Shown: in pieces, positions 1-64,000 of the stretch | Numbering within the stretch: the first letter of the stretch is position 1 | How the letters are laid out: each line of letters starts with the position of its first letter | Notes under the pieces: model-generated | Database searches by the model: none | What the model was told of the DNA's origin: nothing | The model's input: only the letters and a program-made list of their open reading frames with translations | Position numbers and translations under genes: made by a program | Source of the DNA: Candidatus Eiseniibacteriota bacterium | Lineage (GTDB): Bacteria > Eisenbacteria > RBG-16-71-46 > JABDJR01 | Direction of reading: 5' to 3' | Assembly (NCBI GenBank): GCA_963783375.1 | Contig: CAWANH010000029.1 | Span: forward strand, 1 to 64,000 | Length of the DNA stretch: 64,000 nt

Positions 1-1
1 T

Positions 2-157
2 GCCGTCCGGTACGACCTTCGCTACTCACTCGACCAGCTCCCGCCCGCCTGAAACATCGCAACGCCCATGGACAGCCTGCCAGCACCCCGGCTGGCGGGG
101 GAAGCCGAGACCGCCGACCTGTTTCCCCTAAAGCAGAAGCAGGTCTACTACTTCAGC
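2..157 (+). pseudogene. Fibronectin type III-like domain remnant (in-frame TGA, 3'-truncated)
   Basis: Frame 2 reads AVRYDLRYSLDQLPPA*NIATPMDSLPAPRLAGEAETADLFPLKQKQVYYFS, matching the bacterial FN3 pattern YDLRYS...W..AT...P.P..AG..E...L...YYF. TGA at 50-52 sits where Trp is expected. The frame then runs into the antisense of the peptidase gene. Confidence 0.55.
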
Positions 158-1122
158 CAGATATCCTGCCAACTCGCACAAGTGACCAAGTCACCAAACC
201 ATTGGTGGGCCAATTCATGGGCGGCCGTCTTCTCATCCGCGAGACCGGCGTGGACCGTAGAGGATTGAATCAGTGTCGCAGATTGATGCTCCATGGATAG
301 GTTTGTCTCCGCTTCGCACATGGCGTACTTGTCGAAGGGATAAGGAACCAGGAGGCTATCGTAGTACGCAAGCATGTCCCCGACATGTTGAAAGGCAACA
401 CCGGCGTCCGTTGTGTCCTCGGGAAAGATGTACCAGGTTAACGGTGTGACCGAAGAGGGTTCGTGAATAACCGCGTAGTCCGACATGACGGCGCACATTA
501 GATATGTGGCGAGGGGGTGATCCTCGCGCCAGTGGTAGATTGAATCATTGCCGGCGGCTGTCGTGGAATCCAAAACGCCGTTGGACACCAGGATCATGTC
601 GTTCGGGACGCGGCCGTTGAGGGTAAGGGTCGCCTTGTCCCAGGGCACATCTCGGCATGGAAACCAGTAGTGAGCGTCTTCGGGCTCCGACAGCGTGTAG
701 GCTATGCTGTCCGCAGCATAGTAGCCGCGCGTGGTGGTACCGCCGTAGGAGATTGCAACGGTAACCGTGTCGCCTCGGGTCGGCGCAGGTACAACCGTGA
801 TGTCCAGGCCGGCCGTGTCCTGAGTAAACGATAGGGGTTGGCCTTGGCCGTCAGTCACTGTGCTGGCAGTGAGATCGTGCAGGTCGAGCTGGAGGACGTT
901 GTCCGGATCGCTCCCCCAAACGAGCGTTAGGGTGGCGGTTCCATTCAAGGAGGGCAAGGCCGGGTTGAAGGCAAGAGACAGGTCGTAATGCTGGACATCA
1001 ACCGGTGGGTCCTCTTCCGCGGCCGGCCAGTTGGAAAGAGGATTGGCGAGTAGGCAAGGATTGTGGAAATGGATGCATAGTGTTGTGAGAAGCAAGAAGA
1101 ACAGGATGGATTTCAGATGCAT
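148..1122 (-). pseudogene. Secreted M1-family aminopeptidase, C-terminally truncated
   Basis: Signal-peptide-like MHLKSILFFLLL; DVQHYDLSL; AHYWFPCRD; SMEH (GAMEN-like); AHELAHQWFGDLVT. Stops at DIWLK* where WLNEG, carrying the third zinc ligand, is expected. Confidence 0.8.
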
Positions 1123-1428
1123 CGCGCACCTCCAGTGAAAGGGTCTGTGCCGACAGCGTCGGCATCTTGTTCCCATACCCGCTCTCGGTCAAGAAGTAGG
1201 GGGGCTCGCCATCCAATGGGACCTTGTAATAGAGAGGGATTCTGACGTCAGCGCAAGTAGAGGCGCCGTATACGGTTAATGTGCGTGCTCGACAAGACGA
1301 TTCGCCCCTGACAACCCGACGTGCGTTGTCGCTTATCTGAATTTGGAAAGCGTTGGACATGTCTTCTCTAGCGTTCGACCGAGCCGAGGAGCATAGTGTG
1401 CTTGTCAGCTGCCCTGGGAGGTGACGTG

Positions 1429-2442
1429 ATGCGCACAGGTCCCATAGCCCTCTCGAAGTTTTCCTCGGCTCTTCGATCGCTCGTGGTACGCGGTGCGGTT
1501 GCTCTGGCTGCCCTTCTCCTTCTTCTGCCGACGGCCGCAGCGGCTTCCCCGGTCAAGCTCGCCGCCTACCTCACGAACTACTCCCCGCGCGAGGCTCCGA
1601 GCGAGGCGCTCGAAGGGATACCTTGTGGTTTGGAGGCTCAGAGCGGACGACTCCGGGGGGAGGTTGGAGAGACCTACTTTCTGTACATCGTTGCCTTGGG
1701 CGACGGCGCGGTGGATCTCAGGGCCATCTCTTTCGGTCTCGATTACCCGGGGACGGGCACCGGAGGCACAGTTGAGATCGCGAGATGGGAATCCTTTGCG
1801 GGGAGCCAGGTTCTCCGGGATGGTCCAGAGGGTGCCAGATGGCCCGAAGTGGGCTCGTCGGTCTTGCTCACCTTGGATCCCGAAAGTACACGAGGCATGG
1901 TCATTGGGGCGGGTGAGGGCCTCATCGTGGGCAGACTCACCGTTCGGGCGACGGGTCCGGGGACGGTCCGGATCGTTGGGGTCACACCCAACGGACACGT
2001 AGAGGCCCTCACCTCCAGTGAGAAGGGGCTGAAATTGCTGCCTGAGGAAGGTCTCGGATCGGTAGGGTTCGCTCTGGATGGGTACGACCCATGCAGTTCT
2101 CTGTACCTGGGTGCCCAGTCCGCGGGATCCCAGGCGGCGGTTATCGCGCCCACACTGCCGTTCGCGGTCTCCCAGGCATCCCCGAATCCCTCAGTCGGTT
2201 CGGCGCAGTGGCGGATCACGAGCGACCGGGAGCGGCGGGTCGACATCGAGGTCTACTCGGTTGCCGGGCGCCTGGTCCGGGAGTGGCCACGGTTGACTCT
2301 TCGTCCCGGAACGGCGCTCTTTACCTGGGACGGCTTGTCCGCCCCAGGCGTGCGGGCGGCAGGCGGGATCTACTTCCTCAGGCTCAAATCGGAGGGCGGG
2401 GAAGTGTTTGTCCGCGAAGTAGTACTGATCCCAGGATCGTGA
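1429..2442 (+). CDS. Secreted protein with C-terminal FlgD Ig-like (T9SS-CTD-like) domain
   Basis: GGGAGG SD before ATG 1429; signal peptide ending TAAAA; C-terminal PNPS...IEVYSVAGRLVR...WDG...AAGGIYFLRL. Confidence 0.75.
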   Translation: MRTGPIALSKFSSALRSLVVRGAVALAALLLLLPTAAAASPVKLAAYLTNYSPREAPSEALEGIPCGLEAQSGRLRGEVGETYFLYIVALGDGAVDLRAISFGLDYPGTGTGGTVEIARWESFAGSQVLRDGPEGARWPEVGSSVLLTLDPESTRGMVIGAGEGLIVGRLTVRATGPGTVRIVGVTPNGHVEALTSSEKGLKLLPEEGLGSVGFALDGYDPCSSLYLGAQSAGSQAAVIAPTLPFAVSQASPNPSVGSAQWRITSDRERRVDIEVYSVAGRLVREWPRLTLRPGTALFTWDGLSAPGVRAAGGIYFLRLKSEGGEVFVREVVLIPGS

Positions 2443-2454
2443 AGGGGTTGAGAC

Positions 2455-3102
2455 ATGCGCAAGACGGGGTTCATCTGGATCGTGCTCGTCTGGAGCCTTG
2501 TGGGGGTAGCGGCTCAAGCGGGCACTAACGACAACGCCAAGATCGCCGCCCACTTGCAGCTGCATTCGTCGAAGAGCTCATGCGAAGATTTCGTCGCCCC
2601 TCCATGCAACCAAGGATCGGCGACCGTCGTCGTCCATGGCAACCTTGGAACCGGGTACGACCTTTACCTCGTCGTGCTTGATGCCGACTCATCCGCAGGC
2701 GTATCAGCCGCCACCTTCGGAATCAGATACTCAGGAGCATCACAGGCCGGGGTTGATATCTTCTCATGGAGTCTATGCGCAGACATGGAGTTTACCGGTG
2801 GACCAGAGGGCGTGGCTTGGCCAGACTCCGGCTCAGGAACCATTATCGTTTGGGATCGAACGTCCTCATGCCAAAGACATCCAGTGTCAGGTGACGTCGA
2901 CGGCGGAGTCGCGGCCTTGCTTGGGATGTTCTATGTCTACGCCTACAGCGATGACGTGTTTGCAGTCACGAAGCGCGACTTCGTACCCACCCCAGGCTTC
3001 AGCGTGTGCGACTGCAGAGCAAAGGAACTCGAGTTGCCCTTCCCTGAGGCACGGGGCACCGTAGGATTCGGCAATCAAAGCGGGAGCGATCCATGCCAAT
3101 GA
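2455..3102 (+). CDS. Secreted Cys-rich hypothetical protein, paralogous to the N-terminal domain of 1429-2442
   Basis: Signal peptide ending AAQA; shares the motifs YxLYxVxL, AxxFGxxY, GPEGxxWPxxGS and GxVGF...GxDPC with the upstream gene. Confidence 0.75.
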   Translation: MRKTGFIWIVLVWSLVGVAAQAGTNDNAKIAAHLQLHSSKSSCEDFVAPPCNQGSATVVVHGNLGTGYDLYLVVLDADSSAGVSAATFGIRYSGASQAGVDIFSWSLCADMEFTGGPEGVAWPDSGSGTIIVWDRTSSCQRHPVSGDVDGGVAALLGMFYVYAYSDDVFAVTKRDFVPTPGFSVCDCRAKELELPFPEARGTVGFGNQSGSDPCQ

Positions 3103-3755
3103 AGAAATCTTCCAGCACGGTACTCGCAGTCCTGATAGCCGTCGCCTCTGCCGCTACCCTGACCGGGACGCTGGGGACCGCAAGTGGCTACGACTACGCG
3201 ATACCCGTGGTCATCATTTCTCCGCAGCAATCACCAGCTGCCTACGAAATCGTCCTTGAGGACTCCCTCGGTGACCCGATCGTTGGGGCCTCGGTCAAGC
3301 TCCACTTCCCTCCCGAGCTTGTCAGTACCCTATCCTTTTGCGACGTGCCTGACACTACCTGTGAACTGGTACTAGAGGACACCACTGGAAGCAATGGAGT
3401 CGCGACCTTCGCCGTCTACGGAGGTGGATGCTGGGATGAGGTCAGCGATCCAACACTCGGCTACATGGTAGCTGTCAGCGTGAATGATAGCATCGTGGCC
3501 TACCGTGGAGTGCGAAGTCCGGACATCGTCGATCTGAATCAAGAGCGGGCCGATCAACTCTGGTGCCAAAACCCACCTGAAGGTTCAAGTAGGGCGAGCG
3601 TTGGAACGGAAGATGCGGCATGGTTTGGGGAATTTATCGCCGATGGTGTTTATAGTCCATGTGCGGACATGGACGGAGACGGTAAGGTCAGTGCGGCTGA
3701 CGCCTCGACCCTAGCGCCTGCCTTGAAATACAGCGATGCGTGTGGTGGGCCATGA
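3099..3755 (+). CDS. Secreted protein with Ig-like region and C-terminal dockerin/EF-hand-like motif
   Basis: ATGA overlap with upstream stop; signal peptide; DSLGDPIVGASVKL...TGSNGVATF; C-terminal CADMDGDGKVSAADASTL. Confidence 0.65.
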   Translation: MKKSSSTVLAVLIAVASAATLTGTLGTASGYDYAIPVVIISPQQSPAAYEIVLEDSLGDPIVGASVKLHFPPELVSTLSFCDVPDTTCELVLEDTTGSNGVATFAVYGGGCWDEVSDPTLGYMVAVSVNDSIVAYRGVRSPDIVDLNQERADQLWCQNPPEGSSRASVGTEDAAWFGEFIADGVYSPCADMDGDGKVSAADASTLAPALKYSDACGGP

Positions 3756-4014
3756 GAAACCCTACCGTGAGCGGCACGGATTACCAGCCAGGCCGACAAG
3801 TCGTGCTATTCATGTGCCGGGTCCTGCACACCGTGCCCACGAGGATGGTCCCTCATGGTCCGATACCTGGACTGGACGCGGGCACGGACGGCATGTCCTT
3901 CAGTACCTCAACCCACTCCCTGATCTCGGATGTGGGGGGAAATCGACCCACTCCGCGAAACGGGTGTTTGCAAAGAGTCCGTCCCAGTATCCGCAGACTG
4001 TTGGAGACGCAACC

Positions 4015-5139
4015 ATGAAACGTACCTTCTTCCTGGCCTCAACAGGCCTAGTCGCTGGGCTCCTCTTTGCTTCGACAAGCACAGCTAGGGTCCTTAGGGT
4101 ACCGTCAACAGTCCCCACGATACCGGCGGCAATCGATTCGGCGGCAGCCGGGGACACAATCCTCGTCGCTCCAGGGACCTACTACGTCAACCTGGACACC
4201 GGTGGGAAGTGGCTTGTCATCTTGAGCGAGGCAGGTAGAGAGGAGACGATCCTGGACGGCAATAGGACCGGATCTGTGGTGGTGCTGGACGGAGGTGGAG
4301 TGATCGAGGGGTTCACTATCCAGAACGGATGGGCTGAACACTACGGGGGAGGAGTATTTGCCACTGATTATGGGCACGCACCCGCAGGAGGGCGCATTGA
4401 AGACTGCGCAATCCAGCACAATCAGGCCGGCACCTACGACGACGGTGGGGGTGGTGGAGTCTTCAGCGACCTCGGCTTCGGGCTCCTGATAAGGGGCTGC
4501 AAGATTGCCGACAATTATGCCGGTGTATTCGGCGGCGGCGTAACTACCGCTCGCGGGAGCGTGATCGACTGTGAAGTTCTGCGAAACGGATGCCATGTCT
4601 CAGGGGGCGGAATCGATGGTTGTTATGACATCAAGGACAGCCTCATCGCTGGAAACTGGTGCGATTGGTACGGGGCTGGTATTTGCAATCCAGGACGCGA
4701 GGTGATAAACAACACCATTGTCGGAAATCACAACACTGGCTATGGCGTTCAGGTAAACGGCATCTATGGCGGGGCTGGCACTATTGAGAAGAATGTGATC
4801 GCGTTCAATGTAAACCACCTGTTAGGTGACTCTGGCATAGGCGTAGCGGTTAGCCTTCAGGACTGCGTGTTCAGGTGTAATGATATATTTGGCCATCCGG
4901 ATGGAGATCTGGACTGCGGGATCGGTTGTGACACTACCGGGACCAACAATCTTTCGGCTGATCCCCTCTTCTGCGATCCAGAGAACGGTGACTACGGGAT
5001 CCGCAGTGATTCCCCCTGTCGCGCGGCGGAGAGCGATGGTTGTGGTCTCATAGGCGCTTTCGGGATTGGGTGTTTGTCAACGCCGGTCGAGAGGACGACG
5101 TGGGGAAGTCTCAAATTGCGATACGGGAGCGGCAGATGA
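4015..5139 (+). CDS. Secreted right-handed beta-helix (pectin lyase-like) protein with TWG tail
   Basis: GGAG SD; signal peptide; TIPAAIDSAAAGDTILVAPGTY; repeated GGG/N-rich coils; ADPLFCD...SDSPC; ends TPVERTTWGSLKLRYGSGR. Confidence 0.8.
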   Translation: MKRTFFLASTGLVAGLLFASTSTARVLRVPSTVPTIPAAIDSAAAGDTILVAPGTYYVNLDTGGKWLVILSEAGREETILDGNRTGSVVVLDGGGVIEGFTIQNGWAEHYGGGVFATDYGHAPAGGRIEDCAIQHNQAGTYDDGGGGGVFSDLGFGLLIRGCKIADNYAGVFGGGVTTARGSVIDCEVLRNGCHVSGGGIDGCYDIKDSLIAGNWCDWYGAGICNPGREVINNTIVGNHNTGYGVQVNGIYGGAGTIEKNVIAFNVNHLLGDSGIGVAVSLQDCVFRCNDIFGHPDGDLDCGIGCDTTGTNNLSADPLFCDPENGDYGIRSDSPCRAAESDGCGLIGAFGIGCLSTPVERTTWGSLKLRYGSGR

Positions 5140-7112
5140 ACCAACGGGCGGTCGTCACTACGATATTCATTCTCCTGGCAATCTGTATTCTTCCGCCGGC
5201 GATTTGGGCAAAGGATGACTATGGGTGCCCGGTGGAGGACCCTACCGCCTTCATGGCGCCGCTGACCGTCGACGGCGATACGATGGTAATTGCGATCCTG
5301 TTTGTCACGATAGATCCGGATAGTTTGACCTTACCCGCATGGGCTGATTCTGTTTCGCTGGATATCCGTGATTTTCTAGAGACGATGTCCGGCGGGCAAC
5401 AGGCAGTGCGATCATTTGTAGTACACAGACCAGAGCCAAGCGCAAATCTCGCTTGGCTTGTAACTGGCGTGCCGGATTGCAGTGAAGCGTATGGCTACGC
5501 CGAGGCTAATGCCAAGGCAATTGCCGCAGTTGACAGCGTATGGCCCGGCTACTGGGTTGCTGCGGACCACGTTGTTAACTTCATCGCTTGTGTATATCTC
5601 ACGTGTGTTGGTGGATGCGCTGGCGGGACTCTTGGTCTTGGCAATCTCGTGGATCCTGAAGTATATCCGCCAATGTCCACGGGATGCACGTTGACAATGA
5701 ACTTTGCCGAAGGCCGCAAGAATCCATTGGAAATTGCCATGATGCATGAATATGGTCATGGTCTGGGCGATGGAGGTAGCGAACCTGGTAAATTGCACTA
5801 TATGATACATCCCCCAGACACCTATAAGGGTAAACCCTGGAGCTACAAAGTTAATATGGGGCAATATATGCTGGTTATGAACAAGAGCTTTAAGGGTAAT
5901 CCCCGTTCTGAAGAGGGGCTGGTCCCATACATTCCGATGAATCTGCTTCTGGTCGGGAATACAAAGCGATGGTTGCCGGACCCAATTGTTGTAAGCAGTA
6001 ACAGATTCGACTTTGCTTTACCGGATCTCTACGGAACCCCTGCGAACAACCGGCGGATTGCGAAGCTGTTGTGCGCGGGAAGCAGCCAGTATTTTATAAT
6101 CGCGAATCATCAAGGACAAACAGCCTACGACTCAAAGTACGGTGGAAAGGGTCTTTCAATATGGCACATACTGCCTGACACTATCGCGGGGGTTAGGCAA
6201 CTTTATGACTTAGCTTGGGACCTTGAGGTTGCGAGTGGTAAGTGGTCTGTAGGCGTGGCGGATCCTGAAAGTGGGGTGGATAGTCTCGAAGCGGATTCGC
6301 TGTACACCGGAGGTGAAGGTGATTTGTTTTGTGGTGATGAAGGAGCTATGGAGTTCAATTGTAGGACAAATCCGAATTCTAATGCATACCGCTTTGGAGA
6401 TGATTTCTATAGCGCACAATCAACGCCCACACATGTTGAGATTAGGAACATTCATCGAGATCTTAGTGATACCACGGTTATGCGGATGGATATATTGTTT
6501 ACGCCCGTGCAAAAGGTGTTGCAACCTAATGGTGGTGAGGAAGTTGATTGGGGCGACACGGTGATTGTGGAATGGGATGTTCGGGAATGTGCCAGCGTGG
6601 ATGACGTTGGGATTTGGATTATCTCGGACAGTGGTCTAAGGGACTGTCTTGGGGTAGTGGGGAACACTGGCTCCTACTCGTTTCCGGTTCACGAACCATG
6701 CGGCGAGCAGTACCGCGTAGTAGTCGAGAGCTTCGGCCCTGACGGCACGGGGTACGCGGACAGCTCGGATGCGACGTTCACGATTAACTCTCCCTTGCAG
6801 CGAGTCCTTGAGCCAAACGGAGGGGCGGATTCTACGTATGCGCGGGGTGACGTGATGACGGTGCGGTGGGATGCCTGTGCAGATGCTCCGTTCGTTGATA
6901 TCTTTCTCACGGGAGGCTGCAGTGGCGAGGAACGGGTGCTTGCGACGGTGGAGAATTCGGGTACAGCGTACTTCAGGGTTCTGCAACCCGAGGGGAGTGA
7001 TTACAAGATTGGGGTGAGAACTGCTGTTCAAAACAACGTGTATGCCGACGAATCGGACGGGCCATTCAGAATAGAAGATCCCAGGATCTGCGGCATCCAG
7101 CAACAGCAGTAG
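5136..7112 (+). CDS. Secreted zinc metallopeptidase (M6/immune inhibitor A-like) with two PNGG Ig-like repeats
   Basis: ATGA overlap; signal peptide; HEYGHGLG zinc motif; QYFIIANHQ...YD...GLSIWHI; two repeats beginning VLQPNGGE / VLEPNGGA and ending DSSDATFTI / DESDGPFRI. Possibly 3'-truncated. Confidence 0.65.
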   Translation: MNQRAVVTTIFILLAICILPPAIWAKDDYGCPVEDPTAFMAPLTVDGDTMVIAILFVTIDPDSLTLPAWADSVSLDIRDFLETMSGGQQAVRSFVVHRPEPSANLAWLVTGVPDCSEAYGYAEANAKAIAAVDSVWPGYWVAADHVVNFIACVYLTCVGGCAGGTLGLGNLVDPEVYPPMSTGCTLTMNFAEGRKNPLEIAMMHEYGHGLGDGGSEPGKLHYMIHPPDTYKGKPWSYKVNMGQYMLVMNKSFKGNPRSEEGLVPYIPMNLLLVGNTKRWLPDPIVVSSNRFDFALPDLYGTPANNRRIAKLLCAGSSQYFIIANHQGQTAYDSKYGGKGLSIWHILPDTIAGVRQLYDLAWDLEVASGKWSVGVADPESGVDSLEADSLYTGGEGDLFCGDEGAMEFNCRTNPNSNAYRFGDDFYSAQSTPTHVEIRNIHRDLSDTTVMRMDILFTPVQKVLQPNGGEEVDWGDTVIVEWDVRECASVDDVGIWIISDSGLRDCLGVVGNTGSYSFPVHEPCGEQYRVVVESFGPDGTGYADSSDATFTINSPLQRVLEPNGGADSTYARGDVMTVRWDACADAPFVDIFLTGGCSGEERVLATVENSGTAYFRVLQPEGSDYKIGVRTAVQNNVYADESDGPFRIEDPRICGIQQQQ

Positions 7113-7593
7113 TTTCAGCGCTGATCAAGACATGCTCTTGTTCAGGAGCTGATCGAGCACTGTGGTGTCGAAGGCAGTACTTGGTCGGACCGTGACTCTC
7201 AAGCGGTCAGTGTTTGTCACATCACGCGCTGTGCTGCGTGTAAAAGAGCAGGCGTCACCTGGCGAGGCGATAGGGGTCAACGTTTCCTTCGTGCCCACCC
7301 GAAAACGCCCCGAAATCGAGGGACGCGCATGTACCCGCTTGAAATCGGACGAAATCGCGGCGCCGCTAATCTGTTGCCTGCAATGACTTGTAGACCCCCC
7401 CGAGCGGCGTGCAGCCTGACGGCTCCCACCGTCAACGTTTGTGCCCACTCGAAATGAGAAGAGGCCGCTCCTCCTGTCAGCATTACTCCCACAACCCAGG
7501 GGGGTTGCGAGCAACAACTGCACACCGGAAATCGGCCTTGGACGGCCGGAATTCACATCTTCCTGACAACTCGCCCAAAACCCGCGACCCCGC

Positions 7594-7617
7594 TAACCCA
7601 TTGATATCAATAGCTTA
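7594..7617. promoter_or_regulatory. Palindromic double IHF-consensus site
   Basis: TAACCCATTGATATCAATAGCTTA matches WATCAANNNNTTR on both strands, at the boundary of the lower-GC cluster. Confidence 0.4.
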
Positions 7618-7750
7618 TACGACCCGCCCGAACTTGAGTGCAGCCTACCGGAACCCACGAGTTGCGGGAGTGCATACTCAAGAGCCGCGCGCGATCCCCA
7701 CGAAGCAGCCAAAGCGGGCGGGCACCGCCCGGCCCGGCGGACTCCGCCGA

Positions 7751-8968
7751 TCAGGCGCTGACCACCGTCAATTCACCCTCGACCGCCTCGTTGACGGGAG
7801 TGTCGTAAGGATCCGCCGACGACTCGTCGGGCATCGGAACGGCGACCATTCTCGCGAGTTTGCCCGGAGCCAGCGACCCCGCCTGGTCCTCGAACCCCAG
7901 GGCGCGGGCGCCTCCCATCGTGGCCATGCCCACGATGGCCTCCGCGGGAGCCTGGGGCCAGAGCGCGCGCACCCGGCGCATTTCCCCCCAGATGCCAAGA
8001 TCCCGGTTGCTCGCCCGGCTGTCCGTCCCCAGACACAAACGAACTCCCCGCTCGAACATCGTCCGCACCGGGGGAGCGGGAAGGCCCAGGAACTCGTTGG
8101 AGCGGGGACAGAGGCAGAGGAATGCCCCCGAGTCCGCCACGCTCCCGATGTCGGTGGCGGTGAGATGGACGCCGTGGACCAGTAGGGCACGCGCATCCAA
8201 CGCGCCCGCCGCGGCCAGCATCGCCGCCGCCGGCTCTCCGGGAACCGGGAACCTCCCGTCCCATACTCCAAGGGATTCCAGGTACTTGCGAACCGGCCCG
8301 GTGCCCTCGGTGAGGAACCGGTCTTCACCGGGGGGCTCTCCGACGTGGCTGGACCAGCGCAAACCCCGATCCCGGCAGAGCGCCGCCATCTCCGCCCAGA
8401 GCGGCGGCCACACCGAGTAGGGGGCATGGGGGGAGAGGCCGGGGCGGACACCCCCGTCCGTCGGCAGGGCTCCGGCGCGCTCCACCGAGGCCTCGAACCG
8501 GGTCCGCCCCCGTTCCTCGCTCACCCCCAGGAACTCGAAGTACACCCGGGCCAGGATCCAGGGATCGGCGGCCAGCGCCGCCACCCCCTCCGCACGGGTC
8601 GTGATCTCGCCGACCAGCGCCGTCCCCAGCCTCCGGCACTCGGCCAGGCCCGCCTCCACCCCGGCCACGACCGCTTCCGGGCTCATCTCCGTCGCCGCCC
8701 GGGCGGTGCTTCCAAGCCAGCCGAAGAAGTCGCCCTCCCGCGCGCGCGGTTCGATCAGGGCGCTCAGCGAGAGGTGGGTGTGGGCGTTCACCAGGCCGGG
8801 CATGAGGATCGCGCGGCCGAGGTCGTGGACCTCGGCCTGGGGGGACGCGGCGAGCACCGCGGTCTCGGGGCCGACCGCGGTCACCCGGTCGCCGGAAACC
8901 GCCACCGCGCCGTGCGCGATCGGGGGGCTTACGATCGGCAGGACCCATCGGGCTCGATAGATCTTCAC
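7751..8968 (-). CDS. Amidohydrolase family protein (nucleoside deaminase-like)
   Basis: GGAGGAG SD before GTG; MPGLVNAHTHL; SPHAPYS; SHVGE; LVHGVHL; CPRSN; LGTDSRASN. Confidence 0.85.
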   Translation of the reverse strand: MKIYRARWVLPIVSPPIAHGAVAVSGDRVTAVGPETAVLAASPQAEVHDLGRAILMPGLVNAHTHLSLSALIEPRAREGDFFGWLGSTARAATEMSPEAVVAGVEAGLAECRRLGTALVGEITTRAEGVAALAADPWILARVYFEFLGVSEERGRTRFEASVERAGALPTDGGVRPGLSPHAPYSVWPPLWAEMAALCRDRGLRWSSHVGEPPGEDRFLTEGTGPVRKYLESLGVWDGRFPVPGEPAAAMLAAAGALDARALLVHGVHLTATDIGSVADSGAFLCLCPRSNEFLGLPAPPVRTMFERGVRLCLGTDSRASNRDLGIWGEMRRVRALWPQAPAEAIVGMATMGGARALGFEDQAGSLAPGKLARMVAVPMPDESSADPYDTPVNEAVEGELTVVSA

Positions 8969-9133
8969 ACTCTCCTCCACCGGCGCCGGGCCGGAAAGCC
9001 GCTCCACCTTGCCAGAGGGCGTGGGGGCGGGCAACGGGAGAACGGCGCACAATTCTCTGGCCTCCGGCCTGCCGCGCTTGTAACATATTGCCCCCTAACA
9101 TCTTGTATTCTGAAAGCGAGTGGAGTGGCCAGC

Positions 9134-9556
9134 ATGTCCGAACCGGCAGCCCCGCCCCCTGAGTGGGAGGCCCGCGAAGCGCAGCGGATCTACCGCGCGC
9201 TTTTCGGCGGGGCGATCCCCGAACCGGTGCGGGAGCGTTTCATCCGGGCCTCGCGCCGGCTCGACGCGTGCGCCGAGCCGTCCGACATGGCCACGTACCG
9301 CCGCGCCCTGGATCGGGTGGGTGACCTGGAGGCTCTGGAGATCGCCTGCCGGTACCGGCGGATGCTTCCCCTCCTCAGCCGGAAGTTCCGGGTCATGGTG
9401 GCCGTGGCCGAGACCGTGCCCGAAACCCAATCGCACTTCGTGAATGAACACTCGAGCCTCCTTCGCGGGCTCGCCGTGCTCGCCGCCGGAGGGTTCCGTT
9501 CGGTGGGAAAGCTGGCCAAGGGGCTGATGCTCCAGGGGAAGCTCGGCCGTGATTGA
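9134..9556 (+). CDS. Hypothetical protein
   Basis: GGAG SD; host-like codon usage; stop overlaps the start of the next gene. Confidence 0.6.
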   Translation: MSEPAAPPPEWEAREAQRIYRALFGGAIPEPVRERFIRASRRLDACAEPSDMATYRRALDRVGDLEALEIACRYRRMLPLLSRKFRVMVAVAETVPETQSHFVNEHSSLLRGLAVLAAGGFRSVGKLAKGLMLQGKLGRD

Positions 9557-11181
9557 CCGGACCGCCCCCGACCGCGCGGGAGGATCGCCCGGTGCATGAC
9601 GTGATCGTTGTCGGCTCGGGGGCCGCCGGGGTGGCCGCCGCCCTGGAACTTGCCGAGCGCGGCCGGAAGCCGCTCATCCTCGACGTGGGCCACCGCAAGG
9701 TCGAGCGCATTCCGCGGGTGGAGGAGAACCTCTACCTGCACCGCCGCCGCCACGACACCTACCGGCTCCTGATCGGGGACGAGCTCGAGGGGCTCTCCAA
9801 CCTCCTCACCGACCGCCACGTTCCGGTCAAGCTCACCACCCCCAACATGGCGTACGTGACCCGGGACGCGGAGTGGCTCTCGCCGATCGAGGAGACCGAC
9901 TTCAGGACCGTCCAGAGCTTCGCCGCCGGGGGGCTGGCCAACGCCTGGGGCGCGGGCCTCTATCGGTTCGTCGACGAGGACCTTCAGGGTTTTCCCATCA
10001 CTGCCCGGGACCTGGACCCCTACTTCGACGCTCTCACCCGGGAGATCGGGATCGGCGGAGAGGAGGACGACCTCACCCCCTTCTTCGGTTCCACCCGCGA
10101 TCTTCGCGCGCCGCTTCGCCTCTCCCATAACATCGAGAAGCTCTACCGCGGCTATCGCCGGCGCCGCGAGGCGTTTCACCGGGATCGCTTCTTCCTGGGA
10201 CGCGCGCGGGTGGCCGCGCTCGGCGAGCCCATGGACGGCCGGCCCGCGATCGACTACTCGAACCTCGAGTTCTGGCAGGACACCCCCGCCATCTATTCCC
10301 CGCGCCTCACCCTGGACAAGCTGATCGCCGCCGGCCGGGTGGAGTACCGGAGCGATATCCTGGTGGAGTCCTGGCGGGAGACCGGTGAGGGGGTGGAGGT
10401 GTGCGGACGGGACCTCCGCGACGACACCGGGGCGGTCTTCTCCGCCCGAAAGCTCCTGCTCGCCGCCGGAGCGGTCAATACCACCCGCATCGTCCTTCGC
10501 TCGTTCGAGGACACGGAGACCGAGCTGACTCTTCTCGAGAACCCCGCCCTCCAGGTTCCCCTGGTGCTTCCGGGAAGTCTGGGTCGGGCCCTGGACGTCC
10601 ACGCCTTCGGCCTCGTCCAGCTCAACCTGGTCTGGAAGTCCGCATCCTATGGATGCACGGTCCAGGGGAGCATCATGGAGATCACCTCCCCGGCGCGGGC
10701 CGAGTTCTTCGAGAGCCTGCCCCTTGCCGGGCGGGACAACCTGGGTCTCATGCGGATGCTCCTTCCCGCCATGATCGTCCTGCAGCTCTTCTTCCCCGGC
10801 CGGGCCCACAAGCCCTCTCGGATCTCCCTCCGCGCCGACGGGGGATTGCGCATCCAGGGCCATCCCAACACCATCGACCTCGGTGGTCTGACCCAGTTTC
10901 TCGCCCATCTCCGCCGGGCCGGGGCCTACACCGTCCTCCCGCTCATCGTTCGCGTGCCCATGGGGCACGCCATCCACTACGCGTCCACGCTCCCCATGCA
11001 GGTTGCGCCGGAGCGCTACCAGTGCGACCCGGCAGGACGCCTGGCCGGGACCCGCGAAGTCTTCGTGGGAGACTCGGCTTCGTTCACCGATCTTCCGGCC
11101 AAGAACATGTCCTTCGCCATGATGGCCAACGCCATGCGGATCGCTGCCGGGGTGGCCCGCGAACTCGAGGAGGGCGCATGA
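9553..11181 (+). CDS. FAD-dependent GMC-family oxidoreductase
   Basis: DVIVVGSGAAG; GGLANAWGAG; LAAGAVNT; IHYAST; VFVGDSASF...MANAMRIA. Confidence 0.85.
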   Translation: MTGPPPTAREDRPVHDVIVVGSGAAGVAAALELAERGRKPLILDVGHRKVERIPRVEENLYLHRRRHDTYRLLIGDELEGLSNLLTDRHVPVKLTTPNMAYVTRDAEWLSPIEETDFRTVQSFAAGGLANAWGAGLYRFVDEDLQGFPITARDLDPYFDALTREIGIGGEEDDLTPFFGSTRDLRAPLRLSHNIEKLYRGYRRRREAFHRDRFFLGRARVAALGEPMDGRPAIDYSNLEFWQDTPAIYSPRLTLDKLIAAGRVEYRSDILVESWRETGEGVEVCGRDLRDDTGAVFSARKLLLAAGAVNTTRIVLRSFEDTETELTLLENPALQVPLVLPGSLGRALDVHAFGLVQLNLVWKSASYGCTVQGSIMEITSPARAEFFESLPLAGRDNLGLMRMLLPAMIVLQLFFPGRAHKPSRISLRADGGLRIQGHPNTIDLGGLTQFLAHLRRAGAYTVLPLIVRVPMGHAIHYASTLPMQVAPERYQCDPAGRLAGTREVFVGDSASFTDLPAKNMSFAMMANAMRIAAGVARELEEGA

Positions 11182-12071
11182 AGACCGTGCTCGTGACCGG
11201 GGCCGGCGGGTTTATCGCCCGCGCCGCCGCCCGCCGCCTGGCCGCCGACGGGTTCCGGGTGATCGGGGTGTCGCGCGCGGGAACGCCGGTGGAAGGCTAC
11301 GCGCGGGTGGCGCGGGCCGCCCTCGGCGACTCCCTGGAGCCTCTCCTCGCCGAGGAACCGGTGCATGCGGTGGTGCACGCCGCAGTCCACACCGGCGAAA
11401 ATGAGTACCGGATCAACGTGGAGGGCGCCCGGCGCTGGCTGGCCGAGACCCGCGACCGGGGAAACCCGCTCCAGGTTTTCCTCAGCACCCTCTCCGCCAA
11501 GCCCGACGCCCTCTCCGCCTACGGTCGCTCCAAGTACGATCTGGAGAAGCCCTTCCGGGAAGCGGGAGGGGTTGCGCTCCGGCTCGGCGTGGTGGTGGGG
11601 AACGGAGGCATGTTCGCGAAGATGCGTGACGCCCTGGCCGGACCCCCGGTGGTGCCGCTCTTAGACGGCGGCCGGTCGCGGGTCCACGTCCTGGGCGTGG
11701 ACACCCTGGCCGCGATCCTCTCCCGGTTGGCGGCCGGGGACGGGGATGGTTTCCGGGGCGAGACGCTCCATGCCCAGGAACCGACCTCCTATACCCTCCG
11801 CGAGGTGATGGAGTCGATCCGGCGCCACTACGGTTTCCGCTGCCGGTTCCTCCCGGTCCCGTCCCTGCCGGTCCTCTGGGCGGTGTCCCTGGTCGAGCGG
11901 ATCCCCGGTCTCCGGCTCCCGGTATCGAGCTCCAATCTGAAGGGGCTCCGCCAGAGCCGGTTCGAGCGCTTTCCCTCGGATTTCCCGCGTTTCGGGCTCC
12001 CCGAGCAGGGGTTGGAAGCCCTGGTGGCGCGGGCGGCGGTCCGGGCCTCCCGCGGCACTGTGGTAAGCTGA
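11178..12071 (+). CDS. NAD-dependent epimerase/dehydratase
   Basis: ATG 11178 overlaps upstream stop; VLVTGAGGFI; YGRSK (YxxxK). Confidence 0.85.
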   Translation: MKTVLVTGAGGFIARAAARRLAADGFRVIGVSRAGTPVEGYARVARAALGDSLEPLLAEEPVHAVVHAAVHTGENEYRINVEGARRWLAETRDRGNPLQVFLSTLSAKPDALSAYGRSKYDLEKPFREAGGVALRLGVVVGNGGMFAKMRDALAGPPVVPLLDGGRSRVHVLGVDTLAAILSRLAAGDGDGFRGETLHAQEPTSYTLREVMESIRRHYGFRCRFLPVPSLPVLWAVSLVERIPGLRLPVSSSNLKGLRQSRFERFPSDFPRFGLPEQGLEALVARAAVRASRGTVVS

Positions 12072-12185
12072 TCTCCCGGTTCCTGTCCGCGACGGTCGAA
12101 AGTTCGGCGCCAACCGTCCGAAAACCGGGTGAACGGAGGCGGGCGCCTCCCCGGCTACGAGTTGGACGGCTTCCCGGGAGCTTGG

Positions 12186-12902
12186 GTGACCACAGCGCAC
12201 GATTTCAAACCGGTGACGGGCGAGGCCATGGCGGTGTGGGTGGTGATGGCCGCCTACAACGAGGCCTCGGTCATCGCCAAGACCATCCGCGAACTCCTTC
12301 CCCGCTTTCCCAACGTGGTGGTGGTTGATGACGGCTCCCGCGACGCCACCTATGAGTGCGCCCGCGAGACCGGGGTCCACGTGGTCCGCCACCCCATCAA
12401 CCTCGGCCAGGGGGCGGCGCTCCAGACCGGGATCCGCTACGCGCTCCGCCGGGGTGCCGGCTACGTCGTCACCTTCGACGCCGACGGGCAGCACGACGTG
12501 AAAGACCTTCCCCGCATGTTGGGGGTGCTCAAGGACCGCGGGGTGGACATCGTCCTGGGAAGCCGGTTCCTGGGTTCGACCACCGACATGCCGCCCGCCC
12601 GCCGGCTGGTACTGAGGGGCGCGGTCCTCTTCACCAACCTCACCGCGGGGGTGAAGCTCACCGACGCCCACAACGGCCTCCGGTTCATGACCGCCGAGAC
12701 CGCGGGCCGGTTCAAGATCACCCAGAACGGGATGGCCCACGCCTCGGAATTCATCGAGCAGATCGGCCGGTTGAAGCTTCAGTACGTCGAGGTGCCGGTC
12801 CACATTCGCTATACCGAGTATTCCCTCGGCAAGGGCCAGCGCCTGTCCAACGCGGTCCGGATCCTGGGCGAGCTCTTCTCCAACTGGGTGGTGCGATGGT
12901 AA
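12186..12902 (+). CDS. GT2 polyprenyl-phosphate glycosyltransferase (DPM1-like)
   Basis: AAYNEA; VVDDGSRD; NLGQGAALQTG; FDADGQHD; LGSRF; TDAHNGLR. Start uncertain (12186 or 12228). Confidence 0.9.
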   Translation: MTTAHDFKPVTGEAMAVWVVMAAYNEASVIAKTIRELLPRFPNVVVVDDGSRDATYECARETGVHVVRHPINLGQGAALQTGIRYALRRGAGYVVTFDADGQHDVKDLPRMLGVLKDRGVDIVLGSRFLGSTTDMPPARRLVLRGAVLFTNLTAGVKLTDAHNGLRFMTAETAGRFKITQNGMAHASEFIEQIGRLKLQYVEVPVHIRYTEYSLGKGQRLSNAVRILGELFSNWVVRW

Positions 12903-13243
12903 TCAAGGTTCTCCTCACCCTGGGACTCATGTTCGCGCTCCTCTACGCGAATCTCCAGCAGTCCTCGACCCGGCTTCTCAAGCTGGCCATGTCGGTGATC
13001 GTCCTCCTCGGGACCTACCTGGTCTGGTTCCCGGACCGGACCATGACCCTCGCCCACTGGATGGGGGTGGGGCGTGGCACCGACCTCATCCTGTATCTCT
13101 GGATAATCATCAGCATCATCTTCATCCTGATCCTCCACCTGCGGGTGAACCGGCTGAACTCCACCATCACCGACCTGGTCCGCCACATCGCCCTGAACGA
13201 GGCGGAGCGCGACGACCCGTCGGCCGGCCGGTCCTCCGACTAG
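12896..13243 (+). CDS. DUF2304-family small membrane protein
   Basis: Three hydrophobic segments; LAHWMGVGRGTDLILY; ITDLVRHIAL; overlaps the GT2 stop. Confidence 0.8.
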   Translation: MVIKVLLTLGLMFALLYANLQQSSTRLLKLAMSVIVLLGTYLVWFPDRTMTLAHWMGVGRGTDLILYLWIIISIIFILILHLRVNRLNSTITDLVRHIALNEAERDDPSAGRSSD

Positions 13244-13412
13244 CCCGGCCGGAGTCCCGGCCCCCCGATCGTCCCCGCGAACCCTCCCCGTCGCCCCGAC
13301 CCGCCGCTCCCGTGGGCACAACCGGGCCCGATCCCGCGATCCGCGGCCGGCCGCGTTGCGGCATTCCGGATCCCGCCGGTATGATGATGCCCTCAACCGG
13401 GGAGGATGTGTC

Positions 13413-15097
13413 ATGAACGAGGAGATCCAACGGGACGAGCTGGAACTGGACGTGGTGTTCGTGGGAGCGGGGCCGTCGGGACTGGCCGGGGCCATTCACC
13501 TCGCGGATCTGGTGGCCGCCCACAACGAACAGGTGGAGAAGAGCGGCGAGGGGCGAAAGCTCGAGCCGGCCATCGCGGTGATCGAGAAATCGGCGGAGAT
13601 CGGCGCCCACATGCTCTCGGGCGCGGTCATGGACCCTCGCGGCCTCGATGCCCTCATCCCCGACTGGCGGGATCGGGATTGCCCGGTGGAGTCCCCGGTG
13701 ACCGACGACTCCATGCACTACCTTACCGCCGGCGGTTCGCTCAAGGCCCCGCTCACCCCGCCCCCCCTCCAGAACCACGGCAACTTCGTGGTCTCGCTCT
13801 ATCGCCTGGCCCGATGGCTGGGGGAAGAGGCGGAGAAGCGCGGGGTGGACGTGTTCCCCGGCTTTCCCGCGGTCGCGGTGCTCACCGACGGACCGCAGAT
13901 CGTCGGGGTGCGGACCGGGGACAAGGGGATCGACAAGCACGGAAACCGGAAGAGCAACTTCGAGCCCGGCGTGGACATCAAGGCCAAGGTCACCGTGTTC
14001 GGCGAGGGCACGCGGGGGAACCTGGTGAAGCAGCTCACCCTGGACCGGGGTCTGGCCGGGGTCAATCCCCAGACCTACGGCACCGGGGTGAAAGAGGTCT
14101 GGCAGGTCCCCGAGGGGCGGATCGCCCCCGGCGCCGTCTACCACACCCTGGGCCATCCGCTCGACGCCTCCACCTACGGCGGCGGCTGGATCTACGGCAT
14201 GGCCGACAACAAGGTATCGGTGGGCTTCGTGGTCGGCCTCGACTACCGGAACCCGACCACCGATCCCCACCACGAGTTTCAGCGCTACAAGGCGCACCCC
14301 TTCGTTCGATCGATCCTCGAGGGGGGGAGATGCTGGCCTACGGAGCCAAGACCGTGCCCCTGGGGGGCTGGTTCTCCATGCCCAAGCGGGTGCTCCCCGG
14401 CGCGCTGATCGTTGGCGATGCCGGCGCGTTCCTGAACGCGGAGCGGCTGAAGGGGATCCATCTGGCCATCGAGAGCGGGATGATGGCCGCCCGGACAACG
14501 TTCGAGGCCCTGAAAGCCGGGGACTACTCCGAGACGTCGCTCGCCCTCTACGACCAGATCTTCGCCCGAAGCCCGGCCCGGGACGAACTCTACGGGGTGC
14601 GGAATTTCCACCAGGGGTTCTCCGGCGGGCGCTGGGCGGGGATCGTGAACGCCGGGCTCCTCATGATCACCGGCGGGAAGGGGCTGGGCGACCGCACCGG
14701 CGTGGCCCGGGACCATACCCACATGCGGAAGCTCTCCCAGATCGACGGCCGCCCCCCCGAGCGGCTCAAGTTCGACGGCAAGCTCACCTTCGACAAGCTG
14801 ACCGACGTCTACAAGTCGGGGGCCACCCACGAGGAGGATCAGCCTTCGCATTTGGTGGTGAACGACACCGACATCTGCGCCGGGCGCTGCGTGGAGGAGT
14901 ACGGGAATCCTTGCCAGCATTTCTGCCCGGCCTCGGTCTACGAGATGGTGGAGGGGGAGGCGCCCTCGGGGAAGAAGCTTCAGATCAATGCCTCGAACTG
15001 CGTGCACTGCAAGACCTGCGACATCATGGATCCCTACCAGATCATCACCTGGGTCCCCCCCGAAGGGGGCGGCGGGCCCAAGTACACCGACCTGTAG
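13413..15097 (+). CDS. Electron transfer flavoprotein-quinone oxidoreductase (frameshifted in G7 run at 14321-14327)
   Basis: VGAGPSGLAGA and GAHMLSGA in the first frame; YGAKT, LIVGDAG, KGIHLAIESG and CxxFCPAxVY...NCVHCKTCDI in the second. One extra G restores a single ORF. Confidence 0.9.
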
Positions 15098-15161
15098 TCC
15101 GCGCCCGGTCTCCGCCGCATCGCGCGGGCCGAGGCGATCGTTCGAACATCACGGAGGCGCC

Positions 15162-16628
15162 ATGCCCGACGTTCAGCACGCCGAAATCAAGCCGGGGAAA
15201 CTCTTCATCGGGGGGGAATGGGTCGAGGCGGTCTCGGGGAAACAATTCGAGACCGTGAACCCGGCCACCGAGGAGGTGCTCACCACGGTGGCCGAGGCCG
15301 ACGCCGCCGATGTGGACCGGGCGGTGGCCGCGGCCCGCGCCGCGTTCGAGGGTTCGTGGTCGGACCTCCCCGCGGCGGGCCGGGCTCGGATCCTCCGCCG
15401 GATCGGGGAGATCATCCTCGCTCACCGGGACGAGCTGGCCGAGCTGGAGTCCCTGGACCAGGGGAAGGTCATCTTCGAGGCCTCGAAGGTGGACGTGCCC
15501 ATGGCCGCCGATACCTTCGAGTATTATTCCGGATGGGCTACAAAACTCCACGGCGCCACCATTCCCGTCCGCCCCGACATGCTGAACTACACCCGGGTGG
15601 AACCCTACGGCGTGGTGGGCCAGATCATCCCCTGGAACTTCCCCCTCCTCATGGCCGCCTGGAAGCTGGCTCCGGCCCTGGCCGCGGGAAACACCGTGGT
15701 GCTGAAGCCGGCGGAGCAGACCCCGTTGAGCGCCCTCCGTCTGGGGGAGCTTCTGACCGAGGCCGGTCTCCCCGCCGGAGTGGTGAACATCGTCCCCGGT
15801 TTCGGTCCCACCGCCGGGGAGGCCCTGGTCCGGCATGGTGGGGTGGACCGCGTCGCCTTCACCGGCTCCACCGAAGTTGGCCGGGCGGTGATGCGCGCCG
15901 CCGCCGAGGCCCCGAAGCCGGTTTCCCTGGAGCTCGGCGGGAAATCCCCCAACGTGGTCTTCGCCGACGCCGACCTCGACGCCGCGGCCAAGGGGGCGGT
16001 GCTCGGGATTTTCTACAACAAGGGGGAGACCTGCACCGCGGGGAGCCGCCTTTTCGTGGAGGAATCGGCGGCGGACGAGTTCGTCGCGCTCCTGGTGAAG
16101 CGGGCCCAGCGTTCCCGGCCCGGCGATCCCCTGGACCCGGCCACCAAGATCGGCCCCCTGGTCTCCGCCGCCCAGCTCGCCCGGGTGGAGCACTACGTGG
16201 CCGTCGGGCGCGAGGAGGGGGCTGAGGTCCTGATCGGCGGCGAGCGGGCCCGGGTGGGGAACGGCAAGGGCTACTTCTACGAGCCCACGGTGTTCACCGG
16301 GGTCACCAACCGGATGACCCTGGCCCGGGAGGAGATCTTCGGCCCGGTGCTCTCGGTGATCCGCTTCCGCGACGTGGAGGACCTGGTGGCCCAGGCCAAC
16401 GACAGTTCCTACGGTCTCGCCGCCGGGGTGTGGACCCGGGACGTGTCCAAGGCCCACCGGGTCGCCGCCGCGCTCAAGGCGGGAACGGTCTGGGTCAACA
16501 CCTACGGCCTGTACAACTCCGCGGTTCCCTTCGGCGGCACCCGGCAGTCCGGTTTCGGCCGGGAGCTGGGAGAGGACGGCATCCGCGCCTACACCCGCCC
16601 CAAGTCGGTGTGGGTGAACCTGGGGTAG
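15162..16628 (+). CDS. Aldehyde dehydrogenase
   Basis: IPWNFP; LKPAEQTP; FTGSTEVG; LELGGKSP; GETCTAGSR; EEIFGPV. Confidence 0.95.
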   Translation: MPDVQHAEIKPGKLFIGGEWVEAVSGKQFETVNPATEEVLTTVAEADAADVDRAVAAARAAFEGSWSDLPAAGRARILRRIGEIILAHRDELAELESLDQGKVIFEASKVDVPMAADTFEYYSGWATKLHGATIPVRPDMLNYTRVEPYGVVGQIIPWNFPLLMAAWKLAPALAAGNTVVLKPAEQTPLSALRLGELLTEAGLPAGVVNIVPGFGPTAGEALVRHGGVDRVAFTGSTEVGRAVMRAAAEAPKPVSLELGGKSPNVVFADADLDAAAKGAVLGIFYNKGETCTAGSRLFVEESAADEFVALLVKRAQRSRPGDPLDPATKIGPLVSAAQLARVEHYVAVGREEGAEVLIGGERARVGNGKGYFYEPTVFTGVTNRMTLAREEIFGPVLSVIRFRDVEDLVAQANDSSYGLAAGVWTRDVSKAHRVAAALKAGTVWVNTYGLYNSAVPFGGTRQSGFGRELGEDGIRAYTRPKSVWVNLG

Positions 16629-16968
16629 GGACGGAGTGGGGCAATAAGCGCCCGAGCCGGGGTGGGCGAGCCTGGGGGGGCGGGATCTTCCCGGCCGTGG
16701 CCCGATGCCCACGCTCACCTGGTCGATGTGATTGCCGAGCGGTTCGGTAGGGTTTGCAATCCTATCGGCTGTCGGCCGCAGGAAATCCATACATCCATAT
16801 TGAAGACTTGCGCCGGGTCCCTCCTGGTGGGAGGCTTGATACGTCGAATTTCCCCCTTCGACTTCGGGGGGCGATCTCCCTCGGACGTCCTAAATCCTAG
16901 CGCCGCTACCGCCCGATTCTCTCGCGGGCCCGACGGCCTTGTGCCGACCTATTCCCGGAGGCAGTACT

Positions 16969-17706
16969 ATGAACCCTGGCAACCGCATCCCGTTCATCCT
17001 CGTGGCGGGCGTGTTCCTTCTCGTCCTCGCCGTGGCCTCGGCCGCGGCGGGCCCGCCCGTTCCCGGAACCTACAAGAGCATCGACCTGCCCGGAGGGACC
17101 ATCCTCCTCGGCCACGCCAGCGAGTCCTGGCCGGCGACCGGAACCGGCGGCCAGATCGGCAACACCCAGCACGGCGCTTCCTGGGACGGAACCACGCTGG
17201 CGACCCAGTGGGAGGTCTCGTGCCCGGCGATCTGCGTCGCCCCGGTCATGATCCTGAATACCGTGAACGGAAACGGCGACGGGCAGGTCATCTACCAGAC
17301 CGGCTACTGCGGAGGGACCATCACCCTGAACGGAACCGGTGAGGCCTGGGACGGAGGCGACGCGGTCTACACCGCCACCATCGAGAGCTACACCGACATC
17401 ACCACGTTCCAGTACCAGGGCGGGACCATCACCGGTTCCGTGACCAACATCAACGTGCAGGCATCCATCGACGGATACGACGACTGCGTGGAGTTCGCCA
17501 TCGGGAACGCCGCTGGAATCGCATCCACCGACTATTTTCCTTTCCCGGCCGACTACCCCTGCCTGCTCGACCCCGGTACCTGCACCTGTGGGCGGACCCG
17601 TGGGGGATGGGGTGACGCGACCGGCATCACCCTGAACATCGTCGGTGGTTGCACGGTGCCCACGGAAGCGACGACCTGGGGACAGCTCAAGGCGCGGTAC
17701 GAGTAG
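16969..17706 (+). CDS. Secreted Thr/Gly/Cys-rich protein with TWG tail
   Basis: GGAGG SD; signal peptide; ends TVPTEATTWGQLKARYE. Confidence 0.8.
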   Translation: MNPGNRIPFILVAGVFLLVLAVASAAAGPPVPGTYKSIDLPGGTILLGHASESWPATGTGGQIGNTQHGASWDGTTLATQWEVSCPAICVAPVMILNTVNGNGDGQVIYQTGYCGGTITLNGTGEAWDGGDAVYTATIESYTDITTFQYQGGTITGSVTNINVQASIDGYDDCVEFAIGNAAGIASTDYFPFPADYPCLLDPGTCTCGRTRGGWGDATGITLNIVGGCTVPTEATTWGQLKARYE

Positions 17707-17749
17707 ACGCGGAGACCGCCGCAGGGCGATTGCCGGTCGAATGAGTTTG

Positions 17750-17783
17750 GCGCGGGCGGGGTCTTTCGAGGCTCCGCCCGCGC
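17750..17783 (+). terminator. GC-rich stem-loop downstream of the TWG-tail gene
   Basis: GCGCGGGCGGGGTCT-TTCG-AGGCTCCGCCCGCGC; no clear U-tract. Confidence 0.4.
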
Positions 17784-17960
17784 GCGTTGAGGGGGCGGGG
17801 GCCGCGCCGCGCCTAGGTGTCGAGAGGTCGGTGACGGCTCCGCGGGTGCGTGTTGAGCGGTCGTGGGGGAGGGTGCGGTGCGGACGCCGCGCCGGCGGGG
17901 GCCGCGCGACCGCAACAAGCGGGGTGGCAGCCGACACCGATATCCCCGTTCCCCAGGAAA

Positions 17961-18014
17961 AAGTTCAGTTCCGGTGAACTTCCTCTTGACGATTACCAGC
18001 CATACGAGTAGTAT
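17961..18014 (+). promoter_or_regulatory. Sigma-70-type promoter with adjacent palindrome, upstream of the HNH gene
   Basis: TTGACG (17986)-17 bp-TAGTAT (18009); AAGTTCA-N7-TGAACTT immediately upstream of the -35. Confidence 0.55.
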
Positions 18015-18058
18015 CACCCCAAGAGGCTTCCACCGGCCGACTTGGGAGATCCAGGATC

Positions 18059-20587
18059 ATGGCGAGCCAGCCCTACATCCCCATCCGACCGCGCGATCCG
18101 GCCGAGCGCTACCGCTTCAAGTGCCGCCGGCTGGTGTGGCGGATGGTGCACGGCACCCGTGCCGCGCAGGTGGTGGAGCGCGAGCTAACCCTTCGGCTGG
18201 CCCAGACCCTTGCCGGTCTCCGCGCGGAGGAGCGCTACCGGAGGCTCGGCCACGTTCGGTTTGCCGACTTCTGCCTCGAGGTGTTGCAGCTCCATCCCCG
18301 CACCGCGCGTCGCCACGTGGCGCTCTGGGATGTTCTCTCACGTGTCCCTTCAGCGAGAACGGCGTTTCTTGCCGGCCGGGTGGACGTGAGCCGCATCCTG
18401 GCGTTGCGCACCGTCCTGACCGGGGCCACGGCCCCTGCTTGGCTTGCCCGGGCCCAGGGCGTGCCGGTGCGCGAGCTTCGGGAGTTGGTGAAGGCAGCGC
18501 GGTCCGGCCTGGAGGGGGATGGCGGGGAAAGTGGAGAACTGACTGGAGGCGAAGAGGAGAGGGGAAGCGGAGAGACAGGCCCGACCGGGGGGGTGACGGG
18601 TAACGGAGAGGTGGCGGGAAGCGGAGAGGGGACGAGGAGCAGCGAAGCGACGGGGAGCGGAACTGCGACGGCGGGCGAAGTTGGACATTCGAAGACATCG
18701 CCGGAACCGCCGCCGGTCCGGTTCACCGACCAGGATCTCGAAGAGCCGGAGCGGGAACGGATCACGTTCCTGGCCCCTCAAACCTCCGGCCTCGCCTTCG
18801 AGCACGCGCTCGAGACGGGTCGGCGGTTGCTCGGGTGGGATGCGCCCGCCGATGCCTGCCTGGATGCGATGCTGGCCGAAGCGGAGACTTCGGCGCCCTG
18901 GCTCGTGGGTGGGGTCGGCGATCCTCCCGGGGAGAACGAGGCTCCTGGGAGTGGGGGAGTGGGCGCGGCCGCGCCCGTCGATGACACGCACGGCCATGAA
19001 ACGCCGATGACCCGCGTAGGGGATGAGCCGCCGGCCACGCCGGGCTGGGCTCCCGGCGGGCGGTTGCCCTGGGCGGATCGTCCGTTCGTCTCCGCGAGGC
19101 GGTGGCGCGTGCTCCGGGGGCTGGAGGCTCCAGGGGTGCGGCGTCGGATGAACGGGGGTCCGGGCGCCTGGGATCCTTCCCGGCACCGCTACGACTACAA
19201 GCGCGCCGCCCACGCCTTCTCTAGCTTCCGGCGGGTGCTTGGGAAGGCGGAGCGGTTGGCGGCCGCCCGGCCGGATGACCCCCCGGTGACCGAGGCCCGG
19301 GCGCTTCTCGCTCGCTACCTGGAATTGGAGGCTCTGGGGCGGCCCCTCTTCGTGGCCCGGACGAGGCTCCTCTACCACCTGGACGTGCTGCACGCCGGCG
19401 CGCTCTTCGGGCTCGACACCACGGACGCCCTCGCGTCCCGGTTGCTCGGTCTTTCCGAGCGTGCCGCGCTCGAACACTACTGGGCGGGATGCCAGTTCCA
19501 GTTCGACCACACGATCGCCGACGCCTACATCCGCGGCGACATCGGCCTGAGCCATGTCGTCAACTGGAAGTTGCAGTCGGCGTCGACCGGGACGGGCTGG
19601 ATCCGGCGGGCCCGGTCGGTGACCTGCCGTCAGCTCCGGCGCGAAATGCAGTTCCTTCGCCGACTCAACGAGGTCCTGACCGCGGGACCCTTCGGGCCGC
19701 CGGAGCTGCTCCCGGATCCCGCGGTGGAGGCGGCCCTGCGGAAGCGACTCTTCAAGGCGGGATGGGGTCCCGGCAAGCTGGATCGGGAACTGGAGCAGCG
19801 TGGTCTCCTGGATCCCCCCGGTGCCTCCAAGGACCCCGCCGAGAACCCGGCGGTGATGGACCGGCTCGAAACGATGCTCGACATGGTGATCCTCTCGATA
19901 TGCCGGACCGTCTCGGACGACGACCCCGAAGTCCGATACCGGAAAACGTTGTCCACCCCGGGGCGCCACCACCGGGTGGTGATCTGGGCGCGACCGGAGA
20001 TCCGCGAGCGATGGGGACGAGCCTGCCGGGCGGTCCGTCGGGTGACCGGGGCCTGGCCCGAGTGGGCGGTGGCCGTTCTGGTCGCGCGGGTGGCGATGAA
20101 TGAGTGGGAGCGCCAGGATCCCGACCGCACCCCCACCGAACGGCGGATATTGGAGCGGGACGGCTACCGGTGCCAGGCTCCCGGATGCAGCAGCCGGAGC
20201 GGCCTGGAATCCCACCACATCCGGTTCCGCTCCCAGGGTGGGTCGAACACTCCCTCGAACCGGGTCACTCTGTGCCATGCCCATCATCACCACGCGATCC
20301 ACGCGGGCACGTTGAGGGTCAGCGGCCGCGCGCCCCATGCCCTCCTCTGGGAGTTCGGGTGCGCTCCCGGGGCCGGACCGCTCTGGGTCTACCGGGGCGA
20401 GCGCCTGGTACGAGGACCGGGGCGGGTCTCCCGGGGTCCGTCGAGGCGGGAGCCGGATCGGGCGGCCCGGCCGGGGGGACGGCCGGACCGCCGATCAGGC
20501 TTGGATCGAACCGCGACCGGTCAGGTTCCCACCTTGACCAGCCGGACCGCCGCGGACCGCCCCTCGGTCTGGATCCTGCAGAAGTAG
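18059..20587 (+). CDS. Large HNH endonuclease-domain protein (DUF222/13E12-like architecture)
   Basis: C-terminal ILERDGYRCQAPGC...SHHIRFRSQGGSN...NRVTLCHAHH; N-terminal YRRLGHVRFADFCLEVL helical region; 3' end overlaps the convergent cytochrome gene by 67 bp. Confidence 0.75.
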   Translation: MASQPYIPIRPRDPAERYRFKCRRLVWRMVHGTRAAQVVERELTLRLAQTLAGLRAEERYRRLGHVRFADFCLEVLQLHPRTARRHVALWDVLSRVPSARTAFLAGRVDVSRILALRTVLTGATAPAWLARAQGVPVRELRELVKAARSGLEGDGGESGELTGGEEERGSGETGPTGGVTGNGEVAGSGEGTRSSEATGSGTATAGEVGHSKTSPEPPPVRFTDQDLEEPERERITFLAPQTSGLAFEHALETGRRLLGWDAPADACLDAMLAEAETSAPWLVGGVGDPPGENEAPGSGGVGAAAPVDDTHGHETPMTRVGDEPPATPGWAPGGRLPWADRPFVSARRWRVLRGLEAPGVRRRMNGGPGAWDPSRHRYDYKRAAHAFSSFRRVLGKAERLAAARPDDPPVTEARALLARYLELEALGRPLFVARTRLLYHLDVLHAGALFGLDTTDALASRLLGLSERAALEHYWAGCQFQFDHTIADAYIRGDIGLSHVVNWKLQSASTGTGWIRRARSVTCRQLRREMQFLRRLNEVLTAGPFGPPELLPDPAVEAALRKRLFKAGWGPGKLDRELEQRGLLDPPGASKDPAENPAVMDRLETMLDMVILSICRTVSDDDPEVRYRKTLSTPGRHHRVVIWARPEIRERWGRACRAVRRVTGAWPEWAVAVLVARVAMNEWERQDPDRTPTERRILERDGYRCQAPGCSSRSGLESHHIRFRSQGGSNTPSNRVTLCHAHHHHAIHAGTLRVSGRAPHALLWEFGCAPGAGPLWVYRGERLVRGPGRVSRGPSRREPDRAARPGGRPDRRSGLDRTATGQVPTLTSRTAADRPSVWILQK

Positions 20588-22038
20588 ATCCCGGCCGGCA
20601 TCGCCCGGCCTCCCTCGTCGCGACCGTCCCACACCAGGGTGTGGTGGCCGGGGGTCTGGGCGCTCCGGGTGAGGACGCGCACCTCCCGCCCATTGGCGTC
20701 GTAGACGGCCAGGTGGATCGGGTCGTTGCCCAGGACCTCGTAGCTGATCTCCGTCCGGGCCCCGAAGGGGTTCGGGGAGGGCATGACTCGCGCGGTCACC
20801 CCATTCCCGGGAAGCTGATCGCCCACCCCGGTTACCACGAACCCGTGGGGTCCGGCTCCGGTCGGGGTGTAGCCGTGGCACACGTCGCAGCGACGCAGGG
20901 TGCCGGTCGCCCCCTGCAGCGCCACGGTCTGCCGGTTGTCCCGCTCCTCCCGTGAAGGGAGGATGGCGTGGGGGCTGTTGTGGCAGGTGGGACAGTACAG
21001 GTTTCCGTGGCCGTTGTTGGAATTCCGGTAGAGGGTGTTGGCGGCCTCGGCGTAGGTGGAGCCGTGGCAGGTCTCGCACCGGGGCTCGTCGAGCCACGGC
21101 CGGCGGCCGTCCTTGATCGATTCCGCCACGTCCCGCACCGACCCGTGGCAGTTCTGGCAGACCAGGTGGAAGTCGGTGGCCATGGTTCCGCGCAGGCACT
21201 GGGTGTTCGGCCCGGGATGACACTGGTAGCAGTTGTTGGTCTCCTCGGCGTGCTGGTCGTGCATGGCCTCGGACAGGCTGGGGAGGCCCGGGGTTCCCGG
21301 CGCCCCCAGGGCGTTGCTGGCGTGGCAGCTTGCGCAGAGGACCGGGGTGCTGGTGGCCAGATGGGTCCCATTCTCCTCGTCGTGAAGCCGGAGGATCGAG
21401 TGCTCGACGGTTTCTCCGGTCCGCGGATGGTGGCAGTTGGAGCACATCATTTCGGTGGAGATCGGGGCCACGATCTCCGTAGACGCCAGGAGCGCCTGGG
21501 AGGCGTCCCGGGCCTCGAGCTCCGCGAGCTGGAAGGGCTGCTTGTTCACCAGATCGCTGTCGGTGTATTCGGTGAGCGGAATCCCCTCGGCATGGAAATG
21601 ATCGGGGGCGGCGTCCATGGTGCCGGTGAGACCCCGTCCGGTGAGCCCGATGTTCGGAGGGATGGTCGTCCCGAAGATCTGGGAGGCGTAGGTCCAGAAG
21701 TCGGTCTTGCCCACCGAGTAGGTGTTGTCCTGGAACCGGTAGCTCACGGTGATGTCCGAGGTCACGACCTCGGGGAGGCGAGCCGGGTCCCCTCGGCGGA
21801 TCACCGTTGCCCAGAGAGTGTTGTAGGGGGGTAGAACCGTGAGGTCCTGGAACCGCGCGTTGGCGCAGTGCATCCCCAGGTCGTTCCAGCCGATCAGGAT
21901 GTAGTCGCCGGTGGCTGCGGTTGCGAGGGTGGGAGTGGGGGCGTTCTGAGCTCGGGACACGGGGATCGGGAGGGTCTGGAGCAGGAGAATCGCGAAGAGA
22001 GGCAGGAAGTAGCGGGCGAACGGGCTCGGGACACGCAT
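20521..22038 (-). CDS. Secreted multiheme cytochrome c (7 CxxCH) with C-terminal FlgD Ig-like domain
   Basis: GGAGA SD; signal peptide; WNDLGMHC; CSNCH, CASCH, CYQCH, CQNCH, CETCH, CPTCH, CDVCH; then PSPNPF...YDANGREVR...WDGRD...AGIYFCRI. Confidence 0.9.
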   Translation of the reverse strand: MRVPSPFARYFLPLFAILLLQTLPIPVSRAQNAPTPTLATAATGDYILIGWNDLGMHCANARFQDLTVLPPYNTLWATVIRRGDPARLPEVVTSDITVSYRFQDNTYSVGKTDFWTYASQIFGTTIPPNIGLTGRGLTGTMDAAPDHFHAEGIPLTEYTDSDLVNKQPFQLAELEARDASQALLASTEIVAPISTEMMCSNCHHPRTGETVEHSILRLHDEENGTHLATSTPVLCASCHASNALGAPGTPGLPSLSEAMHDQHAEETNNCYQCHPGPNTQCLRGTMATDFHLVCQNCHGSVRDVAESIKDGRRPWLDEPRCETCHGSTYAEAANTLYRNSNNGHGNLYCPTCHNSPHAILPSREERDNRQTVALQGATGTLRRCDVCHGYTPTGAGPHGFVVTGVGDQLPGNGVTARVMPSPNPFGARTEISYEVLGNDPIHLAVYDANGREVRVLTRSAQTPGHHTLVWDGRDEGGRAMPAGIYFCRIQTEGRSAAVRLVKVGT

Positions 22039-22194
22039 GGTTGTCTCCTCCATGAAGCGTCGACGGTCTGGCCCGCGGTCAATCCGCGGGCCCGGCTTGG
22101 AGGGAGTGCCCGTAACCCGCCAAGCGCGCTGAAGCAGCTGCCGATGAACAGACGCACGACCCTGAATTGAGTCACGGAAATTCGGCGACCGGCT

Positions 22195-22270
22195 TTCTTC
22201 AAGACCCGGGATTCTCCAAGACCCGGGATTCTTCAAGACCCTGGATTCTTCAAGAACCGGGGTTCTTCAA
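22195..22270. repeat. 17-bp tandem repeat, about 4.5 copies
   Basis: TTCTTCAAGACCCGGGA-like units starting at 22195, 22212, 22229, 22246 and 22263. Confidence 0.85.
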
Positions 22271-22359
22271 TGACCAGCACTCTTCAACAACTAGCCTGGG
22301 GGAGCGATCTGGACCGGAAGAAACAACTAACCGTAGGAACGGCTTGGGCGCCGGGTCAA

Positions 22360-22546
22360 TGACCCGGAACAAGATCACGGCGGGAGGTTTAGCAATCCGC
22401 TGGATCAGTGACCCGGAACAAGCTCATGGCGGGAGATTTGACAAGCCGCTGGATCAGTGACCCGGAACAAGATCACAGCGGGAGGTTTGACAAGCCGCTG
22501 GATCAGTGACCCGGAACAAGATCACAGCGGGAGGTTTGACAAGCCG
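22360..22546. repeat. 49-bp tandem repeat, about 3.8 copies
   Basis: TGACCCGGAACAAGATCACAGCGGGAGGTTTGACAAGCCGCTGGATCAG-like units at 22360, 22409, 22458 and 22507. Confidence 0.9.
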
Positions 22547-22647
22547 TCGCTTGCAGGATGGCGGGGGTACCCACGAAGGGATAGGCCGAGCTCCCGGTCA
22601 TCCAACGGAGGCTCGAGGAGCCGCCGCCGGCAGAGCCTGCCCGGTCA

Positions 22648-23331
22648 TCACGGCCCGGACTGCTTCTCCGGCGTCGGGTCCCCTTCGGTATCGCGCGGGG
22701 CGGCCCCCGCCTCGCGAACCAGGGTCTCGAGAACGGCATAGGGTTGGGCGCCCACCACCACCCGCCCGCCGGCGGTGTAGGTGGGGATGCCGGTAACCCC
22801 GGCGGCCACCGACTCCGCCCAGTCCCGGTCGATCGCCTTCTGGAAGGTGCGCTTCTCGATGACCTCCCTGGCCTCGGCTGGGTCCAGACCCACCGACCCG
22901 GCCAGCCCGGCCAGGACGTCCTCTTCGGCGATGTTCTTCCCGTCCACGAAGTAGGCGTGGAAGGCCGCGCGATTGAACTCGGGCCCCCTCCCCTGGGATT
23001 CGGCCCACTTGCCGACCTCCTGGGCCAGGCGGCTGTTGTAGGTCATGGTCCGCTCGGACATGGGGAGCCCTTCCTGGGCGGCGAGGCCGCGCAGCCGTTT
23101 CTGGCCGGCGCGGATCCGCGCTTCGGCGTCCGGACCGCCGCCGAAGAGATCCGTCAGGGACTGCCCCTTCATCGGCGTATCGGGATGGAGGGGGAAGTGG
23201 ACGTAACGAACCCGTACGTCGTACTCGCGGATGAGTTTCTCAACACGGACCGTGCCGAGGTAGCACCATGGTCAGACGTAGTCGGAGTAGACGACGAGTT
23301 CCACCGGCTCGTGGTTCGTCGGGACGGCCAT
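22648..23331 (-). CDS. DsbA/FrnE-family thiol oxidoreductase, selenoprotein (UPWC)
   Basis: GGAGG SD then MAVPTNHEPVELVVYSDYV-TGA-PWCYLG...HFPLHPDTP, in frame with the 22648-23172 ORF (TYNSRLAQ, GVTGIPTY, GAQPY). TGA at 23272-23274 occupies the first Cys of CPWC. Confidence 0.88.
23239..23259 (-). promoter_or_regulatory. Bacterial SECIS-like hairpin
   Basis: CUCGGCACG-GUC-CGUGUUGAG stem-loop starting 12 nt after the UGA, with G first in the apical loop. Confidence 0.7.
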
Positions 23332-23501
23332 GGAGACCTCCGGTCCGAGAAGAGCGATCAGGAGGAACGCCGCGCCTCCGGCCAGGGCGGGGCGCAGGTT
23401 TCCGGTGAGACGCATGGTGGCTCCGTTCGCTGGAGTTGGGTACTCCGGCGAGTATAGCAGCCCGGCCGGCCCGGCTCGCGCCCGCCTCTCCGGAGCTTCG
23501 T

Positions 23502-24377
23502 CTAGCCCGCGTCGATCCGCTCTACGCCGGAGTACACGTTGAACCTTCCGTCACGGAGAAAGCCCACCAGGGTCATCCCGAACTCCCGCGCGGTCTCCAC
23601 CGCCAGGCTGGTCGGGGCGCCCACCGCCGCCAGCACCGGGATGCCCGCGATCAACCCCTTCTGCACCAGCTCGAAGCTGGCCCGCCCGCTCACCAGGACT
23701 ACGCGCTCGGACGCCGGAAGCTCCCCGGCCAGGAGCAACGTCCCCACCATCTTGTCGAAGGCGTTGTGACGGCCCACGTCCTCCCGAGCCAGGAGCAGCT
23801 CGCCCGAGGCGTCGAAGAGGGCGGCGGCATGGAGCCCCCCGGTGCGATCGAACGCCCCCTGGGCCTCCCGGCACCGCTCCGGCAGCGTGTGGAGGACCCC
23901 GGCGGCGACCCGGAACCCGCCGGCGAGGGGGGACGGGCAGACCGCGCGGATGAGTTCCAGCGACGCCTTCCCGCAGATCCCGCAGCTCGAGGTGGTGTAG
24001 ACGTTCCGGGTGAAGCGGGCCGCGTCGAACTCCACGCCGGGCGCGAGGTGCGCGTTCACCACGTTCCTTCCCGCCCCGTTCCCGTCGCCGCAGGGGGCGA
24101 CCCGCTCGAGGTCTGCGGGTCCGGCGATCACCCCCTCGCTGAGGAGAAACCCCGCCGCCAGCTCCTCATCGTCCCCGGGGGTGCGCATGGTGACCGCCAC
24201 CGCGTGGCGGCGCTCCACCCCGTGCGGACCAAGCACGACCACCCGGACCTCCATCGGCTCCTCGACCGCCACCTGGTCCTCCTGGGGTCGCGCGCCGGTG
24301 CCGCCCACCGTGACCACCGTCACCGTTACCGAGGCCTCGGAGTGCGAGCGAACGCCTCGGCGGACGGGCGCGGTCAC
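23502..24377 (-). CDS. fdhD: Formate dehydrogenase accessory sulfurtransferase FdhD
   Basis: VEEPME; TMRTPGDDEELAAGFL; SSCGICG; TGGLHAA; REDVGRHNA; SGRASFELVQK. GTGA overlap with upstream stop. Confidence 0.95.
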   Translation of the reverse strand: MTAPVRRGVRSHSEASVTVTVVTVGGTGARPQEDQVAVEEPMEVRVVVLGPHGVERRHAVAVTMRTPGDDEELAAGFLLSEGVIAGPADLERVAPCGDGNGAGRNVVNAHLAPGVEFDAARFTRNVYTTSSCGICGKASLELIRAVCPSPLAGGFRVAAGVLHTLPERCREAQGAFDRTGGLHAAALFDASGELLLAREDVGRHNAFDKMVGTLLLAGELPASERVVLVSGRASFELVQKGLIAGIPVLAAVGAPTSLAVETAREFGMTLVGFLRDGRFNVYSGVERIDAG

Positions 24378-26569
24378 CGGGAACCCCTCCGGCCGTCGTC
24401 CCCCACGATCTCCACCACCGCGTCCCGATAGGCCGGGATCCCGCATACCGGGTCGGATACCCCGCGGGGGATCAGCACGTTGGCCTCGGGCCAGTGCAGC
24501 ATCACCGACCCGGGATGAAGCGCCCCCGCTCGCGCCCGTCCGCGAACCTCCCCGGCGTCCGAGCGCACCGTCACCCGGTCACCGTCGGCCAGCCCGAGCT
24601 GCGACATGTCCTCCGCCGCAAGCACCACCGCGTCGCGGACGTTACCGGTCAGCATGTCCCGCTCCGCGAACACCATGCTGTTGAACTGCTTTCCCCGGCG
24701 GGTGGTGAGGCGGAACCGTCCGGGGGGAACCTCCCGCTGGGGCGGCTCCACCACCGTGAACCGGGCCCGGCCGTCGGGAAGCCCGAAGTGTCCGCCTTCC
24801 CCGAGCCGCTCGCCGCCCCACTGGAACTGGTCCCCCTTCCGCGACAGGCGCTGGATGCCGTCGTAGGTCGGGATCACCCGGGCGATCTCCGCCCGGATGG
24901 CCGCGGTGGAGTCGAACTCGAGGTGTGCCGCCGCCTCGGGCTTGACCCGGCGGGCCAGCTCCACCAGCACCCGCCATTCATCCCGCGCCTCCGCCACCCG
25001 GGGGCCGGGTATCTCGGGGTTGTAGATCACCCGCCGCTCGGTCGACGTCTCGGTATTTCCCCCCGCCATCTCGTAGCGCGTGGTCGCCGGAAGCACCAGC
25101 ACGGTGTCCGCCGGCTCCACCAGCATCTGCGGGTTCATGACGATGTCGTGGTGCACCCGGAGGGGGATCCGGCCCAGCGCCCCGCGCACGTAATCCGGGT
25201 CGGGGAGGACCCCGAACAGGTTGCTCCCCACGCAGTAGAGCGCGTCCAGCTCCCCCTCGGCCGCCGCGTCCACCATCTCGGCCACGAAGCGGCCCCGCCA
25301 CGCCGGGATCGGGAATCCCCAGGTCGCCGCCAGCGCCCTCGCCCCGTCCTCGCCCACCGCGGCCCCGCCGGGGAACTGGTTGGGAACGCAGCCCATTTCC
25401 GCCCCCCCCTGGACCCCGGAGTGCCCGCGAATCGGCATCAGCCCGGTCCGGGGCCGTCCCACCATACCCCGGGCCAGGGCGAGGTTGGCGATGGCCTTGA
25501 CGTTCTGGATCCCGTGCCGGTGCATGGTGATGCCCATGGACCAAACGAAGATCGCGGTGCGGGCGCCGGCGTAGAGCCGGGCGAACTCGTGCATGCTCTC
25601 CCGCGAGGCCCCGGAGTGGCGCTCCAGCTCCTCGAAGCTCTGGCCGCCCAGCGCGCGCTCCAGCTCCTCCCACCCCGCGGTGTGGTTGGCCACGAAGCCG
25701 CGATCCACCGCGTCCTCGGCAATCAGGTACTTGAGCGCCCCGTTCAGGAACGCAATGTCGCCTCCCACCTGGACCGTGAAGTGCCGGTCGGCGATGGTGG
25801 TCCCGGCCAGCGCGGAGTCCACCGAGGAGGGGACCCAGTACCGCTCCATGCCCGGCTCCCGGAAGGGGTTCACCATGGCGATCCGGGTGCCCTGCTTCCG
25901 GGCCAGGTGGAGGTACTTCATCATCACCGGCTGGTTGTTGGCGGGGTCGCTCCCCAGGAACACCACCAGGTCGGAGCCGATCAGGTCCCGGTAGCTCAAG
26001 GTGGTGGCCGCGAACCCCACCGACTCCTTGAGCCCGGTGGTGGAGGGGGAGTGGCAGATACGGGCGGAGTTGTCCACGTGGTTGGTGCCCAGGAACCGCG
26101 CCGCTTTCTGGGCCGCGTAGTAGGTCTCGTTGGCGGTGCCGCGGGAGACCAGGTAGAAGGCCAGACGACGGGGATCGATCTCCCGCAACCGCGCGGCCGA
26201 AAGCTCCAGCGCCTCGTCCCAGGAGATCCGGCGGAAGCCCTTGTCGCCGCGGCGGCGGAGCATGGGGAAGGGGATCCGCCCCAGGCCCCGGAGTTCCCGC
26301 TCCTTCAGGCGGACGAGGCGCGCCGCGTCGCCCAGAACCGAGGTATCCAGGGCGGGCATGGTGTTCAGCCGGAGGAGGTTCAGGCGCACCCAGCACAGGT
26401 GCACCTCGCTCATGGTCCAGTCGCGGAGCCCGTTGGTGCCCAGAGCGCACCCGTCGCACACGCCGTCGGTGAGGATCCGCCAGGCGTAACCGGGACGGTC
26501 GCGGTTGTTCCAGAGCGCGCGGGCGATTTCCAGGTAGGGCCCGGTCCGCCGCCTCAGTGAATTACCCAC
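24374..26569 (-). CDS. FdhF/YdeP-family molybdopterin oxidoreductase
   Basis: CDGCALG; DNSARICHSPS; PIRGHSGVQG; LTTRRGKQFNS. Confidence 0.9.
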   Translation of the reverse strand: MGNSLRRRTGPYLEIARALWNNRDRPGYAWRILTDGVCDGCALGTNGLRDWTMSEVHLCWVRLNLLRLNTMPALDTSVLGDAARLVRLKERELRGLGRIPFPMLRRRGDKGFRRISWDEALELSAARLREIDPRRLAFYLVSRGTANETYYAAQKAARFLGTNHVDNSARICHSPSTTGLKESVGFAATTLSYRDLIGSDLVVFLGSDPANNQPVMMKYLHLARKQGTRIAMVNPFREPGMERYWVPSSVDSALAGTTIADRHFTVQVGGDIAFLNGALKYLIAEDAVDRGFVANHTAGWEELERALGGQSFEELERHSGASRESMHEFARLYAGARTAIFVWSMGITMHRHGIQNVKAIANLALARGMVGRPRTGLMPIRGHSGVQGGAEMGCVPNQFPGGAAVGEDGARALAATWGFPIPAWRGRFVAEMVDAAAEGELDALYCVGSNLFGVLPDPDYVRGALGRIPLRVHHDIVMNPQMLVEPADTVLVLPATTRYEMAGGNTETSTERRVIYNPEIPGPRVAEARDEWRVLVELARRVKPEAAAHLEFDSTAAIRAEIARVIPTYDGIQRLSRKGDQFQWGGERLGEGGHFGLPDGRARFTVVEPPQREVPPGRFRLTTRRGKQFNSMVFAERDMLTGNVRDAVVLAAEDMSQLGLADGDRVTVRSDAGEVRGRARAGALHPGSVMLHWPEANVLIPRGVSDPVCGIPAYRDAVVEIVGDDGRRGSR

Positions 26570-26581
26570 GCGCGAGTCGGG

Positions 26582-27649
26582 CTAGAGGAACCGGGTGAAG
26601 GTGACGTCCAGCTGCCGCCTCTGGGTCCGGGCGTTTCGCCACTGCACGAGGATCGGGCTCTGGTAGGTGCCCTCCACGATCGCCCCCGGGCCCCGTCCTT
26701 CCGCTTCGCTCACCACCAGGCTCACCGACCGCTTCATCCGCATGATCCGAGCCACCGGGAAGGCCAGGAACTTGTCCACCGCGCGCTCCAGGCTCGATCC
26801 GCTGATCCCCAGGGCGTCCATGACCTCGTTCAGCACCTGGACGAAGTCGTACTTCGCGTAGTTCAGCGTCTTCCCGGGAATGGCCCGCGGATCCAGGAGC
26901 ATGTTCCGCCCCTTCTCGGCCATGAACCGGAGCGGGTCCCTGAGCACCTCGGCGAAGTCGTGCCGCATGAGGAGGGTCTCGTACTCGTTTACGGTGAGCG
27001 CGGCGTTCCCCTCCCCGGGGGCCAGGGCGATGTCGATCCGCCCCCGGCCGATCTCGAGCTTCCGGACCAGGTGGCAGAGCTCCTCGTAGAGGCCGAACCG
27101 GGGGTCCTTCAGGTTCACCGAGTCGATGGGGTGGACGGAGGTCGGCACCTCCATCCGGATCCGCCCCACCGTTTCCTCGCGGTTGAACCCGATGATCGTG
27201 GTCCGCCGGCGGCGCTGGGCGCGCCCGTTCACACCGTCGAGATCGATGAAGTAGACCGGGGTGTCGGAGCGGTTGAGGTAGGTCACGCAGCTCCGGAGCC
27301 CGGACCCGATGAAGGTCAGGTGCGAGTCGCCGTTTCGCGGCTCCACCCGGCGCTGGGCCTCGGAGAGCTCGCTTCGCAGGTGGAGCTGATCGTGCTGGTA
27401 CTCGGCTCCCGGGGGGAAGAACTTCTGGAACGTCCCGATGAACTGGCCCAGGGACTCCCGGTCGTGATTCAGCCGGGCGCAGAAGCTCTGTTCCAGGTAT
27501 CCGGCAGTGGTGTGATGGGAGCAGTACACGGCTTTCCGGTAGCGCTGGAAGAACCCATCGAAGTGGGTAGCAAGACGCTGGCCGACGTCGATCACGTCGA
27601 AGCGCGCTTCCGGCCGGAGCTCGAGGCTGATCTCTGCGGGTGGCGACAT
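26582..27649 (-). CDS. Hypothetical protein with YjbQ/UPF0047-like motifs, possibly two copies of the fold
   Basis: SHHTTAG...EPRNGDSHL in the N-half; LTVNEYE...GTYQSPILVQW in the C-half. Confidence 0.55.
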   Translation of the reverse strand: MSPPAEISLELRPEARFDVIDVGQRLATHFDGFFQRYRKAVYCSHHTTAGYLEQSFCARLNHDRESLGQFIGTFQKFFPPGAEYQHDQLHLRSELSEAQRRVEPRNGDSHLTFIGSGLRSCVTYLNRSDTPVYFIDLDGVNGRAQRRRRTTIIGFNREETVGRIRMEVPTSVHPIDSVNLKDPRFGLYEELCHLVRKLEIGRGRIDIALAPGEGNAALTVNEYETLLMRHDFAEVLRDPLRFMAEKGRNMLLDPRAIPGKTLNYAKYDFVQVLNEVMDALGISGSSLERAVDKFLAFPVARIMRMKRSVSLVVSEAEGRGPGAIVEGTYQSPILVQWRNARTQRRQLDVTFTRFL

Positions 27650-27854
27650 TGAATGTGGGGTCTCCGGGGATGAAATTCTACGCTTTTTGTCGGATGGAGT
27701 CAATCCATCCTTGCCTCGACCCTCGGGACCCCGGAAGGGCGCCCCCCCGCCGCGTGGTCATCGCCGGCCGGGTCTGGCACAATCACGGTGGCCCCAGCCG
27801 CCGGATGCGCCCGGCAACCCGGCTATTCCCAATAGACTCAGCGAGGAGCTTTCC

Positions 27855-28886
27855 ATGCGCGCGGTGGTTGTTCATGAGCACGGCGGTCTCGATGCCCTTA
27901 CCATCGGGGAGCGCCCCGATCCCGAGCCGGCCCCGGGGGAAGTCCGGGTGCGGATTCGCGCCGCCGCCCTGAACCACCTCGATCTCTGGGTGCGGAGGGG
28001 GGTCCCCGGGGTGCGGTATCCGCTCCCCATCATCCCCGGTTGCGACGGGTCGGGAATCGTGGATCGGGTGGGGGAGGGGGTGACGGGGATCGAGGCGGGC
28101 TCGGCCTGCGTGCTGGCCCCCGGGGTCTCGTGCGGCCGGTGCGAGGCCTGCTCGCGGGGCGAGGACCATCTCTGCCGCTGGTACGGCATCCTCGGCGAGC
28201 ACCGGGACGGCGCCTGCGCCGATTTCATCACCGTTCCCGCCCGGAACATCCTCCCCAAGCCCGAGAATCTCTCCTTCGAGGACGCGGCGGCCTTCGGGTT
28301 GTCGTTCCTCACCGCCTGGCACATGGTTTTCGAGCGCGCGCGGCTCCGCCCCGGCGAGACCGTGCTCGTACACGCCGCCGGGAGCGGCGTCTCCACCGCG
28401 GCCATCCAGATGGCCGATTTTCTCGGCGCCCGGATCATCGCCACCGCCGGGAGTGAAGAGAAGCTCTCCCGGGCCCGGGACCTGGGCGCGACCGAGACCA
28501 TCAACTACCGCACCGCAGACTTCGCCGACGAGGTCCGCCGCTTCACCGGGAAACGCGGGGTGGACGTGATCCTGGACCACGTGGGCCGCGACACCTGGGA
28601 GAGGAACATTCGAAGTCTGGTCAAGGGCGGCCGCCTGGTGATCTGCGGCAACACCAGCGGGCGCGAGGCAGTGACCTCCCTCCCGCACGTGTTCTTCAAG
28701 AGCCTCTCCCTGCTCGGTTCCACCATGGGTTCCCGGGCCGAGCTCTACGACATCATCCGGCTCATCGAACGGGAGGTTCTCACCCCGGTGGTGGACCGGG
28801 TGCTCCCGATGTCCGATATCGCCGAGGCCCACCGGGTGCTGGAAGACCGCGAGGCCTTCGGCAAGGTGGTGGTCACCCCGTGGTAG
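27855..28886 (+). CDS. Zinc-binding alcohol dehydrogenase / quinone oxidoreductase (MDR family)
   Basis: AGGAG SD; ALNHLD; PGCDGSG; CGRCEAC...C; AAGSGV; FGKVVV. Confidence 0.92.
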   Translation: MRAVVVHEHGGLDALTIGERPDPEPAPGEVRVRIRAAALNHLDLWVRRGVPGVRYPLPIIPGCDGSGIVDRVGEGVTGIEAGSACVLAPGVSCGRCEACSRGEDHLCRWYGILGEHRDGACADFITVPARNILPKPENLSFEDAAAFGLSFLTAWHMVFERARLRPGETVLVHAAGSGVSTAAIQMADFLGARIIATAGSEEKLSRARDLGATETINYRTADFADEVRRFTGKRGVDVILDHVGRDTWERNIRSLVKGGRLVICGNTSGREAVTSLPHVFFKSLSLLGSTMGSRAELYDIIRLIEREVLTPVVDRVLPMSDIAEAHRVLEDREAFGKVVVTPW

Positions 28887-28965
28887 GGTGGCGGGGGATT
28901 CGAGCTCTCGAAGACCCCGGAGCACGCAGGTCGCCAGGAGGATACGATCCCTTTGGTGGAGGTAA

Positions 28966-29270
28966 CCGATGACCGAGGTCCTTCTCCGCGAGCGCCGCGC
29001 CACCACGGAGATACTCACGCTCAATCGCCCCTACGGCACGGAGTCCCGATGACCGAGGTCCTTCTCCGCGAGCGCCGCGCCACCACGGAGATACTCACGC
29101 TCAATCGCCCCTACCGCACGGAGTCCCGATGACCGAGGTCCTTCTCCGCGAGCGCCGCGCCACCACGGAGATACTCACGCTCAATCGCCCCTACCGCACG
29201 GAGTCCCGATGACCGAGGTCCTTCTCCGCGAGCGCCGCGCCACCACGGAGATACTCACGCTCAATCGCCC
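28966..29270 (+). repeat. 80-bp-period repeat of the enoyl-CoA hydratase 5' end (four starts)
   Basis: ATGACCGAGGTCCTT...CTCAATCGCCC at 28969, 29049, 29129 and 29209, separated by CTAC(G/C)GCACGGAGTCCCG. Confidence 0.95.
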
Positions 29271-29967
29271 AAAAAAACGCAACGCCCTGAACCTGGATCT
29301 GGTCCAGGCGCTTCACCGTGCCCTCGACGAGCTGGGCGCGGACCGTAGCCTGGCCGCGGTGGTGGTGGTCGGAGCGGGGGAGCACTTCATGGCCGGGGCG
29401 GACATCGCCCAGCTCCTGGAGCGGAACGCCGCCGATGCCCTCGATTCCCTGAACGGCTCCCTATTCACCCGCATCGAGGAGCTCGCCGTGCCGGTGGTGG
29501 CGGCGATCCGGGGCTACGCCCTCGGTGGAGGCTGCGAGCTGGCCTTGGCCTGTGACATCCGGGTGGCCGGGCGCTCCGCCCGGTTCGGCCAGCCCGAGGT
29601 GGGGCTGGGTATCGTGCCCGGCGCGGGGGCCACCTATCGCCTCCCCAGGCTGGTCGGCCTCGGCCGGGCCAAGGAGCTGATCCTGACCGGGCGGGTGATC
29701 GCGGCGGAGGAAGCGGAGGCCATGGGCCTGGTGAATCGGGTCGTGGACGATGCGCGGGTTCTGGACGAGGCTCTCGGCGTGGCCGAGGCGGTGGCCGCTC
29801 AGGGACGGGAGGCGGTACGCTTGGCCAAGCTGGCCCTGAACGCCCAGCGGCACGGAACCGAAGCGGGAGCGGCAATGGAGCGCTCGGCTCAGGCCCGGCT
29901 CTACGAGACCTCGGAGAAGACCCGGCGGATGACCGCGTTCCTGAGCCGAAAACGCGGCCGCAATTGA
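29209..29967 (+). CDS. Enoyl-CoA hydratase/isomerase
   Basis: LTLNRPKKRNAL; FMAGADI; ALGGGCELALACD; FGQPEVGLG. Confidence 0.93.
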   Translation: MTEVLLRERRATTEILTLNRPKKRNALNLDLVQALHRALDELGADRSLAAVVVVGAGEHFMAGADIAQLLERNAADALDSLNGSLFTRIEELAVPVVAAIRGYALGGGCELALACDIRVAGRSARFGQPEVGLGIVPGAGATYRLPRLVGLGRAKELILTGRVIAAEEAEAMGLVNRVVDDARVLDEALGVAEAVAAQGREAVRLAKLALNAQRHGTEAGAAMERSAQARLYETSEKTRRMTAFLSRKRGRN

Positions 29968-30151
29968 GCCTCCAGGCCGCCCCGCCGGGGTCCCCGGCTG
30001 ACCGAATCGGTCCTAAACTCGCTCGCCCGCGACCCGATCACTGGTAAATGGGCCCGGACCGTGGAATCTCTCCGTCGGGTATGGGTCTTAGTGTTTTACG
30101 CTGTAATTAGTTACGGCGTCCGTCTCGGGTGACTTCGAGAGGATCGCTCCC

Positions 30152-30511
30152 ATGATCGTCAGGCACCGCGTGGGACCCATGGCCGACCTCCGCGACTCCG
30201 AAGGGGTCCGGGTCCGGCTGGGAGAGCGGATGGTGGCCGTCTTCCGCCGGGGGGATGAGGTCTTCGCCCTCGGCGACTCCTGCCCCCACATGGGCGCGTC
30301 CCTCTCCGAGGGCTACCTCGATGCGACCTCGGTAGTCTGTCCGTGGCACGGCTGGGCGTTCAATCTCCACGACGGAAGCTCTCCATTCGACGACGAAGCC
30401 CTGGTTGAGGTGTATCGTGTGACGGTGGAGGAGGGCATTGTCTACGTCCTGGTGGATGAGGAGGCCGCCGACCGCGCCGGCCTTCCCTGCTCGGAGCGGG
30501 ACCGGGACTGA
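30152..30511 (+). CDS. Rieske [2Fe-2S] ferredoxin (NirD-like)
   Basis: SCPHMGASL...VCPWHGWAF. Confidence 0.9.
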   Translation: MIVRHRVGPMADLRDSEGVRVRLGERMVAVFRRGDEVFALGDSCPHMGASLSEGYLDATSVVCPWHGWAFNLHDGSSPFDDEALVEVYRVTVEEGIVYVLVDEEAADRAGLPCSERDRD

Positions 30512-30526
30512 TCCCCCGGAGGTTCC

Positions 30527-31186
30527 TTGAACGCGCCCAGACCGGACATCGTCCCGGTGTTTCCCTTGCCCAACGTGGTGCTCTTCCCCAACGTCACCCT
30601 TCCCCTCCTGGTGTTCGAACCCCGGTACCGCCAGTTGGTGGAGGACGTGCTTCGGGGTGACCGCTGGTTGGCCATACCCCTCCTCCGTCCCGGACGCTCC
30701 GACTCCGACGATCCGGAGTTCGAGGAACTCGGGGGCGCGGGCCGGATCGGCCGCTACACCCGCCTTCCCGACGGCAGGATGAACATCATGGTGGAAGGGG
30801 AGGAGCGAGTGCGCCTGGTGGAGGTGCCCTCGGACCGGCTCTACCGCCGGGCCAAGGCGGTTTCTGCCCCCGAAGACCCGGTCTGGCTCTCGGGACGGGA
30901 TGCCGCGCGGACCCTGAAGGAGATCCTCGTCCTGGGGATCGAGTTGGGGGTTCTGGATCGCGAGGCAGTGGGGAAGGCGCCGCCGCGGGGCCGGGACCAG
31001 CGCGCGCTCTTCCTCAACCAGCTCGCCTCGGTGGTTCTCGCCGAACCCGCCGAACGCCAGGCCATGCTGGAGGCGCACGACTATGGGGCGCGCGCCGGGC
31101 TTGTCCTCCACCAGCTCCGTCTTGCCGCAAGCATTGTCACCAGCCTCGGCCGCCTGCCCCGGCCCGATGATCCCAGCCGGAACTGA
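30527..31186 (+). CDS. LON peptidase substrate-binding domain protein
   Basis: PVFPLPNVVLFP...LLVFEPRYRQLV; LPDGRMNI. Confidence 0.9.
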   Translation: MNAPRPDIVPVFPLPNVVLFPNVTLPLLVFEPRYRQLVEDVLRGDRWLAIPLLRPGRSDSDDPEFEELGGAGRIGRYTRLPDGRMNIMVEGEERVRLVEVPSDRLYRRAKAVSAPEDPVWLSGRDAARTLKEILVLGIELGVLDREAVGKAPPRGRDQRALFLNQLASVVLAEPAERQAMLEAHDYGARAGLVLHQLRLAASIVTSLGRLPRPDDPSRN

Positions 31187-31226
31187 ACTCCCGAGGGATC
31201 ACCCGGCGATCCCGCTCGGGACCGCA

Positions 31227-31293
31227 ACCGGCCCGGGGAAGCCGCCCGCTCAGGAAACGGACCGGCCCGGGGAAGCCGCCCGCTCAGGAAACG
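31227..31293. repeat. 34-bp tandem duplication covering the GT2 stop codon
   Basis: ACCGGCCCGGGGAAGCCGCCCGCTCAGGAAACG at 31227 and 31261. Confidence 0.85.
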
Positions 31294-32324
31294 AACCGGT
31301 AGTGCGTTCCAGCCCGGTAGCCCCGTTCCTGAAGCAATCCCTCCAGGGTCGCGCGGGACTTCATCGTCCCGTAGGCGAGGATCCAGTAGATCTCGGCCGA
31401 CCCGTTTCGGGCCCGCGCCGCCGGGGTGATGTGGGGGCATCCGACCCTCTGGGGTGGGGGTAGGTGGGGGAGGCCGTCCCCGCCCCGGACCCCGCGCGGG
31501 TTCACCTCCACCGACCGCACCCGGAACCCGCGGCTCCGCATGCCCTCATCCCAGTCTTCCAGGGATCGTCCCCAGCCCCAGATGAGAAGTTGCCGGTCCC
31601 TGGAGCTGACCTCGGCGCAAGCGTCCATGGCCACCCTGCGGAACCCCTCGCGGGAGAGGCGCGGATCCCGGCGGCTGGTCCGTTCAGGGCCGTCCCGCCA
31701 GAGATAGAGCTCGCGGTTCACCTTCCCGAAGCGCCAGCCTGCCGCCGCCCCCCGGAGCCACAGGTCGAGGTCCTCGGGGCCGTCGACCTCTCGCCAACCC
31801 CCGATCCGTTCCAGCGCCTCCCGTCGGAACAGCGCAGTGGCGTGGGTCAGGGGGCTTTCCACCAGGAGGTTTCGCACCAGGGCGCGGTGGGTGAGGAGCC
31901 GGTTCTGCCAGCGAACGTAGTCCTTCATGTTCGCCGAGATCTCGGTCTCGGGGATCATGCGCACCGCGGTTCCCACCACGTCCAGACCCGGGTGCCGCTC
32001 CATGTGGCGAAGCTGGCGCCGAAGCCGGTCCGGCATGCACAGGTCGTCGGCGTCCATGCGGGCGATATAGCGCCCCTTCGCCTTGGCCAGAGCCGTGTTC
32101 AGCGCGGTGACCAGCCCCGAGGGGGGGAGGGCCACGATGCGAACCCGGGGGTCCCGGCACCCGGCGAACTGGGCGATATCGAGGGTGGCGTCCTCCGAGC
32201 CGTCGTCCGCGACCAGGACCTCCATGTCCAGGCCGAATCCCTCCTGTCCCAGAACGCACTCCAGGGCGGCCGGGAGGGTGTCGGCGGCGTTCCGTGCGGG
32301 GAGGAGGACAGAGATCGAGACCAT
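31284..32324 (-). CDS. Glycosyltransferase family 2
   Basis: ISVLLPARN; ADDGSED; ARMDADD; EDLDLWLR. Confidence 0.9.
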   Translation of the reverse strand: MVSISVLLPARNAADTLPAALECVLGQEGFGLDMEVLVADDGSEDATLDIAQFAGCRDPRVRIVALPPSGLVTALNTALAKAKGRYIARMDADDLCMPDRLRRQLRHMERHPGLDVVGTAVRMIPETEISANMKDYVRWQNRLLTHRALVRNLLVESPLTHATALFRREALERIGGWREVDGPEDLDLWLRGAAAGWRFGKVNRELYLWRDGPERTSRRDPRLSREGFRRVAMDACAEVSSRDRQLLIWGWGRSLEDWDEGMRSRGFRVRSVEVNPRGVRGGDGLPHLPPPQRVGCPHITPAARARNGSAEIYWILAYGTMKSRATLEGLLQERGYRAGTHYRFVS

Positions 32325-32550
32325 GGTCAATCGGGTTTTCCCATCGCGGCGGATTACGTATCCTGTTGGTTCCGCATTCCGCTCCGGGAACGCGCGAACC
32401 CTGCGGATCGCGGGGGAGCGGTCCGTCGTTTCGGGTGCGTTTCGGGGAGAACCGGGGGCACGGTTCCCGAATCACGATTTCGCATCATCAAGGGGACAAC
32501 GCACAGAGCCAGTCTGGCAGGTTTTTCGGCCCGAGTCCAGGAGATCCCAT

Positions 32551-33330
32551 TTGCCTACAAAAGCGACGGTTCTGACCCTGTTCGCGCATCCCGACGACGA
32601 GACCTTCGGCCCCGGGGGCACGCTGGCCCGCCTGGCCTCGGAAGGCCATCCCGTGCACCTGGTGTGCGCCACCCGAGGCGAGGCGGGCACCATCGGCCGC
32701 TCCGCCGCCATGGGACGCCGCCGGTTGGCCGCCCTCCGTGAACGGGAACTCATCGGAGCCTGCCGGGCCCTCGGGCTTCTCCCCCCGCACATCCTCTTCC
32801 TTCCCGACTACGGTCTCGGACGCCTGGGGGCGGAAACCCTGGTTCGACCCTTCGTGCGTTGGATCCGCGAGGTCCGCCCCTCGATCCTCGTCACCTTCCA
32901 CGCCAACGGGATCAGCGGCCATCTCGACCACCGCACGGTTACCGACCGCGCGGTCGCCGCCTTCGAAGCGGCGGGCGATCCGGCCTACGCGCCCGACCTG
33001 GGTCCGGTCCACGCCCCGGATCGACTCTGGACCTACGCCCTCCCGGAATCCCGGGCGCGGCGGATCGACTATCGCCGGATCCACTCGGTCCCCGATGCGG
33101 AGATCGACGCCCTGATCGACGTGAGCGCGTCCATCGGGGCCAAGCGCGGCGCGGTGGCGGCTCACGCCAGCCAGAAACCATTCATCGACGACATGGAGGC
33201 GCGGTTGGGGGACCTGACCGGGTTCTGGAGCCCGGAGGCGTTCGTGCTGGCCGCGGCGCGGACCCCGCTTCCTCCGGGGGTGCCGCGCCCGGTGACGGAC
33301 CTCTTCGCGGGAATGGGAGCAGGCTCCTAG
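32551..33330 (+). CDS. PIG-L/LmbE-family deacetylase
   Basis: AGGAG SD with TTG start; FAHPDDE; ATRGEAG; RERE; GHLDH; AHASQ. Confidence 0.88.
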   Translation: MPTKATVLTLFAHPDDETFGPGGTLARLASEGHPVHLVCATRGEAGTIGRSAAMGRRRLAALRERELIGACRALGLLPPHILFLPDYGLGRLGAETLVRPFVRWIREVRPSILVTFHANGISGHLDHRTVTDRAVAAFEAAGDPAYAPDLGPVHAPDRLWTYALPESRARRIDYRRIHSVPDAEIDALIDVSASIGAKRGAVAAHASQKPFIDDMEARLGDLTGFWSPEAFVLAAARTPLPPGVPRPVTDLFAGMGAGS

Positions 33331-34373
33331 ATTTCCAGGTCGCCGGAGCCGGACCCCCGTTCCCGCACCGTCCCGTCCCCGAAGTCCAGGATGTCCTCGA
33401 AGCGGCGCCGGAACGTGTCGGGGTCCATCCGCTCCGGGCCGACGCCCCGTTCGCGCGCCTCCTCCAACAACGCCAGCACCCGTTCGTTCACCGGAGCGTC
33501 CAGGCCGTGGGCCCGGGCGAGCCTCACGATCTCGCCGTGATAGAAGTCGTTCTCCAGCCGCGGACGGCGGTGATGGAGGTTCTGCCAGGTGGAGTTGTAC
33601 ACGCCCCCGGTCGTGTCGGGGGGGGAGCCGCCGGCGCGAAAGCGGGCGAGAAGCTCCTCCACGCCCTGCCCCAGTCCCGAGGCCGGCTCGGGCCGGTACC
33701 CCGCCGCCCTGAGCGCCCGGCGGCCTTCTTCGAGCACCGCCACCTGCACCCGGGCCAGAGCCGGCTCTGCCCCGGTGCGCTTCATGAGCACCGGGGGACC
33801 GCTCACCAGGTTGACCAGGAGCTTGAGCGCCTTGTCCGCCCCGATCTCCGGCGACTCCGCCGCGGTGAATCCGGCCGCGGCCAGATCCTCCACCAGCGCC
33901 TCGGCAAGCGCATCCCGCCCCCGCGGATACCGGCCCACAATGAGCTGGCCGGGACGGCGGAGCCGGACCTCCCCCGGATCGAGCAGGGTGGCGGTGAACC
34001 GAACCACCCCGCCGTAGAGCCGGGGACAAAGTGGGGCGGCGGTCTCCTCGGCCCGGATGCCGTTCTGCCAGGTCACCACCGCCCGGGTGCGGGCGGCCTC
34101 GGAGACGGCCGCCGCGGCGTCGGCCGCGTCGGGAGCCTGGACGGTGATGAACAGCACGGCGTCGCCGGGAAGCTCCGCCGGGAGGGCGGTTACCGCCAAG
34201 ACCGGGGCGATGAAGGTCTCGTCCCGGGAGACCGTCCGGAGTCCCCGGCCGGCCCGAATGGCCTCCGCGTGGGCGGGGCGGGCGACGACGGTCACCGGGT
34301 GCCCCCGCCGGGCCAGGTAGGCGGCGAGCGCCGATCCCACCGCCCCCGCTCCGTAGACGACATAGGGTCTCAT
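33327..34373 (-). CDS. Ketopantoate reductase family protein (PanE/ApbA)
   Basis: YGAGAVG; WQNGI; KLLVNL; NSTWQ; LEND...GEIV. Confidence 0.8.
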   Translation of the reverse strand: MRPYVVYGAGAVGSALAAYLARRGHPVTVVARPAHAEAIRAGRGLRTVSRDETFIAPVLAVTALPAELPGDAVLFITVQAPDAADAAAAVSEAARTRAVVTWQNGIRAEETAAPLCPRLYGGVVRFTATLLDPGEVRLRRPGQLIVGRYPRGRDALAEALVEDLAAAGFTAAESPEIGADKALKLLVNLVSGPPVLMKRTGAEPALARVQVAVLEEGRRALRAAGYRPEPASGLGQGVEELLARFRAGGSPPDTTGGVYNSTWQNLHHRRPRLENDFYHGEIVRLARAHGLDAPVNERVLALLEEARERGVGPERMDPDTFRRRFEDILDFGDGTVRERGSGSGDLEI

Positions 34374-34446
34374 TCCCCCGATTGTAGGATCGGGCCTCGA
34401 ACCGTGCTACCGTGTAGTCGGGCTCACCACCCGCGAGGGCGGCACC

Positions 34447-36977
34447 ATGAACCGGTTTCGAGCGGCAATCCTCTTCCTCATTCTCTTCCTCTCGTTCAAC
34501 GCCTCCCCCGCCCCCGGAGAGGTACCGTCGGGGGCGTTGGATCCCGCGCTGCGCGCCCTGCTCGATCGCTCGCCCGAAGCGGCGGGGGGAGTTCTCTCCG
34601 AGGCCGCGGCCGGACGTCCGTCGGTCATCCCGCTCAGCCTGGGCTCGGCGGTGATCCCCGGGAATCCCCCCCGGCTCGAGGTCTTCCTGCGTGGGACGGA
34701 CGGGGGGGTTCCCGGCGGGCCCGGGGTGGACGTCATCCCGCTGGGGGACGGCCTCTACGGAGGTCTCGTCACCCTGGACGGCCTCCGCCGACTCCTGGCC
34801 GGGGAGGGCATCGCCGCCGCCCGCCTCTCCCGACCGGTTCAACCCGCCCTCGACCGGAGCGCCGCCTTCCTGGGAATGAACCTGATCCGGCGTCAGAACC
34901 CCCAGACCGGCGGATTCAGCGGCATCACCGGCAAGGGGGTGCTGGTGGGGCTCGCGGACAGCGGCGTGGACTGGAACCACCCCGACTTCCGCAATCCGGA
35001 CGGCACCACCCGGTTCGCCTGGTTCTGGGACCAGACCGTACCCTTCGGCCGACCCCCCCAGGGCTACCCGGTGGGGGAGGAGTACGACGCGCGCCTGCTC
35101 AACGGCGGCATCGGCGCCGCCTACGATCCCTCCGGCCACGGCACCCACGTGATGGGGATCGCCGCCGGAAACGGACGGGGTTCCCTGGTTCCCGGACGGG
35201 GGGCGCTCTACGTGGGCATCGCCCCCGAGGCGACCCTGATCGGGGTGCGTATCTCCTTCACCGAGCTGGGGGTGGCCATGGCCGCGAAGTACTTCTTCGA
35301 CAAGGCCGCTGAAATGGGCATGCCCGCGGTGCTCAACCTCAGCCTGGGAAACCAGTACGGTCCCCATCTGGGGGACACCCCCCTGGAGAATTCCCTCGAG
35401 AGCCGGGTCGGGCCCGGGCGGCTGATCGTGGCCGCGGCGGGCAATGATGGCGACCGCGATCTCCACGCCTGGATGGAGGTCGGGACCGGCGAATCCGACA
35501 CCCTCACCGTGGACCTGCCCCGCTACTCCAGGGACGGTTCGTTCAACTACGTCGACTTTGCCGGATGGTTCGACGTCCGGAACCGTTACCGATTCACCGT
35601 GCTCGACCCCGCCGGGGAGGCGGTGGGGGTCCTGAACTGGGGAGACACCGACGCGTCCTTCCAGAGCGGTTTCGGGGAGGTCCGGGGTTGGAACACCGAG
35701 GATATCGGGTACGGAAGCGTCCTGGTGGAAATCGCCGATGACGACAAGAGCCCGAGCCTGGCCGTGGGGGAGTACAAGCTGGTGGTGGAGGGGGTGGACG
35801 TCACCACCTCGCCCCGGGTCGATTTCTGGCTCGTGAGTTGGGTCAACAACCGCGACCGGGAGCCCAGCTTCCTCGACCACGCCGACCGCCGGGAGACCGT
35901 GCTGAACCCGGCCACCGCGCCGCACATCCTCGCGGTGGGCGCCCTCTCCACCCGGTCCTGCTGGACCGACGTGACCGGGAAGGAGCGTTGCTACACCACG
36001 CCCCCCGCCTACGGCGCCGTCGCCTACTTCTCCAGCCTGGGTCCCTCCGCCGACGGGCGCGTGAAGCCGGAGGTGCTGGCGCCGGGTTTCGGGGTGGTCT
36101 CCGCCCGGTCCTCCAACATCGACCCCGACGCCTACGATCCGGACCTGCTCAAGACCCTGAGCACTCCCGATCGTCTCTACTGGGTGAATCAGGGCACCAG
36201 CATGGCCGCGCCCCACGCCACCGGCACGGTGGCGCTTCTGCTTCAGCGCTTTCCGCGCATGACCTACGAGCAGATGGTCGGCCGGCTGACCTCCCGCTCC
36301 GAGCCCACCCTCGATCCCCGCACCGGGGATCAGGACCGCGCGCTTTTGACCGGGGAGGCGGTGGCCCCCATGGTCCGGATTCTCCTGTCCGAGGTCGAAC
36401 CGGATCCGGCCGGCGTTCGGATCCGCTGGTTTGCGGGCAAGAGCCGCGGCGAGACCCACTATCGGGTGTACAAGGGGTTCTCGGACCGGGGCCCCTTCGA
36501 GGCCCTGAACAGCGCCCGCATCGAGGGGGAGAATCCCTACGAGGTGGTCGACTCCCATCCGGAGCCGGGGCGGACTCAGGTGTACCGCATCGCCGTGGCC
36601 GACCGGAGGGGCCTGGAAGAGGACCTAGACACGCTCCGGGTGGACGTCACCGGCACCCCGTCCCCCGTCCTGCGCGCTCCCGCGCCCAACCCCGCCGCGG
36701 GCCCGGTGTCGGTGAGCTTCTTCCTTCCTCCCGGCGGCGCGGGGGGGAGTGGCGTCTCACCGCCTACGACGTCGCCGGGCGGCGGGTGGCGGTGGCGGCG
36801 TCGGGGGAGTTCGGGCCCGAGGGGACCGAGGCCAACGCGGTATGGGACCTCCGGCGGGACGACGGCCGGCGGGTGGCCGGCGGCCTGTACTTCCTGCGCC
36901 TCGACGCCACGACCACCCGGGCCGACGGATCGACGGCGTCCCGTACCTTCAGCCGGCGGGTGGCGGTGCTTCCGTAG
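34447..36977 (+). CDS. Secreted S8 subtilase with C-terminal FlgD-like domain (frameshifted in G7 run at 36741-36747)
   Basis: DSGVD, GHGTHVMGIAAG and GTSMAAPH catalytic triad; PAPNPA. One extra G joins it to WRLTAYDVAGRRV...WDLRRDDGRRVAGGLYFLRL. Confidence 0.88.
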
Positions 36978-37112
36978 ACCGGATCCAGGTCGGTCCGCTG
37001 GGTCTGCCCGGGCCCTCGAGCTCTTGCCCCGCGTTGCCCGTCACCAACCGCACCGCCCGCGCACCCTCGGTGAACCCGGGAGCGCGGACAGGACAGGCTC
37101 CCGGAAAGGCAG

Positions 37113-38384
37113 TCAGTCCAGGTCGCGCTCCAACACCAGCAGGGTCACGTCGTCCTGGAACTCGGCGCGGATCAATCCCGAGGCGGTTCGCAGCACGAAG
37201 TCCACCGATTGATCGAGGGGAACTGCATGTGCCTCGTCGAGGGTGCGGGCGAGAAGGGATGTCGAGAAGATGGAGCCGTCCGGGCACTGTGCGTCGATTA
37301 TCCCGTCGGAGTAGAGCCACAGTCGGTCCCCGGGCTGCAGGAGAAGTCGGTTGGACCGGATGGGCTCGGGGACGGCGAAGTCGGGACCGATGAGGGTTCC
37401 GCTCTCTTGGTCGCTCATGATCTGCACCGAGTTGCGCCCGGTCAGGATGGGGGGTTCATGACCGGCCGACGCCCAGGCGACCTCGCCAAGCGAGACGTCC
37501 AGAACGCCGTAGATCAGGGTGAAGAAGAGGCCCGTGCGTTCGGTGTCCGTGAAGTGTGCCCGCAGGGACGAGAGAACATTCATGGGAGTAGCCACTTCAT
37601 AGTAGGGCGGGCCAGGTAGTTTGCATTTCACGAGCGTGTTTTGCCCGGGCACCGGAATCAGGAGGCGAGACACTGTAATCGCAAGCATGGCCGCCGCCGC
37701 CCCGTGCCCCGAGACATCAAGGATGAAGAAGCCGATTCGTCGCTCATCGAGCCGGAACACGTTCAGCATGTCCCCGGACACATGCGTGCACGGCTTGAAC
37801 CGCCATGCGAACCGGTACGCTCCCAAGGTTGGAGCGTCGAGTGGCAGCAGGGCTCGTTGGAGGGTCGCCGCCGCCGTGAGATCTTCCCCGAGTGTCCGGT
37901 TCTGCTCGAGGAGTCGCCGGTGTAGGTGGACGATTCGCTGCCCGGCTTGGATGCGTACCCTCAGCTCCTCGGTGTTGAATGGCTTCGCCAGAAAATCGTC
38001 TGCTCCCGCCTCGAGGCCTTCTACCAGGTCGTGGTCGTTTCCCCGGCCGGTGAGGATGATGGCATAGACGGACTCTCCATCTCTCGTAGCGCGGATGCGG
38101 CGGAGAAGGCCAAGCCCGCTGAGCTTCGGCATGTTCCAGTCGGTGATGACGAGACTGAACCGTTCTCGTTGGAGAAGGTCCCAGGCTTCCTCTCCATCCG
38201 TGGCCGTGAAGACGGAGAACCCGAGTTCACCAAGCATGCCGGCCAGGACGTCGCGGACCCCAGCGTCATCATCGACGACCAGGATGTGATCCAGATCGCC
38301 GCCGGGCAGACGTGACGAAGATTCGGGAAGGACGTGTCCGCCCAACTCGGGATTGGGGGGGGACAGTTTGGGCTGGGGCATCAC
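37113..38384 (-). CDS. Response regulator with PP2C/SpoIIE phosphatase domain (RsbU/RsbP-like)
   Basis: LVVDDD, ITDWNMP, GADDFLAKP; SGD, DVSGHG, SAGH, YSDGI, QDDVT. Confidence 0.92.
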   Translation of the reverse strand: MMPQPKLSPPNPELGGHVLPESSSRLPGGDLDHILVVDDDAGVRDVLAGMLGELGFSVFTATDGEEAWDLLQRERFSLVITDWNMPKLSGLGLLRRIRATRDGESVYAIILTGRGNDHDLVEGLEAGADDFLAKPFNTEELRVRIQAGQRIVHLHRRLLEQNRTLGEDLTAAATLQRALLPLDAPTLGAYRFAWRFKPCTHVSGDMLNVFRLDERRIGFFILDVSGHGAAAAMLAITVSRLLIPVPGQNTLVKCKLPGPPYYEVATPMNVLSSLRAHFTDTERTGLFFTLIYGVLDVSLGEVAWASAGHEPPILTGRNSVQIMSDQESGTLIGPDFAVPEPIRSNRLLLQPGDRLWLYSDGIIDAQCPDGSIFSTSLLARTLDEAHAVPLDQSVDFVLRTASGLIRAEFQDDVTLLVLERDLD

Positions 38385-38861
38385 CTCGGTCTTCGGAACA
38401 AGAGAGCCGGGCCATTAGGTGTCTTTCGGACCTGCAATTGCCTGGCCTCCCGACCGGATAACAATGCAGTGTGATAGGACCGATCTGGTGCCTACGCGCG
38501 GATCCGATCCCCGGGTAGGCACCCGTCATCGGTCCTTCGGCAATGTCTCCCGCGCGCGGGTCGTAATAGCCTGCTGTAGCTAGGGGCGGCTGAGGGTGGG
38601 GGCGGGCGAAGGCCGTATCGTTCCAATGCGACTTCGATGTACCGGGTGATCCGCGTGGGGCGCAGTCGGCGGGTTCCGTCGGTTGCGTTTTTACTGAACC
38701 CAGACCCAGAACTGTCTCATATGGGTTGACGACGTGCAGATCCTCCGATCTCGTGGAGCTTGATTCAATCAGGCTCGACACCACTACTGCCAGGCGTTAT
38801 ACTTCTATCGGCAAGAGTGCCATCGTATCCCCAGGTCATCCCCTTTCACCTAGGAGGAACG

Positions 38862-39599
38862 ATGTTCAACAAGCTACGTGTCCTCGGCCTCTCTGTCGCC
38901 CTGGTCCTCTCATCTGCATGTTTCGTCGTCCCTTCGACCTATGCCTCCTGCCCCTGCGTCGCCCCCAACGTGGGTGGAACCGTCGCGCTGATGCCGGTGA
39001 CCTGCACCACGGGGTACGTCGGGTTCATGCAGATCACCGACGGGTTGCCTGTCGGTACCACCATCGACTGTCAGGCGGAACTCGGCGGCTTCTATCTCAC
39101 CTCCGAAGCGGTCGGTGGGACGCTGGGTGGTTATATTCAAACCTGGAGCGCCTATCTCCACCTGGAGATGACTGGAACGGGAGCCCTGGCCGGATTCAAC
39201 CGTTCGCTGCAGATCCCGGTATCCGGCCTAACCAATTCCGCACCCCGGACGTTCGGAGACGCCGTCCAGTCGTTCGCCCACAATCTGATGACCCTGGACG
39301 GCCAGCTGGTCGGTGATCCGGATTTCGAAAACCTGGCGGTGAAAGCGGGCCCCAATGAGAGTCTGCCGCCCAGCCCCGGGTACACCTCCCTGACCCGGGT
39401 AGGCCCCCCGGGCAGTGACTTCCAGGTGGACAGTTTCTTCGACGTCACCTATACCCTCGATTTCACCGGTGCGCCCGGAAGTGTCCTGGATGGCCTGTCC
39501 GGGATCACCCAGGACGCCCAGCGGCTCCAGCTTTGCGACAACCCCGTCCCCGTTCAGAACGCGACTTGGGGTCTTATCAAGGCGCTCTATCGGTTCTGA
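38862..39599 (+). CDS. Secreted hypothetical protein with TWG tail
   Basis: AGGAGG SD; signal peptide; VDSFFDVTY; ends PVPVQNATWGLIKALYRF. Confidence 0.8.
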   Translation: MFNKLRVLGLSVALVLSSACFVVPSTYASCPCVAPNVGGTVALMPVTCTTGYVGFMQITDGLPVGTTIDCQAELGGFYLTSEAVGGTLGGYIQTWSAYLHLEMTGTGALAGFNRSLQIPVSGLTNSAPRTFGDAVQSFAHNLMTLDGQLVGDPDFENLAVKAGPNESLPPSPGYTSLTRVGPPGSDFQVDSFFDVTYTLDFTGAPGSVLDGLSGITQDAQRLQLCDNPVPVQNATWGLIKALYRF

Positions 39600-39995
39600 A
39601 CCGTAGTCGGGCCCACTGGAGGCTCCGACGACGGGTGGAGATCGGGTCGTAAAGCGACACGCTGCCGGTGCTTGAAGACGGTCTGGAAGCGGCGCTTCGA
39701 GAGTCGCTGGGACGCCGGGTTGCGGAGCAAAGGCGCGTCCGGGGCCACGAATTCGCTCGATCGCAGCTTGTGCCCCCAGGACCGTTGCAGCTTCCCTGGA
39801 AGAGTATCGGGAGGAATACGTCGCCGACCCGGCCACCATTGGCGATCTCGCGGCGCAGGCGAACCCGTCCTCGAGCTCTCCCGTCGGCACTGCATGCGGT
39901 AAATCGGCCACGGACCGCACTATCGCCGGCTGATGTTCAGCCTCCGCCGCCGAAAGGGGCACCTGGTGAGCGGAGGATCGCGCCTTCCCGGTGGG

Positions 39996-40710
39996 TCAGT
40001 CCTCGGGGAGAATCTGCTCGGGCCAGCCGACGATCAGGTGAAGCAACGCTGGCTCGGCGGTATCGACCACGCGGTTGATGAGGACGCGCTCGCCGTCGGG
40101 GGCGAGCGCGTAGATCCCCGGCTCGGCGAACACGTGACGCCGCCCTTCGACGCGGAACAAAGGGCGGACGGCGCCCAGCACGGGACGGTCTCCGCCGAGT
40201 TCCGCGCTGACCGCCAGGAGCCGATAGTCGGGGGAGACGAAAAAGAGCTCGCCCTCCCTTGGATTCCACTCGGGGCGGATGCCGCCGTTCGAGGAGACCT
40301 GCCAGGCGCGGCCGCCCTCCGGAAAGCGGGCGAGGTATACCTCGTAGCGCCCCGAGGCGTTCGAAGTCTAGGCGACCCAGCCGCCGTCGGGAGAAACGGC
40401 GGCGTCTTCCTCGCTGAAGGGCGACGACCGGATCGGAAACGGCTCCCCGCCGCCGCTCACCGGGGCGGCCCAGAGGTCGGGAGATTCATCCCGATAGAAC
40501 GTGCAGTAGACCAGCAGCGAGCCGTCTCCGGCCCAGTCGAGGGGGAAGGCCCCCGCGATCGCCGGAGCGTCCGCGGGCCGGTTTCCCCCGTACTCGGCCA
40601 CCCCCCCCGGGAAGAGCGGCTCGGCGTCGGTGCGGCCGAGGATTTGGACGTAGACCTCGAGGGTCCCCGAGCGGTCCGAGCTGAACGCGATGCGCCGGCC
40701 GTCCGGGGCG
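39996..40710 (-). pseudogene. C-terminal PD40/TolB-like beta-propeller fragment, of the type found on Ser/Thr kinases, with premature stop
   Basis: PDGRRIAFSSDRSG...SPDGGWVA*TSNASGRYEVY...WQVSSNGG...LAPDGERVL...IVGWPE. TAG at 40368-40370 lies in an otherwise continuous frame. No 5' end. Confidence 0.75.
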
Positions 40711-40712
40711 GG

Positions 40713-41642
40713 GACCGGGACGGGTTCGACGATGTGGTGGTGGGCGCGGTGGGTCACAATACGGCCTTCGCGGATGCGGGCCGCGTTTACGTTCTCGGGT
40801 TCAACCGCTATCACCTGGTGAACCCGGCGGCGGGGGAGACGTGGAACGTGGGGGCGGCGGAGGAGATCTCCTGGCTGGGCGCCGAGCCGGCGGACGTGTG
40901 GCTTTCGGTGGACGGGGGCAACAGCTACTCCCTGCTGACCACGGACGCGGGGGGCGCCGCGCTGAGCGCGGTGAGGTTGACGGTGCCGCATCAGCCGACG
41001 CGGTTCGCCGAGATCAAACTGACGCCTTCGGATCCCTCGGTGGTGGGGAGTGCCACGACGGACTCGCTGTTCACGATCGAGGCGTCGATCGCGCTGCTGA
41101 ACCTGAAGGCGGCGCCGGTGGACGGTGGCGGCGTGCTCCTCAGCTGGGAGACCGATCCCGGCCCGGAGGATCTGGCGGGGTACAAGGTGGAACGTTCGCC
41201 GGTCGCCGGCGACTCCTGGCGCGTCCTGGCGACCCAGGTGCGGGAGACCGAGTACCTGGACGCCGGTGGCGGCCCCGGCATGCGGTACCGGCTGAGCGGC
41301 ATCAACGGTCTCGGGGAAGAGCTCCTCCTCGGCGAGACCGCGTTGACCCCGCGGGTCGCTCTGGCGGCCTGGCCGCTGCCCTACCGGGGCGGGGATCTCA
41401 CCCTCTCCTTCGCCACCTTCGGGGGTCAGGGGGGTGGGACGGGCCTGGCCCGGGTGGCGGTCTACGACGTGCAGGGCCGCCTGGTGCGCACGATCGCCGA
41501 CGGGAGCTACGAAGCCGGGCATCAGGTCGTCACGTGGAACGGGCGCGACGAAAACCGTCGCGCGGTTCCGAGCGGCGTGTACTTCATCCGGTCTTCCAGT
41601 GCCGGGGTGAGTCACCAGATCAAGCTGATCGTGGTGCGCTAG
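40713..41642 (+). pseudogene. 3' fragment of an FG-GAP repeat protein with FlgD-like C-terminal domain
   Basis: Begins mid-repeat at DRDGFDDVVVGA...AGRVYV; ends YDVQGRLVR...WNGRD...SGVYFIR. Upstream sequence is antisense of the PD40 fragment. Confidence 0.7.
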
Positions 41643-41649
41643 GAAATCG

Positions 41650-42601
41650 ATGTCCATGATGCGGAGGGTTGCGAGTCTGGGTACGGGGCTAATGGCGCCG
41701 CCCTGGTCGCCGCAGGGCCGCTGGAGGCGACCACGCTCTACGCGCTCGTCGACACCGGGGAGATCTTCGCCTCCGGCGACGGCGGGGCGACCTGGCCGTC
41801 CGGACCGACGGAGCGCTGCTGGCGCTCACGCATTCCGGAACGGTCTGGATCTCCACCGACGGGGGGATGACATTCTCGGCGGAGGCCTCACTCGGCGCCT
41901 CGGACCTGGTCTCACCGGCGCGCGACCCGAGTGGCGCGTTCTACGCGGTGACCGGGACAGGCACCGTCCGCCGGAGTGTCGACGGCGGCGCGACGTGGAT
42001 CGCGGTGGGCACAGCGCCGGTCTCGGACGCGGTGGCGGTGCGGTCGGGAGGCGATACGAGCTACGTTCTCGCCGGGACCGGGCTCACCTACCGAAGCCAG
42101 GATCAGGGCGCGAGCTGGTCCGCGGTGGGCACGGTGAGCCAGGTGGGCATGGTCGCGCTCACTGTCTCCGAGGGCGAGCTGGTCGCGGTGAGTCGGGAGG
42201 GGCTGGTCGCCCGGAGCCCGGATGGCACGGCATGGACGTGGGTGGGTGCGGTGAACCAGCTGAACGTGGTCGCGCTCGCCGATGACAGGCCGCAGGCCGT
42301 CGGAGTGCCGAAGAGGCCGGGGACAGCGCTCCGGCTTCGGCTGGCACCGCCGCGACCCAACCTGCTTCGGTCCGGCGAGACGCTCGCGCTGGAGGTCCCG
42401 CTTCCCGAGGACGACATCCTGAACGTCGCCCTGTACGACGCGGAGGGGAGGCTCGCGGCCGCGCGGGCTCCGGAACCGCTGCCGGCGTCGGAGGGCGGCA
42501 TTCTTCGCTGGAGCCCCGGCCCTCTTCCGGCGGGGGTCTACTTCGTCCGGGTGGCCGGTCGACACGGCCGTTCGAGTCGAAGACTCGTCGTCGTGCCCTA
42601 G
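41650..42601 (+). pseudogene. BNR/Asp-box repeat secreted protein with CTD-like tail, two frameshifts near the 5' end
   Basis: Signal-like start in frame 1; ASGDGGATW in frame 2; STDGGMTF, SVDGGATW, SQDQGASW and PRPNL...YDAEGRL...AGVYFVR in frame 3. Confidence 0.65.
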
Positions 42602-42802
42602 AGGAAACAGAAAGGGCGGCCCCACCTGAGGCCCGGAGCCGCGTGCCGCTACTCGGGTAGATGTGGAGGGGAAGAGCAGGGGGCCGGCGTTTCCCTGGTA
42701 CCCACCCGAAAACGCCCCGAAAGTGCACACCAACCGGCCATCAGGATCCGGCCCCCTTTGCGCGCTCGAAGGGACGGTTCCCGGCCCCGGCGTTCTCGGG
42801 GC

Positions 42803-44728
42803 CTACCCGCTCCCACCCGTCCCGGACGCCTCGTCCCCGGCCTCCGGCCCGCGCCAGAGATCCTTCGTCATGGCCTCGGGGCCGGCGCGCCGAAGCGCGC
42901 GGCGTGCGGCACGGTCCAGGGTCCACCACGCCCACCCCGACCGCCACGCGGTGAGCGGACGACGGCGAAACCGTTCACGGTGATAGACGGATAGATTGTG
43001 CAGGAAGCCGGGATGGTCGGGACGGAGCCGCCGCGCCCGCTCGGTGGCCGCCACCGCCCGGTCGAGATCCCCCTCGTAGAACCGGGCCGCGCCGAGGTCG
43101 CACCAGAAGCGCGGGTTGTCCGGCTCCGCGGCCACCGCCCGCTCCAGCCACCGGCGGGCCGCGCCGGGGTCTCCCCCGCGGAGCGCGGCCACCCCCCGGA
43201 GGTAGTCGTGGCCGGGAAGGGGAAGCCAAGGGTCGATGTCGAGCGCCCGGCGGTAGTGTTCCAGCGCTCTGACCGGCTGTTCCTCCACCTCGAGATCGCC
43301 GAGGCCCCGGTGGCCGAGCGGGGAGCGCGGGTGGCGTTGGACCAGCACCTTGAACAGGCCCTCCGCCTCCACCCGCCGGCCGGAGCGCCGGAGGAGATCG
43401 CCGAGGGCGTATTCCAGGACGGGGAGCGGCCCGCAGACGCGAATGGCGTCCCGCAGCCGTCGCTCCGCCCGGTCGCGGCCCTCCCGCAGCTCGTCCAGGC
43501 GGGCCAGCATCTCGTGCGGAATGGGATCTCCGGGCCGGGCCTCCACCGCGTCGGTGAGGAGTCGGGCGGTGGTCTCGGGAGGAGCCAGCCGGAAGAGGCC
43601 GGGGCCGGCGGTGGCGAAAGCCGAGGGCGGCACCAGGGAAAGCGGCCCGTCGAAGACCGCCCGGTAGGCGTCGAGGGCCTCCTCGCCGCGGCCGAGCTGT
43701 TCGAGGGCCTGGCCCCGCGCGGCATGGAGGAGGGGATTGCGCGGACGCTCGGCCAGGCGCTCGGCCAGGAACGACTCGGCCTCCCCGGCCCGGCCGGTCC
43801 GGCGAAGCAGCGTGGCCAGGGCCACCGCGGCGGGGGCGTGTTCGGGGTCGCCGGTGAGGGCGCGCCGGAGCAGGGGCTCCCGCTCCGCGTCGTCCACCGC
43901 CTCTCCCGGCCGGATGGCCCGGGTGAACAGAACCTCCGGATTCTCGGGAAAGGCGGCGGCCAGGGCTCTCCAGGCGCGGACTCCCGACGCCTCTTCCTCC
44001 GCGGACTCGGCGAAGGCCTTCGAGGCCGCGCGGAGCCGGGTGGGGGCGGCCTCGGGCGGGGCGGAGCGGATCTCGTGGCGCCAGAGCCGGGCCACCGCCT
44101 GGACCCGCGGATGACGGGTGAGCCGCTCCAGCTCGTCCAGGGCCTCCTCCCGCCGTCCCGCTCCGGCCAGGGCCAGGGCGTGCTGGAGCCGGGTGGGAGC
44201 GTGGGACGGGGCGACCTCCAGGGCCTCGCCGCTCAGTCGTTCGGCCTCGGCCCAGTCTCCCTCCCGCGCCGCCAGAACCCCCAGCGCGACCAGGGCGGGG
44301 GCGGCGTGCGGATCCTCGTCCAGAACGCCCCGGGCCACCGCCCGGGTGAAGGTGGGGTTTCCCACCGCGAGGTAGCGCTCCAGGTCGGCGTACCGGGGCC
44401 AGACCCTCAGGAAGCGCTGGATATCCACGTCCGCGGCCATCTCGGGCTTCTCCCCTGCGGCCCGTTCCAGCGCGTGGGCCAGGCCCTCCAGGGAGGCGTG
44501 GCGCGCCTCGGTCTCCAGGAAGGGGGAGTCCGCACCCACCGGAACGTAGACCCGGCGAGGGAGCCGGAAATAATCCGAGGTTCCCGGGTCGAGCTCCAGG
44601 GAGTACCAGAGGGGTGGGGAATCGACCACGTCGTGCCTCGGGGGTGGGGTTTCGCCGGGGCCGGTCGAAGCGGCCCCCGGTCCCCGGCGACGTCGGTGAC
44701 GATCCGGCCCGGACGGCGCCGGAGCCAC
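42803..44728 (-). CDS. Tetratricopeptide repeat protein
   Basis: Repeated A..ALG.L...G...EA...AL...P helical pattern. Start uncertain. Confidence 0.75.
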   Translation of the reverse strand: MAPAPSGPDRHRRRRGPGAASTGPGETPPPRHDVVDSPPLWYSLELDPGTSDYFRLPRRVYVPVGADSPFLETEARHASLEGLAHALERAAGEKPEMAADVDIQRFLRVWPRYADLERYLAVGNPTFTRAVARGVLDEDPHAAPALVALGVLAAREGDWAEAERLSGEALEVAPSHAPTRLQHALALAGAGRREEALDELERLTRHPRVQAVARLWRHEIRSAPPEAAPTRLRAASKAFAESAEEEASGVRAWRALAAAFPENPEVLFTRAIRPGEAVDDAEREPLLRRALTGDPEHAPAAVALATLLRRTGRAGEAESFLAERLAERPRNPLLHAARGQALEQLGRGEEALDAYRAVFDGPLSLVPPSAFATAGPGLFRLAPPETTARLLTDAVEARPGDPIPHEMLARLDELREGRDRAERRLRDAIRVCGPLPVLEYALGDLLRRSGRRVEAEGLFKVLVQRHPRSPLGHRGLGDLEVEEQPVRALEHYRRALDIDPWLPLPGHDYLRGVAALRGGDPGAARRWLERAVAAEPDNPRFWCDLGAARFYEGDLDRAVAATERARRLRPDHPGFLHNLSVYHRERFRRRPLTAWRSGWAWWTLDRAARRALRRAGPEAMTKDLWRGPEAGDEASGTGGSG

Positions 44729-44826
44729 GGGCCCAGGATCGTCAAGAACGAGCCAGGGTTAGGCCAGCGAGTATATCGCGGCCCCCGGTCCCCCTCAACC
44801 GCGGCGCGTCCCGCCGGCCTTTCTTC

Positions 44827-44855
44827 TTGACAGCTAAGTTGTTGTCTCGTAAGGT
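44827..44855 (+). promoter_or_regulatory. Sigma-70 promoter of the folB operon
   Basis: TTGACA-17 bp-TAAGGT upstream of folB. Confidence 0.55.
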
Positions 44856-44887
44856 TTTTTGAATTCTGCCAGCGGGGAAGGGAAGGC

Positions 44888-45250
44888 TTGACCGTGGACC
44901 ACATCCGGCTCAACGATATCGTGCTGTTCGCGCACCTCGGGGTCACCGAGGCCGAGCGGGAAGTGGGCCAGCGGATCCATCTCGACCTCGATCTGGAGCT
45001 CGATCTGGGCGCGGCCTCGGGGTCCGACGTGCTGGTGGATACGGTCAGCTACGAGGCGGTGTACCGTTTGGTGGAGTCGGTGGTGGCGGTTTCACGACAC
45101 CGGCTTCTGGAGTCCCTGGCCGGCGCCCTCATCACGAAAGTCCTCGATGCGTTTCCGGCGGAGCGGGTGCGGGTCCGGGTGCGAAAGCCGAACGTGCCTT
45201 TCGCAGGGAATCTGGCTTCGGCGGAAGTGGAGATGATGCGAGAACGATGA
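44888..45250 (+). CDS. folB: Dihydroneopterin aldolase
   Basis: AHLGVTEAEREVGQ; DTVSY; LLESLA; VRKP. Confidence 0.92.
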   Translation: MTVDHIRLNDIVLFAHLGVTEAEREVGQRIHLDLDLELDLGAASGSDVLVDTVSYEAVYRLVESVVAVSRHRLLESLAGALITKVLDAFPAERVRVRVRKPNVPFAGNLASAEVEMMRER

Positions 45251-45744
45251 CCAAGGCATTCATCGGCCTGGGCTCGAACCTGGGCGATCGGGAGCGTTTT
45301 CTGCGCGAGGCGGTGGAGGCCATGGAGGGCATCCCCGAGACGGAAGTGGAGCGGGTGTCCTCGTTCTACGACTCCGATCCCCAGGGAGACCCGGCCCAGC
45401 CCGCCTACCTGAACGCGGTGGCGGGGGTGGAGACCGACCTCCCCCCCGACCGTCTGCTCTGGAATCTCCAGCTCATCGAGTTCCGGCTCGGCCGTCCCCG
45501 CGCGCGGCGGAACGGACCGCGCACCCTCGATCTGGATCTCCTGTTCTACGGAGACGAGGTGATCGACCGGACGGGTCTCACGGTGCCGCATCCGCGTTAC
45601 GCCGAACGTCCCTTCGTGCTGGTGCCCCTGGTGGAGCTGGAGCCGGGCCTGGTGGACCCCCGCACCGGGATCCGGGTGGACCGGCTTCTGCGTGATCGCC
45701 GGAACGTGGCCTCGGTCCGGTGGGTGGGTCGCTTCCGCCCATGA
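45247..45744 (+). CDS. folK: HPPK (6-hydroxymethyl-dihydropterin pyrophosphokinase)
   Basis: IGLGSNLGDR; YLNAV; GPRTLDLDLL; VPHPR..ERPFVL. Confidence 0.95.
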   Translation: MTKAFIGLGSNLGDRERFLREAVEAMEGIPETEVERVSSFYDSDPQGDPAQPAYLNAVAGVETDLPPDRLLWNLQLIEFRLGRPRARRNGPRTLDLDLLFYGDEVIDRTGLTVPHPRYAERPFVLVPLVELEPGLVDPRTGIRVDRLLRDRRNVASVRWVGRFRP

Positions 45745-46400
45745 GCACCACGCGCGCCAAGCACTTCGTGGTCATCGAGGGGGTGATCGGGGTGGGCAAG
45801 AGCACCCTGGCCCAGTACCTCTCCGAAGCGTGGGACGCCACCCTGGTCATGGAGGAGGTGGAGGAGAACCCCTACCTGGAGGAGTTCTACCGGGACCGGC
45901 GGCGGTACGCCTTCCAGACCCAGATCACGTTCCTTCTCAGCCGCTACCAGCAGCAGCAGAAGCTCCTCCAGCGCGACATCTTCTCCCCGAAGGTGGTGAG
46001 CGATTACCTGTTCCAGAAGGACCGCATCTTCGCCAACGTGAACCTGAGCGACAAGGAACTGGGGCTTTACGAGAGGCTCTTTCCCATCCTGGAACGCGAC
46101 GTTCCCACCCCCGATCTCGTGGTCTATCTCCAGGCCACCGTGGAGACCCTGCTCGGACGTATCCAGAAACGCGGCCGGAGCTTCGAGCGCGACATGTCCC
46201 CCGAATATCTGGAGGCCCTGGCCGAGGCCTACAACTACTTCTTCTTCCACTACGACGCCGCCCCCCTCCTGGTGGTGGACACCAACTCGCTCGATTTCGT
46301 GAAGAACGCGGACCAGCGGGAGGACCTCCTGGCCCGGGTCGAGGAGCACCCCGGCGGGACGGTCTACTACCGGCCCCTGGGCGAGGGGGAGCCGGCGTGA
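45741..46400 (+). CDS. Deoxynucleoside kinase
   Basis: IEGVIGVGKST; ENPYL; FLLSR; PDLVVYLQA; RGRSFE. Confidence 0.92.
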   Translation: MSTTRAKHFVVIEGVIGVGKSTLAQYLSEAWDATLVMEEVEENPYLEEFYRDRRRYAFQTQITFLLSRYQQQQKLLQRDIFSPKVVSDYLFQKDRIFANVNLSDKELGLYERLFPILERDVPTPDLVVYLQATVETLLGRIQKRGRSFERDMSPEYLEALAEAYNYFFFHYDAAPLLVVDTNSLDFVKNADQREDLLARVEEHPGGTVYYRPLGEGEPA

Positions 46401-46461
46401 GCCGCGGGTTGCTCGGGTCCCGGACCGCGCGGGAGCGACGTTCCGTGGAAGGCCCGCCGTC

Positions 46462-47262
46462 ATGAGCCGCCGGATGACCGCCCCCGATTTCCGGGCGAGC
46501 AAGGGCAAGCGCCGCCTGGCCTGCCTCACCGCCTACGACGTGCTCACCGCGGGGATTCTCGACGAGGCCGGGATCGATCTGATCCTGGTCGGCGATTCCA
46601 TGGGGAACGTGATCCTCGGCTACGAGACCACCCTCAAGGTCACCCTGGACGACGTGCTGAGCCACGCCGCCGCGGTGATGCGGGCCCGCCCCCGCGCGTT
46701 GGTGATCGCGGACATGCCGTACCTGACCTTCCACATCCATCCCGAGGAGACGCTCAGAAACGCCGGCCGGCTGATCCAGGAGGCGGGGGTCGACGGCGTC
46801 AAGCTTGAAGGCGGGCGTGAACGCGTGGATCACGTCCGCGCCCTCGTCCAGGCCGAGATCCCGGTCATGGGCCATCTGGGGCTCACCCCCCAGTCGGTGC
46901 TCAAGTTCGGCGGGTTCCGGGTGCAGGGCCGGACCGAGGACGCGGCGACCCGGCTGATCACCGACGCCAAGGCTCTCGAGGAGGCGGGGTGCTTCGCTCT
47001 GGTCCTGGAGGGCCTTCCCGGCCCCATCGCCGAGCGGCTGACCGGAGCGGTGGGCATCCCCACCATCGGGATCGGCGCCGGCGCGGGATGCGACGGGCAG
47101 ATCCTGGTGGTTTCGGATCTTCTGGGGATCCCCGCCTCGGTGCCCAAGTTCGTGCGCCGGTACGCGGATCTCCGCGGGGTGATGGGGGAAGCGGCGCGTC
47201 GCTACATCGAGGACGTCCAGGCCGGCCGCTTTCCGGGGACCGAGGAGACCTATTCGGAATGA
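46462..47262 (+). CDS. panB: Ketopantoate hydroxymethyltransferase
   Basis: LTAYD; LVGDS; ADMP; VKLEGG; GHLGLTPQS; IGIGAG. Confidence 0.97.
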   Translation: MSRRMTAPDFRASKGKRRLACLTAYDVLTAGILDEAGIDLILVGDSMGNVILGYETTLKVTLDDVLSHAAAVMRARPRALVIADMPYLTFHIHPEETLRNAGRLIQEAGVDGVKLEGGRERVDHVRALVQAEIPVMGHLGLTPQSVLKFGGFRVQGRTEDAATRLITDAKALEEAGCFALVLEGLPGPIAERLTGAVGIPTIGIGAGAGCDGQILVVSDLLGIPASVPKFVRRYADLRGVMGEAARRYIEDVQAGRFPGTEETYSE

Positions 47263-48137
47263 CCGTGGCCGGGCGCATGCGCGTGATTCGCTCCCCCGGT
47301 GCGGTGCGGCGGCAGGTCCGGACCTGGCGGGCCGCCGGCGATCGCATCGCGTTCGTACCCACCATGGGCTACTTCCACGAAGGGCACCTGAGCCTCTTCC
47401 GAAGGGCCCGGAGGCACGGCGGCCGGGTGGTGGCGAGCATCTTCGTCAACCCCGCCCAGTTCGGTCCCCGCGAAGACTTCCGCACCTATCCCCGGGACCT
47501 TTCCCGGGACCTCGATCTGGCCCGCGCCGAAGGGGTCGACCTCTGCTTCGTGCCCGAAGCCGAGCGCATGTATCCCGCCGGCCACCGCACCGAGGTTCAT
47601 GTAACCGGCTTCGAGGACGTGCTGGAGGGAGCCACCCGCCCCGGACACTTCGGTGGGGTGGCCCTGGTGGTCCTGAAGCTCCTCCACCTGGTGGAGCCCG
47701 ACGTCATGGTTCTGGGCCAGAAGGACGCCCAGCAGGCGGTGGTGCTGGAGAGGATGATCGCCGACCTCGATGTTCCGGTCCGGGTGGTGCGCGGGGCGAT
47801 CGTGCGCGAGCCCGACGGGCTGGCCATGTCGAGCCGCAATGTGTACCTCTCCCCGGAGGAGCGGCGGGCGGCCACCGTGCTCCGGCGCGCTCTCATCCGG
47901 GTGGTTCGCACGGCGGGGGAAGGGGAGCGCTCGGCGGCCCGGCTCCTGGCCCTGGTGCGGGAGGAGTTCGCCGGCGAGCCCCTGGCGCGCCTGGACTACG
48001 CCGCGGTGGTGGACGCCCGGAGCCTCGCCCCGGTGAAGCGTCTCGAGGGACGAACGCTCGTGCCCCTGGCCGCCTGGCTCGGCCGCACCCGCCTGATCGA
48101 CAACGTTGAGCTCGCGGCGCCGGGGGAGGGACGATGA
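47259..48137 (+). CDS. panC: Pantoate-beta-alanine ligase
   Basis: FVPTMGYFHEGH; SIFVNPAQF; RPGHF; GQKDAQQ; GLAMSSRN; RLIDN. Confidence 0.97.
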   Translation: MTVAGRMRVIRSPGAVRRQVRTWRAAGDRIAFVPTMGYFHEGHLSLFRRARRHGGRVVASIFVNPAQFGPREDFRTYPRDLSRDLDLARAEGVDLCFVPEAERMYPAGHRTEVHVTGFEDVLEGATRPGHFGGVALVVLKLLHLVEPDVMVLGQKDAQQAVVLERMIADLDVPVRVVRGAIVREPDGLAMSSRNVYLSPEERRAATVLRRALIRVVRTAGEGERSAARLLALVREEFAGEPLARLDYAAVVDARSLAPVKRLEGRTLVPLAAWLGRTRLIDNVELAAPGEGR

Positions 48138-48880
48138 GCCTCCGTCCGGGCACCGCCGCCCTGGTCCTCGCCGCGGGGAAGGGCACCCGCATGCGGTCGG
48201 ACCTGGCCAAGGTGCTCTTTCCCCTTCGGGGCCGCCCCCTCATCCGGTTCGTGCTGGATGCCGTGGCGGGGGCGGGCTTCGAGCGCACCGTGGTCATCGT
48301 CGGCCACCAGGCGGAACGGGTGCGGGAGGCGGTGGCCGGCCCCTCGATGCAGTTCGCGCTCCAGTCCGAGCAGCTGGGGACCGGGCATGCCGTGCAGTGC
48401 GCGGCCCCCCTTCTCGCCGGGTTCGAGGGCGACGTCGCGGTGCTGGCCGGGGACGCGCCGCTCATCCGATCGCGCACCCTCGGTGAGCTCATGGATCGTC
48501 ACCGGGAGTCGGGCGCCGCGGTCACCGTGCTCACTGCGCGCCTTCCCGACCCCGCCGGCTACGGCCGCATCGTACGGGATGCGTCGGGAGGCATCACCGC
48601 CATCGTCGAGGACAAGGACTGCACCCCGGCCCAGCGGAAGATCGACGAGATCAACTCCAGCATTTACGCTTTTCGCTGGCCGTACCTGGCCCGGGCCCTT
48701 CCCCACCTCCGGAACGAGAACCGGCAGGGGGAGTACTACCTTACCGACACGGTCGGGATGGCCTTCGTCGAGGGCCTGCGGGTCGAGGGGATCGTGGTCG
48801 GGGACCACCACGAGGTCGCCGGGATCAACACCCCCGATCAGCTGGCCGATGCCGAACGGATCCTGGAGGAACGAGCATGA
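48134..48880 (+). CDS. Stand-alone GlmU N-terminal-like sugar-phosphate uridylyltransferase
   Basis: LAAGKGTRMRS; QLGTGHAV; GYGRI; EYYLTD. Ends after GIN with no hexapeptide acetyltransferase domain. Confidence 0.88.
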   Translation: MSLRPGTAALVLAAGKGTRMRSDLAKVLFPLRGRPLIRFVLDAVAGAGFERTVVIVGHQAERVREAVAGPSMQFALQSEQLGTGHAVQCAAPLLAGFEGDVAVLAGDAPLIRSRTLGELMDRHRESGAAVTVLTARLPDPAGYGRIVRDASGGITAIVEDKDCTPAQRKIDEINSSIYAFRWPYLARALPHLRNENRQGEYYLTDTVGMAFVEGLRVEGIVVGDHHEVAGINTPDQLADAERILEERA

Positions 48881-48922
48881 GTGACCGGCTTGGGATGGTT
48901 CGCCGCGTCCGGGGGCGCCGTC

Positions 48923-49486
48923 ATGACTGACCGTCTGTGGGCGGGCTGGCGCATGCAGTACATTCGTGACGCGAACCGCCGTCGCGCGGACGCCGCCGGC
49001 GAAGCCGGGACGGCCGCCCCCTGCCTGTTCTGCGGCCTGGCCGGCCGCGAACCCGCGGTGGAGAACCTCGTGCTCGAAACCTACGAGCGGTCGTTCCTCA
49101 TGCTGAACGCCTTCCCCTATACCACCGGCCACATCATGGTGGCCTCCCGCCGCCACGACGATTCGCTCCTGGGCGAGGGAGCGGAGGAGCGGTCGGAGAT
49201 CATGGCCGCGGTGGAGCGGGCGCGCCGGGCGCTGGCCGCCGAGTACCGGCCCGACGGGTTCAACCTGGGGGTGAACCTGGGGCTCCCCGCGGGCGCCGGA
49301 GTGCCGGGGCATCTCCACTGGCACGTCGTGCCCCGCTGGACCGGGGACACCAACTTCATGCCCGCGTTGATGGAGACGCGGGTGATCCCCGAGGCGCTTC
49401 CGGACACCTATGCCCGGCTGGCCGGGGCGCTCTCGCGGATGGAGGCGGCGGGGCTTCGGGTGACGGGTCGCGGTCGTGCCTCGTAG
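48923..49486 (+). CDS. HIT-family hydrolase (Ap4A hydrolase/phosphorylase-like)
   Basis: LWAGWRMQYI; CLFC; LNAFPYTTGH; HLHWHVVPRW. Confidence 0.92.
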   Translation: MTDRLWAGWRMQYIRDANRRRADAAGEAGTAAPCLFCGLAGREPAVENLVLETYERSFLMLNAFPYTTGHIMVASRRHDDSLLGEGAEERSEIMAAVERARRALAAEYRPDGFNLGVNLGLPAGAGVPGHLHWHVVPRWTGDTNFMPALMETRVIPEALPDTYARLAGALSRMEAAGLRVTGRGRAS

Positions 49487-49895
49487 GCGTCGGCGGGCCA
49501 ATACCGTGACCCTGGTCGCGGTGCTCATCGTCGGCGCCGTGCTGGGCGCGGTGGCGTTGAGCGTCTTCCTCCGGGCCCGCGAACCCGGTGCGCCCCCGGC
49601 GGGGGCCCCCGATCTCCGGGTGGAGGTCCTGAACGGCTGCGGGATGGAGCGGGTGGCCGACCGGGTGGCCTCGTTGCTCCGGCGGGGGGGATTCCGGGTG
49701 GAGAACGTGGGAAACGCCGACCATTTCCACTACCGCCAGGACATCGTGGTGGCGCGGACGGTGAGCCGGGAGCGCGCGGAGATCCTGGGGCGGTGGCTGG
49801 ACGGGGCGGTGGTGGTGGAGCAGCGGATCCCCGGATATCCCTACGATGTCTCGGTGATCGTGGGAAAGCCCCACTCCCTGGTCTCGGAGCCCTGA
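49476..49895 (+). CDS. Membrane-anchored LytR C-terminal domain protein
   Basis: N-terminal TM segment; VEVLNGCG...VGNAD...DVSVIVG. Confidence 0.85.
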   Translation: MPRRRRRANTVTLVAVLIVGAVLGAVALSVFLRAREPGAPPAGAPDLRVEVLNGCGMERVADRVASLLRRGGFRVENVGNADHFHYRQDIVVARTVSRERAEILGRWLDGAVVVEQRIPGYPYDVSVIVGKPHSLVSEP

Positions 49896-49932
49896 TTCCC
49901 GCGTTCCCCGCCCGTCCGCGACGGGCCGGCGG

Positions 49933-51765
49933 CTAGGACGTGCGGTAGTCCTCGATCTTCGCCTTCTTCCGGATGTCCCCCAACCAGGCGCTGTAGAACT
50001 GGTTCTGCTTCTGGGTGAGCAGGGTCTGCCGGAGCTGATCCTTCTGCTTGTCGAACTCGGCCCAGTCCACGTCCGGCCGCGCGTCCACCCGGAGGATCAC
50101 CCAGCCCCGGAGGGTCTTGATCGGTTCGCTCACCTGGCCCACCGGGAGGCCGAACGCGGCTCCCACCACCTCGGGATCCCGCCCCAGGCCGGGGACGCCG
50201 CTCTGTTGGGTGAACTCGGGCGATTCGGTCACTTGAAGGGATTCGGCCTGGGCGGCCTGGGCCAGATCCTCGCCCGATTTGATCTGCGCCTCGACGCGGT
50301 CGGCGACCGCCCTGGCCGCGGTGAGCCGGCGGTCGCGGAGGATGTCGTTCTTCACCCGGTCCTTGACCTCGTCCAGCGGGGCCACCCCGGCCGGCTTGGA
50401 GGAGGCGATCTGCACCACGTACCAGGCGTTGTTGGTGGCCAGGATCCGGCTCAGCGTTCCCACCGGGTTGTCGTGGGCGAAGGCGGTGATCTGGGGGATG
50501 GAGGCCAGGCCGGGGACGATCCCGGTCGGGGTCACGTCCTTGGCTTCCCGCACCTGGAGCCCGTGGTCCTCGGCCGCTTTGGCCAGGTCCGAGGACTGGG
50601 CCTCCTGGTGGACGGTCTCCAGCTGGTCCTGGACCGCGCTCACCGTGCTGTCCGAGGGGGCGATGCGCATGGCCAGATCGCGAATCTCGTAGGTGGGCTC
50701 GCTCTTCTCCTCCTTCGTGTCCACCAGCTGGACGATGTGGTAGAAGCTCCCGTCCTGGTAGGGCGCGCTCACGCCGCCCTTGTCCAGCCCTTGCACCGCC
50801 TGCCGCAGCGGCAGGGACATCTCGGCCGGAGTGAGAAAGCCCGCACTCAGGCCCCCTTTGTCGGCGTTGGGTCCCTGGGAGAAGGTCTGGGCCAGGATAT
50901 CGAAGGTGCTGTGCTCGACGTCGGATTCCCCCTCGCTCTTGGAACGCTCCGCAGCCCGGGCCTCGACGGCCAGGTCCCTCAGGTCCTGGAGGATGGAAGC
51001 GGAGTCGGCGGCGGTGGCCACCCGGGGCACGGTCACGTACTGGAGGTCCACCCGCTCGGGGACCCGGTAGTCGTCCTGATGGTCCTGGTACCAGGCGGCG
51101 ATTTCCTCGTCCGTGACGTTCGGATCGGCCTGGAATCGGGAAGCCTCAACCACCGTGTAGGTCACCTTGGCCTTCTGGCTCCGGTCGGCGTAGGCGTTCC
51201 GGAGCTCGTCGTCGGTCACCTTGACCGAGGCGGTGATGATCTCCTGCAGCTTCTGCAGCGGCAGGTCGCGTCGCACCAGGTTCTCGATCTGCACCAGGGT
51301 GTTTTCGGGGACCGAGGGGTCGTTCAGGAAGGACCGGTACGCGGCCATGTCGAACTGGCCCTGCTGGTTCCGGAAGCTCGGGTTCTGGGTGATGAAGGGG
51401 GGCGGGTTGTTGTAGAGGATCGAGCGCACCTCGCTGTCCTTGGCCCCGAGGTTCCGCTTCTCGGCCTGCTGCCGAAGGAGCTTCCGCGCCACGATGTTGC
51501 TCCAGGTCTGCTCCGCGATGATGAGTTCGTCGGAAGGCTGGAGATCCCGCCCGCCCTGGCGCGCGGATTCCCGGTTTTGCGCCAGCTCCTGCTGGTACTC
51601 CATCACGGTGATCGGTTCGCCGTTCACCATGCCCACGGAGCCCTGCGGGGCGTTGTGTCCTCCGAACTGGAGGTCGGCCCCCCAGACCAGGAAGATGAGG
51701 AGCACGAAACTGATGACGGTGATCCAGAGGATCACCTTGGTGTTGCGACGCAGAATGTCGAGCAT
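49933..51765 (-). CDS. PpiD/SurA-like peptidyl-prolyl isomerase chaperone
   Basis: N-terminal TM MLDILRRNTKVILWI; VNGEPIT; parvulin-like SQGP..KGG, GVSAP..HIV, GQVSEPIKT. Confidence 0.85.
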   Translation of the reverse strand: MLDILRRNTKVILWITVISFVLLIFLVWGADLQFGGHNAPQGSVGMVNGEPITVMEYQQELAQNRESARQGGRDLQPSDELIIAEQTWSNIVARKLLRQQAEKRNLGAKDSEVRSILYNNPPPFITQNPSFRNQQGQFDMAAYRSFLNDPSVPENTLVQIENLVRRDLPLQKLQEIITASVKVTDDELRNAYADRSQKAKVTYTVVEASRFQADPNVTDEEIAAWYQDHQDDYRVPERVDLQYVTVPRVATAADSASILQDLRDLAVEARAAERSKSEGESDVEHSTFDILAQTFSQGPNADKGGLSAGFLTPAEMSLPLRQAVQGLDKGGVSAPYQDGSFYHIVQLVDTKEEKSEPTYEIRDLAMRIAPSDSTVSAVQDQLETVHQEAQSSDLAKAAEDHGLQVREAKDVTPTGIVPGLASIPQITAFAHDNPVGTLSRILATNNAWYVVQIASSKPAGVAPLDEVKDRVKNDILRDRRLTAARAVADRVEAQIKSGEDLAQAAQAESLQVTESPEFTQQSGVPGLGRDPEVVGAAFGLPVGQVSEPIKTLRGWVILRVDARPDVDWAEFDKQKDQLRQTLLTQKQNQFYSAWLGDIRKKAKIEDYRTS

Positions 51766-52026
51766 CGAGGGAACTCTCCTGTAGCTGGATGGCGCGTGAC
51801 CGGTCGCCACGGAATGACCGTTGGCGTCGGCGCCGCCGCCTCAGGCGAAGAACCCTGAGGCTAGAGACGGAGCCAAAAACAATAGCAGACCCCGGGAGGG
51901 CGAACAAGAGCCTCCGGAGGGGCGGTCCGGAGGCCGGGAGGCCGAATCCAGCCCAGAAGGGCTTGCGCCCGCCCCCCCTTCCCCACGAAGATTGTCCCAC
52001 ACGTTCCCGGGAGGTCCGTTACCGGT

Positions 52027-53295
52027 TTGTCCGCACCGACTTTGGTACTCATCGTGGGCTTCGTGGCCCTCTTGGCCCTCTCGGGGACCTTCTCCGGAAG
52101 CGAGACCGCGCTCTTTTCCCTGGATCGGATCCAGCTTCGCCGGTTCGAGAGGTCCGCCTCCCGGCGGGAGCGCCTGGTGGCGGCGGTGGCCGCCCGCCCC
52201 GAACGGCTCCTGGCCGGAATTCTCTTCGGCAACACCCTGGTGAACGTGGCCGGTTCCAGCGTCATGCTGGCCATCGTCCGCCGGCTCCACGACCATTTCT
52301 GGGGCCTGGATCCGGTATCGACCTCGGTGGTCCTGGCCAGCGGGGTCATCCTCCTCCTGGGGGAGATCCTCCCCAAGGGCCTGGCCGTCCACTGGCCCAC
52401 CTGGTTCGCGCCGTTCTTCATTCCCGTTCTGGCCCCGATCCTCAAGATCTTGGCCCCGGCTACGGGGCTCCTGGAGCGGGCGGCCCTGGGGTTCCTGGGC
52501 ACCCTGGGGGAGCAACCGGGGGTGAGCCTGGGGCGGCGCGAGCTCCAGGTCCTCTTCGAGGACATCCAGGCCGGCAAGGAGATCACCGAGGACGAGGGGG
52601 AGATCGCGGCCAACATCTTCGAGTTCTTCGAGACCCGGGCCCACGAGATCATGACCCCCCGGGTGGATCTGGCCGGCGTGCCGGTGGACATCTCCCGCGC
52701 CGAGCTTCGCGACCGGGTGGTGGAGGCCCGCCACAGCCGGCTCCCGGTTTACCGCGACACCCTCGACCAGATCGTGGGCTTCATCAACACCAAGGAGTTC
52801 CTTCTCGATCCCGACCTTCCCCTGGATGCGCTGCTCCGGCCGGTTCACTTCGTGCCGGAACGGGCCCGGCTGCACCGGGTCCTGGCCGATGTCCAGGCCC
52901 GGCGTCTGAACCTCGTGGTGGTGGTGAACGAGTACGGGGGCACCGCCGGCCTCATCACCAAGGAGGACCTGGTGGAGACGGTGGTGGGGGAGATCTTCGA
53001 CGAGCTGGAGCCGGACCAGGCCCCGCCCCTGGAGCCGTTGGAGGACGACACCTGGCGGGTGGATGGGCTCTATCCCCTCGACGACCTGGCCGGGGAGATC
53101 GCGGTCCGGCTGCCCCCGGGGCCGGTCCAGACCGTGGCCGGCCACGTGGCCCATCTCCTCGGCCGCCCGCCCCGCCCGGGCGACGCGGTCACCGACGGGC
53201 CGGTCATCTACCGCGTGCTCTCGGTCCGGCGCCACCGGGCGCACCGGATCCTGGTCCGGGTGAGACGCCACCGGCCCGAAGAGGGGCGGCCGTGA
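52027..53295 (+). CDS. CNNM/CorC (TlyC) family CBS-domain membrane protein
   Basis: FSGSETALFSL; GNTLVN; GEILPK; IMTPRVD; VNEYGGTAG. Confidence 0.9.
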   Translation: MSAPTLVLIVGFVALLALSGTFSGSETALFSLDRIQLRRFERSASRRERLVAAVAARPERLLAGILFGNTLVNVAGSSVMLAIVRRLHDHFWGLDPVSTSVVLASGVILLLGEILPKGLAVHWPTWFAPFFIPVLAPILKILAPATGLLERAALGFLGTLGEQPGVSLGRRELQVLFEDIQAGKEITEDEGEIAANIFEFFETRAHEIMTPRVDLAGVPVDISRAELRDRVVEARHSRLPVYRDTLDQIVGFINTKEFLLDPDLPLDALLRPVHFVPERARLHRVLADVQARRLNLVVVVNEYGGTAGLITKEDLVETVVGEIFDELEPDQAPPLEPLEDDTWRVDGLYPLDDLAGEIAVRLPPGPVQTVAGHVAHLLGRPPRPGDAVTDGPVIYRVLSVRRHRAHRILVRVRRHRPEEGRP

Positions 53296-53296
53296 C

Positions 53297-54526
53297 ATGA
53301 TCCCGTTCCTGATCGTGCTCGCGGTGCTCGGATCGGCCCTCTTCGCCGGGCTGGAGACGGGCGTGGTCTCGCTGAACCGCATCCGGCTTCGCGTGCGGGC
53401 CCGGCGGGGAGACGCTCCGGCCGCCCGGCTGCTCCAACTTCTCCAGCGCCCGGAGCGGGTGCTGTCCACCTTCCTGGTGGGGAACACCCTCTGCAATGTG
53501 GGGGGCGGGGCCCTGGCCAGCTACTGGGCCGTGCAGGGCCTCCGGCTCGGGGAAACCGCAGGCTCGCTCGCCGCCACCGCGGGCATGACCGCGATCTTCC
53601 TGGTGTTTTCCGAGCTCGGGCCCAAGGCCTACTTCCGGGTGCGCGCCGAAGACGCGGTGCCGCGGTTCCTCTGGTTCATCCGCATCGTCACCGTCGTCCT
53701 GGCCCCGATCGAGTGGGTCTCCTCCGCGTTCCTGCACCTCCTGATCGGGCGATCCGGGAAGAGCGCGTTCGTGAGCCGGGAGGAGCTCCGGCAACTCGTG
53801 CGGGAGGCGCGGGAGCGGCTCGGCACCGGTCAGCAGCGGATGCTGGAGAGCATCTTCGACTTCGGTCACACCGTGGCCCGCGAGGTCATGATCCCGCTCC
53901 CCGAGGTCGTATCGCTCCCCGAGTCGGCCTCGGTGGAGGAGCTGTTCGAGCTGGTCCGCCTCCGCCGCTACACCCGCATTCCGCTCTACCGGGACCGGGT
54001 GGACGCGATCGTGGGCCTGGTGAACGTGTTCGACGTCCTCTACGATCGGGAGCAGGCTCCGCGGGTGGCCGCCTACCGCCGGGACATCCACATCGTGCCC
54101 GAGACCTCCCTCGTCCACCGGATCCTGGTGGAGCTTCAGCACCGGCGGGAGACCATGGCCCTGGTGGTGAACGAGTTCGGCGCCTGCACCGGCATCGTCA
54201 CCGTGGAGGACATCGTCGAGGAGATCATGGGGGAGCTGGTCGACGAACATGAGGAGCTGACCCACCCCATCCAGAAGGTGAGCGACGGCTACGTGGTGGA
54301 CGCCGCGCTCGACATCGACGACCTGAACGAGGAGATGGGTCTCTCGTTGGCCAAGGACCGGTTCGACACCTTGGGGGGGCTGGTGCTCCGGAGGCTCGGG
54401 CGCATTCCGGGGGTGGGCGAACGCGTGAAAGTCGGTAATCTGGAGATCGAGGTGGTGGCCGTCCACCCCTACGGGTTGAAGCGGGTCAAGATTCGTCTCC
54501 TTGAAGGAGGGCCGGGAGAAAAGTGA
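53297..54526 (+). CDS. CNNM/CorC (TlyC) family CBS-domain membrane protein (paralog)
   Basis: FAGLETG; LVGNT; SELGPK; VNEFG..GIVTVEDIVEEIMGE. Confidence 0.9.
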   Translation: MIPFLIVLAVLGSALFAGLETGVVSLNRIRLRVRARRGDAPAARLLQLLQRPERVLSTFLVGNTLCNVGGGALASYWAVQGLRLGETAGSLAATAGMTAIFLVFSELGPKAYFRVRAEDAVPRFLWFIRIVTVVLAPIEWVSSAFLHLLIGRSGKSAFVSREELRQLVREARERLGTGQQRMLESIFDFGHTVAREVMIPLPEVVSLPESASVEELFELVRLRRYTRIPLYRDRVDAIVGLVNVFDVLYDREQAPRVAAYRRDIHIVPETSLVHRILVELQHRRETMALVVNEFGACTGIVTVEDIVEEIMGELVDEHEELTHPIQKVSDGYVVDAALDIDDLNEEMGLSLAKDRFDTLGGLVLRRLGRIPGVGERVKVGNLEIEVVAVHPYGLKRVKIRLLEGGPGEK

Positions 54527-57477
54527 GGGGTCGCCGTCGGGTTTCAGTTCGTCGGGCTCGTTCGTTCTTCGCGGTGATGGGCGTCGCTTGGCTCTCGCTC
54601 GTCGCCGGCGCCGCCTTGGCGCTGGAGGACGCCCCGGCGCCCCCGCGCTCGCCGCGCCCGGGGGTGGGGCCGGAGCCCTGGGCGGACTTCCGTCCCACCG
54701 AGCGTCCGGTCACCGGGTTCGTTCCGCTGAGCGGCGCGGTGGCGCCGTCGGTCTGGGAGGGATGGATCCGGGCGTCGGCATCCCCCGGGGCGCCCCGGCC
54801 CGCGTCGGGACCGACCGGAGCCGGGGTAGCCGCGTCCCGGTCCGCCGCATCGCCGGCCGGGGCCGCGTTTCTCGATCGGGAGCGCCCGGCGTTCCGGGAT
54901 GCGTGGGAGGCCGCGCTGGCCGCCGCCCGCCGGAACGACCCCGCCGGCGTGCGTCGTGCCCTGGCCGGGGCCGAGCCGTCCACCGCGGAAGGGGCGCAGC
55001 GCGAGGCCCGCCTCGCCTTCGCGGCCGCGGTGGCTGCGGAGGACCGCGCCGCCGCCGACTCGGTCTTCTATCGCATCTCCTGGGACGACGCCGGCCGCAC
55101 CGGGGCCCGGCTCGCCGCCTGGCGCGCCCTCGAGGAGGGAAATTTCTCCGAGGCGGCCCGGGTGCTGGCCGGCCTCTCCGCTCCCACGTCGGGGGAGCGG
55201 GCCGCCGCCGCCCTGGCTCGCTGGAGCGCCGATCCGTCGCGACCGGACGATTCGCTGTTCGGGGTGGAAGCGGGGGGCGCCGCCGGAACGGCCCTGGCCA
55301 TGGCCCGGGCGCGGAGCGCGCTCATCCGAGGCGATTTTCCCGCCGCGCGGGACGCCCTCGCCGGGATCGACACCGCCGCGGCGCCGGAGACCTGGCGGCC
55401 GACCCTGGCACTTCTCCGGGCCCGCACCCGGACCGGAGAGACGGAAACCCCCGCCGGGGCCGGGGAGGACGCGACCGCCTACCACGAGGCGGCGCAGGCC
55501 TTCGTGGAACAGGACCTCCGGCGGGCGGGCGAGCTTCTCGATCGCTGGCTGGTGAGCTTTCCCGCCTCGCCCTACCGTCCGCAGGCGTACCTGTTGCGAG
55601 GCGGGGTCCGGCTCGCCCAAGGGGAGGTCGCTCGCGCCGCGGACGATCTCACGGTGGCCGAGCGAAGCGGCGGGGGAGAGACCGCGGAACGCGCGCGGCT
55701 GGCCCGGGCGTTTCTGCTCGCCCAGCGAAATCGCGGCGGGGAGGGGCTTCGGCTCTTCGAGGCGGTGCAGGCCGGACCGCTGGGCGCAGACGCCGAGCCC
55801 GAGCTCCTGTTCGACCGCGCGCGCCTGGCCCGCCTCCTCGGGGACGACTCCACCACCGTCCGCGTCCGCCTGGAGTTGGAGGAAGGGTATCCGGACGCGC
55901 CCTGGGCGGTTCGGGTCGAGTCGGACACCGAGGCCTCGAAGTGGCGCGCACCATGGCCGGCGCTTCCACCCGAGCCGGCGGGAGCGCGGACCGTGCCCGC
56001 CCCCCGGGGCGGTCCGATCGGAGCGCTTCTGTGGGGGGAGGCCGAGCTTCCCCGCGCCGCCGGGCGGCTGAGCGTGTCCGCGTCGGCGCCGGCTTCATCC
56101 TCCACGCCGGCGGTTCCGCCCCCGGGGGTGATGGCGACCTCGACTCCGTCCGCGGCCCCCTCCGGAAACCGGCCCCGCCTCTTCGGCGGAGTGGCGGGCG
56201 GGGGACCCGCCGCGGTGCTCCTGGAAGGCGCGGGCGGGGGACGTGTGGGCGGACTCCTCTATCGGGGATGGCTGTCCCGGGTTCTCTCCTCCCAGCCGGA
56301 TCACCTTCCCGATCTCCGCCGCACCGACGGCGAAGGCGCCCTGGGATGGCGGGACGGGAGCGCGCGGCTCGACCTGGCCGGCGAGGGAGCCTGGCGCCAC
56401 GACGACCCCGCCGGCGGGGTCGGGCTCACGGGCCGGGGGGTGACCGCATCCTGGAAGGGGGTTCGGGGAAACGCGGCCTACGACCCGGGGGGATCCGTCC
56501 GCGGTTCGGGGTACGTGGCCTGGGCTCGCGGAGCCCTCGACACCACCGGGAACCGCAACTGGCGCACCGACCAGGTCTTCTTCGGCGCTTCCGGCGTCGC
56601 GAGCCGGGGCGGTGTCCGATGGAGCGGACGCCTGGACGTCGGCCGACTCGACCAGCGGCAGCCCGACTTCGAGCCGTTCCGGTACTGGTACCGGGATCTC
56701 CGGGTGGCCCGTCGCGCCCCCGGAGGCTGGTACCTGGGTGGCCGGCTCTCCGCCTATCACGATCGCGCCCTGTTGATGCCGGTGGCCGGGGTGGAGCGGG
56801 GCCTGGGCTCGGGGTGGACGGCCTGGGCGGCCACCGAACCCGGCATGGAGCTTCCCGCATTCGACCGCACCTTCGTCCGGGACGGCGATTGGAACGTTCC
56901 GGATCTCAGCCTCCCCGCGGAACGGCGCGACCTGGATCTTCGCGGGGGGATCCGCTGGCGCGGCTTCGGGGCCGACTCCGCCGGGGTACGGGTGGAAGCG
57001 TTCCACGCCGGCTCCTACCGGACCTGGAGCCGGGTGAACGGCGTGTTCGCCGAACGGGCGCTGGACGGAGCCACCGGGTCCCGGCTTATCTTCACCGGAG
57101 GAACGGGGGGTGGGACGGCGCGCCTCTCCGGGCGGCTGGCCGTTCAGAGCATCCGCTCCGGTGGCCGCGACGTACCCTACGTTCCCCGCGCGGAAGGCCG
57201 GCTGGAACTGGCGGTGGCCTCGCGGGGTTGGCAGGGTCACGTGGCCGCGCTGGCCGAGGGGGGACGCAAGGAGGAGGCGGGAACGAGCTACGGCTCTTTC
57301 CTGCGCTTCGACCTCGGGGTGGCCTATCGCCTCGAGGAAGGGGATCTTCCCTTCGGCGCCCGGTGGGTGGAGCTGACGATCCGGGTGCGAAACCTCACCG
57401 ACCAGGCCGACCGCCGTTGGCCCGGGGTGCCGGGCGCCGGCATCGGAGTCTACGGGGGCGTCCAGGCGCTGTACTAG
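54523..57477 (+). CDS. TPR-containing protein fused to an outer-membrane beta-barrel (TonB-dependent-receptor-like C-terminus)
   Basis: Signal-like N-terminus; TPR motifs SFPASPY and YPDAPW; Pro/Ser linker; alternating-aromatic strands; ends NLTDQ...W...GIGVYGGVQALY. Confidence 0.6.
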   Translation: MRGRRRVSVRRARSFFAVMGVAWLSLVAGAALALEDAPAPPRSPRPGVGPEPWADFRPTERPVTGFVPLSGAVAPSVWEGWIRASASPGAPRPASGPTGAGVAASRSAASPAGAAFLDRERPAFRDAWEAALAAARRNDPAGVRRALAGAEPSTAEGAQREARLAFAAAVAAEDRAAADSVFYRISWDDAGRTGARLAAWRALEEGNFSEAARVLAGLSAPTSGERAAAALARWSADPSRPDDSLFGVEAGGAAGTALAMARARSALIRGDFPAARDALAGIDTAAAPETWRPTLALLRARTRTGETETPAGAGEDATAYHEAAQAFVEQDLRRAGELLDRWLVSFPASPYRPQAYLLRGGVRLAQGEVARAADDLTVAERSGGGETAERARLARAFLLAQRNRGGEGLRLFEAVQAGPLGADAEPELLFDRARLARLLGDDSTTVRVRLELEEGYPDAPWAVRVESDTEASKWRAPWPALPPEPAGARTVPAPRGGPIGALLWGEAELPRAAGRLSVSASAPASSSTPAVPPPGVMATSTPSAAPSGNRPRLFGGVAGGGPAAVLLEGAGGGRVGGLLYRGWLSRVLSSQPDHLPDLRRTDGEGALGWRDGSARLDLAGEGAWRHDDPAGGVGLTGRGVTASWKGVRGNAAYDPGGSVRGSGYVAWARGALDTTGNRNWRTDQVFFGASGVASRGGVRWSGRLDVGRLDQRQPDFEPFRYWYRDLRVARRAPGGWYLGGRLSAYHDRALLMPVAGVERGLGSGWTAWAATEPGMELPAFDRTFVRDGDWNVPDLSLPAERRDLDLRGGIRWRGFGADSAGVRVEAFHAGSYRTWSRVNGVFAERALDGATGSRLIFTGGTGGGTARLSGRLAVQSIRSGGRDVPYVPRAEGRLELAVASRGWQGHVAALAEGGRKEEAGTSYGSFLRFDLGVAYRLEEGDLPFGARWVELTIRVRNLTDQADRRWPGVPGAGIGVYGGVQALY

Positions 57478-57517
57478 TTCGGCAGATCGATCTCACACGG
57501 CTTATCACGGAGGGCTC

Positions 57518-58150
57518 ATGTTCGAGTTGTTCACCCGGGGCGGGCTGGTGATGTACGCCATCCTGCTCTGCTCCATCGCTTCCCTGGCCATCATCCTGGA
57601 GAAGCTCTTCCTGCTTCGGGCCACCAAGCAGCGGATGGACGCCTTCCAGGCCCGCATTCAGGGCATCCTCAAGTACGGGCACCTGGACGAGGTCGAGCGC
57701 CGGGCCCGCGAACAGCCGAATCCCCTGGCCCGGATCTTCATCGCCGGGCTGGAGAAGCTCGGTCAGGGCGAAAACCGCATCAAGGAGGCCATCCAGTACG
57801 CGGGAGAGAAGGAGGCGCGCCGCCTCCGGTCCCACGTGGCCGGGCTGGCCACCATCGTGGCCGGGGCGCCGCTCCTCGGTTTCCTGGGCACCGTTCTGGG
57901 AATGATCGAGGCCTTCCGGCAGATCGAGATGCTGGGCGGCAACGTCAACGCCTCGGTCCTGGCCGGGGGCATCTGGCAGGCCCTGCTCACCACCGCCGCC
58001 GGGCTCACCGTGGCCGTGCCCACCCTCTTCGCCCATAACTGGATCGTGAGCCGCATCCGCGCCATGGTGGAGGAGCTCGAGGAGGCGTCGCAGACGCTGC
58101 TCGATTCCCTGCATCCCGCCGCGGACGATCCGAAACGGGGGGCGGAGTAG
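57518..58150 (+). CDS. exbB: MotA/TolQ/ExbB proton channel
   Basis: GGLVM; APLLGFLGTVLGMI; GIWQALLTTAAGL. Confidence 0.9.
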   Translation: MFELFTRGGLVMYAILLCSIASLAIILEKLFLLRATKQRMDAFQARIQGILKYGHLDEVERRAREQPNPLARIFIAGLEKLGQGENRIKEAIQYAGEKEARRLRSHVAGLATIVAGAPLLGFLGTVLGMIEAFRQIEMLGGNVNASVLAGGIWQALLTTAAGLTVAVPTLFAHNWIVSRIRAMVEELEEASQTLLDSLHPAADDPKRGAE

Positions 58151-58566
58151 TGTTCCACTTCGAGGATCAGGATCAGACCATCGGCGGCATGGAGACCGCG
58201 GCCTTCGCCGACATCATTTTCCTGCTTCTCATCTTCTTTCTTCTGTCGTCTTCGTTTATATTGCCAACAGGGATTCCCGTGAACCCGCCGAAGTCGGACA
58301 CCGCGGTGACCGCCAAGGAGCAACCGATCGTGGTGACGATCACCCGCTCCGGCGACGCCTACGTGGACGAGGACAAGGTACCGTTCGCGGATCTGGCCAC
58401 CACCCTCGGGGCGCGGCTCTCGAGCGCGCCGATCAAGTCGGTGGTGGTGCGGGGCGACAAGGCGGTGAGCCTGGGCCGGCTGGTGGAGGTGCTGGACATG
58501 GCCCGCAGCGCCGGCGCGGAAAAGCTGGCCATCGCCACCGAGCAGAAGAACTCCCGCCGTCCGTGA
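58150..58566 (+). CDS. exbD: ExbD/TolR biopolymer transport protein
   Basis: ADIIFLLLIFFL; VVVRGDK; VLDMARSAG. Confidence 0.9.
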   Translation: MFHFEDQDQTIGGMETAAFADIIFLLLIFFLLSSSFILPTGIPVNPPKSDTAVTAKEQPIVVTITRSGDAYVDEDKVPFADLATTLGARLSSAPIKSVVVRGDKAVSLGRLVEVLDMARSAGAEKLAIATEQKNSRRP

Positions 58567-58657
58567 CCGGGCGCAGGTCCCCGGTCTCCGGCCGCGGTCG
58601 GATGGGGCCGTTCGACGGGCCGCCCAGGCGGGGCGCCAGGAGGCTGAGAACGTAACG

Positions 58658-59743
58658 ATGGCTGGAGCAACCACGACCCGTTCCTGGGGAGAGCTGGCGT
58701 TTCTCGAGATGCCGGTGCCCGCGGTGGTGCTCGACGCCAAGCGGCGCGTCCTCGCGGCCAATCCTCCCGCCTGCGCCGTGTTGCGGGCCACCATCGACGA
58801 ACTCAGGGGTCGCGATCTCACCGAGGTGATCAAGAGCGACGACCCCACGTGGTGGAGCACCGACCCGGTGGACCGGCTCGGCTCGCCCTCGATCGGGCGG
58901 CGGCTCCGGGCCCGGATCAAGGGCCGGCGGCGCCTGCTCAAGGTCGGGGTGTATCCCCTCCGCGACGGCGAGGAGGAGGTCGGGGCCCTGGTCACCGTGC
59001 GCGACGCCCGGACCGCGGATCGCGATCCCCACGAGGAGAACGACCACCTCGCTTCCCTGGGTGAGCTCTCGGCCTGCGTGGCCCACGAGATCCGGAACCC
59101 CCTGACCGGCGTCCGCACCACCGTCCAGTTCGTGGATTCCAAGCTCGAACGCGACGATCCCCGGCACGAGGACCTGGAGGAGGTGATCAAGGAGCTGGAT
59201 CGGATCGAGCAGATCATCGGCGATCTCCTGCTCTTCGCCCGTCCCGCCGAGGGGCACAAGGCACTGAGCGATCTCAACGGTCTGGTGGGCCGGGTCCTCG
59301 ACTCCATGGAGGCCCAGTTCGCCGAGGCCGAGGTCGAGGTGAAGCGGAACCTCTCCGCCGACCTGCCCGAGTTCGTGTTCAGCCCCGACAACCTGCAGCA
59401 GGTGCTTCTGAACCTGATCCGGAACGCCCTGGAATCCATGCCCGAGGGGGGGCGGCTCCGGGTAACCACCACCGTGCGCCGCTTCCGGTCCGGCCGGCCC
59501 CCGGCGGCGGAGATTTTCGTGAGCGACACCGGACACGGGATTCCCGAGGATCTCCTGGATGAGATCTTCAAACCCTTCTTCACCACCCGGCACAACGGCA
59601 CCGGGTTGGGGCTTCCCATCTCCGCCAGCATCGTCCGGGGCCACTCGGGACGCATCACCGCCCGGAACCGGCGGCCGGGGGGGGCGACGTTCCGGGTGTC
59701 GCTTCCCCTTCCCCCGCTCCCCGAGGAACCGGCCCGGCCGTGA
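58658..59743 (+). CDS. PAS-domain sensor histidine kinase
   Basis: VAHEIRNPL; NLIRNA; DTGHGI; PFFTT; GTGLGL. No TM segment. Confidence 0.93.
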   Translation: MAGATTTRSWGELAFLEMPVPAVVLDAKRRVLAANPPACAVLRATIDELRGRDLTEVIKSDDPTWWSTDPVDRLGSPSIGRRLRARIKGRRRLLKVGVYPLRDGEEEVGALVTVRDARTADRDPHEENDHLASLGELSACVAHEIRNPLTGVRTTVQFVDSKLERDDPRHEDLEEVIKELDRIEQIIGDLLLFARPAEGHKALSDLNGLVGRVLDSMEAQFAEAEVEVKRNLSADLPEFVFSPDNLQQVLLNLIRNALESMPEGGRLRVTTTVRRFRSGRPPAAEIFVSDTGHGIPEDLLDEIFKPFFTTRHNGTGLGLPISASIVRGHSGRITARNRRPGGATFRVSLPLPPLPEEPARP

Positions 59744-61155
59744 TACCGACCGTTCTCATCATCGACGACGAGCCCTCGGTGGGGCGTTCCCTGACCCGGG
59801 TGCTGACCGACCGGGGCTGGCGGGTTTCGGTGACCCATGCCGCGGCCGAAGGGCTGATACGGGCCCAGGCCGAGCGCCCCCAGGTGGTTCTCCTGGATCA
59901 TCACCTCCCGGACGCGGACGGTCCCGACGTGCTTTCCTCGCTCCTGGAGCTGGACCCGCGGGTTCGGGTGATCGTGATCACCGCCTTCGGGGACACCTCC
60001 CTGGCGGTTCGCTTCATCAAGGCCGGGGCCTTCGATTTCCTGACCAAGCCCTACGAGATGGAGCAGCTCGTGCATGCGGTGGAAGCCGCCCGCCGGGATT
60101 CCGACGCCCAGCTCCGGCTCTCCCTCTACCACCTGCGGGAGACCCGATCGGGCTCGGTGACCCGGATGGTGGGGGAGAGCTCGGCCATCCTCGAGGTGCT
60201 CTCGATCGTGGAGAAGGTAGCCCGCTCGGACGCCACCAGCGTTCTCCTGAGCGGGGAGAGCGGCACGGGGAAGGAGCTGGCGGCCCGGGCCGTCCACGAG
60301 CTGAGCGACCGGGCCGGGGCCCCGTTCATGGACCTCAACTGCTCCACCTTCTCCGAAACCCTGCTCGAGAACGAGCTGTTCGGACACGAGAAGGGGGCCT
60401 ACACCGATGCCCGGGAGACCAAGCTCGGGCTGGTCGAGCTCACCGACGGGGGGACCCTCTTCCTGGACGAGGTGGCGGACATGCCGCTCATGACCCAGGG
60501 AAAGCTCCTCCGGTTTCTCGATTCCCGCCAGTTCAAGCGGGTGGGTGGAACCCGGGACCTGGACGTGGACATCCGCATCGTGGCCGCCAGCAACAAGGAC
60601 ATCCCCACGGCGATCGAGGCCGGGACCTTTCGCGAGGATCTCTACTACCGGCTCAAGGTGGTCTCCATCCACCTTCCTCCGCTTCGCGAGCGGGGAGAGG
60701 ACGTCCTGCTCCTCGCCACCCACTTCCTGGAGCAGTACGGCCGGAAGTTCAACCGCCGCTTCGACGGGCTGAGTCCCGAGGCGGCGGAGGCGTTGGCAAA
60801 CTACGCCTGGCCGGGGAACGTGCGCGAGCTCAAGAACGTGATCGAGCGGGCGGTACTCCTGGAGGACGGTCCGGTGTTGAAGGTCGAGCACCTCCCGCGG
60901 GAACTGGCCCGCGAGGAACATGGACTCCGTTTCCCCGAGGGCGCGGTCCCCACCCTGCAGGACGTGGAGGATCAGCACGTGCTTCGGGTGCTCGAGCACA
61001 CCGGCCGCAACAAGTCCCAGGCCGCCCGCCTCCTGGGGATCTCCCGCCAGAGTCTCCTCGACCGACTGAAGCGCCTCGATGACCGGACGGAGGGCTCCGT
61101 TTCCGGCGACTACCCGCCCGCGTCACCCTCCCTGGACGCCCCCTCCCGGCCATAG
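59740..61155 (+). CDS. Sigma-54-dependent response regulator (NtrC/AtoC family)
   Basis: REC domain; GESGTGKE; ELFGHEKGAYTDA; LFLDEV; FREDLYYRL; WPGNVREL; Fis-type HTH. Confidence 0.95.
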   Translation: MIPTVLIIDDEPSVGRSLTRVLTDRGWRVSVTHAAAEGLIRAQAERPQVVLLDHHLPDADGPDVLSSLLELDPRVRVIVITAFGDTSLAVRFIKAGAFDFLTKPYEMEQLVHAVEAARRDSDAQLRLSLYHLRETRSGSVTRMVGESSAILEVLSIVEKVARSDATSVLLSGESGTGKELAARAVHELSDRAGAPFMDLNCSTFSETLLENELFGHEKGAYTDARETKLGLVELTDGGTLFLDEVADMPLMTQGKLLRFLDSRQFKRVGGTRDLDVDIRIVAASNKDIPTAIEAGTFREDLYYRLKVVSIHLPPLRERGEDVLLLATHFLEQYGRKFNRRFDGLSPEAAEALANYAWPGNVRELKNVIERAVLLEDGPVLKVEHLPRELAREEHGLRFPEGAVPTLQDVEDQHVLRVLEHTGRNKSQAARLLGISRQSLLDRLKRLDDRTEGSVSGDYPPASPSLDAPSRP

Positions 61156-61467
61156 CGCCGGCTTTTCGACGTTTATTTTGGCGAATATGGCGGTTGCCCC
61201 CGGAATGTCCACGTCGTTGCCGGCCGCGTGCTGTCCAGAACCTTGGCGGTGCCCAAAATCTGTACAGTCTTTGCCGATATGCCGCGCGCACGACTTAACG
61301 CATAACAGCACAATGGATTACACGTTTCGGACTCGGGTAGGAATCCTGTAACTATCCAAGTAATGGACACTTGCGAGGGGTGGGAATCCCCGTTTCCGAG
61401 ACGAAATGTCAAGTCATTATGGCTTAACGTGATGCAGCATAGTGTGTTATGTGTGTTTCGGTGTTGA

Positions 61468-61483
61468 TGGCACGAATAATGCT
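61468..61483 (+). promoter_or_regulatory. Sigma-54 (-24/-12) promoter
   Basis: TGGCACG-AATA-ATGCT with exact GG-N10-GC spacing, followed by a GGAGG SD and GTG start at 61518. Confidence 0.75.
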
Positions 61484-61517
61484 TTATGTCTTACCGTCGG
61501 AGGACTGGGGGTTTGTT

Positions 61518-61952
61518 GTGGCGAAGACGGTTCTGATCGTCGAGGACGAGCGGCTCTTGGCCCGGACGCTTGCCACCGCCTTGAAGGAAGTCGGATACGA
61601 CGCCGTCGTGACGAATTCCATGGATCAAGCGGAGGAGAAGTGGTTCGGAGAGTGTTCGTTCGATCTCGTCATCCTGGACAACCGTTTGCCGAAGGGAACC
61701 GGACTGGGCCTGCTCCAGTCGGCCCGGGAGCATGGGCGTGAGTCGAAGATCATCTTCATGACCGCGTTCGGCAACCGGGAGATTCGGTCGGAGGCCCGCC
61801 GGCTCCAGGTGGACAAGTACGTCCGCAAACCGTTCGACCTCGACAAGATGATCCGAAGCGTGACCGAGCTCATCGGGAGTCCCAATAACGGGGCGTCGGT
61901 GAATCCCCAAAAGGAGGGGGTGAGTAAGCATGGCGAAGAAGAAGGCGACTAA
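61518..61952 (+). CDS. Single-domain response regulator (receiver)
   Basis: VLIVEDE; VILDNRLP; MTAF; VRKPFD. Confidence 0.88.
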   Translation: MAKTVLIVEDERLLARTLATALKEVGYDAVVTNSMDQAEEKWFGECSFDLVILDNRLPKGTGLGLLQSAREHGRESKIIFMTAFGNREIRSEARRLQVDKYVRKPFDLDKMIRSVTELIGSPNNGASVNPQKEGVSKHGEEEGD

Positions 61953-62292
61953 GAAGAAGACCGCGAAGCGGAAGACCGCCAAGAAGAAGACCGCCAAGCG
62001 CAAGACCAAGAAGAAGGCGGCCAAGAAGAAGACCGCCAAGCGCAAGACCAAGAAGAAGGCCGCCAAGAAGAAGACCGCGAAGCGGAAGACCAAGAAGAAG
62101 GCCGCCAAGCGCAAGACCAAGAAGAAGGCCGGCAAGAAGAAGACCGCGAAGCGGAAGACCAAGAAGAAGGCCGCCAAGAAGAAGACCGCGAAGCGGAAGA
62201 CCAAGAAGAAGGCCGCCAAGCGCAAGACCAAGAAGAAGGCCTCCAAGCGCAAGACCAGCAAGTCCGCGTCGAGCCGCATGGTCAAGATGTAG
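61930..62292 (+). CDS. Histone H1-like Lys/Ala/Thr-rich basic protein
   Basis: AAGGAGG upstream; MAKKKA followed by repeated [14 protein letters not shown] units; stem-loop terminator downstream. Confidence 0.85.
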
Positions 62293-62340
62293 CTTCGACA
62301 AAGGCTGCGATCCCACGCTCAGCCGAGGGATCGAGGTCGA

Positions 62341-62389
62341 GAGGGGTCGGACCGGGATGTGTTTCCGGGCCGGCCCCTTCTGTTTTTTT
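62341..62389 (+). terminator. Rho-independent terminator
   Basis: GAGGGGTCGGACCGGGA...TTCCGGGCCGGCCCCTT stem followed by TGTTTTTTT. Confidence 0.7.
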
Positions 62390-62405
62390 CGCTACAATCC
62401 TCTCC

Positions 62406-64000
62406 ATGTCCGAGCGCCCGCCCAGAGCCGACGCCCCCAGAACGGTCATTCGGGTCCGGGGCGCCCGCCAGAACAACCTCAAGAACATCGACGTCAGCCT
62501 CCCCCGGCGCGCCCTCACCGTGGTGACCGGGGTGAGCGGCTCGGGGAAATCGAGCCTGGCCATGGACACCCTCTACGCCGAGGGGCAACGCCGCTACCTC
62601 GAGGGGGTTTCCGCCCACGCGCGACGTTTCCTGGAGCGGCTTCCCCGGCCCGAGGTCGACCGGGTGGAGGGACTTTCCCCCGCGGTGTCCCTGGGCCAAC
62701 GCTCCGGGGTCCGAAGCGCCCGATCCACCGTGGGCACCAGCACCGAGATCCACGACTATCTCCGGCTTCTCTTCGCCCGCGCCGGCCGGGTCATCTGCGA
62801 CCGGTGCGGGACGGAGGTATCCCGGTGGACGGTGGAGGGAGTGGTGGAGGCGTGGTCGGGGGACCCGGAGCGCGGCCGGCGTCTCCTGATCTCGTTTCCG
62901 TACCCACGGGATGCCGGCGATCCCCGGGCGCTTCGCCGGGCGCTCATGGCCCGAGGCTATCTCCGGGCGGTGGTGGCGGGTGTAGCGGTGGACCTGGCTG
63001 AGGCCCCCGACCGGGCGGCGGAGTGGGACATTCTCCAGGACCGGGTTCGGGAGGGACGGCGGGGGCGACTCGCCGAGGCTCTGGGCGCGGCCTTCGCCCA
63101 GGGCCGGGGGCGGGCCACGGTGCACGCCGACGGGGAGCCGGCGGCGCGATACCGGTTGGGGCGGGTGTGCGCGGGCTGCGGCGGGAGCTATCCCGACCCC
63201 CATCCCCTCCATTTCTCCTTCAACAGCCCGGTCGGGGCCTGCCCGGCCTGCCAGGGGTTCGGCTACATCCTGGAGTTCGATCCGGAGAAGATCGTCCCCG
63301 ATGCGGGTCGCACCCTCGACGAAGGCGCGGTGGTGCCGTGGGCGGGGCGCTGGAGGAGCTGGGCCCTGAAGAAACTCGCCGCCTCCCCCCGGGCCCGGTC
63401 GATCCCCCGCGACCTCCCGTTCCGGGAGCTCGCGGAGGAGGACCGGGGCTTCCTGTTCGCCGGTGACCGCACCTTTCCCGGGGTCATGCGTTTCCTGGAA
63501 AGGCTTTCCCGGAAGGGCTACAAGGCGGGGGCGCGCTTTCTGGTCAAGCGGTACCAGAGTCCCCGCCTCTGCCCGGACTGTGGCGGAAGCCGGCTCCGGG
63601 CCGAGGGACGGCGGGTGCGGGTGGGGGGAAAGAGCCTCCCGGAATGGTCCGAGCTGCCCGTGGCCGATCTGGCGCCGTTCCTCGAAGGGCTCGACCCGAC
63701 CCCGCGGGAACGGGAGACGGTGCGCGCGCTCCTCGGTGACCTCGTTCATCGCCTCGGGGTCCTGGACCGGGTCGGACTGGGATACCTAACCCTGAGCCGG
63801 CTCACCCGAACCCTCTCCGGCGGCGAGGCCCAGCGGATCGAGCTGGCTCAGGCCCTGGGGGCGAGCCTGGTGGATGCGCTGTACGTTCTCGACGAGCCCA
63901 CGGTGGGTCTCCATCCCCGCGACACCGGCCGCCTCCTGGAGGTGCTCCGGGATCTCACCGGTCAGGGAAACACCGTGGTGGTGGTGGAGCACGATCGCGA
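62406..64000 (+). CDS. uvrA: Excinuclease ABC subunit A (5' part, runs off the window)
   Basis: [11 protein letters not shown]; [12 protein letters not shown]; AEGQRRY; [13 protein letters not shown]; [10 protein letters not shown]; LDEPTVGLH, all in one frame. Confidence 0.95.

Follow-up and report, generated by a model that had tools for sequence, protein, structure and literature searches.

PEP-CTERM (exosortase), LPXTG (sortase) and GlyGly-CTERM are short motifs that numerous unrelated exported proteins carry close to the C-terminus, and each is followed by a transmembrane helix and a basic cluster. In chaperone-usher pili a peptide donated by a partner completes an otherwise incomplete fold (donor-strand complementation), type XI secretion (Slam) is a two-step export via a dedicated barrel, and LptDE and MtrAB are each built around a large barrel with a partner protein inside. 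In type A T9SS secretion a Sec signal peptide is combined with a terminal address, the CTD (TIGR04183/PF18962), which occurs on unrelated cargo and is read by an outer-membrane partner (SprA, PorV, PorU system). The type B CTD has a dedicated carrier, PorP/SprF (TIGR03519), which one report (PMC12398890) describes as eight-stranded and as able, potentially, to retain cargo at the surface. Here we describe a 16-residue peptide, the TWG tail, which likely marks an undescribed way of sorting proteins to the cell surface.

The window analysed, a 64,000-nucleotide stretch of a Candidatus Eiseniibacteriota genome, contains the following features:

1396..2442, plus strand: contrast ORF ending in a FlgD-type CTD, without TWG tail
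4015..5139, plus strand: cargo 1, a 374-residue exported protein with a weak NosD/beta-helix-like match and a TWG tail (29 bits)
5080..5139, plus strand: TWG tail of cargo 1, 19 residues and stop
16969..17706, plus strand: cargo 2, a 245-residue exported protein with no Pfam match, one of three paralogs, with a TWG tail
17656..17706, plus strand: TWG tail of cargo 2, 16 residues and stop; used as the peptide in the docking prediction with lipoB (below)
20521..22038, minus strand: contrast ORF ending in a FlgD-type CTD, without TWG tail
35838..36977, plus strand: contrast frame ending in a FlgD-type CTD, without TWG tail; probably the frameshifted end of 34447-37212
38862..39599, plus strand: cargo 3, a 245-residue exported protein without Pfam or NCBIfam match, with a TWG tail
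39546..39599, plus strand: TWG tail of cargo 3, 17 residues and stop
39933..41642, plus strand: contrast ORF ending in a FlgD-type CTD, without TWG tail
41867..42601, plus strand: contrast ORF ending in a FlgD-type CTD, without TWG tail

The three tails are present where the first-pass annotation had placed them, at the stops at 5139, 17706 and 39599, each on an ORF with a hydrophobic N-terminus and each with a Cys 3-5 residues upstream of its Pro. Exactly five other ORFs of the window end in the FlgD-type domain that it had assigned to five further secreted proteins, and none of these is tailed. An iterated HMM run on 66,863 six-frame segments of the whole genome (threshold at least 12 bits) yielded 75 matches, compared with a single match in the reversed-sequence control (maximum 13.0 bits), and placed the tail on 74 ORFs, 71 of them distinct; the recurrence seen in three proteins thus extends genome-wide, far above the control. 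The tail Lys is invariant (71/71 cargo), and position 2 is G in 57 and S in 14. In 69 of the 71 distinct tails a stop follows within 13 residues of the motif, leaving 0-13 residues after the Tyr, which bears out the earlier observation that the tail has no transmembrane helix. The tail thus has neither the helix nor the basic cluster that follow the PEP-CTERM, LPXTG and GlyGly-CTERM motifs, the NCBIfam scan of the three window cargo proteins matched none of these families, and nothing points to cleavage of the tail at the inner membrane. Two features first ascribed to the tail did not survive the wider sample. A nearby Cys is enriched (34/74 ORFs, background 12%), which makes it optional and rules it out as an invariant element. 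The position is not strictly C-terminal, since in one family the motif directly follows the signal peptide, at the mature N-terminus, in the carrier G000:C28:1279421-1280092 and its two homologs (3/3). Pfam and NCBIfam searches assigned the tail to no family above cut-off, and a PDB sequence search with the tail profile was empty. LysM, the first helix of which we take to resemble the tail, was rejected as a candidate: the tail comprises 16 residues, and none of 66 tails had a Pfam LysM match at E up to 1.

The proteins that carry the tail are diverse. BLAST sorted the 66 called cargo bodies into 40 groups, with the 17706 and 39599 proteins in separate ones, as expected from the original description of the carriers as unrelated; the 5139 protein is absent from this grouping because the gene caller missed its ORF. 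By a heuristic call, signal-peptide-like N-termini are found in 59 of 69 carriers, compared with 34% of other genes, so that the tail does accompany signal peptides, and in other genomes 69 of 73 closed tail ORFs are signal-peptide-like (again heuristic, with the best start chosen). One carrier, an anti-sigma-like protein, is anchored in the membrane. The carriers are generally short, with a median of 223 residues compared with 666 for CTD proteins, and a few are large (854 and 860 residues). It could be proposed that the motif arises by chance or helps the cargo domains to fold, and the Cys found near 34 of the 74 tails, with a segment before the tail that often appears to close the last domain, would fit the latter. 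Against this explanation are the near-empty reversed control, the 40 unrelated cargo groups and a family in which the tail is present on 18 of 42 homologs and the remainder end without it; we consider it highly improbable.

A candidate reader of the tail is encoded outside the window, in a conserved operon of barrel, lipoA and lipoB genes (G000:C28:943210-946654; lipoB at G000:C28:945968-946654). The barrel gene is fixed beside both lipoprotein genes, and lipoA follows it in 20 of 20 relatives' loci. The predicted barrel structure (pLDDT 93) has 28 long strands and no plug, with an estimated backbone diameter of 53-56 Å (with an assumed shear), compared with 37 Å for a 200-residue sphere. As in LptDE and MtrAB, a large plugless barrel is co-encoded with its partners; there the partners are LptE-like or a cytochrome, whereas here they are NTF2-like and neither of those. 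A Foldseek search for a structural match of the barrel to the MtrB/PioB or TonB-dependent transporter families gave TM values of only 0.26-0.42, and the highest among the rows listed, MtrB (6r2q_B; TM 0.42, rmsd 11.3), appears to show only that the model is a big barrel. Pfam and NCBIfam contain no family above cut-off for the barrel or lipoA, and profile scans gave no family match to chaperone-usher or type XI (Slam) components. In the Atlas the barrel is weakly recognised (1528) and lipoB falls in unnamed clusters only; a PDB sequence search with lipoB found no relative (best E 0.19).

LipoA was modelled as an NTF2-like alpha+beta fold (pLDDT 92). The best hit of the VIA fold search was 3rob_A (Z 14.2, rmsd 2.6, 123 residues aligned), in agreement with Foldseek, and its neighbours include Csd6 (Z 13.1, rmsd 1.9, 117 aligned) and Bd1075 (Z 11.5, rmsd 2.0, 110 aligned). 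At its C-terminal end lipoA has a native TWG-like helix modelled at pLDDT ~97. Among the best 150 family matches, 121 have W-x-D and, after it, a helix resembling [TS][WLF]G-x-L[RK], and 20 contain the strict cargo motif; one member of the family contains three NTF2 repeats, with a TWG helix after every one of them. By the first-pass annotation's own terms its signal hypothesis would have been refuted had the motif been a structural part of one known fold. The results come near this without amounting to it: the motif is a native helix of the lipoprotein fold, but that fold is undescribed, and the 40 cargo groups bear the tail as a free add-on. The end helix is absent from 15 of 29 lipoB rows, and in the others it is held on a tether of 21-51 residues. 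The only conserved acidic columns of lipoB are Asp57 (92%), Asp/Glu72 (100%) and Asp161 (100%), and all three lie within the predicted tail interface; that these groove residues are kept in helix-less lipoB argues that a ligand is needed in trans.

Prediction of a complex between the lipoB core and the tail of cargo 2 gave a score of 0.93, compared with 0.03 for the best of three controls. Of 157 solved pairs 116 reached the mark, as did 2 of 215 mismatched pairs, a calibration that is only roughly valid because the alignments were made in this analysis. The runs share 95% or more of their contacts, with a partner pLDDT of 66 or higher, and predicted lipoB contacts are confined to tail residues 16-31. 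In the predicted pose the E-x-T-T segment of the tail pairs with lipoB strand 127-130, its Trp and Gly lie at Asp161 and Phe51/53, and its Lys is above helix 72-79. Docking of the tail in the lipoB groove is, on this modelling, probable. The first-pass annotation had assigned the tail to machinery that it could not name; that part no longer stands, as lipoB, beside the barrel, is now a candidate reader. It should be emphasized that the complex score may stem from the model having learned how this helix packs in cis within lipoA-like monomers. If so, the resemblance could be one of ancestry only, and the tail might be read by a peptidase or a Lys-using transpeptidase, or bind peptidoglycan or LPS. 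The residue at the cargo-Lys position in lipoA is variable (Arg 82, Lys 26, other 38), and set against this the invariant Lys of the tail indicates that the cargo is under a constraint of its own. This explanation, to which the three tail-bearing genomes lacking the operon (below) lend further support, is nevertheless quite improbable in view of the groove residues retained in helix-less lipoB and the range that tail and lipoprotein family share across three phylum samples. Acid/base covariation within lipoA (108/11/0/27, top of 102 columns) was dropped as independent support, as the basic residue changes only twice on the tree.

A CTD HMM derived from this genome matched 128 ORFs, none of them among the 74 tail ORFs, in keeping with the original claim that the tail excludes the FlgD-type CTD, and the carriers scanned against Pfam and NCBIfam matched no CTD family. 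Like the type A CTD (here FlgD_ig PF13860-like), the tail is an address on unrelated cargo with Sec signal peptides, is predicted to be read by an outer-membrane partner and is present in the same genomes. A similar short word opens both signals, the T/V-[GAPS]-V-like word at the start of the tail also preceding 67 of 125 CTDs (background 93/515). The genome encodes SprA, four PorV-like matches and six C25 peptidases, and the barrel has a weak match to PorP/SprF (E 1e-4). These observations would fit a branch of T9SS in which barrel and lipoproteins form a PorV- or PorP/SprF-like carrier, with exit via SprA and possibly C25 cleavage. The PorP match, however, reaches 21.9 bits against a curated cut-off of 90.55 and is seen weakly in 3 of 36 rows, and membership of that family was rejected; the predicted 28 strands contrast with the eight of PorP as described in PMC12398890, and the barrel, although it resembles PorP/SprF as a proposed dedicated carrier, is far larger and single-copy, with binding predicted on a lipoprotein rather than on the barrel. 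In contrast to the Ig-like type A CTD, the tail is a strand-helix peptide that also occurs N-terminally and on a membrane-anchored protein, carriers that fit poorly with a cleaved C-terminal signal, and its predicted reader is an NTF2-like lipoprotein adjoining a 28-strand barrel. No protein in this genome bears both tail and CTD. We regard a T9SS branch as unlikely.

Among 121 genomes of the organism's own phylum the tail was found in 113, the lipoprotein in 119 and the barrel in 112 (with three more recovered), and among 61 genomes of a second phylum the tail was found in 51 and the lipoprotein in 59; phylogenetic profiling, the route proposed for finding partner genes, thus shows the lipoprotein co-occurring with the tail in two phyla. 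SprA is present in 115 of the 121, which makes T9SS inseparable from the tail there. In a third phylum (61 genomes: tail 1, lipoB 0, SprA 50), neither tail nor lipoprotein was found in 60 genomes, and the 49 of these with SprA argue against the T9SS branch; the profiles were trained on tail-bearing phyla, so such blanks may reflect insensitivity. The test for co-loss within the own phylum failed because the misses were search misses or assembly gaps: of nine barrel misses three were search misses and five were assembly gaps at rsmA (G104 left out), and these five, with rsmA at a contig end in four and absent in the fifth, included no true loss of the operon. The tail-poor family f9, with only 0-4 cargo tails, retains the entire operon, which rules out loss of lipoB there. 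Operon genes are absent from 3 of 40 tail-bearing genomes (G131, G153 and G169), and in G169 the rsmA locus is intact with the operon missing; the tails of these genomes lie on contigs of 1.7-12 kb, which may be misbinned, and this weakens them as support for the ancestry explanation. A DNA pattern scan, biased toward the P-x-E style of tail, gave at least 120 loci, mostly labelled Eisenbacteria, Krumholzibacteria or Latescibacterota among the matches listed, and a viral scan gave one contig. Searches of largely open-access literature found no description of the motif or operon.

How docked cargo is used is less certain than docking. We propose that cargo would cross the inner membrane by Sec, and that its tail would then dock as a donated strand-plus-helix in the vacant groove of lipoB; the donated helix would enter an NTF2-like fold, where in chaperone-usher pili a strand enters an Ig fold. 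Both lipoproteins would associate with the barrel, lipoB likely sits at the predicted 28-strand outer-membrane pore, and the docked cargo is likely handed on to the cell surface, with folded domains of ~200 residues going through the pore. That the tail occurs on an anti-sigma-like protein of the inner membrane suggests that the groove would face the periplasm, and the tethered, degenerate helix of some lipoB proteins could be a displaceable placeholder. To this model as a whole we give an even chance, and export of tailed cargo through this particular barrel falls slightly short of that. The same docking evidence would apply equally if the tail were a non-covalent, dockerin-cohesin-like anchor to the outer membrane, and the barrel handled lipoproteins or lipids instead. 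Such anchoring without export would suit the expanded lipoB family (each genome has 1-9 matches, among them helix-less paralogs encoded outside the operon), the occurrence of the tail at either protein end and on the anti-sigma-like protein, the retention of the barrel in f9 despite few cargo, and the presence of NTF2 domains of cell-wall enzymes (Csd6 and Bd1075) among the fold neighbours. We consider it somewhat unlikely, as ~70 cargo types to six lipoprotein-family matches in this genome better suit a receptor with turnover than an anchor that holds one protein each, a reason such as a pore limit is needed for the size split of the cargo, and the barrel gene constantly adjoins both lipoprotein genes.

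The idea of a second, minimal signal besides the CTD holds in that the tail is a portable address on exported proteins of a smaller size class and in this genome never occurs with the CTD. More tentatively, we suggest a secretion system in FCB-related uncultured phyla, beside T9SS, in which a pore and a self-complemented lipoA would act with lipoB as an empty receptor to export small folded donor-helix cargo; the donor helix would derive from the fold of the machine itself, and an ECF anti-sigma protein bearing that helix would monitor the machine across the periplasm. The key step is testable without culturing the organism, as it calls for a 16-mer peptide and a domain of 160 residues, and the short tag-receptor pair is a possible protein docking tool. 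The address would have been copied from the end helix of the receptor family itself, its origin visible in the sequence. If correct, the proposal would name the signal, receptor and pore of an undescribed envelope sorting route serving tens of proteins per genome in at least two uncultured phyla, and would explain the size split of exported proteins between the two tags.

The first-pass annotation had proposed a sorting signal at the ends of three exported proteins of the window (G000:C29:1-64000), the forward-strand ORFs 4015-5139, 16969-17706 and 38862-39599 (cargo 1, 2 and 3), and the TWG tails, of 16-19 residues, are indeed found at these ORF ends. When a two-round HMM was run over 66,863 six-frame segments of the genome (G000), 75 matches reached at least 12 bits, compared with one in the reversed sequences. 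The 74 retained with scores of at least 14 bits, 71 of them distinct, yield the consensus [VT]P[VT]Ex[TS][TS]W[GS]x[ILV]Kxx[YF], whose Lys, present in 71/71, was already demanded by the seed pattern. Exactly five other window ORFs carry the FlgD-type C-terminal domain (CTD), as previously counted, and the suggestion that the two endings exclude each other extends genome-wide, as none of the 128 ORFs marked by a genome-derived CTD HMM has the tail. The expected association with signal peptides was also observed, a crude score being passed by 59/69 tail genes, 89/115 CTD genes and 1091/3226 other genes. The Cys said to accompany every tail is enriched (34/74 against a 12% background) but is not found in every carrier. 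The tail is a real, uncatalogued signal; no description of it, or of the operon discussed below, was found in the literature searched.

The view that the motif is strictly C-terminal holds for 69 of the 71 distinct tails, in which the Tyr lies no more than 13 residues from the end. Two carriers do not fit a C-terminal sorting signal:

G000:C28:1279421-1280092, (-) strand: 223-residue exported protein with an N-terminal motif (L003)
G000:C28:1952951-1954739, (-) strand: ECF sigma and anti-sigma-like gene pair (L002)

In the first the motif follows the signal peptide directly, an arrangement kept in 3/3 homologs, and the C-terminal part is hydrophobic and Cys-rich. In the second, the gene for an ECF sigma factor with Pfam domains r2 and r4 overlaps that of a membrane-anchored anti-sigma-like protein with the tail at its far end; homologs of the latter carry the tail in 18/42 cases, with none at the end of 24. 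At the second of two non-terminal tail matches, on contig C13, no gene is called.

Tail proteins are small, the median length of called genes being 223 residues (n=69) versus 666 for CTD genes (n=115). The 66 cargo bodies longer than 100 residues fall into 40 BLAST groups, and in a minority of the 37 proteins searched against Pfam scattered domains were recognised, among them LTD, Big_5, beta-helix and cohesin-like ones. At many places in the genome several tail ORFs are short fragments or frame-shifted relative to the gene body, which suggests assembly indels. One cargo family is common to 5/5 genomes examined of f9, a tail-poor family of the same phylum (L249, L250, L251, L255 and L257), and may represent core cargo; a look-alike at G000:C3:207433-208070 has its tail in another frame. 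In the window, an exported HEXXH-motif protein with neither tail nor CTD (5040-7112, forward strand) lies directly behind cargo 1, while 61930-62292 (forward) encodes a 120-residue repeat protein rich in Lys, Ala, Thr and Arg, histone-H1-like in composition.

The same motif occurs in an operon encoding a predicted outer-membrane barrel and two NTF2-like lipoproteins, lipoA and lipoB:

G000:C28:943210-946654: barrel, lipoA and lipoB, downstream of an rsmA-like gene
G000:C28:946861-948916, (+) strand: three tandem lipoB paralogs, TWG-tailed lipoproteins behind the operon (L001)
G000:C3:195412-195981: tail-less lipoB paralog

The barrel, single-copy in G000, had no family match above cut-off. Its model (pLDDT 93) has 28 long strands by our own count and no plug, and Foldseek returned generic barrels only, the best TM among the matches listed being 0.42, to MtrB. 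LptDE, MtrAB, Slam, chaperone-usher and sortase systems serve as comparisons. The barrel gene is followed by lipoA in 20/20 loci and in further loci long enough to show the order. The lipoA model (pLDDT 92) adopts an NTF2-like fold (Z 14.2, rmsd 2.6, 123 aligned), in agreement with Foldseek, and its ordered end helix, residues 173-180, is the TWG motif. By pattern this helix is present in 121 of the best 150 of 1,425 family matches, 20 in strict cargo form. In lipoB, a paralog of lipoA, the helix is absent from 15/29 rows and on a long tether in 14, suggesting an empty groove for a helix donated in trans. The L001 paralogs have canonical tails on tethers of 25-29 residues; the tether of G000 lipoB itself has Leu where Lys is otherwise invariant. 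Proteins P0164 and P0138 are fusions of two or three NTF2 repeats with a TWG-like helix after each.

Complex prediction with lipoB residues 8-165, the tether left out, and the C-terminal 31 residues of cargo 2 scored 0.93, against 0.03 for the best of three controls, although the alignments were self-made and the model could be recalling the cis helix arrangement. The mark used for such scores was reached by 116/157 solved pairs versus 2/215 mismatched pairs. Agreement between runs covered at least 95% of contacts, with a partner pLDDT of 66 or higher; contacts were limited to tail residues 16-31, the motif itself, and the conserved lipoB acidic residues 57, 72 and 161 all lie within the predicted interface. 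In lipoA, count-based covariation between the corresponding acid and the basic residue of the helix ranks top of 102 columns, yet reflects only two tree changes. The prediction supports binding, and the tail probably docks in lipoB.

Among 121 genomes of the phylum at least 90% complete, the tail was detected in 113 (up to 71 candidates scored per genome), the lipoprotein family in 119 (by a profile that also catches lipoA), SprA, a type IX secretion (T9SS) component, in 115, and the barrel in 112 plus three recovered by fetching the locus. In four further barrel misses the contig ends at rsmA and another genome lacks rsmA, and operon loss is thus not demonstrated. The f9 genomes have 0-4 tails by profile, yet retain an intact operon with a helix-less lipoB. 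In a second phylum (centre G164) the tail occurs in 51/61 genomes at a stricter E and the lipoprotein in 59/61. The third phylum sampled, centred on G169 and labelled Gemmatimonadota, has the tail in one of 61 genomes and SprA in 50; lipoB was found in 0/61 and the operon was absent at the four rsmA loci inspected. Forty genomes chosen from at least 120 pattern matches contained lipoA in 34, lipoB in two more, the barrel in one more and none of these in three. Since these genome sets are related and overlap in part, they do not amount to independent tests. Eisenbacteria and Krumholzibacteria are the groups indicated by record labels and by the taxa in the Atlas. G169 has three canonical tails on contigs C68 and C75 (L294, L295) in a genome without the operon; these contigs are 9-12 kb, with GC of 0.62-0.63 versus 0.66, and two of the carriers are Cys-rich repeat proteins. 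The sole viral-collection match (L296, IMGVR_UViG_3300032516_003530) is an ORF that resembles a phosphoesterase and terminates in a canonical tail; it may be host DNA.

Alternatively, the tail system may be a branch of the T9SS. The genome has six C25 peptidase matches, and in clusters at G000:C29:136830-151739 and 68899-79142 C25 peptidases occur together with a PorV-like barrel, small barrels and a barrel-like protein of 1125 residues. The T9SS facts used for comparison come from excerpts of PMC12398890. In Poribacteria T9SS-type CTDs are reported to be present and the machine absent, and the excerpts of that account do not mention the TWG motif (PMC3909097). The tail may also anchor cargo with no export. 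Export or surface display through the barrel is favoured by the bias to small cargo, which fits a pore with an estimated backbone diameter of ~53-56 Å (with an assumed shear). Cargo would most probably reach the periplasm via Sec; the tail would then contribute a strand to the lipoB sheet while its helix settles in the NTF2 mouth, displacing the tethered placeholder in those lipoB that have one. The anti-sigma-like carrier, a possible sensor of the docking machine's state, suggests that the groove faces the periplasm. The full export model has slightly less than an even chance of being correct; lipoB is a specific and testable candidate for the tail reader.

Follow-up and report, generated by a model that had tools for sequence, protein, structure and literature searches.

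A single 505-residue open reading frame in the 64,000-nucleotide stretch of DNA analyzed here (the window) joins a seven-heme c-type cytochrome to a T9SS type A C-terminal domain (CTD). The reading that we favor, with slightly better than even confidence, is that it encodes a T9SS-exported surface protein that relays electrons between outer-membrane conduits and outside acceptors or donors. All of the parts that a first-pass annotation had named from the letters (signal peptide, WNDLGMHC, seven CxxCH motifs, TGVGD, and CTD) were located in this frame, which has no internal stop (Table 1).

Table 1. Features of the cytochrome gene, in window coordinates
Feature	Residues	Position	Strand	Basis
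Whole gene: signal peptide, Ig-like N-domain, seven-heme domain, T9SS type A tail	505 aa	20521..22038	-	
Shine-Dalgarno GGAGGAG, 6 nt before ATG at 22038		22045..22051	-	
Predicted Sec signal peptide, ends VSRA/Q	1-30	21949..22038	-	Read from sequence, hydropathy
N-terminal beta-sandwich domain	about 41-197	21448..21918	-	Structure model, fold comparison
WNDLGMHC motif	51-58	21865..21888	-	Sequence, alignment
Seven-heme domain	199-398	20845..21444	-	Motif count, alignment
TGVGD linker, directly after the GPHG end of the core; candidate PorU cleavage region	403-407	20818..20832	-	
T9SS type A C-terminal domain	about 415-505	20524..20796	-	Profiles, model, Foldseek

By heuristic reading, the predicted signal peptide has a basic start, a hydrophobic stretch (10-residue hydropathy of 2.9), and small residues before Q31; its sequence contains neither a twin Arg nor a lipobox. 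The N-domain matched generic Ig-like folds only (Z at most 4.8). Within its WNDLGMHC motif, M56, H57, and C58 are invariant in all 99 alignment rows that cover them, and C58 may pair with the invariant C281. No sigma-70-like promoter was found upstream of the cytochrome gene, and a plasmid search with the gene gave no match.

An assembly chimera was considered as the origin of the heme-tail fusion. We conclude that the fusion is not an assembly artifact, because PF13860 recurs in 40 of the 41 next-best homologs, and the heme-tail junction is crossed by one RNA-library contig that is 94% alike. Small shares of the gene were recovered in four RNA runs of one sediment study, and contigs 80 to 98% alike cover most of it. 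These contigs represent relatives, possibly as DNA carry-over, and show the fusion outside this assembly rather than proving its expression.

The CxxCH motifs lie at residues 199, 235, 270, 294, 321, 349, and 384. When residues 191 to 400 were shuffled 100,000 times, never more than three such motifs arose, which rules out a chance origin. A Cys-Cys-His motif occupies each of the seven sites in 101 or 102 of 102 alignment rows; sites 1 and 5 take the form CX4CH in 50 and 43 rows, respectively. Seven histidines outside the motifs are also invariant in the alignment. Candidate distal ligands are H219, H260, H263, H344, H357, H398, and M286, plus H57 and M56 of the N-domain. These nine conserved His/Met residues would be enough for six-coordination of all seven hemes, and this sufficiency fits a wire rather than an enzyme.

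The heme core belongs to a large unstudied family (2,949 sequence matches). Neither the protein itself nor two alignments retrieved a solved relative of the core from the PDB sequences, and solved chains, including those of the Geobacter type, matched it neither by sequence nor by fold. Foldseek returned nothing for the core at an E value of 0.001 or better, and the VIA-align Z stayed below 5 in comparisons with 997 and with 48,161 chains; these searches are not evidence of a new fold, because the model is free of hemes and the span covered was limited to residues 1 to 316. Matches in the ESM Atlas were confined to uncharacterized clusters labeled c7. Hemes 5 to 7 matched PF14522 (cytochrome c7) at 39.3 against a cutoff of 24.8, although over a 70-residue piece only. 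The c7 proteins are small and periplasmic, and they differ from the present protein in lacking both the N-domain and the tail. Neither sequence nor fold comparison linked the protein to a solved cytochrome c7 or c3 (PF14522, PF14537).

Relatives without a tail stop at the GPHG end of the core, directly before the linker. The tail itself, described by the first-pass annotation as FlgD/T9SS-like, scored 34.6 bits against the T9SS type A profile TIGR04183 (cutoff, 23), over residues 422 to 502 of 505, and 40 bits against Pfam FlgD_ig (cutoff, 27). Its model contains seven predicted strands (pLDDT of 82 to 97), and Foldseek aligned it with the CTDs of PorZ (5m11; rmsd of 3.2 over 92 columns) and mirolase (8qb1; target TM of 0.60); FlgD was also matched. 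In a plain sequence search of the PDB, the best solved matches were FlgD and not T9SS CTDs. The tail includes a VYDANGREV loop (445-453), a WDG hairpin (470-477), GIY, and a terminal RLVKV. By eye, V445-YDANGRE-V453 matches the RgpB loop I694-FDMNGRR-V702, with G450 against G699, and that loop is essential for secretion in a study of the RgpB CTD. Such tails can be specific to a species. The last strand holds R499 and K502, either of which may be the counterpart of the conserved Lys that type A cargo has in this strand. The tail is homologous to the Ig/FnIII domain of FlgD (PF13860, PRK06655), and it scores as FlgD_ig because of the WDG hairpin; however, the N-terminal region of FlgD is missing here (31.5 bits against a cutoff of 230), and the genome's own flgD lies elsewhere, at C28:1930779, before flgE. 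These results rule out a flagellar role. Both the profiles and the fold place the tail among T9SS type A CTDs, as a variant of that domain rather than a flagellar one, and "FlgD" serves only as a label for the tail of this lineage.

Four further ORFs of the window (1372-2442, 35742-36977, 39903-41642, and 41693-42601) end in the same domain, as the first-pass annotation had observed. Its description of them as proteases and adhesins is broadly right, since ORF 35742-36977 overlaps an S8 protease ORF (34447-37212) in another frame and ORF 39903-41642 has a weak FG-GAP match, with the caveat that these genes are frameshifted in this assembly. Across the genome, 119 of the 123 ORFs that match the tail have it no more than 15 residues from their end, but only 68 of 117 tailed genes passed a crude test of hydropathy at the N terminus (background, 1,030 of 2,988).

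A T9SS-like translocon is encoded in the same genome. Profile searches identified SprA (485.6 bits; cutoff, 200) and, adjoining a PorV-family protein (189.3 bits; cutoff, 90), a PorU slightly under its cutoff (401.7 bits; cutoff, 420), whose catalytic His/Cys dyad motifs are intact and align with 6za2. This PorV was matched in all 61 genomes of the class. The sprA gene is broken into two ORFs in this assembly, at a seven-G run, probably through a sequencing error, given that it forms one frame in genome G002. The cytochrome assembly genes foreseen by the first-pass annotation are present as a ccm operon (ccmABCEF). PorP gave a weak match. The cytochrome thus shares with T9SS type A cargo (RgpB, HBP35, mirolase, PorZ, and PorU; TIGR04183/PF18962) a signal peptide, a terminal seven-strand CTD, the beta3-beta4 loop motif, and a host genome with SprA, PorV, and PorU, and it differs from the cargo of Bacteroidota in being a covalent c-type multiheme protein with a WDG hairpin in its tail.

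Unlike the canonical T9SS of Bacteroidota, this system has no detected GldM/GldN motor: neither protein was matched in this 97% complete genome, the GldN search lacking a positive control. GldM was absent by profile search, which divergent versions may escape, from all 27 non-Bacteroidia-type genomes examined, and the same search found it in 13 of 40 genomes, all Bacteroidia-type, which served as the positive control. Secretion in Flavobacterium is reported to require the GldL motor (PMC9127263); together with the lack of a GldM or GldN match, this leaves export in the present lineage a matter of inference.

The architecture was surveyed across genomes, as the first-pass annotation had proposed. 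Of 78 GTDB loci, 19 carry the T9SS tail, and all 19 genomes have a SprA match (18 over the cutoff), PorU, and a cytochrome c assembly protein; GldM is present in 6. None of the 78 loci comes from a cultured carrier. Among Chloroflexota carriers, neither SprA nor the T9SS tail was found (0/38 for each), while 18 SprA-positive carriers have other tails or a lipobox. The co-occurrence of tail and SprA is owed partly to kinship. The gene is patchy in its phylum (27 of 121 genomes), and the supposed restriction to a candidate phylum did not hold, as the tailed protein is also encoded by Bacteroidales that have a complete T9SS, by Calditrichaeota, by Ignavibacteria, and by others.

Tail type tracks host lineage, with the T9SS tail, a dockerin-like tail, SLH, a lipobox, or a Chloroflexota YLP tag; a transmembrane tail is also among the tethers of relatives. 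On a tree of 206 rows, the CTD label changes 11 times, at least 7 of which are forced by well-supported branches. Judged from this tree, the tail that follows the GPHG end of the core has been exchanged repeatedly. Among 76 distant representatives, the fusion partners of the core are the T9SS CTD (16), SLH, cohesin, dockerin, PKD, fn3, CARDB, and DUF11, which are modules known from surface proteins.

Export alone provides no electron path across the outer membrane, and a conduit is still required; in this respect, the first-pass annotation, which had offered export as a possible new path to extracellular electron transfer, went too far. Conventional porin-cytochrome-like clusters are encoded in the genome apart from the gene, including one at C29:1459097-1475600. 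The MtrB profile TIGR03509, searched without a positive control, had no match in the genome. Two hexaheme genes at C29:1469464-1471788 were considered as OmcS-like and dropped, as they had no PDB sequence match. The cytochrome gene has as neighbors an HNH gene and one for a DsbA-like protein. Across the 78 loci, we found no porin or partner cytochrome as a common neighbor and no neighborhood conserved beyond the genus; multiheme neighbors occur in only 4.

MtrC and OmcA are lipoproteins exported by the T2SS. With MtrC, OmcA, and MtrF of Shewanella (PF22113, TIGR03507), the cytochrome shares a beta-sandwich ahead of a multiheme domain, a conserved pair of non-heme Cys residues, numerous conserved His residues, and a proposed role as the outward-facing terminal partner of a porin-cytochrome conduit. 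The decahemes have ten hemes in four domains, two of them pentaheme, whereas the present protein has one beta domain and one domain holding all seven hemes, without a lipobox. PF22113 scored 23 bits against a cutoff of 30, TIGR03507 was not among the NCBIfam profile matches, and the Foldseek match of the heme-free model to 6qyc (E value of 5e-3, TM of 0.14) was insignificant. Genes of MtrCAB/Pcc conduit operons lie beside those for a porin and a periplasmic multiheme protein, whereas this gene is not beside an mtrAB pair. The secreted multihemes OmcZ, OmcS, OmcE, and PgcA of Geobacter work outside the cell, conveying electrons past the outer membrane; we propose the same role for the present protein, but the export route differs, and no filament gene cluster surrounds this gene.

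Sec provides the export step into the periplasm, where alone Ccm attaches c-type hemes. The cytochrome would therefore mature there by Sec export and Ccm heme attachment. The folded holoprotein would then pass through SprA, be handed to PorV, and be cut by PorU near TGVGD, followed by anchoring or release. On or just outside the cell surface, it would act as an electron relay, drawing electrons from a porin-cytochrome cluster encoded elsewhere, such as that at C29:1459097-1475600. T9SS cargo acquires its fold in the periplasm, ahead of export, and PorV collects the type A tails (PMC11285876, PMC12618676).

Other explanations of the fusion must be weighed against a surface relay. It is unlikely that the protein is a T9SS-exported extracellular redox enzyme, in which a small substrate (a compound of sulfur, nitrogen, or a metal, or a peroxide) would bind at an active site made up of the invariant Met-His-Cys motif and one open heme, with the other hemes feeding this site. 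With nine His/Met candidates for seven hemes, at least two have another job; M56-H57-C58 is nearly invariant across 149 distant representatives; known T9SS cargoes are mostly enzymes (PMC10202324, PMC11205867); and the gene is an orphan with no adjoining conduit. The absence of a CxxCK motif from the sequence and the supply of His for full six-coordination argue against an enzyme, as does the lack of any catalytic multiheme family above cutoff in Pfam or NCBIfam. Moreover, the whole core is doubled in some relatives (L035, L054, and P0121), giving 14 motifs, which suits a wire or a store. In a further alternative, which we consider very unlikely, the exported protein would be set free in the medium or in a biofilm matrix, where it would serve, uncoupled from respiration, as a soluble store of electrons, a redox buffer, or a reductant that mobilizes iron. 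Some type A cargo, such as RemA, is processed and released (PMC12618676), and a capacitor-like role has been speculated for secreted multihemes of sludge Bacteroidota (PMC11495043). The patchy distribution would fit, and a cut tail leaves no anchor. Repeated gain of tethers in relatives (lipobox, SLH, dockerin-like, and transmembrane tails) points instead to a protein that stays attached, and the intact catalytic motifs of PorU also weigh against release.

Alternatively, the cytochrome could be a periplasmic electron shuttle, either because a SprA/PorV/PorU set without a motor does not export or because the tail is an Ig-like docking module; we regard this as quite improbable. The missing GldM and GldN matches and the frameshifted sprA speak for it, and a PorV/SprA/Plug set that lacks a motor has been reported, without proof of function, for Melioribacter and Ignavibacterium. 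In 13 close relatives, a lipobox replaces the tail, and these lipoproteins, which need not be surface exposed, could face the periplasm. The long WDG-hairpin tail is also similar to the CTDs of PorU and PorZ, which stay uncleaved, but a hairpin added to RgpB blocked neither export nor cleavage in the RgpB CTD study. Further evidence against a periplasmic location comes from the 119 ORFs, proteases among them, that carry the tail at their end, from the retention of SprA, PorU, and PorV together across the lineage, from the 6 tailed carriers with GldM, and from the SLH and other cell-surface modules on Chloroflexota homologs.

Gram-negative bacteria are known to bring cytochromes to the outside through porin complexes, by type II secretion of lipoproteins, or as filaments. 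In open-access papers and bioRxiv, we found no literature linking the T9SS with multiheme cytochromes and, among the matches listed, none pairing the T9SS with these candidate phyla; in two reviews of T9SS cargo, the word cytochrome is absent, and only the heme-uptake protein Hbp35 is named. If our reading is true, the T9SS would be a further route, carrying covalently heme-loaded cargo. The database names of these proteins are taken from the tail only, and standard CxxCH counts overlook two hemes, at the CX4CH sites, in about half of the close family; for these reasons, the family may have been overlooked.

More tentatively, and short of even confidence, we propose a broader picture in which the T9SS would serve across much of the FCB superphylum as a dedicated exporter of folded, heme-loaded cytochromes. 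In Eisenbacteria-type bacteria, a stripped-down SprA/PorV/PorU system without a Gld motor might display the seven-heme protein, whose fold is unsolved, at the surface, where it would form the outer terminal of extracellular electron transfer. Other phyla would tether the same module by dockerin-like, SLH, lipid, or YLP tags, and it would then be a surface electron carrier that is widespread in anoxic soils and sediments but has been overlooked. This raises the question of whether SprA-PorV-PorU exports more than 100 proteins without a Gld motor. Anaerobic Bacteroidales, Ignavibacteria, Calditrichaeota, and Eisenbacteria-type bacteria frequently reach high abundance on electrodes and in iron-rich sediments, although no mechanism is known for them. 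Two reports are in line with this (PMC11495043, PMC9769843). If the surface relay is true, the cytochrome would provide a concrete, testable gene for these bacteria.

The first-pass annotation described a cytochrome c with a signal peptide, a WNDLGMHC N-domain, seven CxxCH motifs and a TGVGD linker, and each of these was located in one 505-residue open reading frame. Its start resembles a signal peptide, judged from sequence. At most three CxxCH motifs arose in 100,000 shuffles of the heme region versus seven in the real protein, which is almost certainly a true holo-cytochrome. The tail was also said to recur in the window, and four further window ORFs do end in the same C-terminal domain.

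Positions of the cytochrome, its motifs and neighboring features
Feature	Position	Strand	Remark
Cytochrome ORF	20521-22038	minus	505 residues
Putative ribosome-binding GGAGGAG	ahead of cytochrome ORF	minus	read in sequence
WNDLGMHC motif	residues 51-58 of cytochrome		
Seven CxxCH motifs	residues 199, 235, 270, 294, 321, 349, 384 of cytochrome		
TGVGD	residues 403-407 of cytochrome		
ORF with C-terminal HNH domain	18059-20587	plus	842 aa; overlaps cytochrome 3' end tail to tail
Tandem array	22178-22287		five 17-nt units; upstream of cytochrome
Tandem array	22349-22593		about four to five 49-nt units; upstream of cytochrome
Putative DsbA/FrnE-like gene	22648-about 23410	minus	upstream of cytochrome; in-frame TGA 23272-23274

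The HNH domain of the overlapping ORF gives a weak Pfam HNH match and 43.5 bits with an IscB profile, far below the cut-off. In the DsbA/FrnE-like gene, the in-frame TGA replaces the first Cys of a CPWC-type motif (as at loci L027 and L028 of related genomes) and is followed by a hairpin, and the genome (G000; contigs C1, C28 and C29) carries tRNA-Sec at C29:217530; together these point to a likely selenoprotein thiol oxidoreductase. Frameshifts in window genes 13356-15097, 34447-37212 and 39903-42601 and in sprA suggest sequencing errors in the assembly.

The cytochrome tail exceeded the cut-offs of both Pfam FlgD_ig and TIGR04183 (type IX secretion system [T9SS] type A sorting domain). Seven C-terminal strands are predicted by AlphaFold2 (mean pLDDT of the model 87.8), and Foldseek pairs them with FlgD and also with the T9SS C-terminal domains (CTDs) of PorZ and mirolase. 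Plain searches favor FlgD, likely because of a WDG hairpin, the counterpart of an extra hairpin in the PorU and PorZ CTDs, and VYDANGREV (residues 445-453) resembles, by eye, an RgpB loop that secretion was shown to require (both in PMC11285876). The true flgD lies in a flagellar cluster ahead of flgE, apart from the cytochrome. A profile built from the genome's tails matches 123 ORFs, C-terminally in 119, of which 91 have the hairpin pattern. At C28:1343150-1345806, another family supplies a second cytochrome with a T9SS tail (L023; five CxxCH, TIGR04183 28.7 bits, weak ExtKL match); it seems to have been separated from a GEGP-type heme domain, itself preceded by a signal peptide, that lies upstream.

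The genome, whose nearest named relatives are Ca. Eisenbacteria, was searched for secretion and maturation genes. SprA was found over cut-off at C29:765039-771268, in a gene interrupted at a seven-G run, and PorU at C29:136830-140996 (401.7 bits versus a cut-off of 420), its His and Cys motifs aligning with those of P. gingivalis PorU. Six PorV-family genes scored over cut-off; the one directly after porU finds a match in all 61 genomes of the class. A ccmA-B-C-E-F run (cytochrome c maturation, Ccm) lies at C28:1856359-1861495, named by reading the sequences, with the CcmC/F family confirmed by search. Unlike a canonical T9SS, the set yielded no GldM or GldN match in this 97% complete genome, and PorP matches were weak. 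A PorV/SprA/Plug set without the motor is reported for Melioribacter and Ignavibacterium (PMC11705866). Downstream of porU-porV, a 1,125-aa gene (L021, C29:148362-151739) resembles SprA over a short segment (E about 1e-6) that is weakly seen in relatives too, and is possibly a further T9SS component.

Among carriers of the cytochrome family, whose counts are not independent because the genomes are kin, SprA was matched in 37/40 non-Chloroflexota genomes and PorU in 38/40. All 19 carriers of a T9SS-type tail matched SprA (18 over cut-off) and a cytochrome c assembly protein, and the cytochromes of the three SprA-negative genomes have no T9SS-type tail. Profile search matched SprA in none of 38 Chloroflexota carriers. 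GldM was matched in 13 of the 40, all but one Bacteroidia-type, and in 6 of the 19.

The core (N-domain plus heme domain) ends at GPHG, and what follows varies. Among the best 78 of at least 583 GTDB matches (one scan covered 50 of the proteins, local profiles all 78), 19 carry T9SS-type tails, 14 over the TIGR04183 cut-off and 5 scoring solely as FlgD-like; others are dockerin-like, SLH, transmembrane, or a lipobox without tail. Dockerin-like tails replace type A at L033, L036, L038, L040, L044, L053, L056 and L066 and at L037, L041, L043, L045 and L048, in SprA-positive Zixibacteria/Ignavibacteria and Bacteroidales genomes, and could be unrecognized T9SS signals or anchors. Chloroflexota loci (e.g., L047, L055, L075, L079) have a short motif, here termed YLP-like, right after the signal peptide or C-terminally, rarely both; it is probably a movable sorting tag. 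Tail type tracks host, with long hairpin tails in Eisenbacteria-type hosts and short ones in Bacteroidia. In a FastTree tree of 206 cores, with labels set by pattern and hand-corrected, the CTD label switches 11 times; well-supported branches force no fewer than seven of these switches, and the supported 54-row group holding the cytochrome includes 13 lipoproteins. The rows excluded comprise the query's two near-copies, three that are frameshifted or chimeric, three of another architecture, those without the N-motif or with fewer than six heme motifs, and duplicates. A lipobox was flagged in 0 of 133 tailed rows by a pattern that missed 5 of 17 accepted lipoproteins. Among 76 distant representatives, cores are fused to T9SS CTDs (16), SLH, cohesin, dockerin, PKD, fn3, CARDB and DUF11. 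The family occurs in 27 of 121 genomes of the phylum; no neighborhood is conserved beyond genus among surveyed loci, and databases name these proteins by tail only.

The core family comprises 2,949 homologs among 7,996 scored candidates, and a profile containing some tail columns recovered 685 representatives at 50% identity (E <= 1e-30). Across 102 close sequences, Cys/Cys/His is kept at every heme site, site 4 being absent from a single row. The spacing is CX4CH in 50 rows at site 1 and in 43 at site 5, and H57, H219, H260, H263, H344, H357, H398, M56, C58 and C281 are invariant. M286 is kept in 101 and is His in 22 of 149 distant representatives, as expected if it is a ligand. Confidence in the core model is high (pLDDT 92.5, pTM 0.90); sequence and fold searches found no clear solved relative, and only generic Ig-like matches for the N-domain.

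Multiheme genes are abundant in the genome. Three clusters (C29:1459097-1475600, C28:1119371-1128821 and C1:15661-20642) include proteins with 42 and 51 motifs, a DmsE/MtrA-like decaheme and an NHL propeller, and their unannotated neighbors may be porins. The first holds the decaheme (169 bits versus a cut-off of 192), the 42-motif protein, the propeller, an NrfH-like protein and a 510-aa neighbor with MtrB/porin clusters among its Atlas look-alikes, which is no more than a lead. The content of this first cluster makes a conventional outer-membrane route for electrons probable, at a distance from the cytochrome gene. A tail-less paralog (L024, C29:1586549-1587937) has eight motifs, a lipobox and a core 47% identical; second copies like it occur in genomes of the same genus.

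Hemes of c-type cytochromes are attached in the periplasm. The cytochrome would enter there by Sec export, receive its hemes from Ccm and then fold, pass SprA and be handed over to PorV; PorU would cleave it near TGVGD, with surface attachment or release following. T9SS cargo folds in the periplasm before export, and type A tails use PorV (PMC11285876 and PMC12618676). The rival to export is a periplasmic shuttle; we consider export by the T9SS probable. For an exported protein, the alternatives to an electron relay are a released electron store and an extracellular redox enzyme. Nine candidate ligands would permit full six-coordination of all seven hemes, and their surplus may mark an active site.

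Among open-access and bioRxiv papers, we found none joining the T9SS with a multiheme or c-type cytochrome, and the word "cytochrome" is absent from the available parts of two T9SS cargo reviews. PMC11285876 raises the possibility of T9SS components outside Bacteroidota. The available part of PMC11495043, whose supplementary tables may list core-family members, counts secreted multihemes of Bacteroidota and Krumholzibacteriota and gives no export route. The observation is real and joins two known kinds, the T9SS cargo and the outer-surface multiheme cytochrome, in a protein with an uncharacterized core. Once exported, the cytochrome would likely act as an electron relay, in either direction, between an outer-membrane conduit and minerals, humics, electrodes or partner cells.

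Follow-up and report, generated by a model that had tools for sequence, protein, structure and literature searches.

The DNA analysed here, a stretch of 64,000 nt from a Candidatus Eiseniibacteriota bacterium (the window), carries on its reverse strand one gene (23415-22648, −) that very likely encodes a selenocysteine (Sec)-containing DsbA-like protein (PF01323, UxxC), a FrnE-type thioredoxin-fold protein whose in-frame UGA would be read as Sec. Taken as a whole, the reading that we prefer, and that we regard as moderately probable, is that of a Sec-containing FrnE-like protein predicted to be exported and to serve, beyond the cytoplasm, as a disulfide reductase/isomerase that DsbD would recharge. 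The kind of selenoprotein is already known, and the export signal is its only unusual part.

Gene model, selenocysteine machinery and neighbourhood

The 227-residue frame from 23331 to 22648 (−) contains one internal TGA (codon 20, YSDYV-*-PWC; 23274-23272), and the list of open reading frames opens the same frame only at 23172, giving 174 aa. A sequence-only reading of this DNA had pointed to the in-frame TGA in YSDYV-U-PWC and to the late opening of the ORF track, both of which can be seen in the sequence, and had proposed a 227-aa protein beginning at an ATG at 23331 preceded by a Shine-Dalgarno (SD) motif. This motif is present (GGAGG, 5 nt upstream), but the likelier start lies elsewhere: the frame continues past 23331, another SD-preceded ATG lies 28 codons upstream of it at 23415, and the sequence indicates that the gene probably begins there, which makes a protein of 255 aa with a predicted signal peptide more probable than one of 227 aa. 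A second start at Met29 (ATG 23331), whose SD motif and Met are kept in three of the four genomes of the genus, is possible. The features of the gene and its neighbours in the window are the following.

22648-23415 (−): full gene as proposed, 255 aa, with residue 48 as Sec; its stop codon is the TGA at 22650-22648
23421-23424 (−): Shine-Dalgarno-like GGAG in the sequence, 5 nt before the ATG at 23415
23326-23415 (−): predicted cleavable signal peptide, residues 1-30, by hand rules
23329-23341 (−): internal GGAGG and ATG 23331 (Met29), possible second start
23263-23274 (−): active site U48-P-W-C51 (TGA 23274-23272, TGC 23265-23263)
23239-23259 (−): in-gene SECIS-like hairpin with an 8-bp stem and the loop GGUCC (23251-23247), which starts 20 nt after the UGA
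22651-23325 (−): mature domain as predicted, a thioredoxin fold that carries the FrnE-type helical insertion (AlphaFold2, Foldseek)
23502-26569 (−): fdhD and a molybdopterin oxidoreductase of the FdhF/YdeP family (TIGR01701), both on the strand of the gene and immediately upstream of it
20521-22236 (−): multi-haem cytochrome c whose C-terminal domain is FlgD-Ig-like; lies downstream of the gene, shares its strand and is kept in the genus

As had been anticipated, current annotation truncates the protein, since a public protein collection stores the gene as two pieces of 47 aa (from 23415) and 174 aa (from 23172). Contigs of two public runs (X1 and X2, of one study and possibly from the source sample) span the TGA with no differing letter, while record 20 of contig X4, which spans it with one differing letter, was left out of this count. 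Because the X1 and X2 contigs are identical here and the TGA recurs in 14 genomes of the class, a sequencing error is unlikely. A general recoding of UGA in this genome was ruled out, as long coding-like ORFs end most often in TGA (918 of 1391). A promoter and terminator scan of 22100-23600 returned no promoter-like and one terminator-like site, no more than in shuffled sequences, and Rfam gave no match at gathering score in 20000-28000.

The genome (97% complete) encodes SelA (551 bits), SelB with its winged-helix domains (328 bits), SelD (391 bits) and a tRNA-Sec (68.5 bits), all above the respective cut-offs, in agreement with the earlier proposal that the organism uses Sec, and its selD itself contains an in-frame TGA. 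Likewise, selA scored above cut-off in 24 of the 25 relatives tested, including 11 of 12 other carriers of the TGA form; in the twelfth (75% complete) it was present only as a fragment at a contig end. With this machinery, SelB carrying Sec-tRNA would almost certainly bind the loop of the hairpin and decode the UGA, by analogy with the established bacterial pathway.

A rough genome-wide scan for other genes with in-frame TGA codons missed both this gene and selD, and its list is a lower bound. When 11 picked genes were scanned against profiles, four passed an NCBIfam cut-off (TUGYCR redoxin, UshA-like PCGU, SelW-like and MsrA), six matched below it and one matched nothing. The loci with in-frame TGA (L135-L144) comprise a thioredoxin-TPR protein, the TUGYCR redoxin, a BCP-type peroxiredoxin, three UshA-like proteins (one also on contig C25), the SelW-like protein, MsrA, a zinc-ribbon DG-like protein and a deiodinase-like stretch whose start is not evident, and six of them have, by eye, signal-like N-termini. 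A further locus with an in-frame TGA (L145, G000:C28:2010871, −) shows, 20 nt past this codon, a stem of 7 bp closing a GGUC loop; its product has no NCBIfam or Pfam match, and it is a possible uncatalogued selenoprotein.

The order fdhF/ydeP-like gene, fdhD, Sec-FrnE-like gene and multi-haem cytochrome gene is kept only in the four genomes of the genus. Since ten other carriers share none of these neighbours within about 1.5 kb, no functional link to them is claimed. Between the Sec-FrnE-like and cytochrome genes lie two tandem arrays (22195-22287 and 22349-22544) of about five to six units of 17 nt and four units of 49 nt, respectively, which a short-word search found nowhere else in the genome and which have no Rfam match. 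Further upstream, a probably false ARAGORN call of a tRNA-Gly (23834-23930, −) falls within the coding sequence of fdhD; contig C22 has a normal tRNA-Gly(TCC). An 842-aa protein (18059-20587, +) whose C-terminal part weakly resembles nuclease models of the IscB/HNH type (43.5 bits, cut-off 175) is probably an HNH-domain protein and not IscB, and a 373-aa ORF (26582-27703, −) has no Pfam or NCBIfam match.

TGA/Cys alternation and the SECIS-like hairpin

At the position of the UGA codon, 96 homologous loci have TGA (44), TGC (35) or TGT (17). After three distant rows and one duplicate had been dropped, 92 genome loci remained (49 with Cys and 43 with TGA, this gene being one of the latter), to which a metagenome set added the best 80 of 544 loci (37 TGA, 43 Cys; one repeats L032). 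The 172 loci counted in total, from several phyla, thus divide into 80 with TGA and 92 with Cys, and the codon is never TAA or TAG. The alignment of TGA with Cys in homologues, which had been suggested as a check, was therefore found, and the tree requires at least five changes between Sec and Cys. Among 206 genomes of the class, 16 have a match and 14 of these, including this genome, carry the TGA form. Of the best 120 listed protein matches, 31 begin past the active site.

The hairpin (23259-23239) begins 12 nt past the TGA, and when folded alone it forms the 9 bp with a GUC loop that had been described from the sequence, at −10.2 kcal/mol (z −3.7; none of 200 shuffles was as stable). The minimum-energy fold of the 60 nt from the UGA, in contrast to that of the isolated hairpin, differs from it and is no more stable than shuffles (z −0.26). 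What is conserved among homologues is a stem of 8 bp and a loop of 5 nt, invariably with G as second base, and a loop G, here at this second base, also belongs to the consensus bacterial SECIS in the legend of Fig. 2 of PMC13188914. The values given in the accessible text of the same paper are a loop of 3-9 nt, a stem of 4-16 bp, a G in the first two loop positions, a spacing of 16-37 nt and an energy of at most −7.5 kcal/mol (PMC13188914), and the hairpin lies within all of them, with a stem of 8-9 bp, the loop GGUCC or GUC, a spacing of 20-21 nt and −10.2 kcal/mol.

A scan with generic bSECIS rules did not discriminate between the two forms of the gene (32 of 43 TGA loci passed, and 31 of 49 Cys loci), and only a fixed stem register, taken from this gene, separates them. 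In this register at least seven of the eight pairs form at 41 of 43 TGA loci and at none of the 49 Cys loci of the genome set, and at 35 of 37 TGA loci and none of the 43 Cys loci of the metagenome set, which was fetched once the register had been fixed. Across both sets the hairpin therefore accompanies the TGA (76 of 80 loci compared with 0 of 92), which supports the in-gene SECIS of the sequence-only reading. Moreover, synonymous recoding of this gene produced eight pairs in only 0.4% of 5000 trials, recoding across loci left on average 4.3 pairs where 7.5 are observed (median p 0.002), and 93.6% of cells pair in the fixed register, compared with 22-50% in slid ones. Two-sided changes occur in 19 cells, at the closing pair and at two positions further inside the stem, a number reached by none of 500 shuffles; the number of pairs with a two-sided change is three, which among rows related to one another is not above shuffles (250 of 500). 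Two loci with a Cys codon (L086 and L089) have a decayed stem of six pairs, and a further Cys-codon homologue (L158) also has a partly decayed SECIS stem. To judge from their sequences, these partly decayed stems suggest a recent change from Sec to Cys.

Protein fold and predicted export

The read-through protein matches the DSBA domain profile PF01323 with 136.3 bits (cut-off 25.6) over profile positions 2-188 of 191; a scan against NCBIfam profiles gave no family above cut-off. Its best relative of solved structure is Deinococcus radiodurans FrnE (drFrnE; E 9e-26), in which the first Cys of CPWC aligns to the TGA, and the C/U, P, W and C of the active site are invariant across 88 aligned rows. 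AlphaFold2 on the 88-row alignment yielded a model with a pLDDT of 92.9 (a single-sequence model with a pLDDT of 45 was discarded), for which the best Foldseek matches were drFrnE (5cp1; E 1.7e-15, TM 0.81) and SCO1869 (3gl5; rmsd 1.9 Å), while periplasmic DsbAs ranked far lower (E 1e-5 compared with 1e-15). The CP(W/F)C motif of the FrnE subfamily (cd03024) is found here as UPWC in a DsbA-like domain of FrnE fold, and Ile210-Pro211 presumably occupies the usual cis-Pro loop position of the thioredoxin fold. The C-terminal CxxxxC of many FrnEs is absent, there being no Cys after residue 51. Assignment to the Rcas_1661 (seleno)lipoprotein family (NF041057) was rejected, with 39.2 bits against a cut-off of 190 and no Cys before residue 48. 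Also excluded from the family were long multi-domain matches (29 of 150 listed; three were scanned), which are tandem Thioredoxin_4/DsbA proteins. Five such proteins (P0130, P0134, P0138, P0157 and P0181; 618-1163 aa) have several tandem DsbA/Thioredoxin_4 domains, each with CxxC, and some of them have signal-like starts.

Judged by hand rules, as were all signal peptides in this work, the N-terminus has a signal-peptide-like extension, unlike the FrnE subfamily, for which a cytoplasmic location and no signal peptide are predicted. The first 30 residues from 23415 comprise two Arg, a hydrophobic core with a best 12-residue Kyte-Doolittle mean of 2.41, and then Pro and S-M-A at −3 to −1, with no lipobox Cys. 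From this anatomy the protein would, with high probability, be secreted and cleaved after Ala30, or be anchored in the membrane if it stays uncleaved. At each of the 13 TGA loci of the phylum, an SD-preceded ATG lies 36-60 codons ahead of the UGA and the extension has a hydrophobic core of 1.89-2.82, though these extensions share little sequence. A further locus examined afterwards (in genome G201) also has such an extension, so that within the 206 genomes of the class it is present in all 14 TGA orthologues. Arg-Arg occurs in the signal-peptide N-region of three loci (L024, L025 and L030), which raises the possibility of Tat export in some members, and is absent from this gene.

With a threshold of 1.89, the lowest in-phylum value and set afterwards, none of the 79 rows outside the phylum reaches a comparable core in an open frame (maximum 1.86) and two of the 79 reach it only across stop codons, while 1 of 2782 off-frame control windows of this genome does so. 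In the metagenome set (the best 80 of 544 loci) the extension was found at two of 80 loci, both of them TGA. In the genome set all 30 TGA loci outside the phylum are without a hydrophobic extension, and in the metagenome set so are 35 of the 37 TGA loci. P0008, which heads the 120 protein matches listed, is a Cys form that combines signal peptide and domain in a single ORF of 236 aa; 88 of these 120 are full-length with no signal, and no signal peptide was found in the 46 full-length single-domain matches that were among the 150 cluster representatives listed. In the tree (FastTree, 171 rows, unrooted) a branch with support 99 separates the 15 signal-bearing rows from all others. Within the samples examined, the predicted signal-peptide variant is thus confined to one small branch; the unrooted tree is compatible with either gain or loss of the signal peptide.

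Redox partners, alternative readings and known systems

This 97%-complete genome has no match to DsbB or VKOR, the partners expected of a classical periplasmic DsbA; VKOR has no match in any of the four genomes of the genus, nor DsbB in any of the 14 carrier genomes. DsbD, which is common in bacteria, has a match in 14 of 14 carrier genomes and in 10 of 14 control genomes, and the one DsbD of this genome, in the region of C28:340134, adjoins a TlpA-like redoxin; since it is also found in 10 of the controls, its presence says little about the partner. In the accessible text of PMC8945050, drFrnE is described as a disulfide reductase of the cytoplasm that is also active as an isomerase. Given export, we consider it likely, as the weakest inference of our reading, that the selenolate of Sec48 would attack a substrate disulfide or an oxidised thiol, Cys51 would resolve the mixed bond and the membrane protein DsbD would re-reduce the Se-S bond.

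Because DsbB and VKOR were not found, DsbD is present and drFrnE is described as a reductase, a reductase/isomerase is our first choice and an oxidase its main rival. According to the latter, the exported Sec protein would form disulfides in place of DsbA and be reoxidised by VKOR, small molecules or another partner. Apart from it no PF01323 match was found in the genome, nor any match to PF13462, the genome encodes exported proteins such as that of the adjoining multi-haem cytochrome, and VKOR is found in 6 of 13 carrier relatives, all of which speak for a disulfide-forming role. However, neither this genome nor the three others of the genus has a DsbB or VKOR match, both sequence and fold are nearest to FrnE with periplasmic DsbAs far behind, and an Se-S bond is more reducing than its S-S equivalent; we consider an oxidase unlikely.

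A somewhat smaller probability is assigned to a protein that is cytoplasmic and starts at ATG 23331, or to two starts that would give an exported and a cytoplasmic form. The GGAGG 5 nt before this ATG favours such a start, and so does the Pro-Glu-x-Ser-Met kept in three of the four genomes of the genus, where the remaining extension diverges; in addition, the start codon of most relatives outside the phylum lies some 14 codons ahead of the site, and a cytoplasmic location is predicted for FrnE proteins in the accessible text of PMC8945050. Yet the codons CCG-GAG for Pro-Glu yield GGAG by coding alone, most other carriers keep the hydrophobic extension with no SD-preceded Met at this position, P0008 has no such internal Met, and the gene caller of the public collection picked 23415 for the upstream piece. 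Highly improbable, finally, is a TGA that is a true stop in a pseudogene, a split gene or a misassembly. Gene callers do treat it as a stop, but across several phyla the codon is TGA at 80 of 172 loci, TGY at the rest and never TAA or TAG, the contigs of the two public runs are identical across it, and in the 174-aa piece both the CxxC site and the initial strands of the fold would be missing.

The exported, DsbD-recharged reductase/isomerase that we prefer may be placed, tentatively and with more doubt than confidence, in a wider setting, in which one lineage would have moved a normally cytoplasmic Sec-FrnE into the envelope, where it would join other exported selenoproteins (the thioredoxin-TPR protein, the TUGYCR redoxin, the three UshA-like proteins and MsrA) in a DsbD-fed redox network of the envelope that is based on selenium and operates with neither DsbB nor VKOR; the two starts of the gene in this genus may give both an exported and a cytoplasmic enzyme. 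If export is real, a reductase family described as cytoplasmic would have been redeployed outside the cytoplasm with Sec, and the protein would provide a small, well-folded test case for disulfide handling in an envelope that lacks DsbB and VKOR. The practical gain is a corrected gene model in place of the two database fragments.

Sec-containing DsbA-like families had been named in the sequence-only reading as already reported, and one (COG2761, UxxC) has indeed been catalogued since 2005, as 'DsbA-like protein' (PMC1088965), 'DsbA 1' (PMC2398784) and 'DsbA-like protein form 1', PF01323 (PMC13188914), with DsbA-like UxxC selenoproteins also listed in PMC1794560 and PMC9312934, as far as the accessible parts of these five papers extend. 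The gene described here resembles this family in its PF01323 domain, in UxxC with the TGA at the first Cys, in the bacterial SECIS inside the gene and in the existence of Cys homologues, and differs from it by its predicted signal peptide, export being unmentioned for the family in the accessible parts of these sources. For an assignment to COG2761 the match to drFrnE is indirect support; the type sequence listed for the family is NIP15863.1. No description of an exported Sec-FrnE was found in the literature searched, which included few subscription papers, in part as accessible text only, and whose supplements may list signal-bearing members.

With the FrnE subfamily (cd03024; drFrnE, 5cp1, and Streptomyces coelicolor SCO1869, 3gl5) the protein shares the SDxx[C/U]PWC motif, and its nearest matches in both sequence and fold belong there (29% identity when aligned by structure, TM 0.81). 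In contrast to that subfamily, it would have Sec for the first Cys and a signal peptide instead of a cytoplasmic location, and it lacks the C-terminal CxxxxC tail, which according to the accessible text of PMC8945050 some FrnEs also lack. Periplasmic DsbA/BdbD oxidases are similar in their thioredoxin fold with helical insertion and in predicted export; they differ in that their fold match is much weaker and that this genome has no DsbB or VKOR match. Selenoproteins bearing signal peptides are known from other families, such as SaoB/SaoX (bioRxiv 10.1101/2022.07.06.499078, in its accessible part), and together with NF041057 these different families provide a precedent for Sec proteins with signal peptides.

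Follow-up and report, generated by a model that had tools for sequence, protein, structure and literature searches.

A predicted sigma-54 cassette conserved across Ca. Eisenbacteria and its lysine-rich product

Anatomy and distribution of the cassette

The window analysed here, a stretch of 64,000 nt (positions 1 to 64,000 of contig CAWANH010000029.1), carries genes for a sensor kinase, a sigma-54 activator, a lone receiver and a strongly basic protein, with a spacer containing predicted control sites, a promoter box and a closing terminator-like element (Table 1); judged from sequence, the cassette forms an operon conserved in Ca. Eisenbacteria. The anatomy is that described in an earlier note on this DNA, with four corrections. 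The note's proposal that a sigma-54 circuit controls both receiver and basic protein also appears well supported: rpoN, whose absence the note had named as grounds for rejection, is present in the window's genome, and the phylum shares the gene order, the box, the palindromes and IHF-like sites, so that both promoter and synteny are conserved in relatives, which the note had suggested checking. Two HU/IHF genes were also found in the genome.

Table 1. Positions of the genes and predicted elements of the cassette within the window
Feature	Coordinates	Strand	Description
Kinase	58658..59743	+	Soluble PAS-HisKA-HATPase sensor kinase, 361 aa
Activator	59740..61155	+	NtrC-type sigma-54 activator, REC-AAA+-Fis HTH, 471 aa, GAYTDA loop
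Spacer	61156-61517		Activator-to-receiver interval with predicted sites and box
Predicted upstream activator site 1	61232..61248	.	17-bp imperfect palindrome, consensus TGTCMA-N5-TKGACA
Predicted upstream activator site 2	61250..61266	.	Tandem with site 1
Predicted upstream activator site 3	61353..61369	.	Palindrome
IHF-like site	61407..61419	+	One mismatch to consensus; site 3 on one side, promoter on the other
Predicted sigma-54 -24/-12 box	61468..61483	+	GG-N10-GC, one consensus mismatch; predicted +1 at 61494 from usual -24/-12 numbering
Single-domain receiver	61518..61952	+	GTG start; C-terminal read-through from 5-G run
Extended Shine-Dalgarno (SD) of basic ORF	61913..61923	+	-16.8 kcal/mol against 16S 3' end of same genome
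Basic protein	61930..62292	+	120 aa, Lys/Ala/Thr/Arg tandem repeats
3' UTR hairpin	62309..62332	+	Family-level feature, no Rfam match
Intrinsic-terminator-like stem and U-tract	62342..62389	+	Upstream of uvrA

The kinase ortholog is single-copy in 120 of the 125 phylum genomes that are at least 90 % complete. A profile search of representatives was dominated by multi-receiver proteins. A scan of genome contigs gave one ortholog among 80 loci, and amongst the metagenome kinase loci one of 80 was an ortholog, carrying the full cassette. In the phylum to which G206 belongs, 51 genomes gave no ortholog-level activator, the best match scoring 567 bits (orthologs, 608-731; paralogs, about 505-555), and no basic ORF of the same type lay beside the eight best activator matches there; the cassette was likewise not found in five other named genomes. 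Names returned for homologs were generic. Four genomes of family f12 have kept a peptide of 17-18 aa whilst kinase, activator, receiver, sites and box are all missing, and sigma-54 control is thus not essential to the peptide.

The two-component pair and its predicted sites

PAS, HisKA and HATPase domains were detected in the kinase, and as its highest 19-residue hydropathy is 0.96, it has no transmembrane helix and is soluble, in line with the earlier note. Its PAS domain is poorly conserved among orthologs; H143 is invariant (20/20 aligned). The kinase stop codon overlaps the activator GTG by 4 nt, and across loci the envelope genes exbB/exbD often precede the kinase gene. The activator contains REC, Sigma54_activat, AAA lid and HTH_8 domains, with REC, Sigma54_activat and the Fis HTH scoring 91, 215 and 38.5 bits (Pfam cut-offs, 30.2, 20.2 and 22). 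Its catalytic motifs are intact, the phosphoacceptor Asp, Walker A/B and arginine finger residues (D53, K178, D243/E244 and R298/R304) being invariant in 26/26 sequences. The variant GAYTDA loop reported previously is indeed present, and the 28 relatives that cover the loop have GAFTDA (14), GAFTGA (7), GAYTDA (6) or another form (1); according to an excerpt of a Desulfovibrio study, GAYTDA and GAFTDA loops occur in DVU2275 and DVU2106, and activator and target are co-located in that genus, as here (PMC4641369). From its domains and motifs, together with rpoN and the conserved box and palindromes, we class the activator as NtrC-type, i.e. predicted to be controlled by phosphorylation.

The pair resembles NtrB/NtrC and AtoS/AtoC in joining a PAS-HisKA-HATPase kinase to a REC-AAA+-Fis-HTH activator, and in having palindromic sites 100-250 bp upstream, IHF-like sites and a -24/-12 box. 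In contrast to those systems, it forms a phylum-specific, single-copy ortholog group, the target of which is a lone receiver and a polycation rather than a metabolic operon. Neither protein reached the curated NCBIfam cut-offs for the AtoS/AtoC, NtrB/NtrC, ZraS/ZraR or GlrK/GlrR equivalogs (AtoS, 251 versus 646 bits; AtoC, 403 versus 714; NtrC, 388 versus 559).

The spacer is, as noted previously, AT-rich (52 % GC versus about 69 % in the contigs). Both tandem palindromes described at 61232-61266 were recovered, but a third had been missed; it lies 113-116 bp upstream of the -24 box in six of the seven genomes of the window's family and 103 bp upstream in the seventh. With up to two mismatches the palindrome seed was found at 28/31 loci, against 0.8 in shuffled sequence (maximum 5). 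At ≥ 12 bits the palindromes of this locus form the sole cluster among 24 sites in 4.7 Mb, and when the matrix was rebuilt without the window's family, although still seeded from the first matrix, the three sites ranked 2, 6 and 10 of 88. This second matrix, combined with the genome background, gave seven other, weaker palindrome clusters. The window palindromes are thus the strongest such cluster in the genome, and for this reason they are likely to be the activator's main or only target, with the seven weaker clusters and the seeding of the matrix leaving 'only' unproven. In one genome (G038) an unlinked second copy of the receiver and basic genes has two sites and a box of its own, with no kinase or activator adjacent.

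IHF-like sites numbered 25, versus 5.3 in shuffles (maximum 10). The promoter had been described as exact; it carries one mismatch, ATGC for TTGC, with GG-N10-GC intact. Within the window alone, one-mismatch matches to the -24/-12 box are about as frequent as chance would give (3 versus 2.46 expected), and the case for the box therefore rests on conservation: scores of ≥ 15.5 were obtained at 31/31 orthologous loci, which come from related genomes and are not independent samples, against 1.7 in shuffles (maximum 6). At all ten loci outside the matrix-building set the basic ORF is accompanied by the box and by one or more sites.

The basic protein and its possible roles

The basic ORF is the circuit's one constant product, being found at 78/78 loci where that stretch was assembled. 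In the window it specifies 62 K, 10 R and no D/E (net charge +72), has a 111-bp higher-order repeat in its gene, and ends in a short hydrophobic C-tail. Orthologs range from 13 to 227 aa, with 32 of 58 complete forms below 50 aa, and short forms often fall below gene-caller size. They consist of Lys/Ala-rich tandem repeats whose lengths differ by in-frame units, with K+R at 46-69 %, only K/A/T/R/V conserved and no conserved flank. K makes up 47.5 % of residues, A 19.9 %, T 9.9 % and R 9.5 %, with proline at 1.6 % and hardly any acid; these figures are partly circular, as the ORF finder chose by K/R content. Their SD sequences reach -12 kcal/mol or lower in 53 of 60 cases (median -17.2, versus -11.2 for the receiver). 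Reading frame and synonymous bias are maintained everywhere; in 27 selected pairs, 51 codon differences were synonymous and 33 non-synonymous. Seven RNA runs contained 0.08-0.09 of the sequence words and do not count as evidence on expression.

The reading that we favour, although by no means firmly, is that a dedicated sigma-54 circuit doses a polycation resembling an H1 tail, which probably binds the nucleoid and compacts it or damps transcription. In this scheme the soluble PAS kinase would pass a phosphate to the neighbouring activator, and the latter would occupy the three upstream palindromes and, aided by IHF-dependent looping, open one sigma-54 promoter; the very strong SD suggests that a large dose of unstructured polycation would follow, to bind the nucleoid non-specifically. 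That the protein binds and compacts DNA is likely, a reasonable expectation from its composition, which nevertheless cannot name DNA as the partner, as any polycation binds any polyanion. In excerpted accounts, oligolysines with 3-31 charges condensed plasmid DNA in vitro (PMC2790876), and condensation by H1 tails is set by charge density and proline-free stretches (PMC11331069).

The parallel with Chlamydia Hc1/Hc2 drawn in the earlier note is weakened by these comparisons. Like Hc2 (HctB), the protein has Lys/Ala-rich tandem repeats, a length that varies in frame, evenly spread positive charge and dedicated control by an alternative sigma factor. However, hctB is a direct sigma-28 target without a sigma-54 promoter, unlike the control predicted here, and the Hc2 features that an excerpt describes, pentamers containing two basic residues and non-repetitive flanks that are conserved (PMC2848022), were not found in the basic orthologs. 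The same excerpt reports in-frame repeat variation and condensation of DNA in Escherichia coli for Hc2, and expression in exponential phase for the non-essential Bordetella BpH1 (PMC2848022). Models for Hc2 and Hc2-like proteins (PF07382, NF038052 and NF038053) gave no match to the window protein at E ≤ 10, and the best of five basic proteins remained below each cut-off (32.7 versus 40, 14.4 versus 135 and 30.3 versus 80 bits, respectively). Hc1 (HctA, PF07432) has a similar lysine-rich DNA-binding tail, but also a conserved N-terminal dimerisation domain that the basic protein lacks, and PF07432 had no match in the window's genome at E ≤ 0.01. The C-terminal repeats of Pseudomonas AlgP/PhaF are likewise H1-tail-like and vary clonally in length; their N-terminal helical domain and KPAA repeats are not found in the basic protein, which has hardly any proline. 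No curated family cut-off was reached by the basic protein, ribosomal families included, and an Atlas search returned unnamed clusters only, plus one that was 23 % PF07382 at low recognition.

It is unlikely that, under the same circuit, the polycation acts instead on RNA or ribosomes, whether by damping translation, by forming RNA condensates or as a small basic protein associated with ribosomes. Tiny basic ribosomal proteins are of the size of the 13-30 aa forms, and the f12 peptide outlives its regulators like a housekeeping product; moreover, Hc2 binds RNA with higher affinity than Hc1 and is the stronger repressor of translation, according to excerpts (PMC2848022). A repeat-driven length of 13-227 aa with so little conserved beyond composition is, however, unlike a pocket-fitting ribosomal protein, and a ribosomal family match is absent. 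Distinctly less probable is a general polyanion buffer, be it a polyamine substitute, a binder of membrane or LPS precursors, or an organiser of polyphosphate granules akin to AlgP, whose H1-like repeat tail positions such granules in the part of the study consulted (PMC9239181). The exbB/exbD neighbours would suit an envelope role, yet no signal peptide is visible and the AlgP-type N-domain and KPAA repeat are absent. Unlike AlgP, the cassette persists in genomes without polyphosphate kinases: ppk1 occurs in just 38 of 153 genomes and in none of the window's genus, and ppk1 and ppk2 were undetected in families f14 (0/4 and 0/4) and f16 (0/14 and 0/11), both of which keep the cassette, so that a polyphosphate link is not required.

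We consider it improbable that the functional output is RNA, with the anti-SD-pairing segment and 3' hairpin serving as a small RNA or sponge and the ORF secondary. Sigma-54 two-component systems with RNA as sole output exist, GlrKR-glmY being one, and ncRNA targets are listed for DVU2359 in an excerpt of PMC4641369. The extended SD is conserved, and in 23 of the 58 complete orthologs, spread over five families, GGCACGTCC directly precedes the terminator; this motif is, however, missing from the window's family and most long forms, Rfam gave no match, and the maintained frame and synonymous bias argue against an RNA output. Least probable is that palindromes and box are real but autoregulatory or served by another activator, the adjacent pair having other main targets. 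The genome does hold about 24 full sigma-54 activator domains, and binding here is a prediction. Against this, sites, box, kinase and activator are jointly missing from the four f12 genomes, S435, R436 and L439 are invariant in the conserved recognition segment of the HTH, and palindromes are mostly absent from paralog loci (one site in all among 11 loci, lying downstream of the best box there).

A bolder form of the favoured nucleoid reading, which we regard as doubtful, is a phylum-defining, single-output switch that would flood the cell with bare H1-tail polycation, turning a cytoplasmic signal into chromosome condensation and a resting state; the number of repeats would set its strength, and the hydrophobic C-tail of long forms would act as a degradation tag for reversal. 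The dormancy or developmental switch envisaged by the earlier note is a conjecture weakened by the many orthologs below 50 aa and by the regulator-less f12 peptides; a search for a Spo0A-type sporulation regulator gave no match at E ≤ 1 × 10−20. If the bolder form is correct, nucleoid state in free-living bacteria would be under the direct control of sigma-54. The near-universal circuit of an uncultured, widespread phylum is fully specified (kinase, activator, site matrix, promoter and product) and could be rebuilt in E. coli, its product a minimal natural polycation of 13 to 227 residues. The natural series it offers (full circuit, no receiver, no regulators, short or long, with or without tail) is a test of bare H1-tail-like proteins in bacteria, and of nucleoid compaction as a direct signalling output.

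The 3' end and the lone receiver

The terminator reported previously was recovered: its stem (62342-62377) folds at -28.1 kcal/mol and its U-tract runs through 62389, although it was absent from the list of a simple terminator scanner. Rfam searches over 61100-62450 (two matches at E 1.7-1.8) and over 12 related loci gave nothing credible.

The most likely start codon of the receiver is GTG 61518, as the alternative, longer ORF from ATG 61449 begins upstream of the promoter. The receiver's phosphorylation pocket is intact, with D9/E10, D53, T81 and K103 invariant in 28/28 aligned sequences. It overlaps the basic ORF, as noted previously, by 23 nt, because a G-run is one G shorter here. Over 61764-62013, overlap included, a short-read contig is identical to the window, and the contig of a 90 %-identical relative is ungapped across it; as short-read contigs, one possibly from the source sample (X1) and another from a separate study (X4), show the 5-G run, we rejected an assembly error. 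Conserved coupling was likewise rejected, as the other 26 loci with a listed distance have gaps of 2-62 nt; the overlap is species-specific. In family f10 no receiver ortholog was found (0/89 genomes) whilst kinase, activator, sites and peptide are all kept. The receiver is thus dispensable to the circuit, and this, with the unconserved overlap, weakens the earlier suggestion of receiver feedback as core logic. A duplication of the activator's own receiver was not supported by a quick tree, which places the lone receivers in a separate group (support 99) that is not sister to the activator receivers, the backbone being poorly resolved. The lone receiver is an accessory, probably phosphorylatable modulator, which may act as a phosphate sink or second output.

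Organization of the locus and its host genome

An earlier note had described this locus as a sigma-54 circuit apparently driving a histone-H1-like protein. Sequence analysis confirmed that the kinase is soluble in type, with no hydrophobic helix, and that the activator carries the GAYTDA variant; the kinase, activator and receiver motifs were all intact, and the kinase PAS domain was weakly conserved. The spacer is indeed AT-rich (52 % GC versus ∼69 % genome-wide) and folding recovered the reported terminator. The −24/−12 promoter, however, had been called exact and contains one mismatch, and whilst the tandem palindromes were correctly noted, a third had been missed.

Features of the cassette in the window
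Feature	Position	Strand	Basis and remarks
PAS-HisKA-HATPase kinase, 361 aa	58658–59743	+	Domain search; without hydrophobic helix
REC-AAA+-HTH activator, 471 aa, GAYTDA	59740–61155	+	Domain search
Third palindrome	61353–61369		Sequence
−24/−12 box, one mismatch	61468–61483	+	Consensus match
Lone receiver	61518–61952	+	GTG start
Basic ORF, 120 aa (62 Lys, 10 Arg, 0 acidic residues)	61930–62292	+	Sequence
Terminator-like stem and U-tract, −28.1 kcal/mol	62342–62389	+	Folding; uvrA next

The host genome (G000; 4.73 Mb, 97 % complete) contains rpoN, as the proposed circuit supposes, along with about 24 full activator domains and two HU/IHF genes. In the closest named record, from Candidatus Eisenbacteria (locus L054), the receiver is 77 % identical and is followed by a 96-aa basic ORF. 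Upstream of the cassette (52027–58566) are two CNNM/CBS/CorC genes, a gene for a TPR-like protein of 984 aa, and the pair exbB and exbD, which also lies 5′ of the kinase in several families; the ancestral gene order appears to be CNNM–cassette–uvrA.

The overlap of the lone receiver with the basic ORF, also noted previously, is genuine, because the G-run from which it arises, which has one base fewer than that of four close relatives, is seen in short-read contigs too; yet it is local, since the other 26 loci listed show gaps of 2–62 nt. The database receiver call, P0197 (167 aa from an ATG at 61449; 61449–61952), places its start 5′ of the predicted promoter, probably in error. Using a receiver profile with a cut-off (E ≤ 1e-33) set by hand at a gap in the scores, no ortholog-level match was found in any of the 89 genomes of family f10, against 97 of 116 in the rest; the receiver is thus an accessory component. 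A quick tree did not support it as a copy of the activator's own receiver; the receiver feedback suggested earlier is therefore possible but unsupported.

Conservation of the cassette across the phylum

Among 125 genomes of the phylum with completeness of ≥ 90 %, a kinase profile (E ≤ 1e-100) gave a single match in 120, missing G004 (where a separate look found a partial match), G101 and three genomes of family f12. An initial 33 receiver loci became 31 after removal of paralogs in G033 and G029b; upstream of these, the activator was present at 30 and the kinase at 29, the exceptions being the G038 locus that is an unlinked second copy and a contig ending inside the activator. Downstream sequence was available at 30 of these loci and contained the basic ORF at all 30, as it did at 19/19 with sequence among a further 20 receiver loci and at 10/10 held-out loci; overall, it was present at all 78 loci where its place was assembled, counts that cover related genomes rather than independent samples. 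A contig break replaced the peptide locus in seven genomes (G002, G005, G033, G056, G060, G072 and G078), neither activator nor peptide was found in G027 (85 % complete), and the peptide search left out G048 (56 % complete). In f10, the activator was present in 14 of 15 genomes tested; sites, box and a 21–27-aa peptide, immediately 3′ of a 94–163-nt leader, were present in 13, and the peptide of the remaining two was on a separate contig.

Within f12, one genome (G071) has the complete cassette. No ortholog-level activator was found in four others (G019, G026, G032 and G037), which keep rpoN and a 17–18-aa peptide 5′ of uvrA, lying immediately 3′ of the CNNM gene in all three with the upstream side assembled. 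By eye, no correctly spaced −24/−12 box was seen at these regulator-less loci. A conserved TTGAC word 5′ of the peptide in three genomes (loci L276, 1370–1513, L277 and L278) may be either a sigma-70-type −35 element or a relic half-site; a sigma-70 scan of one f12 locus found nothing.

The kinase and activator are of ordinary type, yet score below every named equivalog cut-off shown. No published description of an Eisenbacteria sigma-54/histone-like cassette was found among the papers listed, supplements and subscription papers lying outside the coverage. The cassette is real and phylum-wide.

Several variant loci were also observed. The second copy in G038 (L030, C1:815100–822600) comprises upstream sites, the box, a receiver and a basic ORF of 116 aa, with kinase and activator not adjacent. 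In G115 (L136, L280), an insertion-sequence-like ORF, transposase-like by eye, starts within the first upstream site, immediately after the activator, and the remaining promoter and peptide are on another contig. A paralogous kinase–activator–box–receiver cassette (L052, G033:C71, about 4000–6500) has no basic ORF after the receiver, the next gene being what we take from its sequence to be a FliA/WhiG-like sigma factor.

Promoter, upstream sites and proposed regulation

Within the window, −24/−12 matches with one mismatch occur at chance level (3 versus 2.46 expected). Across the 31 loci, the best match 5′ of the receiver scored at least 15.5 in every case, versus 1.7 loci (maximum 6) in 200 shuffles, and the box core was GG-N10-GC at 25, with GT at five and GA at one. 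The palindrome seed TGTCMA-N5-TKGACA, derived from the window's own palindromes, was found with up to two mismatches at 28 of 31 loci versus 0.8 shuffled (maximum 5), usually as a tandem pair 17–18 bp apart with a third site closer to the promoter; G025 had none. In G000, the window's palindromes form the only cluster among 24 sites of at least 12 bits. When the matrix was rebuilt using other families, its site choice seeded by the first matrix, the window sites ranked 2, 6 and 10 of 88 and one weaker pair appeared (C28:1664161); using the genome background, there were seven weaker clusters. Only 1 of 11 paralogous activator loci had a site, a single one. Across 62 regions, a consensus scan gave 25 IHF-like sites versus 5.3 in shuffled sequence, clustering 40–60 and 160–220 bp 5′ of the box.

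In NtrC-type systems, phosphorylation, site binding and IHF-aided looping lead to promoter opening by sigma-54. Here, the kinase would phosphorylate the activator, which would bind the upstream palindromes; IHF-aided looping and sigma-54 promoter opening would follow, yielding a large dose of disordered polycation that presumably binds nucleic acid. Looping and activator–target co-location are described for sigma-54 systems in PMC4641369. With rpoN present in G000 and box, sites and gene order conserved across the phylum, the claim of a sigma-54 circuit is supported, and we hold this regulatory reading with high confidence.

Two further palindrome loci were seen in G000. A weaker triple (L184, C28:1664144–1664251) has the same layout, with a pair 17 bp apart and a third site 74 bp on, and adjoins another sigma-54 activator gene; a nearby box is N9-spaced by eye. 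A 14.5-bit activator-type palindrome (L185, C29:864202–864218) lies across the −24 element of a strict minus-strand sigma-54 box, 5′ of an acyltransferase-like gene and an ABC-ATPase/rpoN/hpf/HPr-kinase-like cluster (names by eye), and could reflect repression or chance.

The basic product and its possible roles

Across 58 complete orthologs from 17 families, the basic ORF encodes 13–227 aa (median 36) with 46–69 % K+R, although assembly errors may have distorted repeat lengths: G058 and G059 contain N gaps, and G020 appears scrambled. Its Shine–Dalgarno sequence is unusually strong (≤ −12 kcal/mol in 53/60), and 27 sequence pairs, selected for equal length and at most three residue changes, showed 51 synonymous versus 33 non-synonymous codon differences. 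A short hydrophobic C-tail is present in 20/26 forms of at least 50 aa versus 0/32 shorter ones, and in one of three complete long held-out forms; that it serves as a degradation tag is a guess. The word GGCACGTCC precedes the terminator in 23/58 orthologs, usually within a small hairpin immediately before it (L032, L139, L180, L037, L040 and others), and is absent from the window's family. Rfam gave no match at the window locus or related loci, this hairpin included. Pfam and NCBIfam returned no named family for the window's basic protein; three of four orthologs matched Hc2-type models, all below cut-off, PF07432 was absent from G000, and the Atlas gave unnamed clusters with low recognition.

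Short oligolysines have been shown to condense plasmid DNA in vitro (PMC2790876), and for H1 tails a high charge density and a scarcity of proline promote condensation (PMC11331069); even the short forms could therefore act on DNA. Hc2 also binds RNA (PMC2848022), so action on RNA or ribosomes is a real alternative, and we favour nucleoid binding as the polycation's main role by a slight degree only. Organization of polyphosphate, for which AlgP offers a precedent (PMC9239181), is not a required role, because ppk1 is sparse (38/153 genomes, G000 not among them) and families f14 and f16 lack both ppk1 and ppk2; ppk2 was found in 69/125 genomes, including G000. The dormancy or developmental switch proposed earlier appears doubtful: a search for Spo0A found none and the f12 peptide outlives its regulators, leaving no positive pointer to dormancy.

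Other Lys/Ala-rich tails in G000 (C3:152621–153748, −; C29:1270706–1271728, −; C29:1422647–1425439, +) are fused to folded domains, one of them in a topoisomerase I-like protein; among the ORFs returned by the genome scan, the window's was the only one to stand alone.
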